Source: Tricharina praecox (Eukaryota). From it: a stretch of 64,000 nt of DNA. The position numbers were made by a program, and so were the translations under genes. The stretch covers positions 1 to 64,000 of the forward strand of contig NW_026250452.1 of the NCBI RefSeq assembly GCF_024521635.1, in the 5' to 3' direction. Positions 1-64,000 of this stretch are shown here, piece after piece. Within the stretch, counting starts at the first letter, position 1; every line of letters begins with the position of its first letter. The notes under the pieces were generated by a model. The model was not told the origin of the DNA and did no database searches. It saw only the letters and a list, made by a program, of their open reading frames with translations.

Positions 1-1264
1 CGTCATGCACGAGGGCTTTCTGATACCTGCGACAAACATTGAGTTGGCTGTGCCTCGTGGGCGTTTGGGCGTGAGTTGGTGTGGAAAGCGTTCCGTAAAT
101 GGCAAAACTCAGGCTGGTTATAGTTTCTGCTAATGAGTGGAATCTATGGGCTACAAATCACAGCTACAAAATAGGCACGCCGGTTTCCTCGGGACCCATC
201 GCTAGACGGGTGATTTCGGGCTCACGATGTTGCAATGATGGCCAGCATGCGGATCCGCTGTTGTGTGAGACCGCTGGCGAGCTTGCGGTGCGCCTGTGGG
301 TCCAGCCGCAGGAGGCTGTTGATTTTATGCAGACCCAGCTTTTCACCATAAGACAACCGATTATCTACAGGGATCATTGATGAACTTCGTGACCACTTTA
401 CATATCACGTAGCTCGTGAGTGAACGTGAAGACCTGATGTCAGTATGTACGACTTCAATGTTTATGGCGCTCACACTGCCAATTCGAAAATTACGAGAAG
501 GTCTAAGCCCTAATCACAAGCTGATACGGAGGCCACGATTGTGCTAATAGCCGCTGCAGGCGCACCTGACGCCAAATAAAATCTATCCTCCCTCTCTCCA
601 TCCTCTCTCCCTTCCTTGTCTCCCACCTTCAACCTTCCTTCTCTCCAACCTTCAACATTCCCCAACTTCGACACCATCCCCAATAAATCACCTCTTGATT
701 GGCTTTTCTTCCTGAAGATATTCGACGATCCCAATCACAATCCTCAACCCCGAGATTATTCGCCGACATCAGTAGTAAGTTTTTCGCAGCCCTTTATGGA
801 CCCACCTGGGTTCACTTCTTTCCTTTGACGGTTCTTGCTTCTGCTCCTTTTTTCTCCGTTTCTGCTTGATTCCTCTTTTCTGTCCGCCGTTTCTTCGTTT
901 AATCCTGTTATTTTTATCATTCATCATCAGATGCATACGACCCCCCTTCAGTTGCTGCTGCCCTTCTTAGGGCTAAATTTCTTGACATGGGGGAGTGATG
1001 TGTGGTGAAGAGCTTGGAGTATTTCTACGCTACCCTTTTTCTCCACCCTCTTAATTCGTTTCTTTCCTTCATCCTTCCTGTTTCCTTCTACCCCCCATCC
1101 AATCAACCTCTTTGACCAATCCTGCACGCTAACGTACTCAACAATATAATTCTTCGCACTTCATCTCTTCGCACATATTCTTCTCTTCACACACTAAGAT
1201 CTCGTCAGAAATTTACCACTTCGACCACCCTAGCACAAACACCTCCTGTCGAATAATTGATAAT

Positions 1265-4200
1265 ATGACGCCTCAAGTTACTGTTTCGTTCCCTTCCAAG
1301 TTTACGATGAACACCATTAGCAGTTCCGTATGTATCCGGATCCTTTCATTCATTTTTAAATGGTTACTAAGATTGCCATCAGTCCCAGTCTCTCCATAAC
1401 CGCAAGACCTACGTTGTACACAAGCATAGCAACGGCTTTGTAGAGTTCTCCGACTACATCGGTCAGGCCCTCGAGCCCGGCGAGGAGATCATCCCCGTCC
1501 CAGCCGAGATCGACTTCATCCAGTGGGCCGAACGCTACCCGTGTAACATGGTTCATGGTGCCACCTTGGACACCATCAACTATGCCGACAAGAGGCTTCC
1601 TTTTGAGCTCTACAAGCACCATCACGCCGCCAAGCTTAGATCGCAGGAAGATGATCGGAGAGAATTGCTTAGGGCGCACATCGCGAATGGGGTCAAGGGG
1701 CTGTCCTCTGCCCCTTCCAGTCCTCCGTACATGGGTTTCTACCAGACCATCTCAAGCCCAGGCACGCCTGAGGTTGATCTCAACAAGTTGATGGACGGCC
1801 CTCACGACGTCAACAACATCCAATTGAACGACGCAATGGTCGGTGATAACACCAACGGAGTTGACGTTGGCTCCAACACGTACGGTATGGCAGGCTCGGA
1901 TATCCCTCACGCTGTCGAGTTCACGAGCTTTGACACACCGATCGTTACCCAATACTATGGCAGCATCTCGCCCAACGAGTCGGCTTTCAACCTTGGCGGT
2001 ACGGACGATATTCACCACGAGTCCCACTTGGACAATGCGATTATGGATTCGAACGTTGAGCCGGCTTCCAGTCTCGGAGCTAACAACGATATCCACGACG
2101 ACTCTAACTTCGACGATGCCTTCGCGAATCTTGACAACGATGCAGCTTTCATCCTCGCGGGCATGAAAGATGACCACGACGAGTCGCACTTTGCGATGGA
2201 CTCGTTCATGGATGTTGACGCGTACGAATCGCAATCAATCGGCGAGTCAGGCAATGACCGTGTCATCTCTCATGATTACGATCTCTCTGGCGCAACTTTG
2301 GTTGAAGACAATGTCGTGGTTTCTGGGGAATCTGAGAAGGTTGTTGGAAAGAACACAGACGAGATCGCCGAGAGACTCGCTGTCAACCTACACGGTAACC
2401 GTACTCAGTCGAACGCTGTCCTGTTAAAATCGTTTCGCGACAATTTCACCGCAATCATGCCCGTCATGGGCCCGCATCCGAATGTCGTCTGCTGGATGTG
2501 TCTGCATCCCGGCCATGACGATCCAAATGATCTCAAGAATTGTCCGGTTGCTCGTCTTCAGTCATACATCTATCATGACTTCGACGTGAAGATGGTCATC
2601 GGAACTGGTTCTGCGGATGAACCTGACGCTATCGATTTCTTCTTTGTTGATATGCGATGCGTTGAGCAGTCATTGAAATGGGCCATCTCCTTGCGCGGTG
2701 TGGAAGGAACTGCCGAGTTTGGTGTCAAGAGTGCTACTATTGGTAACCTCGAGAGCCTCCTTTTCCGTTGCAAATCCTTGGCCGAGCAAGGTTGGATTGT
2801 GGGACAGGAGGGAATTCCCGAGCATTTATTTGCTCAAGATCTTGTCGTGCGTTTTCCCTGGTATCTTTTGTCGAGAAGGAAGCTGACAGACGGACGTCCA
2901 TACAGATTAGTGATCAATATGCTGGAAACTACGCGGATCAGATGGATGACTGTCTTGAGGTTTTGCCCCTGAAGCCGTATCCTGACCACATGATGCTTAA
3001 TACTGCGGACTACTTCCAGAACACCGGCAATGCTGCGAAACTCCAGGCTGCTGCGAAGAGAAACCGCAGTCGGGCCCCTCCGAAGAAAAAGGTGCAGCCG
3101 TGCGACACAGCCGGTCTCCCTACCATGGGGGACCGTATCAAGGCTGTCTGCGCTCGCTGCTGCTACCGTGGGCATGTCGTCAACTCCACCAAGACCTGCC
3201 CCTTCGCTATCGCGCTCGAGGCGGTTCAGAAGTACCAAGCTGGCCAGAAGTACGAAACATACTTGGACAAGTACGAGTGCGCTATCGCGGACCTTCGCTT
3301 GATTGTCTCAGCTCTTAACGAAGAAAACGACGACCGCGCCGAGTCTATCGAGGAGTTGATCCAGATGTGGGATGACATGCGGAAGGCTGGGCCTGGTAAG
3401 TTGATTGCTCCGCTCTCGCGCAATGGAACAATCATTGTTAAAACCCAGATTACAGCCAAGAAGAACGGTCGCGGCAATGTGGCTGCTGCTGCCTTGGCTC
3501 TCAAGCGTAAGAGAGATGCTAGCGCCGTCGACGTTCCCGACATGATCGCTGCCATGCAGATCCCGGTCTTCCCGTCGTCTTACTACGATTTTCTCAAGGA
3601 GTACGTTTTCCGTTTCCCAATCATCCCTCGCCTCTACAGAACACTAATACATCACCTAAACAGCACCCTCGCCTCCTCCCCGCTGAGCTTCCTCAAGTTG
3701 AAGGACGAATTCCTCATCCGCTTCCCAGCCATCGGCCTCCGTCCAGACACGCAATGCCCGAACTGTCTGATGTTCGGACACGACCACCGCTACAAGTCTT
3801 GCCTCCTGCTTCAGGCTCGCCAGGCCGTGAACGATGGCAGCATCGTCAATACCCCTCATCTCCACGGACACCTTCGCCAGCTCGCCAGCAGCGCAGCGTT
3901 TTTCGAAAACCTTCCCGAGGGCTGGAAGCAGTACAGCAAGAAGACCGATGTAATCCGTAACTTCTTCGGCGCCGTCGAGGGCGCGTTCCGTGACGCTCCC
4001 GCCTCCATGGCTCCTCCTGCGGCTGCTATTCACGCCCAGGCTCCCGTGCAGGCCCCCCCCCAGAAGAGACAGCGCCAGAATCCGGCTCCAATCCAGTCCT
4101 CCCCCGCTTATACCGCTACTGGAGCTGGAAATAAGTACGCTGTTGTTGACATCAGCCGCATGGATGGCGAGATGGTTGCTGATCTCACTGACTTCTTCCT

Positions 4201-4291
4201 TGACGTCGACGTTGAAAATGGCATCGCCATCGATCACAGCAAGATGACAAACTCTCACTTTAGGCGCATTATGCCGTTCCTGGTCCGCTAG
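1265..4291 (+). CDS. Spliced hypothetical protein (~929 aa) with three CX2CX4HX6-8C zinc-knuckle-like motifs; exons 1265-1327, 1383-2846, 2906-3395, 3456-3600, 3664-4291
   Basis: ORFs 1548-2972 and 2768-4291 are joined in phase by intron 2847-2905 (GTGCGT...GCTGAC...TACAG). Intron 1328-1382 (GTATGT...ACTAA...CAG) links ATG 1265 in frame. Probable in-frame introns at 3396-3455 (GTAAGT...TACAG) and 3601-3663 (GTACGT...CTAAT...AACAG). Codons are visibly C-ending biased. Confidence 0.8.
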
Positions 4292-6559
4292 GAATGCGTC
4301 TGTATCACACGCACGAAAGTGGAGGGCGGGTGTCGTTGAAACAAAAAAGGGGCGAATGAGAAAATTTGGAGAAAACAGATGCGAGAGAATTCAATGATGA
4401 TATCCCTAATTGGACTGTGCAATGTGATATCGTGACCGATTGTTACCTGTGATAAATACGAGTAAACCAAGATGGTGGACTTTGTATATAGTGGGGAGAG
4501 AAAAGCTGACTGCAGTTATAACACGTGACGCAGCGTGATGTGAAGTGCTACATGCCATTATAGCAAGGCGAAAATACTTCATTGATTTTTCGTTGTGCAC
4601 CGATCAAGTGCATGCTACTCAAATATCTAGATGGTCTCAATATCCACACATACACACTCCCATTCCAAGCTAGTGTCCAATCCCACGGCTTTCATAGAGC
4701 CCCCTATCTCGCTTTCCGCACACTGAGTGCCCGCCTTACTAGTAGCCTGTCCCGTGTGCATATATGAGCGCTCCAAGGAAAGAACACTAGGAAAGGACAA
4801 ATTCGTCATCTTCGAGTCCCTACTTCTGTCGACCATAGGCGACTGCCCAAATTGATGCAAGTAAAGCCCAAAACCACGAGGCGACGTGAATCACCTGAGA
4901 GGAACTTCCGTCTAGCAAAATGATGGACGTGACCACCCAGCTTGTTCATGTCCTCCAAAAGGAAGTGATGGGAGTGTACTAATCTCGTCGAGCCCTTCCG
5001 GACTATTTAGAACACTGGCTTTGTGTTCCAAAATCGACGCGTCACTTCGGAACACTCGGCACACTACTGACAGCACATGTCGCGCCGGCGGTGACAAATG
5101 TCGATAAAGTCTCAACCACTGTTCAGATCTGTTCACCACGTGGGCTCTCTCATTGTCCAGCGAGACTTTGGAGGGGACGGAGTGCGTGGGTCCCGTCCCC
5201 GAAAAAGATCGGACGAGACCAGATTAGCTATGTAGAGCATTGGGAACACCGGGAGTGATCTCGCCACATCAAAATCAGTGCCCTCATCTTCTTCTTTAAA
5301 TCAGCCACCCTCTTTGCCCACTGCCACACTCTCCACTCAAATAACGCACTTATTACATCCTGGCCAGCAGCCTCTAGGATCGAATCGCCCGGTGCTCACA
5401 TCGGCGAAGGAGATGAAGCCCCGGATAACCAGGTTTTGCCGCTCGCCTCAGAAGAGGATTCGAATCTTGAGGCTGCCTTGCACCTCTCCTTCACCTTCCG
5501 CAACTCTGCCCACAGTATGGTCTGCCGGCCCTTCAATCCGGTGCTGAATCTGAAAAGGTGCCCCCGGGTTTGCGGGCCATAGCCGGAACTGGGTCTGGTT
5601 TCGAACATAATTTCCGGCTGTGCCGGCACTTATTGTGAAAAGAGCGGCCAACAGAGAGAATATTTAAGGAGATACAACAGATCAAGTCCCACAATATCCG
5701 TCCGTTCCCATCTTATCCGTCCGATCCCAACTCGGTCTATTTGATGCCCGATGACATTAAACCAAATCACCGAGAAGTAGCCGTTCCAGAGCGACGACGT
5801 TCGTTCGGAGGCATGACGAGAAGGTTAAGGAGGATGAGTGGGACGAGTATGGCGACTAGAATCAGGTTGGGGCCATACGAGTAGGATGAGGAGGACGATT
5901 GGAACGTGGAGAATCTATCCGCGAAAGGGCGACTTGGGCTAGGAGCATGGCGAGGAGAATCCTTCGGCGTCGGGACGAATAGGATGCGTAAGACAAGTGG
6001 TATGGCTAGGAAAACAAGACGAGCAGGACGAGCAGGACGAGTAGGCGAAGAGCACTATCTAGTGATACGACAGTATCAGTGGTAGTTCCAGGAGGGCGGG
6101 CACAGCAGTGCGGCCGTAGTAGGGAGACTTGGTATTAGCTGCCAGACGGCAGGGAGAGAAGATGGTTTCCGATGCAAGACGAGCTGGGTGAGCGGGGCGA
6201 GGAAGGTCTTTTCGTACTAGGACGAGGAGGCTGTTTCCGCAGCAGATCGAGCAGGACCACTAGAAGCAGTGGGAAGGGTAGAATGCGGAGGGTGAGGAGT
6301 GGCAGGGTGAGGCAGAGGAGAGAGACATTGCATCCGCGGTTATAACAGCGGGGTATTCGGTTGGGTGGAGTCAGCATGACGCGGTCCAAAGGTGAACAGG
6401 CAACCATCGACATGTTTCAAGAACCATCTTCGTCTCCCACCCAACATAGGCACCTATTACATCAGGGCATATCACGCGGGCCGGCCTCTCCGACCTACTG
6501 TGAAACAGCAGTCCTGGGTTGACGGCACCTCCGAGTTGATGGCAGCACGTGTTGACGGG

Positions 6560-7420
6560 ACGGAACAGTTGACGAGACACAAGAGTCGACAAACGGAAGC
6601 GTTGACGGTGCCGAAGAGCTGACCGTATGGCGGAGCCGAGGGAGTGGAAACGTTGAGGGCGTGGGAGATTCAAGGCACCAGAAGAGGCAAGACTCCGGAA
6701 GAGTGGAGTGAGTGTTCTAGTCATGGGAGCGGAAATGTTGACGTCGACAATGAAAGGACTGTGTAGAGAAGTCGAGAAATAGAAGAGTTGAGGCAACGGA
6801 AGAGTCCATGGAGCGGAAAAGGCGACGGAGCGGAAGAGGCGAGAGAGTACGGAAGAGTTGATGCTACTGACGGATTGACGATTCCGGCGAGGGAGCACTG
6901 AGATACCATGAACGAGCCAAGCATTGGAAGACTCAAGGAGCGGAAGAGTTGAGAGAGAAAGAAAGAGGTGTGGGATGAAGTCGATGCCGCGAACGAGTGA
7001 AGGAACGGAATGGTTGAAGGAGAGATCCAGTCAAGTGCAATGGCGCGGAAATGGTGATGGTAGCGAAGGGTTGTGACGGCACGGAAGGGAGGTGGTAGTA
7101 CAGACGAGTCTATGGGCCGGAGGAGGTCATGGCCCGGACGCGTCAACAGGCAAGGACGGATTGTGGGAGTACGCAGGAGTCGACGGGCCAGAAGAGATCA
7201 CGGCACAGACGAGTCGACGGGCACGGGCCGGTTGTGGGACCACGGCAGAGCGATGGGAGCACGGAGGAGTTGTGGGAGCATGGAGGTGTCGACGGGCGGG
7301 AAGAGATGACACCACGGGGGAGCCGACGGGCAACGGCCAGTCGAGGGAGAGGGAGCGGCGGAGTTGTGGGAACACGGAAGAGGGAGGGAGCGGACGGAGT
7401 GTACGGACAGGGCGGATACT
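6560..7420. repeat. Degenerate purine-rich tandem/low-complexity repeat
   Basis: Recurrent GAGTCGACGGG, GGAGTTGTGGGA(G/A)CA and CGGAAGAG words. Confidence 0.5.
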
Positions 7421-8394
7421 GCTGTTATGTAGATAGGCCCCCTGATATCAATGAAACTACAAGAGGTTCGAATTCCCACCCCACGTCGTTCCCAGGGAAT
7501 ATCACTCAGGATATGGTGGAACGCCGTACCACCTTTCCCTATGCACCCGCCGCAGTCACTGTGGCTCTCCATAAATACGCAGTCGACTACCTAATGGAGT
7601 AGATTTTTTTCCCTGATTTTGGGAGTAGGTTTGCAAATATAAGGCAGCGCGGTACTTAGGTGTAGTACACCTATTGTACAAGCGCGAAGATCCACGGCGT
7701 AAAAGGTGAGGGAGAGCCTGCTACTGATCTGCTATTGAAGGCCCGACGTTGGGCGCCACGAATGTCTTTTGGACCTGCTCTGGGGCGATGGATGGCGAAG
7801 CTTCTGCACAATATCAGTCAATGTTCTCACGATTGAGGTTGCCCCTACTGACATACCTCCGTCGTTTTTCGGCACGGGCACCGAGGCGACAACCATTATA
7901 TACTTGCGGGTCGTCCTAGACTCCCAGTAGACTCAATCGCACTTCGTTCGTTTTGATTGAACGACGATATCTCTCGTTGACGTTCACCGGCTGTAGGTGT
8001 TTGCTGGCCGTCCAGATGGACGTGGCGGTTGGGTTTCTGAATAAGGTCAGCATCAATTGCCAAGATGATTGGCACTGAGATGTATGACGTACCGATTCCG
8101 CGGGGATGATAGTTTGGGGGGGCGATATGTCCGCATCGATAGTATGAGGCGCATTAATTGCGCCGAATCGTACATCGCCCCCGTTGGGATCGAGACAGGG
8201 CAATCCCCGTGATTAGCTGCAACAGGGGTATGTTTTACATCCGTAGGCAGCTTTCGTCATACTCGTCAGACGGGAAGTTTTCATTCGAGCGCACAACGTG
8301 ACTGTTAAGATCTTAAGCGAGGCGGCGGTTATCAACTTAGAATATGTTCTCGGGTTTGTCGCGGAAACGCGCAAAAATGGTCGATGCCTTTGCA

Positions 8395-8640
8395 CTTTGT
8401 TGAATATAGGAGGTAGATAAAACTTACAATAGTATTCGATACAGCAGCAACATCGTGAGCAGCGAGCTCTCTCAAGATACAAGCTTCATAGACCAGACAA
8501 CCTCCGCATTAATCCCTTCAGCAGGTTTCTCTTCCGTACTCGTTCCTTTCTGGAGGTTGGTTTTCCGTCCTCGTATACCACTCTAGAGTACGCTCGAAAT
8601 CGTCATCTGTGGACGTCCAATATTCTGACGGACTTTCTAT
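8395..8640. repeat. Dispersed repeat, copy 1 of 3 (others at 37335-37580 direct, 57255-57340 inverted)
   Basis: TATTCGATAC(A/C)GCAGCAACA(T/C)CG(T/C)GAGCAGC(G/A)AGCTCTCTC...TACAAGCT...ATCCCTTCAG shared with the 37 kb copy; the core recurs inverted at 57.3 kb. Confidence 0.75.
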
Positions 8641-9029
8641 CAGATGGAGTCCAATTATTGCTGTCAGTCTTTCATCATTCCCGTTAATGCCATTCGTCGG
8701 AGATGAGCGGGTGGCACCTTGGTAGTTGGATGTTGGGTGTGGTTCGGTGGTAACAGCTTCTGCAAGGCGATCCACTCCTTCGTTACCGGCGGCATCAGTG
8801 TATCATAGTACCTCATGTACCTCGGATTGTGTCGTTTTTCAACCATTCATGTCAGTGCTGAACTTCCAGACGGCGAGTGCTGGTTCTTCACCTTGTCGGG
8901 TGGAGTTCGGCGATATGCATGATCTCTGGCCGCGAGGATGGAAAACATGCGGTGGCTTCTCAACTTCTCGCGTTATAAAGCATATTGCTGAGCTCTGACA
9001 CAGTGAAGACTGCAGGGAGCGATGCGATG

Positions 9030-12000
9030 AAGCCCAAGGTCGTCTGCACAGACGTCAGTTTTTCTGCATTAGAATGTAAATATCTGGACATACTTACTGG
9101 GATACTCATCGCAGTGATGTGGAACTCCGACTCTGATAGCAAGCGTTTAACCTAAGGCTCTGCAGCCAGTTCCCGCTGTTCCTGTTTCGTCGGCCCGAGA
9201 TCTCACCTCCGGGTAAATAGACATGTTGCTTCTGGTATCTAACAAAGGACATTCCCGGACTCCGCCAAGCGTACATATCAGCTAGCTTCTCTGCCTCTCC
9301 AGCCAAGTGTTGGCGTCACCATCGTCGTCACCGTCTTCGTCGTCCAGTGTTGATTGGAGCACACAATGTCACTCCCCGCCTGTCTCGGATTTTTAAATTT
9401 CCGAAGGTCGGCATCATTTCCGGACGGGCGGAAAGACATGCCCTGGGTTTTCAAGTGTTGACTTCCAAGTGGTGATTAGTATTCCGCAGATGTGCAGACT
9501 GTACGGGGCGATTTGATCAAGGTCTTCTTCACAGCTATCAGCTTGCCTGTAGTGCACTGTAGGTATCTACACCAGCTGAAGGATGGATCACACACCACAC
9601 CACAGTTACATGAAAATGAACTCCAACGTATGGTCCCCTAGAGACCTGGCGTTCCATAAGATTGTATCGTGCAGCGACCCAGTCAATCCTCGCTCTCTCG
9701 CGTTGCAAATGCTGTTTGCGTCACCATATTGGTCGCCATCGTCTTCGAGCCTTCATTCTAGCGCATAATCGCATCGGCTGCTTGGTCACTCGCCTCCGGT
9801 TCTCCGATTCTCCAAATCTAACGTAGACACCCACTCCGCAAGGGCAAAAAGCGACGAGATAACCGCAGCTTCCCAAGTGCCAACATTCGCGAGGTGAATA
9901 ATAACGCCCGGGTGTGTAAAGAGTGGAGAGCAATGCGCCCAAGATCACGTTCTTCTACACGGTAACATATAGGTTAGCTTTTCCGCAGTTGCCATTGCCA
10001 GTAGGAATTTGCACGAACTGTAGCACACACCACAGTGATATGAAAATGGAAATGAGACTCAGTCCATTCCTCGTGTCTTCCGATCGACTCCGGCTGCCGG
10101 AAATCTCGCCTCCGGACTCTGGGTGGATAAACAAGTCGCCCAAGGACAGTTGCGGAAATCCGGTACCAAAAACCACTCCAGCCTTCCGTACCGAGTATGA
10201 AATCTTGCCGGCTGGAGCTTTGGAGATCATAACCAGTCATCAGCGCAAGATATCTGCCTAGGTCCCCATGGGAATCAGCGCATTGAAAGTAGGCACGGAG
10301 ATCACGAATCGCAATCGATGGCCCCACAGCCGCAGTACACTTGGCATGTAGATACCGGAATTGCTTTCCGTCAAGTATAATTATCTTGCCGGCGCGCACT
10401 CTGCCGTTATCCTGTTTCGTCTAGTCCTCTTCCGTACTTCGGCGTAAAGCCAGACGGGTACCCGATCCTCCAAACTCGCGGCCAATGAGGTGCGTGATGG
10501 TTTCCAGATATCCGCCGTTCGACGGCCGAGGCCATGAATCGGTCCTTTTCTGATTCCCGTGGCGGCTGCCAGAGATCTCGCACCTGGGAGTCTCAGACTC
10601 CAGACAAATATACAGGTAACCTATGGTGGAATCAAAGGCCATTCGCGGACTTAAGTATCCATGTCATGTTGGGGTGCCCTCAAGCGTACTGATAAGCTGG
10701 CGCTTCTAGCCAAGGGTCGACATCGTTGCCGCCGTCGTAGTCGTCGTCGAAGAATATTCATGTGTGCGCATACTGCCATATTCCTTTGTCCGCTTTCCTC
10801 CCATTTCCCGATTATGCGAAAGTAGGTAGACCGTAGGCATCAATTCAGTCTCCGAGCGCGGAGAAAGCCACGGCGCAGTTTATCAAGTGCCAACTTCCAA
10901 GTAGTGAATACTACCACCCCGGTTTGTAGACTGCAGAGGACAATGCGATCAAGGTCTCCTTCTACACAAAGTTCAGGTTTTCTGCACTGGTCTGTAGATA
11001 TCTGCATCACCCAGATCACACACTACAGAGACATAGGAATAGGACTTAGACGTACAGTCACTCACTCGGACCGGTAATGATCGGCGACGCAGCCCGTTCC
11101 CGCCGTCTCCTGTTGCCAGACGAGGCTGCCGGAGATCGCGCCGCTGGGTAGATATACAACTCCCCTGTGGACCATTGCAGGCATCAGACACTGCCGGATA
11201 TCCGTCCCCTTTTGATTCTAGTCTCCTATCCAATCTTCTCAGCTGAGCTATATCCTATCATCACCAGTCGTCAGCGTACGAACTCTAACTAAGCGCCTAT
11301 GAGGATCACAAGGATGAAAGCAGGCAGGAATGAAGCTAAAGAGTTTGCAGCACGGCGAGGAGCACACGGCTAGGGACTTGGCAGCACGGAGATAATTAAG
11401 GAGTTGGCAATTGGTACTCCCGTATGCGATCGGATGCAAAATTTTCACTGGCCAAAATATTCCGGACAGCCGGCACGGTACAGTTAGTAGCCAGCCGCTT
11501 CCGCACTAAACATATCCGGGCCTGGGCTTTTTGGACCTGCGACAGAACCCGACTCGTCTGGCCAAATTCTCGCCCCAGACTGGGCGGCGCTGCCGGGCCC
11601 CAATAGTCTTCCGTCCACGGACTATTCCCAGGCCTGCAGACCACCGTAACGTGAGAATAGGACTCAGAAGTTCGGTTTCCCGGTCTCCTGAGGACCAGCC
11701 AGATTCCCTAGGGACATGTAAGGCTGTCATATGCGACGTCGCAGCCAGTTCCCTCACTCTGCCGCTACAGGCCTGCGGCCGCCGGTCATGTCGCTTCCGG
11801 GTAGATAGACAAGCTGCTTCTGGTAGGTATCAAAGGCCACTCCCGGACTTCAGTATCATGACCGTATTGAAACTTGGGGTGCCGCCAAGCGTAAATATCG
11901 GCGGGCTTCTCAAACTTTCCAGCCAAGTGCTGGCGTCACCATCTTCGTCCCTATCGTCATTGTCCAGTCTTCATTTGAACTCCCAATCCCATTGACCGCT

Positions 12001-12400
12001 GGCCTCCGATCCCCCGAAGGCGAACGTAAACTCAGAGACTCGAAAAGGCGAATAACCACGCCGCGCCTTCTCAAGTGCAAACTTCCGAGTGGTGAATGCA
12101 ACCGCCCAGGTGTGTCGACTGTAGGGCGATGAGCTCACGGTCGTCTGTACAGAGGTCAGCTTGTCTTTAGTACAGTGTAGACTGTAAATATCCCTACCAC
12201 CTAGATCACCCACCACACACCACAGTGACGAGAAAACGGTACTCAGACACGCGGTCACCCCCGGGGAATGGTAAGGCTGTAGTGTCTAGCCACGAAGTTC
12301 ATTCCCTCTCTTTCCCGTTGCGTGCCTGCGGCTACCGGAGATCTCTCCTCCAGGCTCCGGGTGGAATGTTCATTTTCAAATCTTCTATGCTGGACATCGG
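9030..12400 (-). pseudogene. Degenerate tandem triplication (~1.3-kb period) of an unidentified, probably formerly coding segment
   Basis: Ordered motifs CAAAGG(A/C)CA(T/C)TC.CGGACT, CAAGCGTA, CCAAG.G and TCAAGTG...ACTTCC..GT.GTGA recur near 9.2-9.5, 10.6-10.9 and 11.8-12.1 kb. Minus-strand ORF fragments share the peptide KLTSVQTT. Confidence 0.5.
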
Positions 12401-12424
12401 GCATTAGAGGCTAGCCGCCAGTTT

Positions 12425-13830
12425 CAGACTTCCGGATTGCGTATCCAATGATTAATCTTCTTAGCTGATCGATACTCTATAATAAGCGGTAATCAGCGCA
12501 CGACCACTATTTGACTCTCGGGATCCTCGGGTTAGAACGAACTTCACAGACCGCCAGTTGACACGGATATCCCCACTGCCCTACTGCCCAATGTGTATGG
12601 CTGGTATTGACTGGCATTGTTCACCGCCAAGTACGAGTATCTCGCACACTCGTGACTCTTCCGGGTCTTCCCCTGTTCCGCCCAGTCCTCGCTGCTTCTT
12701 CAACGTCCCGCCTCCCTCGCCGTATCTCGAGGTCAGTCCGCCGCTGCTGGTCATGATAGTTCCGGCGTATTCGCCGTTTGGTGGGTGTGCGGTCAGTGTG
12801 CCACTGTGGCTACGAACCGATCTGCCGCTCGCTGCCCGTTGCCCGCTGCCTGGTAGGGTGATCGGTCTGACGTCATGCGGAAAATGGCAATGATCCTGGC
12901 TGGCATCGGCTGTCATGAAGCGTGAGCTGAAGTATACCTAAATTGGGAGGGGTGAGGGGAATACATACTTTTCAGCTACCTGGTACCAGGTAGACAGTGG
13001 CTTTGCAGGGGCGTGGAGATGCGTGTGGTCTGTGTGGTGGTTTTGGACTCTGGAGTTGTGGGAGACCCGGTAAACAGAGAATGGTGATTGGATGTGACTC
13101 GTGAGCGATATGGCTGGCGTCTTGACGGTCAGCAGTCCGGCGAAGTGCAAGGAGGAGGCATTGAGGGAGGATTGTACGGAAAATTGTGGGGAGAAGCGGA
13201 ACCCAGATTCGTAAGAGAGCAACCGAACGAGGGTAGAAGCAGCTGCCAGCAGGCTAGCAACAAGGCAGACAGACAGAAACGGATGCGTTAGAAAACAAAA
13301 GAGTACCAGTGGGAAATAGAGACGGACCAGTCGAGGCAGAGAACAGTCGGAGTGTGTTGACTTTCAGATTGTGGGATTCATGAAAATTCGAGAAGAATAA
13401 GGCTTCCTCCGCTGTAAAGTACGTACGATAGTGACTTCAGTATCCAATCTCCTCCGCTGCGATAGCCTATCATAACCGGTAATTAGCACACGCCGTCTAC
13501 CTATCCATGGGGATCATCGGGTTAGAAGTTGTAACGGCCATGACCAACCGCAACCGATAGCCCCACTGCCCCAGACTCCCGTACAGGTGGTAGGTACGTA
13601 CCGCCTGTTTTCCACCCACGACTTTGTCTTCCTCAGCCTCGTAAAGTCCTCTTCCCTTCCTCGGTGTAAATCATCCGCATCCCCAGGACCGTAGCCCGCT
13701 CCAGCCTCCTGGCCAGGTACTTAATCCTTCAGCCTCGCGGCCGATGGAGATGGGGATGGGTCACCAACCGCTCCGCCGCTCGCTGTCCGCTGCCTCGCGG
13801 ACTGATCCGTCTAACGTCATCAGGAGATTG
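12425..13830. repeat. Diverged direct duplication (12425-12900 vs 13430-13830)
   Basis: Shared GTATCCAAT...CGGTAAT.AGC.CACG...GGGATC.TCGGGTTAGAA...CCCCACTGCCC...CCGCTCGCTG...TGATC.GTCT.ACGTCAT. Confidence 0.65.
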
Positions 13831-14644
13831 GTGAAGATGCTGGCTGGCGGGGACTGTCGCGACTCTCGGATCATCAGCCGGAGTAAAGGTAGGTTTCGAG
13901 CGGTGGGGAGTCTTAGTCTCGCTCGACCCTTGCCAAGAAAGTATAGCGTGCTCAGCCACACAAGAATCACGTGTTTCCTCGCTTACGCTCAGTTCTATTG
14001 AATATTTTTTTCTGTGCAAGCGTCTGGAAGGAAAAGTCCCTCTTAGACCATACATACAAATTCCCCGATAACCCCAAACCCCAAGACCACCCCCGAACGA
14101 CCCAGAAATCTTTATGACCAAATCCCGAGGACAAAATACCACCTCAGACATTGTGTGAACAACAGAAAAATTGCATAAAACCCATGAGCAACTGAGCTCG
14201 ACCAATAAATAATATCTTCACGCGCTTCGCGAGAAAAAAGCGCAAAACTCCCGATTGACCGCCAGGCTTGGACGTTAGCTAGACTTGCGACGGTGGCTCT
14301 CTTTGGTGCGGACGTCGTGATCTACTGCCGTCTATATACTAATCGCTACAGCTGCTGCAAGCAGGATACGCTCTATGGTACTGCTCTGGAACCATTAGCA
14401 CTGCTCGGAACATAGCGGTACCGCTATCGCCGCATCGCCTGGCCTATTACTGACACATACTGGCTATGGCCACTGCAGGCACGGAACACTGGGCCGTACA
14501 GCTCCGGGTCCATCACTACTGCTCGGTACACAGCGGTACCGCGCTCGCCGGATGGACTGTACTGTCCCGGGACTATCAGTACAGCTCTGGAACCATCGGT
14601 ATTGCTCGACGCCGACGTCTCTATATAACTAACTCACGACGTCA

Positions 14645-14770
14645 ATGAGACGCCGAGTGGGATCCCAACGAGCGTCTGGCCGAGAGAAACAGGTGAAAAC
14701 TGACTGAGATGTTGCAGTTTTTGGTCCTGTGGGCACTGTGAAGCAGTTTTCTACATAGACCAGTCCCGAC
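14645..14770 (-). repeat. Inverted single copy of the ~170-bp unit that is tandemly repeated at 54900-55380
   Basis: GGATCCCAACGAG.GTCT.G.CGAGAGAAACAG.TGAA.ACTGACTG.GATGT.GCAG is the reverse complement of about 55075-55135. Confidence 0.7.
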
Positions 14771-17097
14771 CAAATTCGGGTATGGTTTGGTCGGGTCGGA
14801 AGATACCCCGACCGACCAGACATAGGTCGGGATAAGCCGTGCTAGAAAGTTATACAAGTTGGAATTTGTACACTTTAAAATCACCTCTAAACCAGATTGT
14901 CCTCGCATATGGCGGCCGACATTTCCCCAATTTCCTTCACATGCGCCTGAGTCGCCGCATCCATCTCATCCCTCTGCTAGCATTTCTGTGATCTGCTAGT
15001 AATTCTGCGACGGTTGTAGCCACATTCCGGACACCCAACACTTCAAGCATTGTTGCGGTCGTCATCGAGGCATTGACACATTCCGGACGCACAACTACGA
15101 CAGAAGATTTTGCGGCTGATCAGCATATCCGTTATCCCGACGTCGGCCGACCGGCCTAGTCTATGTAGAACACAGCTTGCGACACGGATGCGAAACGGGG
15201 GTACCTACTCGATGCTGGTGGCAGTCTAGCGAAAGATCCCGATGCTGGGCCCTTTGTAATTTAAAACATGATCACGGCAGGAAATACTCAAGCTCCGAAA
15301 TACCGTAAAACCGGTTTCGGCATGCAATTTCATCCGTAGCGCACCTTGCCCGCAAGTTGCTGAACTTGCCGGGACCGAGACGACATAGAAAAGTGACGCG
15401 TTTTCTCGCTCTCCACTCGCTCCCGTGGGGGGACGTTAACGGCACGGAAACAACGCTGCGACCGGATGCGGCTCCGCGACCGCGATCAGTTCACGCTAAG
15501 CGAAGGAGGTCCGAGTCCCGACGCCGAGCCGGCTGCTTCCGGAGCTGGCTTTCGCGATGTCGCAAAAGAAGACGGGAAAAAGAGAGCGGACAGAGTGGGG
15601 AGTTGTCGTGATCACCAACTACGCAGTGGAGTCGCATCGTCTGCTGAAACATGCGCCCCTTTCGTGTACTTATGTGGGTATGTAGGAATGTAGATGCTGG
15701 GTGCAGCGCACGAAGGAAAACAACGAAAGAAACGTGCAGCGACGAGGGGAACTGAGCCGAGCAGTCAGGAGTGCAGCGAGCAGTGGGTATCGCTGATGCA
15801 TGGAGTTCCATGTTGGTTGGTTGCATAGCCCAGCATTTTTCGGTGCGGCAGCCAACGAGCGCGGTTCAAGGTTGGCCATGCACACACGCACATGGAGTAT
15901 GCACACAGCTGCAAGGCCGAGGAGGCAAACTTGGTGGGAGGGGGAGGAGGGGGCGATCGCTTGTTTCATCGTGTTTATCGGCTGAACAGCCCACTCCGGA
16001 TCCCGAGAAGAGGGCGCGCTGATTGGGCGGGACGACGGGTGAAGGTAAAATGCCAGTCGTTATCGTTATGAAGAGCACTCTATTCTACCGGACGAGAGTT
16101 GGGTACCACGGAATACGGGAGTTTCATGTGTAGGCTGGGCGATGGCGAGGACGGGGATCTCCGTGCTGTGCAGTACTCGAATACGAGTAGGATATAGGGG
16201 TCGTTATGATGAACCGAAGGGCATGCGCACGAGAGGCGGAGCTGGCGATGGCTTCGTCGAGTCGTTGCGCAGGGCAGGCTGAGGACCATCGCGGGCTGAG
16301 CCTTGTCGTGTGTCATCCTTTAGAGCAACTCTACTCTTCTCTAGGGCAGCTTGCCACGCAGGGTCTCTCCGGTGGCCCGCCCCAACCGCAGCTCGATTCT
16401 TGACTAAGCGCTCTGGCCGAAGCTAAAGAATGTTCCGCCGCCCCCGACGACGTCTGGCGCCGTTTCATGTCCGCGCCTGGCCGCGTGGGGCGTAGCGGCA
16501 GTGAACCCTTTTCCGCCTGCATCGAACCCGCTAACCAACCACTGCTGCGACCGGGATTCCCGGTAATCGGGCAGAGAGAGTGCTTGCCTACACACATCAT
16601 CCCTCTGCACCCTCTTCCTTTCTCTTCTCTTCACTCTGCTGCTCGCTCTCTACCGACAATCGCTCTTCCCTTCCTTTTCTGTACTTTCTTACGGCTCCTT
16701 CGTTGATCGGACCCCTCCTCATCTGCTGTACTTCGCATCTCGGTAGATCCGGTTCTTCGCATTCGCTCTCTTCGTCCGCTTCTCGCCTTGAAGTACCGTA
16801 GTATCGTACGACCGATTCGGTGGGTTCAATTCTTTTCTAACAAAAACTTCGCTTCTTCCCTACCTTGTTTCGCGACTCGATTCTACCCTCATTCTCTTCT
16901 CTTGTCCTCGTCTGATTTGGTTGCTCTAGCACTAAACGAACATCAACAAACAGAAAGGAAAACACACTGGTCTCTGGAGACTGCTTCTTTCTCACACTCG
17001 ATCTTTCACACATTCACTTCAACCACCAACTACTTACCACATCTACCACACACATACCCCATACCGTCACTTCCTCAACAATACAAACAACATCAAA

Positions 17098-17793
17098 ATG
17101 CGTGCCACCATTTTCGCAACCCTCTTCTTCGCCGTCGGCATTTCTACAGTCGTCGCCGCTTCTTCGTTCAGCCTGAACAAGATGGAGCCCATCACCGAGT
17201 CTGAGGTTCCCGAGGACTGCTTCAAGGTCTACGAGTCTGGGATCTCCGCTTGCGGCACCAGTTCCACGCCGTCGTGCACCACGGAGTGTACCAACTCGCT
17301 TCTCGCCCTCGCCAGCGACATCCAGCTCGCCTGCGCCGACGCCTTCGTTGGCATGGACTCGCTCCTACGCCGCACCGTCGACGGCGGTCTTCTCCAAGCG
17401 GTCTGCGCGTCCTACGAAGCCCCCTCGGAGATCGTCGACAGTACAATGGAGGCGTCGAATATCATCCTCTCGACTCTATACCCGGAGCCCTCGACCGCGA
17501 CGAAGACCGGCACTGCCGAGACCGTCCCCACGTCCATCGCTTTCGACTCCGCCGAGGTGACCCTCGTCTCCAGCACGAAGACGTCCGTCGCCTCGACCGG
17601 AGGCCTCGCTGTCGACCGCGCCCCGTCGCCGACCGCAGGCCTCGCCTCCGGCAGCCTCGACGCGCTGTTCGCGAGTGCTACCGCGTCATCCTTCCCGTCG
17701 GCGGAAGCTGACAGCGCAGGAGCAGCGAACACAGTCTCTTCCTTGACGCTCCTGGTGGTTATCGGGATCGTGGCCGTGGCAGCGAGCGTGTAG
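17098..17793 (+). CDS. Secreted Cys-rich, Ser/Thr-rich, probably GPI-anchored surface protein (231 aa)
   Basis: Intronless ORF with good start context (CAAAATG). Hydrophobic N-terminal signal, six Cys in the N-terminal domain, Ser/Thr/Ala-rich stalk, small residues (DSAGAA) then a hydrophobic C-terminal tail. Confidence 0.88.
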   Translation: MRATIFATLFFAVGISTVVAASSFSLNKMEPITESEVPEDCFKVYESGISACGTSSTPSCTTECTNSLLALASDIQLACADAFVGMDSLLRRTVDGGLLQAVCASYEAPSEIVDSTMEASNIILSTLYPEPSTATKTGTAETVPTSIAFDSAEVTLVSSTKTSVASTGGLAVDRAPSPTAGLASGSLDALFASATASSFPSAEADSAGAANTVSSLTLLVVIGIVAVAASV

Positions 17794-19134
17794 TACACTC
17801 TCGAAGTCTATGTTTACGGATATGTCGCTTTCTGGATGGTATATTGGCTTTCTGGTCCTTTGTACTAGGTAATAATTCGCGCTGGATGGCTGAATGGAAT
17901 GGTAGCTTAGAGTGGGGGAGACGGGAATAGACGCGTGATACTGGCTGCTGCTTGGGAATTGTTGTTCGTGAAATTGGAAGTGCTGGCTGTACATCGATAT
18001 GTGAAACGTGATACCCGTGATAATACCCACTGTTATACCCATCGTGCTACCCATCGTACTACCGTAGGAGATAAACGAGGAACCGGAGACCGCCGAGTCC
18101 GGAGCGAAATTCGGAGTTCGGAGTTCGGAAATCTCAGCGGCAGCCTACAGCTGCGCTCAGATCCTCGAGATACGGGATTCGGGACTCGGAAAGATCGCTT
18201 CCGGGCCGTGCGCCGGTTATACAAAACCTCAAAACTCCGCATGACCGGGGATAGGAATTAACTTCACGACAGGGTACTCTAGGTCGCACATCTAGGCGAC
18301 CGCCGCCGCCGGCAAGTAGCACCGGGTATAAACTCAACTCAACTCTAAATTCTAATAGGAAGCTCGTCTCGGCTCGTCTTGGCCCCGGCACCTGGCACTA
18401 GGCCCCGGCACCCGATGAAAAGGTGAGGTGAGGTGAGGCGGCGAGGTAGGGCTGTGGCGTTCGGTCCCCTTGCTCGCCTTGGTTCCCATGCGCAACCGGG
18501 TCCGAGGTGTTTGGGTTCATGTTTGTGCTCGAATACCAGTCCGCTGTGAGCGTTCGAATACTCGTCCCCTAATGGTGTTCTAGTACCAGTCCGCGGTCCC
18601 TGTGCGAACACCCCGTCGCTGTCCGCGTGCGAATAACAGTCCTCTATTCGTGTGCGAATACGAGTTCCCCCTCCCTCCGTGCAAACACCACTGCGAGTTT
18701 ACGGCGAGCGTAAGCTTACATTGGTGAAGACTTACCCAAGTGTCTGTGCATCACCCCCGGCTGGATTAACTACAGCACGGTTATGGCACGTGAGTAGTCC
18801 TTCACGCCCTTCCGGTTCCACCGTTCCGATTGCGCGTTTACGCTGAGGGTAAGGGACTGAGGCCTTTGGGACCCGGGCTGTAACTACAACTACTAACTAT
18901 ACGGTAGTAGAACTCGCTCGGAGTCGCTCTTGGTGCACGAGCACGGTTAGAGGTTGTGAATGTACTGGGCATGTCGTTGGACGTCAATGTACCAGCTACC
19001 TGCCACCTATACTGATCCATGAAGAGAAAAGTGTAATACTTGAACCGGTTTACTATACTCAGAGAATCCAGTGTATCGTACCGAGAGCAGGAACTCGGAG
19101 GAAGGAACATTCTGTGCAACACATTTCACGTGAC

Positions 19135-19520
19135 TCCGCGATCGAGTGATATATTGAGATCTTGCATTGAGGAAGAGCAATTTTTGTGCCCGCACAATAG
19201 ACCTTCAAAGTTGTAAGTACAGACTACATGGTGGACAAGTAACGAGTGATGATTTCATCGCGTAGGCATATTAGCAGGCGTTTGAGTATGCATCTCTTTG
19301 CGGACGAATACCGAATGACTTAATCGTGTGCTCACGGTGGCAGGAGTTTCGAGTTCGGATGACGTTACAGCCGAATACCAGTTGGCTTGATCGAATCTTC
19401 ACAGTGACAGTTTCTTCATTTGATACGCAGTAGTTCCTGGACGAACAAGGAATGACTGAATCATGCCGGCACGGTAGCAGGCATTCGAGTACGGAATAAC
19501 TCATGAGGGAATACCGAAGA
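19135..19520 (+). repeat. Diverged copy of the ~60-bp (TACTTCGTGGACGAATA) tandem-repeat family
   Basis: GAGTGATATATTG.GAT leader and GGACGAATACCGAATG.CTTAATCGTG.GCTCACGGT units, as at 26850 and 42655. Confidence 0.55.
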
Positions 19521-19556
19521 ACCTCAAGATCTATCCAGCGCTGGACCTAAGTAGTG

Positions 19557-19975
19557 GAGAGAGAGAGATTATTAGTTGATTCTGCATACAGCCTATCTAG
19601 AATATGGACAACCAAGCACTCTATTCATACCCACTCCGGCCGGACGGGGTGCAGACGCCTCTACCGCCCAGCACGATGTGGCGCTGCTGCGGGGCTGTCT
19701 ACCAAGACAATTACGTAGGAAATAAAACCAGTATATGTATCGCACTACGAGCAGACAATCAGATATCTTCGTTCCTCAAATCCCTGCACAGGCCGCAAAC
19801 ACAGTATCCTGCTGGGCACTCTTGTTCTGCTGCCGGCACGATGCTTCGCTTTCATCCTGCTCCCCCAGCGTGCTCTACGTCAAGCGGAGCTATCCATCCT
19901 GCATCCGTCGATTGCGAGGAACACTACACGGTTCTCATCGTTGAACCGCTCATCGGCGAACAAATCGCTCGATGT
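19557..19975 (-). mobile_element. Degenerate 3' fragment of a LINE (non-LTR retrotransposon)
   Basis: (AG)n run plus CAGCCTATCTAGA end motif. Encodes SDLFADER, matching the 26180-26801 copy, and shares a CCTGCT.GGCACTCTTG.TCTGC block with it. Confidence 0.7.
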
Positions 19976-19989
19976 GCGAGGGATGACGG

Positions 19990-20345
19990 AAGCCTCGACG
20001 GCAGTGACAGGCCTCGACGGCAGTGGCAGGCCTCGACGGCAGAGACAAGCATCTACAGCATAGTCAGCCTCGACGGTCGAAACAGGCCTCGACGATAGAA
20101 ACAGGCCTCGACGGCATAGACAGGCCTCGACGGCATAGACAAGCCTCGACGGTAGAGAGATATGCCTCGACGGCAGAAGCAAGCCTCGACGACAGAAACA
20201 AGCCTTGACGGCGGGTACAAGCTTCGACGACAGAACCAAGCCTTGACGGCGGGTACAAGCTTCGACGACAGAACCAAGCATTGACGGTGGGTACAAGCTT
20301 CGACTGCAGAGACAGGCCTCGACGGCAAAGACATGCCTCGACGCT
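19990..20345 (+). repeat. ~19-20-bp minisatellite GCCTCGACGGCAGAGACA(A/G), ~18 units
   Basis: Tandem units read directly. Confidence 0.9.
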
Positions 20346-22052
20346 CCGTCAATTCATTTCGCCGCACCGCGTAGGGTCTTACTTGCAGTTCTTCGCCGCT
20401 CGCCCTTCATCTCTCTCCCTCTCCCTCCTTTATAATTCACTAGAAATACCCACTCTTTCCCACTTCCTCACTCTCACGCTCCATTCTTCATCATCCACCA
20501 CCAACTTCCTCTATCTACATCTCTCTCTCATTAGCTCTACCATCCTCTCAACCATTGACTTCGTCTCTCTACCTCCCGAACGGGACCGCCCCGTGCTTGA
20601 TACATGCGCACATTCATTTACTACCACCCCTTCCACCACTATCTGCGACAATTTGAACCATTCCCTCGGCCCCTACCCCCCCCCCCCCCCCCCCTCCTCA
20701 CTACCCCACCAACATCCCATCAACCTCATCACACACTCTCCCCATCCGTTCTATCACACCAACATCCCCATCAACCTCACTCAACTCCTTTCCCTGATTA
20801 CTACCCCACCAACATCCCACCAATCTCATCCTGCTTTGCCCCCCTCCTCCCAACCCCACCATGAATCGTACGACATGCTCCTGCAGCTCACCACCTCACA
20901 ACTAAAAAACGATTCAAACCGAACACCACAAAGCACACACTATCACGCAGATATGTGCCCCAGCCGAACCGTCCTCTTCTCAGCTCTGCTTCAAAGCCTC
21001 CAGCCACCTCCTCGACAGCCATCACCAACCCAGTCGATTCCATTACCGACGACTTCGTCCTCCTCCTCTCTCTACCCCCCATCGCCGGTACTCAAAGAAA
21101 CGGAAACGTTGCAGCGAGCTTCGAGACTGCTGGTATGCCACCGCGGGGCGCCTCGTCATCTACACAGATGCATAGCTCGGTGCCTATTCTTCCGTGACGG
21201 AACTAGCCAGGAGATCCGACTGGTGGCTGCTAGAGAGAAGAAGTAATCCATGAGGAGGTGGAAGGCGTGGAGGATGATATCGAGTCAAGAACCGGCGGTG
21301 CCTACTCTTCAGTGACCCAAACAGTCACAAGATCCGATCTGGTGACTGTTAGGGAGCAAAAGCAGCCGATGAGGAGGAGGAGGACGTGGAGGGGGAAGAT
21401 GTGGATAGTGAAGAAGAGGAATTTGTTTAGAGCTGAAGGAGTTGTTATTTTTCTTGCCTACTTGAAAGGAGACGATGATATCAAGGAGCCATAGGAAGTT
21501 AAACATTGACCTTCCACCTGGAGGAGGAGGAGGTGGAGGCTAATAAGGTTTAGAGCTGAAGGAGTTGTTATTGTTCTTGCTTTCAATTTTATCGCAGATG
21601 ACTGCATCCTAATGACTGTGTATTATTTCGCGCTCGTCGCGACGCAACACCTGTAGTAGTCTCGTAGCCAGCCTGGTTTTTACATAGTCCAGTCTAATCC
21701 ATTCTATCACGGTCGATCGACGGAAGTAGACTAAAAAAACAATCTTACGAGCACAAACCCCCGTTTTAGATTTGTATCGCTCTGGCTACTGCTACTCGCC
21801 ACACGTGCTCCCCTTCGCACCACACAAACCGAACATCCTCGGTCGGACTGGATGTTTTATTGTCGACTACCTTAAAACATCACTCACAGCGATGGTGCCG
21901 CAGCAAATTGGATGCCGTAGGTGCATTGAGCGCTTAAACGTCCACACTGGACGTACTCCAGCCAATGCAAAAGGGTCACCAGCCGCTACTCGGAGCGATG
22001 TAGTGTCCCGGCGCAGCCAACGAGCGCAGGTTGACATCATGATGTACGTCTA

Positions 22053-22170
22053 AAGAGAGAGAGATGATGAAATGATTTCGCACGCAGCCTATCTAGACTA
22101 TGTCGAACCGTCTCACTGGTTTCCTGCCCCTCAAGCCGGTTGGTGAAGGGAGCTCGCTGCCGGCGGTGCT
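22053..22170 (-). mobile_element. Very short LINE 3'-end fragment
   Basis: AGAGAGAGAG...CGCAGCCTATCTAGAC end motif shared with the other LINE copies. Confidence 0.55.
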
Positions 22171-22224
22171 GTGCATCTTGGGCAGCGCTTCACGGGTGTT
22201 CAAGTGATGCACGTTTGACTACGC

Positions 22225-22722
22225 AAGCCTCGACGACAGAGAACAGGCCTCGAGGGCAGAGAACAGGCCTCAAGGGCTAAACAGCCCTCGACGGCACAGA
22301 CCGGCCTCGACGGGAGAAACAGGCCTCGACGGAAGAAACAGCCCTCGACTATAGCTAAAGCCTCGACGGCAGATACAAGCCTCCACGGCAGAGTGCGTGC
22401 CTCATCGGTAGAGAACAGGCCTCGAGGGCAGAAACAGCCCTCGACGGCACAGACAAGCTTCGACGCCAGGGACCGGCCTCGACGAAACAGCCCTTGACGG
22501 TAGAGACAGGCCTCGACGGCAGAGAACAGGCCTCGACGGCACAGAACGGCCCTCGACGGCAGAGAACCGCCCTCGACGGCAGAAAACCGCCCTCGACGGT
22601 AGAGACAGGCCTCGATGGCTGAGACCAGCCTCGATGGCTGAGAGCAGCCTCGACGGCAGAAACAGGCCTTGACGGCAGAGACCAGCCGCGACGGCAGCTG
22701 CGAGCCTCGACGGTAGAGACAC
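22225..22722 (+). repeat. GCCTCGACGGCAGA minisatellite, ~26 units
   Basis: Tandem units read directly. Confidence 0.9.
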
Positions 22723-25304
22723 AAGCAGTCGCAACGCTACGGCAATTCAATTCCACGCACCGTGTTGGATTTTAGCCGCAGATTTTCGGCGCTCGCCCCT
22801 CCTCTCTCTCTCTCTCACTCCTTTATCATCCACCAACAACATCCTCTCGCTGTATCCCTCATCTTACGACTCAATCATCACCTTCCTCTCTCTCCCTCTC
22901 CCTCCTTTATAATCCACCATCCACATCCTCTCGCTGTGTCCCGCTTCTTAGTACTTCGTCGTCACCTTCCACAATCTCCTTCCACTTTCTACCTCCTTCA
23001 CCATCAACTTTGTACCTCTTCCTCTCCATTACCCCAAAGTCATCTAGACGATAACCGCTCAACGCTCGACGCAACTAAAAACCATCTAACGAACATAACT
23101 TGACCCCCGGCGAAACACGCAAGAAGATTTCCGGAGGCGATCGCCCCGCGCGCAAGAAGCCCCGCCAGGCTCGGGACAGCACGGATCCAGAGTCGGAGAG
23201 CGACTGCGATTCTCCTTACACCGGGCAATACAACTACGACGAAGCTCGACCACGTTGGGGGTGGCTGTTGGGTTGCAAGAAGACCACCCTGGCCTGCGGG
23301 CCCCGGTGCCCGCATAGTTCAATAGCCCAGAGCCAGCATCGAGCTACGAAAGATGGAACGGGAGCTGGAACTGATGAAGAAGCAGTTCCAGAATGAATAC
23401 GGAGTCAACCATGACGCTGTCACCTCCGAGTAACCGCGGAGAGGCGAGTCTGCTTCCGTGGTTCAGAACAGAGCCACGTCAGTCACCGAGCACATGAATC
23501 CGAGATGGAGGAAGAGGGAGAAGAGGAAGGCGCGTGCTCACGCGAAAAGAGCATGGCTCCCATTGCTGGGGCGGAGAAGAAGAAGGCGATGAAGACGGGG
23601 GGGCAGTGGTTGGGGACGAGGTAGAGGTGGAAAAGGTGGCGGACAAGAAGAAGGCGATGAAGGCGGGGAGCAGTGGTTGGGGACGAGGTAGAGGTAGAAG
23701 AAGTGGAGGATAAGGAAGAGGGAGTGGTTTACAGCTGGAGTTGTTATTTTGTTGTCAACTATATGCGTTCAAAATTCAGCTTCGAGCATGTAAGACGGGG
23801 AGGATGACGTGGAAGAGGACGAAGATGAAGAGTTTTTGAGCTGGAGGAGTTGTTATTGTTCTTGATTTAATTTTACCGCAGATAACCGCATTCTCAATGA
23901 CGTTGTACCCTTTCAGGCTCGTCGTGACCATATTATGCTCGTAGGCTGCCATTTTTCACCATAATCTAGTCCAAAGTTCTCGTCGGTCCCGACGATTTCA
24001 CCTGCAGGGCTTCGTTTCCCCGTCTACCTATCCCACCATTAACATCCTCTTCCTCCCTCATCTTTCTTCCAAATGCACGATCGACTTCATCTTTCCACCT
24101 CCCCCTCCTTCCTACCCCACCATCAACAACCTGGACGATCACTCCACACCGCTCAAAGCAACGAAGACCCACATAGCCCACCAAATCAATGTACAGACAT
24201 GAACTGAAACTATGGCTTCCACCAGGATCATACCGACAGCACACCGGTCATCCCCTTACCCGCTCGGCCTCAGATTACAGCGGCACCTCCTCCACGACCT
24301 TCACACAAGATACCCGATACCGTTACCGACGATTGCCACCTTCAATCTTGGCCTTCCTGGCGCTACCGGCCACCAGCTTGGCGATTGAGGACGACGCGCG
24401 TAACGCCGACAAGCCAGCGGCTCCCCCGCCCAGCAAGCAGGTGCAAACACCAACAGCCACTAGAGCCGCCCGGTTAGCTACTGGCGAAGACGAGGAACAC
24501 CGGATGTGAGACGAAGGAGAAGAGGAGGATGAGGAGGAAGGTGAACCCTCCTTCCCGAACGACCAGGGTGAGGAAGGTGAAGTGGAGGAGGATACAACCG
24601 GCAAGAACGGTCGCCCTGAGCGTAAGAAGCCTTGCCAGGCGCCGGCCCGCAAGGTGCTACTAACGTGGAAAAAGAAGACGACGTATCGTGCGGAGAAGAT
24701 GATTAAGAAGAAGAGGAGGACGAAGACGATTAAGACGAAGCGGGAGAAGAGAATAATCCAGACGAAGAGGAAGACGTGGCGAATGAGGAAGAGCAAGGGG
24801 TTTAGAGCTGAAGTTTTTGTTGTTTTTCTTGTCTTCTTGCAAGGAGTCGAAACAATCCGAGAACAGATGGGTGCAATCTTCAACGTAGAGCATGATATCG
24901 TATTGTTGCTTTGCATTTTATCGCAGATTACTGCGTCCTGGTTCCTGAATGACTTTGTACCCTTTCAAACTCGTCGTGACCGAATACAGATGTATAGTAG
25001 GCGCACAGGCAGCCAGTTTTCTAGATACTACAGTCCAGCCTTCCCGACGCCTGGACGGAACTGTAATACAGTCATCCAGTACGTCTGGGGGTGTCTGCTG
25101 GAAGTTCTACTCCACCCGTCAGTTCCCATGGTAGGGATCGCAGTCGACTGCCAACACGTGTACACGTAAAACGGAAGAAACATAAGGGGACACGATTCAT
25201 ATGAGAGAAAGCTCAGGCATCCACACGGACTACGTAGAACGCAATTGCCATGGATCTCGAACAGCGCGTCACGGGTGATCAAGAGATGAGTGCATGACAA
25301 CGCT

Positions 25305-25515
25305 AGCATCGACGGCAGAGACAAGCCTCGACGTCAGTTACAAGCCGCGACAGTAATGACGAGCCTAGAAGGTAGAGACAAGCCTCGATGGCAGAGAAAA
25401 GCATCGAAGGCAGAAACAAGCTTTGACGCCAGAGACAAGCCTCCACGGTAGCAACGGGTCTCGACGGCAGAGTTAAGCTTCGACGGCAGCAACAGGATTC
25501 GACGGCAGAGACATG
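25305..25515 (+). repeat. GCCTCGACGGCAGA minisatellite, ~11 units
   Basis: Tandem units read directly. Confidence 0.85.
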
Positions 25516-26179
25516 CTCCGGCGGAAGCGACACAAGCAGTAACGACGCTACAGGTATTCAATTCCACGCACTGATTAAAGTTTTCCCTGCAGGTTTTCGC
25601 CGATTCCCCTTCCTCTCTCTCCCGCTACTTTCTGCTCACTCCACAATCCACTTCTACTTTTACCGTTTCTCTCTCGATTACCCCACGTCAATAGACGATA
25701 ATATCCCACCGCTCGACGCAACTACAAACCATATAACCCACCACAACTTGACAGCTCACAAGGATCACTTCCGCCATCCGTTCGTAAGCTCTGACCTTGC
25801 TGGCCTGGTTGGTATTGCCAGTGCCTTATCCCTGATTTTGTCCACTCCACTGACGAGAAGGGTGACTAGGTTACGGTCGGATCTGTGTTTTTGTTTCTTT
25901 CAATTTTTTCGCAGATAACTGCATCCTCAATGATTTTGCAACATTTCAGGCTCGTCGTGACTCGTGACACAATCTTTATAGCAGGCTCGTAGACAGCCAG
26001 TGGCCCGGTGTTCTTGATAGTACGTTCCAGCCCAGTCTTTCCCGACTAAATGAAACACCGTGTGAAAGGAGTAGAGCCGCCCGCCACCACTAACTAACCA
26101 CGCCGTGAAACCACCATATACACCTCTCCTCACGATATCGAGGCTTACGAAGACGCAATACCATCCGGGGAGCCTGATC

Positions 26180-26801
26180 AGAGAGAAATCTCCCTGTTTT
26201 ATCTCGCATGCAGCCTATCTAGACCATGGCGACCCCACGACCTCCGTTCCTGTCCGCCCTGACCAGTCGAGGTGAAAGCCCCGGTACCGACCAGTCCGAT
26301 GAGGCGCACCACCTTCCCTGCCCATCCGCCTCGGGCCGACACAAGTAACAATTATATTGACAGTAAAGACCGGTATGGGCCCACATGCCCGCTCCTCCTG
26401 CTGCCCTTCGCCTCGCTTCCCCGTCATTTGCTTCCCCTCTAGGACCTATCATCGAGTATCCTCCTCTCCCACGTCCTCGCATCGGCTGCAGCTGCAGTAC
26501 CCTGCTTGGCACTCTTGCTCTGCCCCCGATGCGATGCTTGCTTCCTCCTCATCCTCCTCCTCCAAGTCTTCTAAAGCTCTTCTCTGGACATCTCTGGTTA
26601 CTAGATACTCCAGGATTACCTCGCTGCACCGCTCGTCGGCAAACAACTCCGCTATCGACCACTTCTCTTTCCTTCTCTCCGTCTCCTTCCGGACCTTTGC
26701 GCACAAGGCTTTCCGTTGACTTGTCCACCGTAGGAAGTTTTTGAATAGACGCTCACGGGACAGCTCAGTAGGGCTGTTGCACCACCAGCAATGATCGTCA
26801 T
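26180..26801 (-). mobile_element. 5'-truncated Tad1-like LINE with ~16-bp TSD
   Basis: Minus ORF CWWC...SRERLFKN.LRW...WSIAELFADERCSEVILEYL resembles the degenerate C-terminal zinc-finger region of fungal LINE ORF2. Flanked by TCCGG(G/A)GAGCCTGATC at 26164-26179 and 26802-26817. An uninterrupted paralogous site lies at ~42385-42415. Confidence 0.82.
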
Positions 26802-26849
26802 TCCGGAGAGCCTGATCCATGGATAGTGCTTTTCACGAAACTATGTGAT

Positions 26850-27098
26850 TGAGTGATATGCTGTGATAATGCTACCCGGATGAGCTGTTCTCGTACTCTC
26901 ACAGTCTCACTGTAGTAGGCTTTAAAGTACGAAATACTTCGTGGACGAAGAATATGTGTCGTAATTGTTCCGGCACGGTGGGCTATTCGAGTGCGGACTA
27001 CTTCTTGGACGAATAACAGAAGGCGTAATCGTGCGCTCACGATAGTGGAAGTAAGGAATACTTCGTTGACGAATTCCAAACGCCCGTATGATCAACCT
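26850..27098 (+). repeat. ~60-bp tandem repeat block (TACTTCGTGGACGAA units)
   Basis: Three units; collinear with 42655-42915. Confidence 0.75.
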
Positions 27099-28548
27099 AC
27101 ATATACGGTGAAGAACGTGGTGGAGAAAATAATGAAGATGTCTCGAACGGCGGCAACGAAAACAATGCAGAATAGAAGGATAAGGAAGAGGTGGATTCGG
27201 AGGGTGAGAATAAGGGCGGTGACCGTGTCACAGTTGAGTTTGTGTTTTCACTTCTTTCAATTTTATCGCAGATAACTGCATCCAGATTACTGAATGACTT
27301 GTACCCTTTCAAACTCGTTCTGAACGAATACCTAGTATGCATCGTAGGCGCATACGCAGCCAGTGTTTTAGTTACTACACTCCAGCCAACTTTTTCCTGA
27401 CGCATCGACGGAACCGTAATACAGTCATCTAGTACGTCTGCAGTTGTGTGCTGGACGGTCCACTCTATTTGTCAGTTTGGATGGTACGGATTGCAGTCGA
27501 CTGCCAACACGTGTACATGTATATCGGAAGAACCATAAGGTGACACGATTAATAGTATGACAGTAAGCTCAGGCCTCCATATGGACTACATAGAAAGCAA
27601 TTGCAGTGGACCTAGCGCATCGCTTTACGGGCGATCGAGCTATGAGCGGATGACAACGCAAATCTCGACGGCAGTGACACGCCACAGTAACAAAACTACA
27701 GCATTTAATTCTACGCACAGCGTAGGGTTTTACCCGCAGGTTTTCGCTGCCCACGCTTGCCCTCTCTCCCACTCCCTTCTATATAAACCACCATCAACAC
27801 ACTCCCTTCTATATAAACCACCATCAACATCCTCTCTCTCTCCCTTCTTACTACACCATCAACACCTTCCTATCTATCCTTCCACTTCTACCTACTCCAC
27901 CATCACCTTCGTCCCTCTCCTTTCATTCTCTACCTACTCCAACATCCGCTTCCTCTTTCTACCACTTCCTACCGATTACCCCAACGTCTACTAGACGATA
28001 ACCTTCCATACCTTGGCAATGTCCCCCTGGCCTGCGAGCCCCATCCACACACCTCGGCGACGTCAGCAACTATCAATCGACAGTCAACGGCCTCCTGACT
28101 TGGTGGCCTCGCAATTTCGCCTTGGCCTGCAGGCCCCGGTGACCGCACTGCTGCGGTGTTTAGACAGGTGCGTCACTTCCCGGCGATCACAACTCATGCG
28201 AGTGATAACCACTGACTCCCTCCATAGCCCCATCGCCATCCGATATCCCATCGACCACTCGGAACGAACGAACGATGAACCATAGTCGAGGTGGCGGCGA
28301 AGACCATTGCCGCTCCGCCCGCAGTTCAGGAATACCTGCACTTCCGGGCCACCCCTCCCCTCGCACCACCAGAGTGCACTGCGCCCTACGCAGGCTGTGA
28401 CCGACCTCCACTGGAGTGTTCGGTCGCAGCGAGGGGGAAGGCGGGCTGCACCTACCGGTTAAGTGTACGCGTAGCTACATAAGCACCACGGTGCTTGTGC
28501 AACTGAGCGTACACCTACCTAGTGCAGCCCACGTGCCCTTTGCACCGC

Positions 28549-28934
28549 GGTCCCAAGGGTGTAGATGATGTCTCAATTGCGATTGCGGGTGTGGAGCAAC
28601 TCCATCCATTCTACACTCCCCCCCTTCTCCAGCTCCGTCACGAGCTGGAGAAGTATCCCAACGTGGAGGAGACTATTTGGACTCAGGATGAGCCCCTGAA
28701 CCCCGGTGCTTGGGCTTACGTCTAACCCGGCATGGAGACCATCATCAGATAGTCTTCAAAACATTCGGACAAGCACATCCGAACCCGGTGCGCTGGTCGT
28801 GCGCCTAGCGCATCGACTGCTACCGGGCCCGGTATCAAATCAGGCCACGTCATGGAGGACAGGGAGGAGGGGGAGCAGCTGCAATGACGACAAGCTCTCG
28901 GGCTGTCGCCATTAGAATATGTGCTCGAGAATTG
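28549..28934 (+). pseudogene. KGD1: Captured 3' fragment of 2-oxoglutarate dehydrogenase E1
   Basis: IAGVEQLHPF...LRHELEKYPNVEETIWTQDEPLNPGAWAYV*...AGRAPSASTATG matches the OGDH E1 C-terminus (EQLHPFP, EEPLNAGAW, YAGRAPSAS motifs); contains a stop and frameshifts. Confidence 0.85.
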
Positions 28935-30784
28935 ATGAGCTTTGTTTCCGATTGCTGGAGGGGTGTAAGGAGGGGTGATGTTGGGTTGTTTTTGGTTTGT
29001 CTTTACATCTATTTTTGTATTTCGCTTTACATGTATGTATTTTCGTCTTTCGTTTTGCATGAATGATGAGTTTTCCATCGTTTCTATCTTTTCCCTGGCT
29101 TTCTTCTTATTCGGCTACGGTGGCTATGTATGATTCTTACATGCGGCTTGTAAAAGAGTGGGGTAGCTCATACGTGTGACGCAGCCAGACTATTTCTCCA
29201 TAGGTAGTAGTCTTGAGAGCTTTGAAGTCAGGAGCAAACTGTGTCGAAACGCGTTAGGAGAGCTCGGTAAGGTTGAAATCACTGGATGCCTGTATTGGCT
29301 GGACCTCCTTGAGCACATCCCGTCGCTCGGTGTAGGCACAGACAACAGTCTTCTGTGTTCAAAAAAGAGTTTAAAAAGCACAATCATCGTTCTCGTGTTA
29401 CTATGGCGTACAACCAACTGCAAATGCCAACTCTCCCGCGTCGTGTTCAATCATTACAATATATCGCATGATCCCACATATCCGCATACTGTATTAACCC
29501 GAAATTCCCAATACGAACAGAAACATTCGAATCCTCACCACCTCTCACCACCTCTCACCACCTCTCGCACGATCACCGCCCAGAGGGAGCAAGCAACACC
29601 TCCAGCGGATCGATCCCGCCCACATCGACGCCCATAGTCCCCTGAGGCCGAGGTGGACGTCGTCAACAGCGGCAGAACGCAGACACGTGCAGACGGACTC
29701 AACGTGTTCGAGGCAGCGTTCGACTGCAGTCGACTGTTAACAAGTGTACACGTAAATCCTAAGAACTATAAAGTGACATGAATCACAAGAAACAAAAGCG
29801 CAGGCTTCCAATATAAGGGCAAATAAGTCGGACTAAGCAGAACGCAAGTGCCATGGATCTGAAGCATCGCTTCACGGGTGATCCAGCGATGTGCGCTTGA
29901 CAACGCAAGGCTCGACGGCAGTGGCAAGCAAGAGTAACGACGCTACGGCAATTTGATTCTACGCACAGCATAGGGTTTTAACCACAAACCTTTGCCGCCC
30001 ACGCTTGCCCTCTCTCCCACTCCGTCCTTTATAAACCACCATCAACATCCTCTCTCTCTCCCTTCTTACTACATCATCATCACCTTCCTATCTATCTCTT
30101 CACTTTCTACCTACTCCCCATCACCATTGTCTCCCTCCTTTCACTTTGTGCCTACTCGATCATACTTTCACAATGTCACCCTGGACTGCGGGCCCCATCC
30201 GCATACCACGGCAACATCAGCAACTCCAAATCGACAGTCAACGGCCTCCTCTCTCACCGTACGACATTCAACTAGCTACGGAAATGGTAACGACCTCGCT
30301 TTGGTTGAACCTGCCAGAGGCTGTGGGGGTGACGTACGTATTGTCCTCGCAATTGCGCCCTGGCCTGCGGGCCCCGGTGACCGCACTGCTGCGGTGTTTA
30401 AACAGGTTCGTCACTTCCCGGCGGTCACACCCCATGCGAGTGATAACCACTGACTCCCTCCATAGGCGCATCGCTATCCGATATCCCATCGACCACTCGG
30501 AACGAACGAACGATGAACCATCGGCAACAGCCCGTCCTACCCGTTGCGATCGAGGCAGCTGCGATCAAAATCGCCGCCCCAGGCCACCCATCCCCTCGCA
30601 CAAATAGAGTGCTCTGCGCCGTGCGCAGGCTGCGACCGACCTTCACTGGAGTATTCGGTCGCAGCGAGGGGGGAGGCAGGCTGCACCTGCCAATCAGGTG
30701 TACACGTAGCTACATAATCACCACGGTGCTTGTGTAACTGGGCGTACACTTAACCGGTGCAGCCCGCCTGCCCTTGACACCACG

Positions 30785-31173
30785 GTGCCAAGGGTGTGGA
30801 TAATGTCGCAATTGCGACCGCGGGTGTGCAGCAACTCCACCCATTCCAACCTTCCCCCCCGCTTCTCCAGCTCCGTCACGAGCTGGAGAAGTATCCCAAC
30901 GTGGAGGAGACTGTCTGGACTCAGGATGAGCCCCTCAACGCCGGTGCTTGGGCTTTTGTCCAACCCGGCATGGAGACAATCCTCAGACAGTCTTCAAAAC
31001 ACTCGGACAAGCAAATCTGGACCCTGGTGCGCTGGTCGTGCGCCTAGCGCATCAACTGCTACTGGGACCCGGTATCAAGTCGGGCTACTTCGGGGGAGCA
31101 GGACGAGGGGGAGGAGCCGTTATGGCGACAAGCTCTCGGGCTGTCGCCATCAGAATAGGTGCTCAACAATTGA
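30785..31173 (+). pseudogene. KGD1: Captured KGD1 3' fragment, copy 2
   Basis: VEQLHPF-like...ELEKYPNVEETVWTQDEPLNAGAWAFVQPGMETILRQSSKH, frameshift, then AGRAPSASTATG. Confidence 0.85.
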
Positions 31174-31250
31174 TGAGCTTTGTTTCCGATTGCTGGAGGG
31201 GTGTAAGGAGGGGTGATGTTGGATGGTTATTGTCTTTCGCTTTACATGTA

Positions 31251-31878
31251 CTAGTAAACATCCGTGTGGCGACCACGGTGTGTAGTCGTTTGGCCAGCGT
31301 CACTTAATGTAAAGGCATAGGTATGTACGTTGCGGTCGAGGCGTATTTGTGGGAGACACGATGTAGATGCCTTGTAGTATTTGCCGTGTGTTAAGCGTCG
31401 CGCTCTCTACCACCATTACACTCTTTGAATCGTACTCCAGGTCTCCAGAAAGCAAACGCAATGACGGAAAGTGATTGACTGTAGGTTCCGCAGTACGCTC
31501 GCTAGAGTGAGCTCGAGCAGGTACAGTCGGTTCAATCTGTGGATCTAGCGGCATCGTAACTTCCGCGGCATCATTCGAAATACGATCTTGCAACATAGGC
31601 TCAGTATCTGCCTCTGTTGCACTGCTATCCTGATAAATTCCATTCTATTAGAGTCCCCGAAGATCTACAAATCTAGCAATGTAACGGCAGCGCATTCGCT
31701 CTGCAGTATCGTCCCTAAAGCTCCTCCATGGCTCTGCTCCAAAATATCAGGGCTGGGCAGTCGCTTCGCTCCAAAATCCGACGGTCGGAAACTTAGGGTT
31801 GAACCACGGAAATCGCCACCGTGAAACGCCACACTAGCCACCGCAAAATGCCGCACCACTGCCCTTTATAGGAATAGA
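31251..31878 (-). mobile_element. Non-autonomous Helitron (628 bp)
   Basis: On the minus strand it starts TC, ends CTAG, and sits between A and T with no TSD. Subterminal hairpin CCGTG-N7-CACGG (31262-31278) lies 7 nt from CTAG. Removal restores TTTACATGTATG..., matching the empty paralog at 29021-29070. Confidence 0.85.
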
Positions 31879-32950
31879 TGATTTGTTTTGTCTTCAGTTT
31901 TGCATGAATGATGACTTTTCCATCTTTTCCATCTTTTCCCGGGCCTTTTTCTTATTCGGCTGCCATGGCTATAGTTTTAGCATGAGGGTTGGAAAAGAGT
32001 GAGTGGAGGGGACGATGGAAAGCACGAGCTGTCTGTCTACTTTGAGACGGAAGCTGTTTGTTTGTGCACCAGTATGCATCTTCCCATTCATAAGTTACCC
32101 ATTTACTATTTACCATTATGACTAATAATCTGCTATTTCGGTTCGTATTATGTAGTGTCCGTTCGGCCAGACCGATGGCAACACAAATGTCGTTAACTCT
32201 TGAGAAAGAGATGCGTAGCCCCTCCCAAGCCTTGCTGACCATCGACCAACGAATTTGCGACTCTACTCCATCGCATTTGCTATGGTCCCTGACCGTGGCC
32301 GGCCGAATTGAATCTTTGACGCTCCCCGCTCCGGAATTAATTCTCAAACTATATATCGGCCCTAGTCGGCCCAATCCACAGGTTCTGGGTAATTCATCCA
32401 GGCCAGTCCCGCAATCAACGAGTCTACGAGACGAGCTACACGATTAGCAGCGAACCTATGATTCACTCTACCACCACTCTGGCGCCGCCTCAACAGCGGG
32501 TTGAGGTTGGGGCCTCGACCTGTCGGCGGTTGCCAACGAGGCAAGGGCGATCTTACTGTGGCAGCATGCAGGACAAAGTTGCTCGGCGGTGTGGTACGGC
32601 AAGTTGATCCGTAACAAGGTAAGCTAGTGGGCGGAGTGCATCTGGATGTGTTCTTGTTGCAACCTAGAGCTTCTGAAGGCGACTGGGCGCGGGGATTAAA
32701 ATCTACAGTGCTATACGTAGTAGCCCGGGAACAGGTGCGGGTGGCCGCTTTTGAGTATAGAGGCAAAACAATGAGGCGAGATGAATCGCATGAGAAAAAG
32801 TGCCGTCCAGAGATATGGTTGCCCTGATGGCGTAGAGTTATCCCACCAATGTACAGTTATGGGTAGACTGCACGGATGTCGTATGGGTGAAACTGCACCG
32901 ATCTCATCCAGCCTGTCTGATTACGTAGAACATACGTGTACGCTGGTTCT

Positions 32951-33210
32951 AGAGAAAGAGAATTCTTCATTTTATTTCGCATGCAGCCTACCTATCTAGA
33001 CCCAGTGTTCTCTATCGTCCGGTCCGTCCGCCCTGGGCCTCGGACGAAGACGGACCGCGTGCCTGCCGTCCGTCCGAGCCTCGGACATGACGAAGAAATC
33101 TTGCAACTGTCCGTCCCAGGCTCGGACTGTCCGCCGTTTTGGCCATCCGTCTCGTCCGGACGGCCGTCCGGACCGGACGATGGAGAACAGTGTCTAGACC
33201 ATGGCGAAAA
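32951..33210 (-). mobile_element. LINE 3'-end fragment interrupted by a MITE (5' extent uncertain)
   Basis: AGAGAAAGAG...TTTTAT.TCGCATGCAGCCTA...TCTAGACCATGGCGA matches 26180-26232. Confidence 0.6.
33003..33192. mobile_element. hAT-type MITE (190 bp)
   Basis: 24-bp TIRs CAGTGTTCTCTATCGTCCGGTCCG / CGGACCGGACGATGGAGAACAGTG (2 mismatches). 8-bp TSD TCTAGACC at 32995-33002 and 33193-33200. Empty site at ~26210-26232. Confidence 0.9.
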
Positions 33211-35879
33211 CGTAGCACCCTGGTTCTCCCGCAGCGCTGCACGAGTCCTCACTCGCGGTACAAGTGGCAACTCAAGCGCTGATGGCAGCGAAAATCCACG
33301 GTAGAGAGGGAAGCGTCCCGTCGTGGGCCAGTGGAAGCCCCATCAGGTCGCTCGATGCAAGCCGGGTTGGGCAGTGGCGTGGAGTCGGGGTGGGGGAACG
33401 GGGTGATATTGCCATGATCTCTACTCAGGGTTCATGCGAGAACAACTGACAATGTCTCTGTCTCTCGACAGGCCACAGAAACACCGCTACGACAACTCAG
33501 TGCCAAGAATAGCGTGACTTTGTAGCCGCAGAGGGTCTCCTCCACCCAATGCTTGCTCTGTATCCCTCTTCTTCCTGCCACGGGAGCCGATGGGTAGAGC
33601 AGCACGTAGCATGCTTCGAGTGTGCCAGAGAGCGGTCACCTGTCTGGGCAACGGTGAGTCTCGACAGAGGCCAGTGTCTGATAGTATGGGGCGGGGCGCC
33701 AAGATTGCTGGACATGACTGAGACTCGATAAGTCACGAGCGGACCTGGGCAGACATGTGTGCACTTCTCTACTTCCGCAGAAGGACTTTCACGGACATGC
33801 TTCGAACAATTGTGTTTGTTGTGATTGTTTTTGTTTGTGGACATCGTCGTCGACAGACCTCATGCGGTCGGCCATATTTTGTGTTTTCGCCGCCCACCCA
33901 TATATGCGGGGTAGCCGTTCTCATCTCTTTTCGACTTCTGTCTCGCTACTTTACGTTTTCATATTTTTTCTTGTGTTGCTTCTGTTTTCTACAATTGACA
34001 AATCTCATTCTCTCAATCATAACCCCCATCCGTGGGCCCTTACCACTCCATCATCAACTTTCTTTTTCTACATCCCCCTTCTCAGTACGGCTCTACTCCA
34101 CATCTACGTCGCCGCCTCACCCCTTCGCAAAAACACTCTTTCCATAGTTGCAAATTCACACATCGATCCGCTATCACCCCTGCTTTAGACGACCCCTCGT
34201 TCTTAACAGTCCTCCTCCATACCACGTCACCTTCATCCCGAACTATCCGCTCAACTTCCTCACTCTCCCCCGACCCACGCCTATTCCAGCCATCAATCGT
34301 ACGATACCCATTCACCTCACGAAACGTCGCAACTATAAGCCATATAACCCCACCACCAACAGCCTCGAACGAACTCATACCCCCCTCCCCGCCTCCCCGA
34401 CATACACCCCCAACGTCGTCCCGGCTACCTCAACACCCACCTGCCCATCGTGGTTGTCGCGAAATCGTCGTCCCTTACGTCAGCATCCCCTACTTCTGGA
34501 GAAGTTGGATTTATTGGGCCTGGAACTGAGTTCAGAGGAGGAAAAGACACGATGGAGGACGAGGGGGACGACGAGGACTATATCGCCCACGGGAAATCTC
34601 AGCAGCTTGATTCCCGTCATTTCTCCTCATAACCTGACAGACGACGAGTATCCCGGCACGGAGAACCCTCATCAAGCCACAACAGCCTCGCAAGACGGGT
34701 CTCTATTCCAGTACGGCCATGGAATACGAGTCAGTCTCCCACGATTCAAGACCACAAAGAAGAAAGCCTCTACTCATGGGAAGAAGGAAAAGACGAGGAT
34801 AACGACGATGGGCAAGAAAGAGGAGGAGGCAGACAAGGCGACGAGGGTAGAGAGGAAGGGGAAGATGAACAGCAGAACGAGGGGGAAGCGGCGGTGCTTC
34901 AGAGCTGAAGGTATTTTTATTGTTCTTGTCTACTTGTGTTTTGAAGAAGCCTTCCAAACACAGATGGGCGCTAAGTTTGACGCGGAGAATCAGATCTTGT
35001 TTCTGCTTTCAATTGTATGGCAGATGACCGCATCGTTAATGACTTTGTATTTTCTCTAACCTGCCGGGAAAAAGTAGTATGAGGGCCGAATACGTGGACT
35101 ACGATGTAGACGAGGAGGAAGATGTGGAGGATGAGGAAGGGGACAGATTTAGAGCTGAAGGAGTTGTTATTGTTTTTGCTTTCAACTATATCGTAATTAA
35201 CGGCATCCTCAATGACCTTTTATCCTTTTCAGTAGTCGTCGTGGGAGAAGATTGATAGTATGCTCGTTGGCTGCTAGTGTTCTACATATTCCAGTCCATT
35301 ATTATCTGACCCGAATGTTTTACCCGCAGGCGTGCTTCTCACTCTTCCTGACTTTCTCCCCCGCATTCCTACCCTGTCAGAAAATTCGTGTTTCTACCTC
35401 CCGCTCGTGCTGAGTTCTTAGTACTTCCCCAAAACCTCCTCCCTTTCCGTCCCAGGGAGGCGCTGCAGTCGACTACAGTCAACTACGAATAGTGGTCTCA
35501 GTTCACGAGCGAGACAAAAAGAGTGCAATTAATGATTAAACAAAAAAAAAAAAAAAAAAAGCGAAGATCCACAGTGGCGTCGCTGCGACGACTCAATTGA
35601 AAGTACTGCGCGGGACATAACCCGCAAGGATTCCCCTCCACCCCTACATCCCCCCAATTCTCCCCTCTTCCTAATCCACTATCAACATCTTCCTTCTTCC
35701 GCCACATTCTTCGTACTCAACCATCAACTGGACGATAACCTCCCACCGCGTAACGCAACTAAAAACCATTCAAACCAATCATCTTCACCTACAAACCTAC
35801 AACCCACCAGACAACGTTTGGCCGCTACAATACCCCACCTGCAACCCGAAATATCCCGACCCCAGGACAACTTGGATGC

Positions 35880-36770
35880 CTAGTGCCCGGTCCTAGTTCC
35901 ACCGCCACATCTTGGCCTTCCTGGCCGCTCTCGGCGCCATTTGGGCGATCGAGCACCAGCGAAACTCCGCCGACATTGCAGCGGCTGCCCCAACTTCTGA
36001 TCTGTGGCCACAGCGCCATCGACGATCCGGACGCATCGATCGTATTCGACGAAACGATCCAGCGCCTCGACCAGCCGGAGTTCGACGACATCCGTGACGA
36101 CATCATCGTGATCTATCTCGGACAGTCGAACCAGCTCCTGGACCCCGCCCAGTGATGCCGGGATCAACGCGCCACCACGGTGGCGAAGAAGAGATCGAGG
36201 AGACCGATGATGAAGACGAGGAGGAGGAAGCCTCCACCGAATTTTCGGAGGTCGACTTTGAAGAGGAGGCATCCTCCGAGTAACACTCCTCCCCCGAAGA
36301 CTCGGAGGAGGAAGAAGACAAAGAAGCCGATGTCGGTGAGGAGGACGAAGAGGGCGAAGATGAAGAGGTCCTAAGAGGTGCTCATAACGAAGGACCTTCG
36401 CGATACGATCGCATAATGCGTGCGCTGGGCCCACCGCCGGCAAACTCTCACATCTATCCGCCATCACCGATAGTCGATTACCTACCGTTTTCTCCGATGG
36501 CGACGGCATCGAGAGAACTGACTCCGATCCGACGAGGAGGTCAACAGACGTCCCACGCGAGCTCGAATGACCAGTACGGCAGAGGTCCTCATGCCGATTT
36601 CGACGACAATCGTGAAGCACGTATCGAAGGGTAAGCAATTCTTGTGTTCGATGAGGTCGGATGTTTACTGACGTTTAAAAGTTCTTTTCCAAGACCATTC
36701 AATCAGCTCCTCGTACGGCGACAACGAAAACGGTGCTGAGGAGGAGGACGAGGAAGGGGGGGGGGGGCGG
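35880..36770 (+). pseudogene. Disrupted acidic-protein coding segment with an intron remnant
   Basis: Reads GGEEEIEETDDEDEEEEASTEFSEVDFEEEASSE*HSSPEDSEEEED... then GTAAGC...TACTGAC...AAG near 36631-36681. The same acidic module recurs at 39540, 40020, 40190 and 41820. Confidence 0.5.
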
Positions 36771-37334
36771 AGGAGGGTGTGCAGGTTACGGTCGGATCTG
36801 TTTTTTTCTTTCAATTGTATCGCAGATAACTGCATCCTCAATGACTTTGTAACCTTTCGGGCTCGCTGTGACCCAATATGTATAGTAGGCTCGTGGCCAG
36901 CCAGTGTTCTAGATAGTACAGTACAGCCTAGTCTTTCCCTGCCCTTTCGCGGGACTGTATTTTAGTCATCCGATTCTTCTGCAGGTGTATTCAGGACGAT
37001 CTGCCCCTCCGGGAACGTTGAAGGAAACGGAGTGCTGTCGACTGCAGTCGAATTCCAACAGTGGTACCCATACAACGGAAAAACTGTAAATCTGGCGTTC
37101 GGCGATGAGTTCCACCGCACGACGGCTGACCGAGCGCCGGACGACTAAGACGCTGCCGGGCTATTAACACGCCGCCGAGGACATCACGGTCGGCTGAGAA
37201 TCTGGAGCTTTGCATATAGAGAAGTCTCGCTGTTCTTTATGTTATACGGTATCTATAATATCATCCATTCAACAAAAACAATAGAGCGACATGACGACAG
37301 GAGAAAACGCTCCCTCCAGAAAAATGACTGCCAT

Positions 37335-37580
37335 TGTTGAATATAAAAGGTAGATAAACATGTTGATAATATTCGATACCGCAGCAACACCGCGAGCAGC
37401 AAGCTCTCTCTATATACAAGCTACATAGACTACCTAGGAAATTTCTGCATCGATCCCTTCAGGATGTCGGTGTTCCGTCGCCCGTCACCCGTCGCCCGAG
37501 CTCGGATACTCCACTAGAGTATACTAGGGACATTGTCATCTCCGGACGTCCCATAATCTGACAGCCTTCTGGAGTATCCC
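37335..37580. repeat. Dispersed repeat, copy 2 (homologous to 8395-8640)
   Basis: Direct sequence similarity. Confidence 0.75.
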
Positions 37581-38299
37581 CCGATTCTACTGAGGTCAGT
37601 GGAATCGGAGCGAGCTCGTACAGCCTGCCCGGACTTTGTAAAACCCTGTTTCTGCCGCATCGCTTCACGGATCCTCACTGGCGTCGCAGGTGGCAACTCA
37701 TGTTGGAATTGAGAGAATAACTTGACTTGATTGATGTGTTGTTACAAGAAAGAAGAGAAGGAAGACTGCATATAAGGGAAACGAGCTCGGGTAGACGACG
37801 AGTAGACCGGGTTTCAAACAGAGGATGCGACGATAGTCGTCGCCGGAATGGGCTGGTGGCTTGAAGGCTTTCAGCTGACGAGGCTGATTCTAATGAGAAG
37901 CCAAAGACAATGCTAAGCAACCACGAAGAAAACGAGGACAGTATGCAAAGGACAGTGGAAAGTAGCAGTGACACCGGAACAGGTAATAAGACGCATAATA
38001 TCAACAACTCATGTTGAGAATACGAGTGTGTGATTGATATTTTTCAGTTGCTCGATTCACTCGCAGAACACAGCGAATGACCAGCTCGAAATACCCGAGA
38101 GTAAAGCAGAAGAAGAAGCAAGTATGAGAATAAACAGGTTGCTCGAGGCGCACTCGAGGAGGCGCAAAACCTGGCGCATATGACCAATATGACAAGTGTG
38201 CAATATCTTGGACGAGTGACCACGGTGGCTTTTCAGCCGAGTCGTATCAACTCATGCCTCGACGGTAGGGAAAACCCAACGGATGACGCTACGGTGATT

Positions 38300-38451
38300 C
38301 GATTGAAAGTGCCGCGTAGGGCTTAACCCGTAGGGTCTCGCGTTTCCTTCGTCCTCTATCTTTCTCCGCTTCTTCCGATTGAAAGTGCCGCGTAGGGCTT
38401 AACCCGTAGGGTCTCGCGTTTCCTTCGTCCTCTATCTTTCTTCGCTTCTTC
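38300..38451 (+). repeat. Near-perfect 76-bp tandem duplication within a promoter-like block
   Basis: CGATTGAAAGTGCCGCGTAGGGCTTAACCC...CGCTTCTTC twice, one mismatch. Confidence 0.9.
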
Positions 38452-41400
38452 CTACTCCACCACCAGTTTTCTTTCTACCCTCCCATCTTACTACAGTTCT
38501 ACTTCACAATCAACTTCCTTTCTCTCGAGCTCCAACCTTATCACTATTCTAACATCATCGCCCTCGTTCTACCTTCCCCTTCTCACCACAATTCTACTCC
38601 ACTCAATCTCTTCTCTCTCCCTCCCCCTTCTACCTCCTCAACTATCAACTTTCGCTCTCTTTCCCAACAGCTTGGCGTACGGTACGTAACACTTACGTAA
38701 CACTTACTGCTCCTGTCCTCCGCGATGTTCCATCCTTCTTTCACAGTGACTGAAACCATTCTCTGCCGGAGACTTCCCTTCCTACCATCCCCTAATCCAT
38801 CCCCATCGTTAGCTGTCCCACACATGAGACGCTTTGATTATCGTGTGTACACGTCGGAAAAGAAATAAAAGTGCTAATATCTCTTGCGCAACGTTTACAG
38901 GCGGCGAATCTCACATCTTGCACCTGATACAATCAGACGTGCTGCTACCTCTGACCGGCCCGTTGAATCCGGCCAAATCGCTGCCGAAGCTCGCGCAATC
39001 CTCGTTGCGGACGCAGGAGGAGATTGCTCCGGCCGCTGGCGGCTTCCGCGATCGTGAAGTCTTGCGGACGGCACAACAGGAGGGAATGCGCCAACAGATG
39101 TTGGTCGCCTCCGGGTCCGAGTGGCCTCATTCGCGCCCGACGAATACAGGAAGAAGTGTGGTCCCGATGCTCGGACACCCCCACAGGCACCTCCGAATGC
39201 GAGGATAGTGTCTATTTGAGACTCCAGTGCTACCATTATCCGGGGCTCTAAGCTTCGCTCGATCGAATTTCTGTTTTCACCCGCTCTCACTACGCTCTCC
39301 CGGAAGGATGAGATGAGGGGTAGGCTGGAAGGTGCGCCCGTGAGCTTACATCTGCTCCAGCCCAACCATCGTCCGAGCTTCAGGGAGCGGGGCCAATTGT
39401 CACACCTACCCTCCTCCCTCCTCAAGAAGGACAGCCCTCGCAGCCCACTCCAACTTTGTCCAAGTTCAAAACTTGGCCCTCCTGGCCCCCCTCCCGTCAC
39501 ATTTTGGCAGTCGAGGAGGGGGGGGGGAGGAGCCACAATGGTGGCGAAAGAGGAGGATGAAAGGGAGAATGAAGATGACGAAGAGGAGCAAGCCTCCTCG
39601 GAAGATGCGGAAGAAGACCCTTCCGTTCAATCGCCGACATCCCTACACGATCACATCGCAATCAATCCCAACAATCAATCCGAACGAGCGATGAACCGAC
39701 CGCAGCCTAGCTGCTAGCCCCCATGCAATGGGGGCGCAAACCAGCCACCAGGGTGGCGAAGCAGAGAGGGAGGTGGGCTTTCTCGACCGCTACCAGCATT
39801 AAGTCCGGACATATCAGGGAGGAGGATGAGCTTCTGAACCAGGCTATGGGACAGTCCCCATTGAAGTAATTCCTCTGGGGCTGTCGCCATTGGAGTATTT
39901 CCTCCGCGGGTTGTCTCCGTTGGGATAGTTGGTCTGGAATGAACTTTGTTTCCGCGCAGTTAGCGGGATGTAGGGGGGGGGGTGTTGGGATGTTCTTTGC
40001 TTTCTCTTTACAGAGATGGGGGAGAGGGATGAAGAAGAGGAGGAAGCCTCCTCCGAAGACTCGGAGGATTGTTTGGAAACGGAAGTTTCCTCCGAAGAAC
40101 ACTCCTCCGAGGAAGAGGAGTAGGAGGATGAGGACTACGATGACGAAGACGTCTCGTACAGCGACAACCACAACGATATCGGGGAGACTCGGAGGATTGT
40201 TTGGAAGAGGAAGCTTCCTCCGAAGAACACTCCTCCGTGGAAGAGGAGGAGGAGGATGAGGACTACGATGACTTGGACGTCACGTACAGCGACAACGACA
40301 ACGATGCCGGTGAGGAAGACAAGGAAGAGGAGGATAAGGGTGGCCTAATTACCGTCGGTTCTGTGTTTTTCTTTCTTTCTGTTTTATCGCAGATAACTGC
40401 ATCCCGATTACTGAATGACTTGTACCCTTTCAAACTTGTTATGACTGGATGACTAGTATGCATAGTAGGCGCATAGGCAGCCATTATTCTGGTTACTACA
40501 GTCCAGTCGACTTTTTCACGACGCATCGACGGAACCGTAATACAGTCATCCAGTAAGCTTGCGGTTGTGTGCTGGACCGTCCACTCTATTTACCAGTTTG
40601 GATGGTACGGATTGCAGTCGACGGCCAACACGTGTACATGTAAATCTGAAGAACCATAAGGTGACGCGATTCATAGTATGAGAGAAAGCCCAAGCTTCCA
40701 CACGGACTATGTAGAACGCAAATTGCAATTGTTGTGGATCTAGGCCATCGCTTCACAAGTGATCGAGCTATGAGCGGATGACAACGCAAATCTCGACGGC
40801 AGTGACACGCCACAGTAACAAAACTACAGCAATTTAATTCTACGCACTGCGTAGGGTTTTACCCTCAGGTTTGCGCCGACCAGGCTTGCCCTCTCTCCCA
40901 CTTCCTCCTTTATGATCCACCATTAGCATCCTCTCACTCTCCGTTCTTACTACATCATCATCGCCTTCCTCTCCATCCTTTCACTTTCTACCTACTCCAC
41001 CATCCACTTTCTTTTTCTACATCTCCCTCTCAATTACCCCACAGTCAAGTAGACGATAACCTACCATAAATTGGCAATGTCATCCTGGCCTGCGGGCCCC
41101 GTCCACACTCCACGGCGACGTCAGCAACTCGTCAAACCCTTCACAATAACGAAAACCTGCGAGGAGGCAGGCTGACACCGCGTTGCCAAGGCAAGGCGGG
41201 CAGCACCTGCCGCGGTCAGGCGTACGCGCAGCTACACAAACACTTGCAACGGCCTCCTCTCTCACCGTAATACATAATACATTCAACCAGCTTCCGAAAT
41301 TGCAATTAACTTGCTATGGCTGAAGCTGCCAGGGCTGTGGGGGTGGCGTACGCGGTGGCTTCACAATTTCGCCCTGGGCTGCGGGTCCCGCCGGTGACCG

Positions 41401-41544
41401 CACTGCTGCGGTGTTTAAGGTGCGTCACTTCCCGGCAGTCACACCCCATGCGAGTGATAACCACTGACTCCCTCCAAAGGCGCATCGCCATCCGATATCC
41501 CGACAATCGCTCCGAAGGAACAAGGGATAAACCATCAGCAACCG

Positions 41545-41690
41545 GAGCCTCAACCGCGGCCGAGGCCTGGCATCAAGTCAGGGCACATCAGGGAGGAGGG
41601 GGAGGAGGGGGAGGAGGGGGAGGAGCTCCAGTGGCGACACGCTCTCGGGCTGTCGCCATTAGAATAGGTGCTCGAGGATTTATGAGCTTT
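41545..41690 (+). pseudogene. KGD1: KGD1 extreme 3' remnant followed by the shared 3' flank
   Basis: GGCATCAAGTCAGGGCACATCAGGGAGGAG...CTCGGGCTGTCGCCATTAGAA...ATGAGCTTTGTTTCCGATTGC, as in the other copies; a more decayed remnant lies at ~39790-39955. Confidence 0.7.
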
Positions 41691-42654
41691 GTTTCCGATT
41701 GCTAGAGGGGTGTAAGGAGGGGTGATGTTGGGTTGTTTTTGTTTAGTGGGGTGTAGGGAGGGTTGTTGGGATGTTTTTTGCTATCTCTTTACAGAGATGG
41801 AGGGACATCCTAACCACTGAGGTGGCGCGGAAGAGAAGGATGAGAAGGATGAAGAAGATCAGGAAGCCTCCTCCAAAGACTCCAACGATTGTTTGGAAGA
41901 GGAAGCTTCCTTCGAAGAACACTCCTCCGAGGAAGAGGAGGAGGAGGATGAGGACTACGATGACGAAGACGTCACGTACAGCGACAGCGACAACGATGTC
42001 GGTGAGGAGAGCGAAATGGACGAGGACCAATACGTCTCGTACGGCGACAACGGCAACGATTTCTGTGAGAAGGACAAGGAAGAGGAGGATAAGGCTGGCC
42101 TGATTACCGTCGGTCCTGTGTTTTTCTCCCTTTCAATTTTATCGCAGATAACTGCATCCTCAATGATTCTGTAACCTTTCGAGCTCGTCGTGACCCAATA
42201 TGTATAGTAGGCTCATGACCAGCCAGTGTTCTAGATTGTGTAGGTAGTCCAGCCCAGTCATTCCAAATCGATTAAAATTTCGTGTGTAAGGCTTAGAGCC
42301 GACCGCTACCACCAACCCACGACCCCGTGAAACCACTACTAAAAATTCTCCTCACGGTATAGAGGCTCCTGAAGATGGTCCACCATCCGGGTCGCTTGAT
42401 CCCAGTATAGTAGTTTTCGTGTGTGTCATAATATCTCGAACTTCCGTTTACCGCCTCACTTCCGTGAACCGTGTCATGAGAGATCACGCGGACTTTCATC
42501 ATCCGTTCTCACACGGAGGTTGCGAGCGGCGGCGTGCGGCCTCTATCCGAGGCATCCCCACGCCATCCTGCATATATGTCTCTCCTTCTGTCGTGTCTGA
42601 TACAGTGGACACTATCTCACGATACCACTTTTCCTGACAGTGTGACTAGTACTC

Positions 42655-43205
42655 GATCGAGTGATATATTGTGATAATGCCACGAGTATGAGCGGTTCTC
42701 GTGTCCTCACAGTCTCACTATATTAGGCTTTAGAACTATCAAATATTTCGTGGACGAGTACGATGTTGCTTAATCGTGCTGGCACGGTACGATACTCGAT
42801 TACAACGGACTACTTCTTGAACGAATACTAACGTATGGCTCAATCATCCGCTCACGGTCTTGCAAGTCCGAGGTACTTCGTTGACGAATATTGAATGCCG
42901 CTGTGATTCACCTCCCCATTCGGCCCAAATCGTAGGTAGTCGACAAGAATAGTGCTTCTCACGTGACTATGCGACCGAGTGAGATATCGCAACGGGAATG
43001 AGTGTTCTCGTGCTCTCACTGCAGGTCTCGAAACTAGAAGATACGGAGTACCTTCTTACTGGACGAATACCGAATGGCGTCATCATGTAGTCATAGTAGT
43101 AGGTGTTTGAGCACGGTATGCTTCGTGGACGAATAACAGATGGCTTAATCGTGCACTCGCGGTGGTGCAAGTAAGGACTACTTCGTGGACGAATACCTTA
43201 TGACT
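42655..43205 (+). repeat. ~60-bp tandem repeats (two blocks)
   Basis: About six TACTTCGTGGACGAATA-like units. Confidence 0.75.
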
Positions 43206-43354
43206 GATCTGTCTGGCGAAGGACCTGCTTCATGGAATATACAAGGTCATCACTACGCTATTGATTTCCGAGTCTGACCATCTAGAATACTATCCGCTTG
43301 TACACCAGTAAAGAAACGACAAGACACAAAGCGGAGATCTCAACAACACAAATG

Positions 43355-43635
43355 AAACGAACCGAGAACAAACATAACAGACAACGCCCATCCATCTAGA
43401 CGCGACCCAGTAAATGCAGAAAAGTAATGATATCTAGAGCACCATCTGCAGGTACAGAGAAAGAAAAGACACACCGTGTATACCAACCAAAAAACCGAGA
43501 AAAAAGCAGACAACACCCATCCATCTAGATGTGCACCAGTAAAATGCACAGAACAATGGTATCTAGAATTGTATCTGCAAAAAGAAACCGAGAAAAACCA
43601 GACAGTTCCCACCCAGATGTGCGCCAGTAAACGTT
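43355..43635. repeat. Three ~100-130-bp tandem units downstream of the SNF2 gene
   Basis: AACCGAGAA...CAGACA...CCCA...AGA.G.G..CCAGTAAA repeated. Confidence 0.7.
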
Positions 43636-43760
43636 TTGATGAAAACAAAAGAAAGAAATCGTTGTATTAAAAGGTCGCTCTCCCGCCATGTAGTCAGTAA
43701 TAGGTAGATGCGCAAGCCATGTTCGCAGCCGTTCGAGATGTCGTCGATAGATAGGTCCGC

Positions 43761-46486
43761 CTAGGCATCCGGTTCGCCACGATCTTGCTTCGCATGATCT
43801 TCCGGCTCATCGTCTTTGGGCTCATCGTCTTTGGGCTCATCGTCTTTGGGCTCATCGTCTTTGGGCTCATCGTCTTTGGGCTCATCGTCTTTGGGCTCAT
43901 CTTCTTTGGGCTCATCGTCTTTGGGCTCATCGTCTTTGGGCTCATCGTCATCCGCCTCAAGATTTTCGGCCGCATCTTCAGCCAGCACAGCCTTGATATC
44001 CTCGAGCGTCTTTTCCATCCCGCCCTCGCCGAGCTCGGCCGCCACAAACACACGCTTCTTGTTCTGTACCTCGAGCACACGCTCTTCCACGCTGTCCTCC
44101 ATCACGAGCCTCCAGACCGTCACGTCACGCGTCTGTCCGAGGCGGTAGATACGGTCAACAGCCTGATCCTCGACCGCCGGCGACCACCAGGAGTCTATGA
44201 GGACGACCTGACTGGCCATGACGAGGTTGAGACCTACTCCACTGGCTGCGAGGGTGGTGAGGAGGATCGTACACGTGGGTTTCTCGCCGAAGGTCTTGAT
44301 TGCTGCGTCACGCTTGGGGAGCGACATTGATCCGTCGATCTGCGCGATGTCAAAGCCGGCGTTGGTCAAGTAGGGCGCAAGGATGCGGAGGAAGTTTTTC
44401 CACTGGCTGAATACTACTGTCTTGATGGTAGCGTCTTTGGTCCGTGTAGCTGTGAGGATTTCGAGAAGGGCAGAGATCTTGGAAGAGGATCCGGAATGCT
44501 CGGGAAGGTTGGCGGTGCTGTCGAGGTCTTCAACGGAAGGTTCAACAAGATTGTTGACGATGTTTGGGAGCCGGGCGCGGCACATTGGAAACGTGCCCTG
44601 CAATCCCATGAATGTGGCGATGCCTGCATCTTGTTAGCCGGGCCAATACTCAATAGTCGATCGGATGGAGATGATGCCCACAATTGAGACAGAAAATGTG
44701 CTTGCAGACGGTGATGCGCGGATTGTTCAATCGTTCCAGACAGATTGGGCAGTCTTCCTCAGCTTCAATGGCCTGTTATTCGCGTTAGCAAATTTATCCC
44801 ACAACAGACGGAAGAATACAAAACTCACCATCCCCAGTACATCTTGCAAGGCCTTGACATTCTCAGGAGTCAGTTCCACTCGGTCAACACCCGAAAGCTT
44901 CATGAGGCTCTCCAGCCTCTGTCCGCACAGCTCCCCATGATCACAAAGCTGCCGCATTCTCAGGACAATCTTCAGCAGCTTCATCCTGTCGTTCCCCACA
45001 CGTTGACCATTTTCAACCCGATACGCGACCATGCGGTACACATGGTTGGCCTCCATGTCCAACTTGCTGTACTTCCTCCTCTCCTCCGGCCAGAACTGGA
45101 CCTTCTTGATGATACATGTCTTCGCCGGCGTCCTGAGCTGGATGAAATCCATGCTCTTTGTCCGGCGAAGACCGTATGCCCTCATCACCTCTTGCGATTT
45201 CTGAATCAACCGGGGCCTCTTCTTCAGCTGGTGAGGGGTCGGACACAGCGAGCGGAACGTGTCCCGATGTTCCAATGAGTCCTTCGTCTGCAAGAGACAG
45301 ATCAGGAGCCACAGATCCATAAGGCCGTTGCCAACAGACGTACCCGTCAGGACCCAGCGGGAATGAGCCTTCACGGCGTCGACAGCCTTGTAGTTGGCGC
45401 TTTCAACGCTCCGGATCATGTGGGCCTCGTCCAGGACTAGGCGGCGCCAGCTCCCTTCGAAGGTCCTACGGTCACGGTGTTCAGCGGCATTCATCAAACG
45501 GGGGAGGATCGGTTGGGGAGAGGACATACTGTCGGGTACCTGGAGCAGCAAAATCGGCGGCCATAGTGCAGTAACTTGTTACAACCACGTCATAGTCGGC
45601 AAAAATTGTTGAGTGTCTCCGTGGTCCATGGTAGACCACGACCTTGAGGGGGTTCTCCTTAGAGACATGCTGGGCAATCTTGAAGCCATGCATCAGCCGT
45701 GCTCCAGCACCCCATCACAGGCATCACCGAGAAGAGTGATTCGTACCTGCTCGGTCCAGTTGGACATCACCGACACGGGAGCAACGATCAGAGTGGGATT
45801 TTCGTTCGAGACCTTCTCCTTCGTCCCGCGCGCAGTGTACTTGTAGGCATCGACGCCGCAGACGATCAACGCGATCGTCTGAAGCGTCTTACCCAAGCCC
45901 TACACCGACTCGTCAGCATTCCCATGGTCGACGACGAACGGGCGAGCGAGCACGAACCATATCGTCCGCGAGTATACCCCCGCTGACAAGGTGTGGGATG
46001 CTCATGCTGCGCCATCCGGTTACCGTCTGTATGTAGAGGTAATAGTCTGGTCTCATCTTTTTCCACAGCTTTACTTCCTTGTCAACTGTGGGGAAGTCGG
46101 GATCTTCCTGCTGCAGGAGCCACTCGAGACCCTATAATAGTAGTCGGACACGTCAGTTTCCCCCAAGATCCAGATGCACGAAACCCAGGCAATTGAACTT
46201 GGCTTACTTGAAGTTGGTACGGGAGAAGACGTGTTGCGAGACGGGTAGGTTGGGCGGCGTAGGGCATCGGAATGAGCTCCTGCGTGGTCCTTCCAAATTT
46301 CTGCGTCATCTGGTCTGATCCGTTCGGATCGAGCTGCTGGCCTTGGTCGACTGCATTATTCACCAGCTGCACCACGGGGACAGAAGCAGTAATAGCGTTT
46401 GCGGGGGGTGCATCAGGGACAGCGGCAGGAATTGCCGCATCCTCACCATCGCGGTCCGACATCTTTCGCTTAGTACCAGAATTCAT
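43761..46486 (-). CDS. HLTF/Rad5-like SNF2 ATPase with RING finger (~781 aa); exons 46486-46208, 46131-45958, 45899-45747, 45678-45530, 45465-44829, 44772-44682, 44623-43761
   Basis: The spliced frame is open throughout: LLPYQLQGLEWL, GGILADDMGLGKT, DEAH, LTGT, RRTK, LRMRQLCDH, RING CPIC..CKH..C..C..FPMC, VVFSQW, GVGLNL, WWSPAVEDQAVDRIYRLGQ. All six introns are GT-AG and phase-compatible. Confidence 0.88.
43803..43950 (-). repeat. 15-bp coding tandem repeat (DDEPK)n in the SNF2 C-terminus
   Basis: GGGCTCATCGTCTTT repeated ~9 times. Confidence 0.95.
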
Positions 46487-46632
46487 CTTGTTGCTGCTGG
46501 TAGTACACTGTAGGTAAGTAGCCGGATTAGATGTCGAACGGTAGGGGTGATGACGAAGTGCAAAGATTAAGGGAGAGAAGATATACCCTTCGATTGTCGG
46601 TGGAGCTGGAGATGATTTGGGAATCGACACTC

Positions 46633-46815
46633 GCGAGAGGATGAAGGAGAAAGGAAGGAGGAGTGTGAGTTGATCTCGGAACAGACTTCTGGTTGCGAGA
46701 TGATGAAGGAGAAAGGAAGGAGGAGTGGGAGTTGATCACTGGTTCTATGGGTGTTGCGAGATGATGAAGGAAAGAGGAAGGAAGAGTGGAAGTTGATCAC
46801 TGGTTGTATGGGTGT
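46633..46815. repeat. Three ~61-bp tandem units upstream of the SNF2 start
   Basis: GCGAGA.GATGAAGGA.A.AGGAAGGA.GAGTG..AGTTGATC three times. Confidence 0.85.
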
Positions 46816-47059
46816 GGCAGAAAGTTTGCCGACTTGTTTCTGCGGGGCGACGTATTGGGCAAGACGTTAACAAACAAAGCAGGGCGTCGCATTGCATCGT
46901 GGGTAGTTGTTTGTTGGCATCGTATCGTCGCTGAGCTCGAATCTTGTTTGGCCTCGGCCCGATGGTCAATTGTGTCGGCGATGGGCCGCGCCTGCACTAG
47001 GTCAAACTCGACTAAACGCACGCGAGCAAGCAATGGCTTTCAAACCGGCAATCGGGAGG

Positions 47060-47950
47060 GAGAGCTTGAGCTATGCCGTGTCGAGCACAGCCGTGTCGAG
47101 GTCGAGCTTCACTAGATATTTTACATTCCGGTGAGCCGGAGCCACAGCTGTGTCGAGCAGAGCCGTGTCGAGCTCGAGCTTTACTCGGTATTCGATATCC
47201 CGCTGAGCTTGAGCCAGCCATGCTGAGCTCGAGCGACGCCGTGTCGAGCACAGCTGTTTCGGACTCGAGTCAAACTACTCCATATCCCGCTGAGCTGCAG
47301 CCGCAGCCGTATCGACTTCGAGCCATAGTACATTATATCCCACTGAGCTAGAGCCAGCCATGCCAAGCTCCAGCGATGCCGTGTCGAGCACAGCCGTGTC
47401 GAGTCCGAGTCAAACTACTCTATATCCCGCTGAGCGTGAGTCACAGCCGTGTCGAGCTTCATCGAAGTCGTGCGGAGAATAGCCGTGCCGAGCTTGAGGT
47501 TTACTAGGTATTTTATATCCCGATGAGCCTGAACCACGGCCGTGTCAAACTTCAGCAATGCACCTCTGTCCCGCTGAGCTTGAGCCATAGCCGTGTTGAG
47601 CTCGAGCAATACCACGTGATGTCCCGCTGCTTGAACGACGCCGTGTCGAGCACACTCGTGTCGAGCACAGCTATGTCGAGCTCGAGTCAAACCACTTTGT
47701 CCTGCTGGGCTTGAGCCACAGCTGTGTCGAGCTCGAGCCACACTACTTTAAAGTTTATATCCCGCTGAGCTTGAGCCACACTACTTTAAAGTTTATATCC
47801 CGCTGAGCTTGAGCCACACTGCTTTAAAGTTTATCCCGCTGAGCTTGAGCCACATTCATGTCGATCTTCAGCTATCCCTGCCGAAGTTGAGCCACAGCCG
47901 TTTCCAGCTGCATGGATCTACAGCCCTGCCGATTTGAAGTTGAGCCACCG
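47060..47950. repeat. Complex minisatellite (GCCGTGTCGAGC and TATCCCGCTGAGCTTGAGCCA units)
   Basis: More than ten GCCGTGTCGAGC-like words; near-exact ~39-bp triplication at 47735-47855. Confidence 0.85.
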
Positions 47951-49157
47951 TCCATCAGTGTGTGCGACACCGGGCGATCCCGATTAACACTCGGGTCTCG
48001 TCACACAAGTCGGCCAGCCGTGCATGCCATCACCGGCTCCATTCGGTCATCACGAGCCAGTCGGCAAGTCAGCCAGTAATCCAGTCAGCGACCGAGTCAT
48101 CCATCAACTCAGCAGCCACCCAGCCAGCCATTGGAATTCCGAACTGTCCCCAGCCACGGCGTAATTCTCATCCCGCCTGAACTCAGCCCGCTTGCACTTG
48201 CACCCTCGGCCAGTGCTCGCATCCCCGTCCGCGTCCCGTGGCTCATCGCCCCATCAGTTGACCACGGCCCGCTGTTTACCGTCGCTTCCCTCCATTTACC
48301 GCTACAAAGCGCGGCATCGCTGCTCTCCTCAGCATCCAATCTACACAGCACACCCTCATCCACGCTCCGCGCACACGCTGAGCATCCGAGCAAAAGCACA
48401 CATCCCATACGCGAGCAGAACCGATACGGTGGAAGCCGACATCGTTTTATTTTTCTGAGAATTGCCCCCCTCTCCACGGTGCCCATCCGCGGTATCAAGG
48501 TGCCCACGGTACCCCTCTTCCCAGGAGGACGAAACGCGCACACGGCGGCTCAGAGATTTTCTTCACATCTCTTATCCTTCCCCCGTATCCTCCCCCCCCC
48601 CCCCCCCCCACCCTTTCCCACCAAAAAAAAAAGAAAAGCGATTCTTACCTGGATAACGCGTAACTATCCGGGGTGTTTTTCGAGACCAGATCTCCAGTCT
48701 CCGTCCGGGCCTCAACTAACCGACACTGGCCACACGTCCTAAATCCAAACAAGCCACGCCACGCCTGTCTCGCCCCACACACCCCCGGCGCGCCCCCCAC
48801 CCCACCCCACCACCCCCAGCCAGATCAGATCATAGCGGAGCGCAGCAAAGCATCGCAAAGCGAAGAACCCGAATCCCAACACGCGGGATCGACGCCGCAG
48901 GGTTCCACTCACTCCTCCCCACTCCTTCGCGCGCGACCTTGATTAAACAAATCCGCGATAAGCGACAAGTCGCGGCCCGCTGAGAACGGCAGAGAACACT
49001 CCCCCACCCTTCCGGAAGTGTCAGTGCCCGATCCGACAGAAAGGAACGCGTGCCAGTCGAAACCGAACCGATCCCAGCCGAGGAAACAAATCGCCTATCG
49101 CCCTTTGGGAATAGTCAGCTCATAGTAACCATTGCACTGGGGAATTCCGACCGAGCA

Positions 49158-52100
49158 ATGCCATCATCCTCGCCGAGTTTCACTGCTGCTTCCCTCCCGC
49201 CGTTGCACCAGCATCAGCAGCGGCAACAGCTTGGGCATCTACATCAGCAACCTCTTCTGACCCCGCAAGACCATCAACCGCCTCATCCCCATCGTCCGTC
49301 CGTATCCGACGCTACCCATCCGCGCTCGCACTCTCATTCGCACTCCCGCTCGCACTCCCATTCGCATTCCCAGTCACCTCAAGGTACAGACACACAGCAC
49401 GCTCGCACGCCCGCTGATACATCATCCCACGTACTACCCCGATCACTCCACGTCAAGTCGGCGAACATTCAGCCCCTACCCTTCCCCACCCCTTCCTTCC
49501 CGTCTGACCTCCCTGTACACAGCTCCTCACATCTTCAGATCAAGATCCACTGACGCGGTGCCATGTGATATTGATAGCCCCTGGCCCTCGTCCTCCCCCT
49601 CAGCCTGCGCATAAGCGAACATATCAAGCGTCCGTCACCCCACTCTGTCTTCTTTCATCACTTCCAGCACCTAGCTCAATTCTCCTGTCTTCAGATGCAT
49701 CCCATGTCGTCAGCGGAAAGTTCGATGTGACCTAGGCTCCGTCGAAGCTCCCCACGATCCACCCTGCGTTCGTTGCCGTCGTGAATCTAAGGTAGCCCCT
49801 CTCTTCATCCCTCCATTGCGGCTATCCCAACCCTCATTGATCCCTTATTAATCCTTTGGTGCTTTAGGAATGCTTCTTCTCTGCCACCCGCCGCAAGCGT
49901 ACCCCGTCCGTCGATATCCCTCCCGGCCTCGGCCGCGGACGCGGTGTACGGAAGCCGGAGGACTCCCTCGAGAACGGTGAACCGAAGCGCGTACGCACCC
50001 ACTCCCATCCGCAACCGCAGCAGCACGATCCAGTCTTCCATTCGCCCGATTACTCGCCGTCGTATCGCACCTACGCCGCCATAGATCCCGCCCTTAATCG
50101 TGCCGATTGCCCGCCTCCACCACCACCGCCACCTCCCGCTTCAACCGCCACGACTACCGATACGTTGCTGCAGACCGAGGTGTACAACTCTCACGAGGCA
50201 CTATTAACCCTGATCGAGGCGGCTGGAAAAGACACACCCATGATGAAGAACGAAAGCCGAAGCACGTCGACGCAACCTTCGCCGGCTCCACTGCCATCGT
50301 CTTCGAGCCACTCCCATGTGCACTCGCCAGTGCAGACATCGTCGGCTACAGCCGCGGTGCCGCGGTGGAACAACCAGAGTGTACATTTCTCGGGTGTGCC
50401 CGACGAGAGCGAAGCCACTACCAACAGCCATACCAGCTCGCACCTGCATAAGCGCAGCAATTCTGGCACCTCGCCCAAGACGGGCAATATGCGCCTCCCA
50501 GTGCACGATGACGGCACCGAGAAGGCGCTCAAGGCATGGAACAAGTTTCGGTTCGTCAAGGCCGGATGGTTTAGCGCCCGTGAGGCTATCGGATATGTCG
50601 AATAGTAACTCTCCCTCTCCCCCACCCTACATCTGTAGTCGTGGTTTTGTTACCGAACGCGCGCTGATTACCTACTGACCCTTGCAGTTTCTATAAGCAC
50701 CTTCACCCGCTGTCACCGACCCTGACCAACCCCACGCTCCTCCACGTCTCGCACCGCCGCCATCATCATCTCTTGCTGCGCAATGAGCCCTTCCTGGCTA
50801 CGACCATCCTGACGGTCGCGTCACGCTACATGACGCTCCCGGGCCCGGGTGGAGTGTCGAGGTCATTTGCCATCCACGACATGCTCTGGCGCGAGGTCCG
50901 CAGTGCGTTCGAGCGCCTGATGTGGGGTGGCGGCTGGGGTGGACTCGGCGTTCCTCGACCTCCTGCCGGTAGCACTCTCTCTCCCGCCAGTACCGCCAGA
51001 ACCGGTCGCGGCCTCCGCACCATTGGTACTGTCGAAGGACTGCTCATCCTTTCCGAATGGCATGTCCGCGGATTGCACTTTCCCATGGACGTGGAAGAGA
51101 GCGATTGGGGGATTTCCGACATGTCGGATGACGAGAAGGACGAGAAGGACCCATCGTCGCCAACGCTGTCGCGGAGAGTCGTGGAAGGACTGGGAGATAA
51201 AATCGAAAATATCCTGGAGCCGGCATACCGCAGTGACCGCATGAGCTGGATGCTACTGGGGAACGCACTCGCACTCGCATACGAACTCGGTGTGTTCGAT
51301 AACAACAACCACGATGAGCGCGCAGCAAGGATCCAGAAGCTGCTGCTGGTCTACATCAAACAGCTGGCGTCACGCCTGGGTTGGACGTCCATGGTGCCAC
51401 CTTCGCTGTCGCCTGCTGCTGCTAGCTCGAGCTCTCATCTCCCCACCGCTGGAGATTGGTCCGATCCCGATGCCCTCCAGGACGCGGTCTTCGGCGCCTG
51501 GGTCGACCTCACCAATCTCATGGCGCAGTCGTCGGAGCTGCTCTTCCCCAGCCGAGCGCAAACCCGCGAAATAATGCGTTCTGGCCGTTACGTCGAGCTC
51601 CTGACACACTTCCAGCCCCTCCTGCGCGCCTGGCGCGACCGCCTTGAGGCCCTCCAGCTCCCGCAGCCCATCCGCTCGATCCTCGAAATGGAGTGGGAGC
51701 ACGTCCGTTTCTACATCAACTCACTCTCGTTGCAAGCAGTCATCGACCGCTGCTCGCTCTCGGGCGGCTCAGCACGCCCAGACATATCCACGGCGGACAC
51801 TGGGTTCATCCGCGAAGTCGTCGCCGCATCGCGGTCGCTTCTCGCCACCGTCGTCGAGTCGATGTACGAGCACGGCTACCTCAAGCACGCGCCCGTCAGA
51901 ATCTACCTCCGCATCCTCTCCGCAAGCATGTTCCTCCTCAAAACGTTTTCCCTCGGCGCAAAGGAGGTCGAGGTCGAGCGCTCCCTCGAACTCGTCGAGT
52001 CCGTCTGCACGTGCCTGCGTTCCGCGGCTGTGGATGATGTTCACCTCGGTCTCAGGTTCGCAGACCTACTGGCTGGCCTCGTCGGCCGCGTCCGCGCCCG

Positions 52101-52377
52101 CTTCGTTAAAATGCCGCTGGAGGAACCGCTCCCCAACAATAACGGTAACAACAACAACACGACAGTAGGGGAGATGGCGTGGGAACCCCAGCAGCAGCAG
52201 CAGCAGCAGCAAGAGGACCTCCAGGGCGTGTACGATTGGGGCTGGGGCAGCGAGGATTGGCTGGCCTTGCCGCTGGATCCGATTCTGGGGTTCGAGGGCG
52301 TTACCCAGGGGACTATGGGCGTCGATGTTGGCGGGATGGATTTGTTGGAGGTATTGCTTGCTCCGGCTGGAGGTTAG
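49158..52377 (+). CDS. ARO80: ARO80-like Zn(II)2Cys6 transcription factor (~933 aa); exons 49158-49383, 49578-49629, 49695-49791, 49868-50604, 50688-52377
   Basis: Splicing gives [50 protein letters not shown]. Downstream motifs [42 protein letters not shown] and VDDVHLG..FADLL are typical of Aro80-like factors of filamentous ascomycetes. The first exon is the least certain. Confidence 0.85.
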
Positions 52378-52719
52378 GTGCTGGGGGGTGATCGTTTCTG
52401 CTTAATACTGTATGAAGATATGGGGGATGTGGAATTTACACGATGGGATGATATGGTGGGATCGGATGCGATGTGGTACGGGGATGTATTGTAATGATTG
52501 AACACGAGCTAGGTGGTGGAGTTGGTATTTGCAATTTGATGTACACGAGAACGATGATTATGCTTTTATACTATGCTTTGTACACACAGAGGGCTGTGAT
52601 CATCTGTTTCTAGGCATGGGGCAGCAGGGACGGCGGGGGTAATGATCAAAGGGCGTAATGATCAAAAGTGGCTCTGTCTGTCTCGATACCATGACTGTTG
52701 ACTCGGCCGGATGAATATG

Positions 52720-54575
52720 CCCACACCCACCGACGCGATGTCCTCCATCCGGCGGTCCAGCTAGCACCGCCATCCAGTGATTTACACCTTGCAGAGCAGT
52801 AGATCTCCGAATGCCTTGCGACGCAGTTTGTTCCGGACTTGGAGCTCTCAATACTATGGGGGAATAGGTAGTCTAGCTGCGTCACATGTATGATCTACAT
52901 ACCGCACTATTTTCCAATCCTGGTGGAAGAACCATAGGTAGCCATCGTAGCCGAATAAAAAAAAAGCTGAAGAAAAGATGGAAAAGATGGAAAAGATGGA
53001 GAAAATTGGAAAAGTAATGCATAGCGGAAGATAAAAGCAACGCAACATCACCCCTCCTTACACACCTCCAGTAATCGGAAACAAAGCTCATCAATTGTTC
53101 TCCTCCAACGGCGACAGCCCCAGAGCCTGTGGTTGAACAGCTCCTCCCCCTTCCGCTCCTCCCTGGTATTCCCCGACTTGACACCGGGCCCTGGCCGGTA
53201 GCAGTCTCGCAGGCTACCAGCGTACCGGAGCCCGGCTGTGCTGGAGAGTTTTTCGAAGACTGACCGTCTGAGGACGGCCTCCACCCGCCGGGGTTGGACA
53301 TATGTCCAAGACCCGGCGTTCAGGGGCTCATCCTGAGTCAGACAGTCTCCTCCACGTTCAAGTACTTCTCCAGCTCGTTACGGAGCTGGAGAAGGGGGGG
53401 GGGATGGGTGGAGTTACTCCACACTCGCGATCGCGATCGCGACATCGTTCACTCCCGTGGCACCGCGGTGCCGAAGCTGCACAAGCACTGGGGTGCTTGT
53501 GCAGCTGCGCGTATATACACCTCGGTGTACGCGGCAGCATCAGCGTGCGCACAGTGCCGCCGTATCTCATGGACTCCTGGATGCTTGGGAGAAACTCGTA
53601 AGAGTGGAGCTCCCCAAATTCCGCGAAAGTTTCGTGGAATGTCCGTGCTAACGCTGAGCGGGAAATGGTGGATCACAAGGTCGGTTTGGTTCCAGATCTT
53701 GGGTGGTTCTGGCGCATAATGGCCCTTGAAAGTTGAGGTCGTGGTATTGCGTAACGGCGAGGGGGAGGGGGGAGGGGGGGGGCGGGGGGGTGGGATGCAG
53801 TTGCTCCACACGCGCCATCGCGATCGTGACATCGTTCACTCCCTTGGCACCGTGGTGCCCCAGCTGCACAACCACCGGGGTGCTTGTGCAGCTGGGCGGG
53901 CGTACATCTGATCGGCAGGTGCATCACGCCTCCCCCCCTCGCTACGACCGAACACTCCAGTGGAGGTCGGTCGCAGCCTGCGCAAGGCGCAGAGCCCAGT
54001 GTTGGTGCGAGGGGAGGGGGCCCCAGAAGTCCAGGTATTCCTAGATTCCGGGCGGGGCGGCGATGTTGATGGCAGCTGCCTCGATCGGAACGGGTAGGGC
54101 TGGCTGTTGCCGAGGTTTCATCGTTCGTTCGTTCGGAGCGATTGTTGGGATATCAGATGTCGGTGCAACTATGGAGGGAGTCAGTGGTTATCACTCGCGA
54201 TGAGGTGCGAGTGCCGGGGAGTGACACACCTGTCTAAACACCGCAGCGGTGCGGCCACCGGGGCCCGCATGCCAGGGTGACATTACGAAGGTATGGAAGG
54301 TATGGAAGGTTATCGTCTAGTTGACTATGGGGTAATTGAAAGGGAGAAGTATGAAGTGGAAGTGGAAGGTGGAGTAGGCAAAAAGTGGAGAGGGAGAGGA
54401 AGGTGGTGATGAATTAGTAAGAAGGGGGAGAGAGAGAGGGTGTTGATGGTGGATCATAAAGGAGGAAGTGGGAGAGAGGGCAAGTGTGGGCGGCGCAAAC
54501 CTGGGGGTAAAACCCTACGCAGTGCGTAGAATTAAATTGCCGTAGCGTCGTTGCAGTGGCTTGTCACTGCCATGG
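52720..54575 (-). repeat. Inverted copy of the modular unit with KGD1 cargo (internally duplicated)
   Basis: Reverse complement of about 27660-29340, including the palindrome block at 54515-54529 and the 3' flank. Confidence 0.85.
53091..53465 (-). pseudogene. KGD1: KGD1 3' fragment; a second partial copy lies at ~53790-53855
   Basis: ELEKYLNVEETV, LRYAGSL and VTIAMARVEQLHP peptides. Confidence 0.8.
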
Positions 54576-54899
54576 ACGCGGTACTGGATTTATGGATTCG
54601 CTGCCAGTGACGCAGTACTGGACTCGCTGATATGGGCCCAGTAGTGGATTGGCTGCCAGGGACGCGGTACTGGACTCACCCTTCCTGCCTCGCCCTGCCT
54701 CGCCCTATCACGAAAACCGTGATTTCAGCCACCCCCAGCCCAATTGCACCATCAAATCGCGGTCCCACAGAGAACTTTATATGACAAGAAAGTATCTAAT
54801 ATGTATGGGAGTGGATGGTGTTGAGGTCCCGTGTCAATCGGTTGCAAACTCGCGGAATGGTGGCCTCCATTACCAATAAAACAGCGAGTTGGGCATCCC

Positions 54900-55380
54900 G
54901 CGGCCCAAAACGGCTATATCACAGTCAGTATTTGCCTGTTTCCCTCGGGCAGATACCCGTTGGGATCCTCACGCTATGCTCCTCCCACATTACGCATTGT
55001 TCCCAGGGTCTGACGCAGTTTACCGGTCGGCCGTAGGCGATCTGGTTGCTGCACAGCCCAGCACGATCATAATCTGCTACATCGCAGTCAGTATTCATCT
55101 GTTTCTCTCGACGAGACACTCGTTGGGATCCTCACTGAACGCACATCCCATTCGACGTCTCGCCTTCCGGGGGTCTGACGCTGTTTACTGGTCGGCCGTA
55201 GGTGATATAGTTGCTCCGTAGTGGTGCTCTACAGTCGAGCAGGACCAAAATCTGCTACGAATATCGCAGTCAGTTTTCAACCGTTTCTGTCGACCAGACA
55301 CTTGTTGGGACCCCCAGGGTATGAGCATTTCACCGACATATGGCTCTCTGGGTCTGATGAAGTTTACTGGTCGGCCTCCG
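54900..55380 (+). repeat. Three ~165-180-bp tandem units (plus a partial unit at 55655-55710)
   Basis: CAGTCAGT.TT...GTTT...AGA.AC..GTTGGGA.CC...GGGTCTGA.G..GTTTAC.GGTCGGCC three times. Confidence 0.8.
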
Positions 55381-55399
55381 AGCGAGGCGTTGGGGGCGG

Positions 55400-55640
55400 A
55401 CTATGAGGTCTCAGGACTGTGGCAGGGCACTCCCACCACCACGAGAGACGAGACCGCACAACTGTGACAGGCCGCTCCCGTCAGCCAGCAAGACAAAGTC
55501 TCAGGACTATGGCGGGGCGCTTTTGCCTCCGACCGAGACGAGGTCGCAGGGCTGTGGCAAGGCACTCCCACCACCAAGTGAGACGTTGGAAGGGGACTAC
55601 GAGGCCGCATGACGGTGGCAGGGCACTCCCGCCTCCAAGC
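55400..55640. repeat. Short tandem repeats GTGGCA(G/A)GGCACTCCC
   Basis: Three to four degenerate units. Confidence 0.65.
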
Positions 55641-55789
55641 GAGAAGAGGCGCGGAAACTGCAACATCTCAGTTAATTTACCCGTTTCTCTCGAGCAGACA
55701 CTGAGATCCGGAAGGTACGCACATTCTATGCATTAATTTTAATTGCAAAAAAGAGGTGGCCATCTGCTCACATTCGACCGCCGTAGTCA

Positions 55790-57240
55790 TCGCAGCCGAA
55801 TAAGAAAAAAGCTCAAGGAAAAGATGGAAAAGATGGAAAAGTCATCATTCATGCAAATCGAAATACAAAAACAAAAATATATACATTCAAAGCAAAAGAC
55901 AAAAACAAAAACAATCCAACATCACCCCTCCTTAGACCCCTCCAGCAATCGGAAACAAAGTTCATAAATTCTTCTCCTCTAACGGCGACAGCCCGAGAGC
56001 CCAGTTGGTTGAGCAGCTCCTCCCCCTCCCCGATATGGCCCAGCTCGATGCTGGCCGGTCGCAGTCGATGCGCTTGGGGCACGACCGGCGTACCGGGGAC
56101 CGGCTGTGCTGGGGAGTGTTTGGAAGACTGTCTGAGGAAGGCCTCCACCCGCCTGGGTTGGACATATGCCCAAGCACCGGCGTTCAGGGGATCATCCTGA
56201 GTCAGACAGTCTCCTCCACGTTCGGATACTTCTCCAGCTCGTTACGGAGCTGGAGAAGGGGGGGGGGGGGGTGGAATGGGTGGAGTTGCTCCACACGCGC
56301 CATCGCGATCGCTACATCGTTCGCTCCCTTGGCACCGCGGTGCCGAAGCTGCACAAGCACCGGGGTGCTTATCCAGCTGCGCGTACACCTAGGTGTACGC
56401 GCCTCCCCTCGCTGCGACCGAACAATCCAGTGGAGGTCGGTCGCCGCCTGCGCAAGGCGCAGAGCACACTGGTGGTGTGAAGGGAGGGTGGCTCGGAAGT
56501 CCAGGTAGTCCTGGATTCCGGGAAGGGCCGGCAATGTTGATTGCAGCAGCCTCGATCCAAACGGGTAGGTCGGGCTGTTGCTGATGGTTCATCGTTCGTT
56601 CATGCGCCTGTGCAGGGAGTCAATGGTTATCACTCGCTTGAGGTGCGAAAGCCGGGGAGTGACGCACCTTAAGCCCCCAAGTTGTCGGTATTGTGAAGGG
56701 TTTGAGGGGTTGCTGACGTCGCCGAGGTGTTTGGACGAGGCTCGCAGGCCAGGGTGACATTGTGAAAGTATGGTGGAGTAGGCAGAAAGTGAAAGGAGGG
56801 AGACGATGGTGATGGAGGAGGTATAAAGTAAAAGGAGAGAAAGGAAGGTGGTGATGATGTAGTAAGAAGGGGGAGAGAGAGGATGTTGATGGTGGTTTAT
56901 AAAGGAGGGAGTGGGAGAGAGGGCAAGCGTGGGCGGCGAAACCCTCGGGTAAAACCCTACGCAGTGCGTAGAATTGAATTGCCGTAGCGTCGTTGCAGTG
57001 GCTTGTCACTGCCGTCAAGGCTTGCGTTGTCAGACGCACATCGCTAGATCACCCGCGAAGCGCTGCTTCAGATCCACGGCACTTGCATTTTATTTAGTCC
57101 GTGTTATTTGCCATTATGTTGGAGGCCTGAGCCTTCTCCCATGTGATTTATGTCATCTTATGGTTCTTCTGACTGACATGTACACATGTTGGCAGTCGAC
57201 TGCAGTCTGTACCATCCGAACTCACAGGTAGAGTAGACCG
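55790..57240 (-). repeat. Second inverted copy of the modular unit
   Basis: Reverse complement of the upstream block, palindromes (56957-56971, 57192-57203), cargo and 3' flank. Confidence 0.85.
55962..56340 (-). pseudogene. KGD1: KGD1 3' fragment
   Basis: VAIAMARVEQLHPF...LRNELEKYPNVEETV and GPRYAGRAPSASTATG. Confidence 0.85.
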
Positions 57241-57384
57241 TCCATCTATCGACCTTCTGAAGGGATTGATGCAGAGAATTCCTAATCCATAGAGCTTGTA
57301 TATGGAGAGAGCTCGCTTCTCACGATGTTGCTGCGGTACGTACCCATGGATACGCCTGGAGTCCCAGGCTCTGCACGACTGTGG

Positions 57385-57680
57385 CGATCGAATGTAATCG
57401 AGTGTAATCGAGTGTAACCGTGTGTAATCGAGTCTGTCAGAATAGCCGTCCGGAGTACGTTGGTATCCCGGCGGAGTTCGGTGTTCGTGCCGAGTCAGCC
57501 AAACTGTCGGCCAAACTGTCGGCCAAAGTTTGCCGACCCGGACAGAGCCTTCTTCCTATGACTGTATATAAAGAGGATTGGTGGCTAGGAGATAGACAAT
57601 ACATCACATATCTCTGACAGAGTGTAATCGGCCGCAATCGAGTGTAATCGAGTGTAATCGGCCGTAATCGACCGTAATCC
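57385..57680. repeat. 10-bp tandem repeat (GAGTGTAATC)n split by the solo LTR
   Basis: Units lie on both sides of 57435-57619. Confidence 0.85.
57435..57619 (+). mobile_element. Probable solo LTR (185 bp)
   Basis: TG...CA ends with 7-bp inverted termini TGTCAGA/TCTGACA, internal TATATAAAG, and flanks GAGTC/GAGTG (5-bp TSD with one mismatch). Confidence 0.65.
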
Positions 57681-60600
57681 CGTCCCGGACTCTGCACGAC
57701 TACTTCATCGGGCGTCATTACGGCCTGGTAAGATTGTTCCAGATACTTGAGTCCTCGCTGGTTCTGGGGATTATATGAAAGCGAGACAGAAGCCATCGAG
57801 TATCTCACCTTTCAAGGTATGCGTCACACCACCGTCTCAGCACGATAGACAGATACTTAACATGACCTTGGATTGCGGCTTGCACTCTTCACTCTCCGGA
57901 GTCCGTCGGGCTCGTTCTACTGTCGGTTCCGACGAGACTCCGGTCTTTCTAGATTCACACCAAATCACTCGGAACCTCGAAATCCATCGTCGATCATCGT
58001 CCTCCAGACTGTCACACTGGTAATAAATTGGATAGATTGATGGATGAATCAAACGGTGAAGATTATGATACGTGCAATTGGACGATGTCGTGAACGGAGT
58101 CTGTACCGGTGAGCCGCGAGCAAGGGCTCATCACCCGCACACCAACTCGATGGTAAATGATCGATCAGTGACATCTGAGGAGAGATATCATGACAAAACC
58201 TCGGAAGATGGATATCACGGAACTTGTTTTTGTTCCTCTGTATCGCTTTATACTGTCTCTGTTGCCCGTTCATTCTTTTCTGTAGGGAGGACGTACAGTT
58301 GTCGAAGACTGCTCGAAGTTGAATGCCGAGACGCTAGGAAAGCTCAAAGGAGCTTAGGCGTCCGCACCCAACCTCGACCACAGCACCCCTACCTTTCGTG
58401 TGACTTTGCGTCCCTGAGTCTTCGCGCATACTCTACGCGTGCAGGACCATCTCTCTACGCGTGCAGAACCCTCATTTCCAGCGCCATGTCACCCTCCAAC
58501 AATATCAAGTGAATGCGAGACCAGGAATACACCAAGCAGGCCATTCGCGACTACTTTGGCACGTCCTCTCCTCCTGTACCTTACCACGGGCGATGCTGAC
58601 AGCAGTGGCGGAAGCAGCGAGGGACGAAGCTCTGCGGGACATCGATCTCGACGCGAGCAGCTGGTGTCAACTCCGGCGGTTTCGCAGCCAGTTCGGCGTG
58701 GAGTTCCGGGCCACCATGGACGATGCGCAAACCCTCTGAAACGCGGTCGAAATAGGAATGATTTCACAGTGGAAGGGTCATCTACACACTGAGTTCCGGC
58801 AGCACCTTGGGACCTCGCTGGTCGCGGTTAGGTGCCGGAGAAGGTGGTAGATAGGACATCCCCCCACATCCTCACGGTTTGCTGACCAAAAAGCAGGTTG
58901 TCCCTGGAACACCCGGTCAGAATTGGCCCAACACTGGGAGGAAGAGAGCACTCAGGGTAGGGTCTATACAGCAGGAGGTGCGCGTTACTGCTCCCAATAG
59001 CTGTCATCCACTCACCTCATTAAGGCTATCACCATCCCCGAGAGCGCCCCTCACCAGCAGCAGCAAGGCTCCTCTGCTCCCGTGTAGGAGTCCGTTCGGT
59101 GGAAGAAATCCAAGCAGGCTGTGACTGAGAAGGATGAGAAAGTAGCAGGAGGGAAGGGCTCGATTCTGGGTGTCATCGACCCATCCATATCACTACCTGA
59201 GACAATACGTAGGGTGCTCCAGGAGAGCGGTATGATCAACCCATGACTGATGCCAGCTGGAACTCAGCTAAACTCCTCCAGCGAAATCGATTCAGGAAAT
59301 CCTCCGGTCGCATGACTCCAAAGTAAAGGGGGAGGCGGAGGTCATGAGGAGAGACCTGTGTGAGGTACTTCAATCTGCCTGGGATCTGAATAACAAGAAT
59401 ACAGGTCTGGCGGCTGAGGTCAAGGAGCTCACCGGCTATCCGGAAAGCCGAAATTTCATCCTGTACATAGTTCGGTGAACATTGGCACCCGATCGGATAA
59501 AGGATCACAAATACCTTCTTACAGAGCTACATTGGAAAGTCAACTTTATGGTGTTCTTGCGGCTGCATTTCTGGGGATCGAGTGGGTGTGGGTTTAGTGG
59601 CGTTGTGGCGCTGGCCGTGATAGCAGTGGCTGGCTGCACCACCAGTGATATCATTAGAAAATATGCGCTCGGCCAAGTTAGGATACTATTACTTTTCTAC
59701 ATCCTAGTGAGGCGTACACGGTGTTTCTTTTGTTTTTTGCCCTAGAAAAATTGGCTAGAGACGTGAGGTTTGCCAGCCATACGGCGACCTTGGCTCCTCA
59801 ACTTCAGCACCCTCCTCAACCTCAGTACGATGCTCAACTTCCACAAACTCCTCCTACTCGAGTCGCCTCAGCTCCTCCCTCTCTTCTCGCTCCCTGAGCT
59901 CACACTCGCGCATCTCACTGCTTGCATTTTCCTCACCAGCCCCCCGGGCTCCGCCTGCCCACATGGGTAGAGGTAACGAAGTCTCGAACAGCCTGACCGC
60001 ACCGCTCGTTTTCGCAGAGGCCTCGGACTTCATACCGATCATTGGCCCTCCTATCTACCTCTCTCGGCGGCACAGCTTCTACGTACCTTCTACATCGACA
60101 ACCAACCGAGTGTTGCCCATCACAGCACAGCGACAAACCGATATTCCAATCCGGGACGTGCGGAATCCGGATACCTACCACATGCTTAACACGTTTACGC
60201 ACCTTCTGCGACCCCTACATGGGTACACAATGAATTACCGCACCGGTGAGTTCTGTCTCCCGTGATCTGACAGTCCAGACTCCAGGCCGGGTCCCGGCTG
60301 CTGCTGCAGGGGAGCGGAGTTGCAGCGTTACTTTATATTTTCATTACTGATACTATAGTAGTGGAGGAGAAAGAATGTTCCTTTTCATCATGGCTACCAA
60401 CGAAGTGGACTGTGGATCGGGTTGCCGTGGTTCGAGATGCCGGCATGGTGGCAGTTCAGTCACAGTCACAGTCATGAAGCGCTTGCCCGCTTGTATCGAC
60501 CCAGTCGAGCACCCGCGGCGGAATGGTCTCTCGGTGAGCGTTGATGCAAGCGCGAAGCCACAGATGAGGGATCACGTGGGAGCAGGGAAAGATGGGATAG

Positions 60601-63600
60601 TGGTAAGATAGCTGGGTTTGAGCAGGGAGATTTCAAGACATGGCCTACTGCCGGTATCCGACTGGAAGATGTCGCCGAGTTGGAGGCAATGATTCGCTGG
60701 AGGACTACTCGACGAGGGTGGATGGATTGAATCGGGGCATAAGCTATGTCTAAGGACGAAAGTGCGAAGAAAAGTTATCTCAACGCCCGCGGTTCTGGTT
60801 CTGGCCATTACTCTCATACGCCAGTCGATATTGTCCGCGTGTTTGTCTACGGACTTCTTTCCTTCGATTCCAATTTGTGCGAGGATAAGAAGAAGCCGCG
60901 TCACGGATTGAAGACGGCTAGAACGAGGAGGATCGAAATCATTAGCACCCCGTGGGGGTGTCATCGAGGAAGAAGATTGAAGCATGGAGATTGGAATCGC
61001 TGTGCCGCAATTATGGATCGCGGTGGGGTTGGTAGAACAATTGCGGGGCCAGATAGTTGTCCACGAAGAAGATATCGAGGAAGAAGCGCAGGAGGAGAAG
61101 GAGGAGGAGAGCATTAGCTTGGGTGGATCTGATCCGGATTCCGATCGAATCAGGTTCTCATGGCGCACCTCCGATTTTCGCCAACCAAATCTGGCCCCAC
61201 TACTCCTGCCGCGGGCGGTTGCCGGCGATTCCTCCGCAGCCGCCACACCACGTTTTGGTGAACACAAGTGGCGATCCACTGCGGGCACTTGGGATGCCTC
61301 ACAACCAGAACATCCTCGCCCGGTGTGACGATCCGGAGAAAAACTAGATGCTACTACCCCACGCGTCGACGGGGGTTGACCTCCACGCGAACGGAGCGCC
61401 CGAACGCTCAATAGTCGCAAACGCACTATACGGGTGGATTTTAGGCTTGCCGGTGCCGGTAGTCGTAACTACCGTGGACGAGTCCACCTGCTGTTACCAG
61501 GCTCACGGGTACGACAAGCCTCGGCGACACGTTTTTTACAGCGCTTCGATCTCACCTCTAGGATTCGTACGTTCCTTCCGTGCAGCAATCGGACATGTCC
61601 GCGGTACTGGTGGTGGTGGTGGTAGTATGTTTCTGGGTACGAATGAAGCCGGGTATCCCACGATGGAGATCCTCGCACCCCGCAACAGAGAACCGTGAAT
61701 GCTTGATATCAGCAGCCACATGGGATCCTGCCATCCTGGGCCAGAATGTCGTTCGATATGAACTTGTCACAATCCCTGCAAAGTTTATACGACTCGAGCG
61801 GGGAGGGCGAAGGAGGGGGCAGAGGCGAATGATTGGATATCGTTGAACGGATAAGTGAGTCGTCAAATAAATATAGAGCTTTCGTCTCGTGCAAGACGTT
61901 TGTGCTTTCGCGAGGTCGAAGGACTAAAGCACATGCCACACCGGAAGAACGGCACACCACACTAGTAGTGTCGAGTGAAGAGATACCTACCTTCAGGATA
62001 CCTTCTGGATATGTCTTTTTCCGTCGACGCAGGAATCTACTATTCGACACCGGTGATCCCGCCGCTGCAAGGATGGTGGCAGTCTTGCGGCTCGTCAAGA
62101 AATAAGCGTCTTGGTGGGGAAGGTCGGCGCTGAATCTAGAAGGCAGTCGACTATACCCGCCTTCAGCCTGATGTAGAGCACGCGCCGTCCAGAAGGCATC
62201 TTAGTTCGACCAGGCCAGTCGTGCGTGATTTTGCATGTTCCTCACGGGCAACGAATACGGTCGCTCACGAGTAGAGTGTGCAAAGTAGTACGATACATAC
62301 CTTCTTGAGAGAGTGCATGATCAGCACCGTCATCTTTGGGGGCCTCCTCTGCCTTACTCTCGCGGTGAATTCATCCGCACCCCCGACGACACCACGGGCA
62401 ATCGAATGGTCGGACTGACTGCGGGGCAACGTGGAGCTCGCTACCGTCAAATCTCACTTGGGAGGTAATAGTTTTATCTGCAATGTTTGGCAGCAGGCTT
62501 TCTGTATGTGGCATATTGGCCCTCCGACACGGAAGAAGATTCCAAGTAAGAAGCAGTATTCTCGTCTGGTTTTTTTCTTGTTCAAGCAATAATCTGGACG
62601 ACGAAAAACCGAACCGAGAAATTACCTCTTAAGTGAGTTACGTACTCTGATATGGTACCACTCTATCTTAATCTACTGTTTTTGATGTTTAATCATTGAC
62701 TGTCTGCGACCTACCAGTAGCTACCTAGATCATGGCAATCTACTCAACTCTACTGGACTTCAATCTGCAGGAATGTCACCAACAGACTATGCCCAACGAA
62801 TGCTAGCCACTGCATTCTAACGTCTGCTAGCGCGCGACACGGGTGGCTTTCGCATTGCACGGGTCGGAAAACAACGTGCGTTGACCGCAGATCTACGGGG
62901 AAAGCTTGTCAACCTTCCGTAACGTCACGTCTTACCCTTCGGTACTTTATTCATCTGGAGTGCCCTTTTACTGGGGTATGGCTGCCAGCCACGCTGGGAA
63001 TTTCTCGCCCGGACCGGACAGGCGGAACGATTATCCTGTCGGTTCCAATCGCAATCCGATGCAACTTTCGTGGGCGCCGGAAACGGGGACCACATCTTTC
63101 GAACTCACTCTTTCTGTGCGGCGGGAGAGAAAGGAAATCCCATGATGTGGGGATGTGTGTACTACCACCGCCCACCGTCCACGCGACTTTTTGACGGGAA
63201 GTAAGCGACATGAGGGGCTGGGAGTTGCCGACGATCATCTCCTCAACGGTAGATTTCTCCGGCTTCGGCACGTCTCTCACTCTCTCACTATGGAACGACG
63301 GCTGACTTCCGGTGCGACCCCAGGGTTTCCGGCGTCAATTCTTCTGGTGCACATGCGGTTTTTTTCCTTATTTGAGGGACGTGGGTGGATGCAGGGGATG
63401 ACACTTGTGAAGCAAGCGCATCATGAGGACTGCTGTGGTGTGCATGGCACTTGTGAGACAAGTGCACTATGATTCTGTGCAGAGGGAACAAAGAAACGTG
63501 GAAGGCAATGCAATGCGTCTCTTCAACCCCTCCCCCCACCCTCTGGATGAGACAGATAAGTGATCTCACCGGGCGAAGAGATCATATGGCGCCAGTACGC

Positions 63601-64000
63601 GGCTCTTCTATGTTGCAGGTGGCCAATTTCCAGGTCGAGAACCCAACCCCCCTGGGGTACCGACAGCGGCAAAGAGTGGAGGGCAGAAGGGAAGGTGTTA
63701 CTTCTCACCAGCCATCCTGGCTCGACTAGGTTGTTCCCCGCGGAGTCATGACACGATCTCCAGGACCGGGGGCCTACCTTCATGTATGTGCTCGAGTTGA
63801 GCTTCAAACAAACCCCCCCGCACGAATGAACGTGGGTGGGGGAGGGGGGCCAAACCGATGATCGCAGGAAACGAACCCAAACAGGCCGGCCGCTGCACAC
63901 TGCACCGCAGCTATGGCATATCACAATCAACCGGCTCGTTCAGGCTCCAACACACCTGAGCATGGGAATATATAGAGTGTTTTGTTTTATACGTCTGACA

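Follow-up and report, generated by a model that had tools for sequence, protein, structure and literature searches.

The array at 19.9-43.2 kb of the window, the 64,000-nucleotide stretch of Tricharina praecox DNA analysed here, probably consists of genes rather than transposons. Its units would form a decaying branch of a birth-and-death orphan gene family, and this branch would have collected DNA-templated insertions. Capture of gene fragments is usually put down to Helitrons, retrotransposons or Pack elements. In this case, one branch of an orphan family contains a dated series of captures with 75-96% donor identity, and element ends were not found.

Self-BLAST of the window gave 170 off-diagonal HSPs of 66-99% identity, mostly within 19.9-43.2 kb and in an inverted set at 52.7-57.3 kb. 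A 23-nt tail anchor occurred nine times (up to 5 mismatches) and was absent from each of 10 shuffles. Profile search located nine head (H) and ten tail (T) blocks in 20316-42258, every one on the + strand, which formed seven complete head-to-tail units. These results confirmed the co-oriented repeated array that an earlier sequence-only reading had described, and extended it by two inverted units at 52.9-57.3 kb that had been overlooked. The latter contain two inverted heads at 54-57 kb: 52943..54576 (-) has an inverted head and a KGD1 slice, and 55788..57244 (-) an inverted spacer, head and KGD1 slice (both from self-BLAST and profiles). The row is strictly head-to-tail only in part; direct tail-spacer-head junctions lie near 25.0, 27.4 and 40.5 kb, but other repeats intervene elsewhere.

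A 19-bp minisatellite (19990..20343, +; TRF), whose motif is found in the head consensus and is amplified from the head block, precedes unit 1, with further tracts at 22227-22697 and 25305-25513 (TRF). Unit 1 (20316..21701, +; head 20316-20459 and tail 21571-21701 by profiles) has lost the family ORF. Unit 2 (22704..23974, +; sister C25:101627-102696) carries a 67-bp internal repeat at 23570-23719. The headless unit that follows (24010..25041, +; tail 24901-25041) retains the helix motif of the family, ILAFLA, at 24345; next comes a tail-to-head spacer (25041..25300, +). The spacer, with further copies at 27389-27664 and 40510-40792 and an inverted one near 57021-57244, accounts for part of what had been called a palindrome-rich upstream block; another part is a separate high-copy SINE-like element. 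The unit at 25516..26036 (+) is internally deleted to a 226-bp middle relative to its longer sister C25:37322-38573, and an orphan tail block lies at 27245..27389 (+; profile search).

Two tailless units follow. The unit at 27664..29122 (+) comprises a head (27664-27804), a module found only on C51 (28060-28545) and a 3' slice of KGD1 (28543-29122), and the unit at 29909..32753 (+) comprises a head (29909-30058), the module and a KGD1 slice (30777-31249). The latter also contains KGD1 downstream flank (31924-32753), separated from the slice by another repeat. A two-tailed unit (33466..35298, +; tails 34996-35109 and 35170-35298) has its sister at C25:116031-117714. The unit at 35559..36932 (+) contains ILAFLA at 35909 and a 155-bp glycosyltransferase slice (35988-36142; 88% identity to the donor gene C28:1568550). 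In the unit at 38256..40510 (+; sister C10:132222-133730), a slice of about 710 bp from an Arm-repeat gene, intron included (38694-39407; about 80% identity to C8:912651-913535), is accompanied by a 128-bp acidic duplication and by small pieces of KGD1 (39782-40012). The unit at 40792..42258 (+) holds KGD1 bits (41213-41243, 41613-41793) and an acidic module. The internal repeats, earlier given as 60 bp, measure 67, 50 and 128 bp. The family ORF is kept in none of the seven complete units; ILAFLA is still present in the two units mentioned.

Head and tail blocks recur on at least 18 of the 104 contigs of the genome. Compact tandem genes for acidic orphan proteins of 100-136 aa lie between them on C47 and C39; H is therefore a gene upstream region and T a 3' UTR region. 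The sequence-only reading had itself named "one ordinary gene family" as an outcome speaking against an element, and the same blocks do flank ordinary small genes. The ORFs of compact units (five intact, two nearly intact) end 23-30 nt before the tail. Pairwise among six C47 ORFs, 78 of 98 gaps were multiples of three, against 16/46 in the head, 26/106 in the leader and 8/38 in the tail, the ORFs having been selected for openness, which inflates this frame signal. Under random substitution alone, 25-46% of such ORFs remain stop-free. The dN/dS among C47 ORFs was 0.71-0.77 (15 non-independent pairs), divergence was 0.28 in the head and 0.30 at synonymous sites, and many compact copies contain in-frame stops. 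A multigene family presents homologous ORFs with shared sequence on both sides and indels of the coding type, as seen here, and two members are annotated as hypothetical proteins. Among 27 units, those of the cargo type formed one clade (FastTree support 0.96). Birth-and-death orphan families in fast-evolving fungal regions show tandem or dispersed paralogues, many pseudogenes and weak constraint. The array resembles them in its tandem and dispersed paralogues, pseudogenes, weak constraint and NACHT-ankyrin/HET neighbours; unlike the usual families, one branch here systematically carries foreign coding slices.

Searches with the acidic protein recovered only the two proteins of this genome, both among 8000 scored candidates and among 1.84 billion representatives, apart from one weak match in the larger set to a bacterial polyketide synthase (E 3.8e-4), which was taken as chance. 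The ESM Atlas gave no usable feature match (model pTM 0.19), exact-pattern scans with the head core gave 0 matches in a set of metagenome contigs that may lack records close to this genome, and Rfam gave 0 matches within 19-44 kb of the window. The literature covered, largely outside subscription journals and without supplements, contained no description of the family. Two proposed signals did not withstand comparison across copies. A TATA box had been assigned to the unit, but of 57 strong head matches only 6 have TATAWA nearby. The AG of the acceptor-like 3' block is present in 24 of 29 cargo-type tails, but in none of the 32 compact-type tails, which ruled out the tail as a conserved splice acceptor. 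Of four pairs in the tail as a structured RNA, none covaried, and no conserved tail fold was found.

Slices of seven unlinked host genes were found in one clade (C51, C25, C10 and part of C39). They are 60-1,500 bp long, their donors lie on different contigs, all seven are in sense orientation, and both intron-spanning slices retain the intron. The KGD1 fragment noticed earlier is real (PF16870, E 1.9e-16; donor C1:1971746), and its homology continues about 1 kb past the stop. This donor alone shows a fold-back (forward-inverted-forward) junction, at the start of the slice (28454..28600, +) and again at 30694-30816. KGD1 was captured once, and the cargo-bearing copies were then duplicated. A 202-bp GH20 slice is missing from the sister unit C25:3885-5150. 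Unlinked donors, an insertion absent from an empty sister (GH20) and a template-switch scar (KGD1) together agree with templated insertion. The earlier observation of host-gene pieces between shared head and tail thus holds repeatedly, and capture behind a shared head is supported. Conserved-gene slices came from four donors in 148 ORFs (about 39 kb of units) and from none in 300 ORFs (about 49 kb) between units (p about 0.04), the control being 300 of 565 ORFs from one contig. Capture is not exclusive to units: on C8, a LON slice and a transaldolase-like one occur together without a head or tail match.

We searched the units for element ends and enzymes. For the unit, the search yielded no TIR, TSD or Helitron end, and neither RepHel nor transposase was found among 56 long ORFs, 53 of them from 561 kb near arrays; the earlier statement that no transposase or terminal repeat was seen for the unit was borne out in the ORFs and flanks examined. 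Left ends of copies are staggered, falling anywhere between about -110 and a point within the preceding tail, and right ends are spread, the pairwise mapping of the latter being confounded by divergence and given little weight. Copy divergence of 15-35% likewise weakens the test for shared termini (5' TC, 3' CTRR). A hairpin with CTRR directly before T occurred at 4 of 58 tails against 12% of 500 random windows, so the Helitron end test failed. The tail profile had no inverted match in 54 head flanks, a search that a 12-16-bp repeat could escape, and flanking direct repeats were inconsistent (20 of 45 against 33% in the control). Terminal inverted repeats with TSD, as in Pack-type elements or MITEs, were not seen, head and tail are different sequences without fixed ends and not the TG...CA direct repeats with a 4-6-bp TSD of an LTR or TRIM array, and the units show no intron loss, consistent TSD or retroelement 3' end of the kind seen in chimeric retrogenes. 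With staggered boundaries and a failed end test, an unclassified non-autonomous element with ends of its own is not supported, and neither is the mobile-element reading of the array.

A rolling-circle origin of the cargo clade, as an old, non-autonomous Helitron/Helitron2-like element, or its descent from some other element so far unrecognised, is quite unlikely; such an element would have taken the acidic gene first and fragments later, and its ends would now be eroded or lie outside the blocks examined. Old ends could have eroded, because the copies are only 65-85% identical, and sense-biased, intron-keeping, stepwise capture from several donors is a Helitron pattern too, as are tandem copies without TSD. 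In 25 aligned copies, conservation of the tail also reaches about +140, and some of these copies share a CTAG at the same position. Homology, however, runs beyond this site into several different flanks, the compact relatives resemble plain genes, and the hairpin, inverted-match and RepHel results above count against such an element. RNA-level chimeras like WEIRD-MGL of Magnaporthe, formed when reverse transcriptase jumps between the RNA of a unit and some other RNA, the resulting cDNA either recombining into a unit or being inserted as a retrocopy, would account for the uniform sense orientation and the position between head and tail, and SINE-like and LTR elements abound here. The introns retained in both informative slices, the KGD1 homology beyond the stop, the upstream DNA kept in copies and the lack of a consistent flanking repeat make this route highly improbable.

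A working chimeric-gene nursery, in which the head would serve as an active promoter and selection would act on some of the fusions, is very unlikely. In its favour, C25:88827-90330 contains a 132-aa ORF that takes in a GTP cyclohydrolase II slice in frame, and slices against donors gave dN/dS of 0.07-0.35, where a neutral copy of a constrained donor is expected at 0.5 (below 0.5 in 4 of 6 non-KGD1 donors, p<0.05); KGD1 copies among themselves gave pN/pS of 0.42. Between sister slices, however, pN/pS was 0.76 for the Arm gene and 0.74 for the C39 gene, the changes were spread evenly across codon positions, and most of the synonymous excess falls on the donor-side branch (Fisher p 0.013). Frameshifts and stops occur in the KGD1 and Arm slices, and the 132-aa ORF is preceded by an out-of-ORF ATG. 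Sister slices drift near-neutrally, the family ORF is kept in no window unit, and the nursery is unproven. A standing capture platform is unlikely. Under this reading, a host gene subfamily without transposon ends or enzyme would have transcribed copies that preferentially take up sense slices of unlinked genes through transcription-linked repair, are amplified again in tandem and occasionally give rise to in-frame chimeras that are expressed, the 132-aa ORF being a candidate.

Under the orphan-family reading, the unit would be a gene made up of an upstream block, a pyrimidine-rich leader, an ORF of about 120 codons that encodes an orphan protein of acidic, low-complexity sequence, and a 3' block. 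The family would have spread by tandem and segmental duplication without fixed breakpoints, as the staggered ends indicate, possibly through unequal crossing-over. One branch (C51, C25, C10 and C39:550-650 kb) has lost the ORF, and short DNA copies of genes unlinked to it have entered time and again, most likely by templated insertion or template switching during break repair, because introns are kept, donor flank is present and a junction is folded back. Cargo-bearing copies were re-duplicated afterwards, as seen for KGD1. The sense bias may be best explained by putative transcription of the units, with antisense inserts lost since they would silence the donor.

In Pack-type elements, the outer blocks are inverted repeats with TSD. 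Like the array, Pack-MULEs and Pack-type elements hold short pieces of unlinked genes flanked by conserved outer blocks, but the array's blocks are not inverted repeats and have no TSD, and its slices are all sense, whereas maize Pack-MULE captures show no orientation bias (bioRxiv 10.1101/777037). Maize Helitron captures are 78.6% sense (10.1101/777037). Helitrons, among them the gene-capturing HELPO1 of Pleurotus (PMC4289320) and FoHeli Helitron2 of Fusarium (PMC5148889), resemble the array in multi-donor DNA-level slices, strong sense bias, tandem copies and lack of target-site duplication. The canonical Helitron 3' end is a hairpin followed by CTRR, inserted before T (PMC4289320); unlike Helitrons, the array had no 3' hairpin-CTRR, asymmetric inverted repeat, shared ends or nearby RepHel that we could find, and it is built on a host-type gene that has intact relatives. 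The WEIRD-MGL/MINE chimeric retrogenes of Magnaporthe likewise reuse one 5' sequence across fungal chimeras (PMC2104539), but the array lacks their LINE or SINE 3' part and terminal direct repeats, and keeps introns. At yeast double-strand breaks, templated insertions are copied from distant loci, and inverted same-locus pieces arise via fold-back or template switching (PMC11724301). The array shares distant donors and the inverted piece at the KGD1 junction. The yeast insertions are individual events seen in the laboratory, more frequent in RPA and rad27 mutants (PMC11724301), whereas those in the array are fixed, old, re-duplicated, sense-biased and concentrated in one gene subfamily.

The cargo branch adjoins relatives without cargo and empty sisters, which provide controls. 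If enrichment and sense bias hold genome-wide, the family would be a natural system for studying whether templated insertions are steered by transcription and whether captures in antisense are purged, and would bear on the origin of the many Pezizomycetes orphan genes. If both fail, the array would be a pseudogene graveyard in a repeat-rich region.

The array's neighbours include NACHT-ankyrin and HET genes. A subtelomeric setting was rejected, since telomere repeats were absent from the examined ends of C51, C25 and C47; one was found at the far end of C39. RIP or CpG decay was also rejected, C>T being 0.07-0.09 in all four contexts and T>C 0.09. SINE-like and LTR elements are abundant in the region. 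A SINE-like repeat with more than 30 loci (26180..26805, probably on the - strand) has a sharp end at 26180 and a 15-bp flanking direct repeat with one mismatch; other pieces lie at 19560-19960, 22055-22200 and about 32960-33000. A MITE-like element with terminal inverted repeats (33003..33193) sits inside a SINE-like remnant, and an unrelated dispersed repeat of about 630 bp (31250..31879) is inserted into KGD1-derived DNA. A solo-LTR-like repeat (37701..38006; about 20 loci listed) with TG...CA ends and an ACTCA duplication passes the same inspection that the units fail.

Self-BLAST of the window confirmed the repeated blocks claimed by the sequence-only reading, and the tail anchor, absent from all 10 shuffles, occurred 9 times. 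The window is C51:1-64000, part of a 38.4-Mb assembly of 104 contigs from Tricharina praecox, which we take to be a Pezizomycete. Profile search placed 9 head blocks (H) and 10 tail blocks (T) at 20316-42258, all on the + strand and including 7 complete units (H, middle and T), and two more H, inverted, at 54.4 and 56.9 kb. The proposed head-to-tail row is co-oriented, with other repeats breaking it up. A SINE-like element at 26180-26805, flanked by a 15-bp direct repeat, interrupts the row and has remnants upstream of both unit 1 and unit 2; its family is high-copy and ~630 bp long, with one sharp end and the other variably truncated. Other interruptions come from a repeat of ~630 bp, one MITE-like element and a repeat resembling a solo LTR, and the 19-bp minisatellites are an amplified motif found in H. 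With these corrections, the original observation was confirmed. A short repeat family in which a TACTTC..GGACGAATA motif recurs was also noticed on the array flanks (19000-19500, 26847-27074 and 42655-43197).

H or T matches were present on at least 18 contigs, and 81 H and 66 T profile matches, some partial or doubled, were counted in 697 kb of stretches picked around such matches. At C47:37-50 kb and C39:1363-1369 kb, on two other contigs, compact tandem units of 0.7-0.8 kb carry H and T on either side of an ORF. This arrangement indicates that T is 3' UTR-side DNA and H is upstream DNA, with putative promoter activity. The ORFs encode acidic, low-complexity proteins that begin Thr-rich, continue with a short LEFLAxLAEL- or LAILALVA-type helix and then become rich in D/E/M. 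In five units the ATG lies 143-223 nt past H and the stop 23-30 nt ahead of T; the stop is slightly early in 2 additional units, and many other compact-type copies contain in-frame stops. When six C47 ORFs were compared pairwise, 78 of their 98 gaps were multiples of 3 (H 16/46, leader 26/106 and T 8/38 in the same comparison), dN/dS was 0.71-0.77, and H diverged at about the pace of synonymous sites (0.28 vs 0.30); because these ORFs were preselected as open and their pairs are non-independent, coding origin, not present function, is demonstrated. Judged from these alignments, the unit is a gene by origin.

None of the 7 window units kept the family ORF, and the helix motif persists at 24345 and 35909. 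Protein database searches found no homologue of the acidic protein outside this genome. Two signals proposed for the unit did not generalize: the acceptor AG was present in 24/29 cargo-type tails (those of long units from the branch that carries host gene slices) and 0/32 compact-type tails, and TATAWA was near only 6/57 heads. The intact acidic proteins at C47:37-50 kb (sub-stretches L090 and L125) show alternating hydrophobic and acidic runs, e.g. M-D-I-E-I-E-M. C47 is rich in NACHT-ankyrin genes; a link between the two is speculation.

Seven donors were traced for the slices, which are short DNA copies of unlinked host genes. In the window are slices of KGD1 (donor on C1, ~75% identity), of a glycosyltransferase-1 gene, presumably trehalose synthase-like (C28, 155 bp, 88%), and of an Arm-repeat gene that we assume to be Vid28-like (C8, ~710 bp, ~80%). 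Outside it are slices of a GH20 gene (C21, 202 bp, 96%), a gene that matched nothing in Pfam (C39:1428 kb, 285 bp, 77%), a LON-domain gene (C32, 246 bp, 85%) and GTP cyclohydrolase II (C20, 169 bp, 93%). The DNA searches that detected slices were strand-blind and the Pfam scan covered both strands; for 7/7 donors the slices were sense relative to the head (coin-toss chance, 1 in 128). Both slices that span an intron kept it. KGD1-derived DNA runs from ~450 bp before the donor stop to ~1 kb past it, and derived bases common to the copies indicated a single capture, after which this DNA was duplicated and fragmented on C51, C25 and C10. Comparison with a sister unit shows the GH20 slice to be a clean insertion. 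A tree was built from 27 H+T pairs, with C51 represented by one unit after filters; in it, long cargo-type units (C51, C25 and C39:550-650 kb) formed one clade (support 0.96), separate from compact units. Taken together, the analyses showed family origin, ORF loss and staggered duplication, and DNA-level capture repeated over time with cargo re-duplicated afterwards.

Several other features of the cargo were noticed. A ~480-bp module at 28060-28545, next to the KGD1 slices, has 5 copies, on C51 only. The LON-domain donor is present twice with the same ORFs, at C32:314-320 kb (L110) and at the C18 end (L111), probably through assembly overlap or recent duplication. The cargo of unit 35559-36932 includes an intron-like stretch (GTAAG...CTGAC...AAG) at 36630-36680, for which no donor was found. 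Two C25 units (L047:7900-8450 and L049:3400-4000) have in common a protein-like slice that matched nothing in Pfam and could not be traced to a donor.

In ~39 kb of units, 148 filtered ORFs gave 4 donor families and one below-cutoff match. Between units on C25, the 300 filtered ORFs searched (out of 565; ~49 of 98 kb) yielded zf-PARP, Hsp70-like, IIGP and aldo-keto reductase loci, all apparently whole genes, and two below-cutoff matches. The count of slices, 4 vs 0 (p ~0.04), is only suggestive of enrichment inside units. Speaking against exclusive capture by units is C8, where LON slices without H or T are joined to transaldolase-like sequence 3 times (406.5-413 kb, L108; 332-338.5 kb, L109), forming a second group of fragment chimeras.

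Slice-donor dN/dS was 0.07-0.35 in 13 comparisons, and pN/pS between sister copies was 0.76 for the Arm slice, 0.74 for the C39-gene slice and 0.42 for KGD1. Differences common to all copies were 31 synonymous and 18 nonsynonymous, and those between sisters 36 and 54 (p 0.013). The sister ratios and the mainly synonymous shared differences indicated roughly neutral drift of the copies. The donor-side synonymous excess was larger than equal rates predict, possibly owing to diverged donor alleles or introgression. Neither a RIP-like nor a CpG bias was observed. Outside the window, the C25:88827-90330 unit contains an ORF of 132 aa that includes the cyclohydrolase slice in frame.

The sequence-only reading had suggested a non-autonomous element or a tandem recombination hotspot, as a possible chimeric-gene nursery, and was partly supported: host slices do lie between H and T, but an element with its own ends was not recovered. 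The product is like that of Helitron or Pack capture, but tests for the ends of such elements (PMC4289320, PMC5148889) argued against membership; an element whose ends have eroded is a less likely alternative. A Helitron 3' end (hairpin plus CTRR|T) was found at 4/58 tails, vs 12% of random windows, and no inverted match to the T profile upstream of H. On the upstream side, homology of dispersed copies ended at points ranging from ~110 bp ahead of the H core to within the preceding unit's tail (19 flanks read, 54 aligned). Conservation of T extended to about +140 (25 copies aligned), beyond which it ran on into several different flanks, most commonly the spacer before the next H. At 20/45 units there were flanking direct repeats of ≥9 bp, vs 33% for mismatched pairs, a weak excess for which no shared position was established. 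RepHel or transposase matched 0/56 long ORFs (53 from 561 kb near arrays, 3 donor ORFs); the matches that were obtained include NACHT-ankyrin and HET genes. A Ty3/gypsy-type pol ORF of 956 aa lies at the far end of C51 (78.4-82.5 kb, - strand; L065:4395-8507).

RNA template switching, as in Magnaporthe (PMC2104539), would fit the orientation of the slices but not their kept introns. We suggest that slices enter as templated insertions while breaks are repaired in a repeat-rich region, and that the sense bias would arise because antisense inserts are purged from units that are transcribed. The KGD1 5' junction is forward, inverted, forward in the copies at 28.5 and 30.7 kb, matching the pattern described in yeast for fold-back template switching when breaks are repaired (PMC11724301). 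For maize Helitrons, 78.6% of slices are sense and antisense purging was also proposed (10.1101/777037). A transcription-linked capture platform seems unlikely. The array is best read as an orphan tandem gene family combined with templated capture, and no description of this family was found in the literature searched.

Other genes were seen in the window. Two long ORFs at 1371-2972 and 2747-4291 (+), 533 and 514 aa stop-to-stop, carry knuckle-like CxxC-x4-H-x6-8-C motifs and matched nothing in Pfam. Between the array and the inverted copies, an apparently intact gene at 49800-52377 (+) presumably resembles a fungal Zn-cluster transcription factor; its 569-aa exon had no Pfam match. A SNF2-type helicase gene (PF00176, PF00271) at 43761-46500 (-) contains a 15-bp repeat encoding DDEPK ~10 times, and upstream of it lies a complex tandem repeat at 47062-47860 with periods of 38, 72 and 140 bp.
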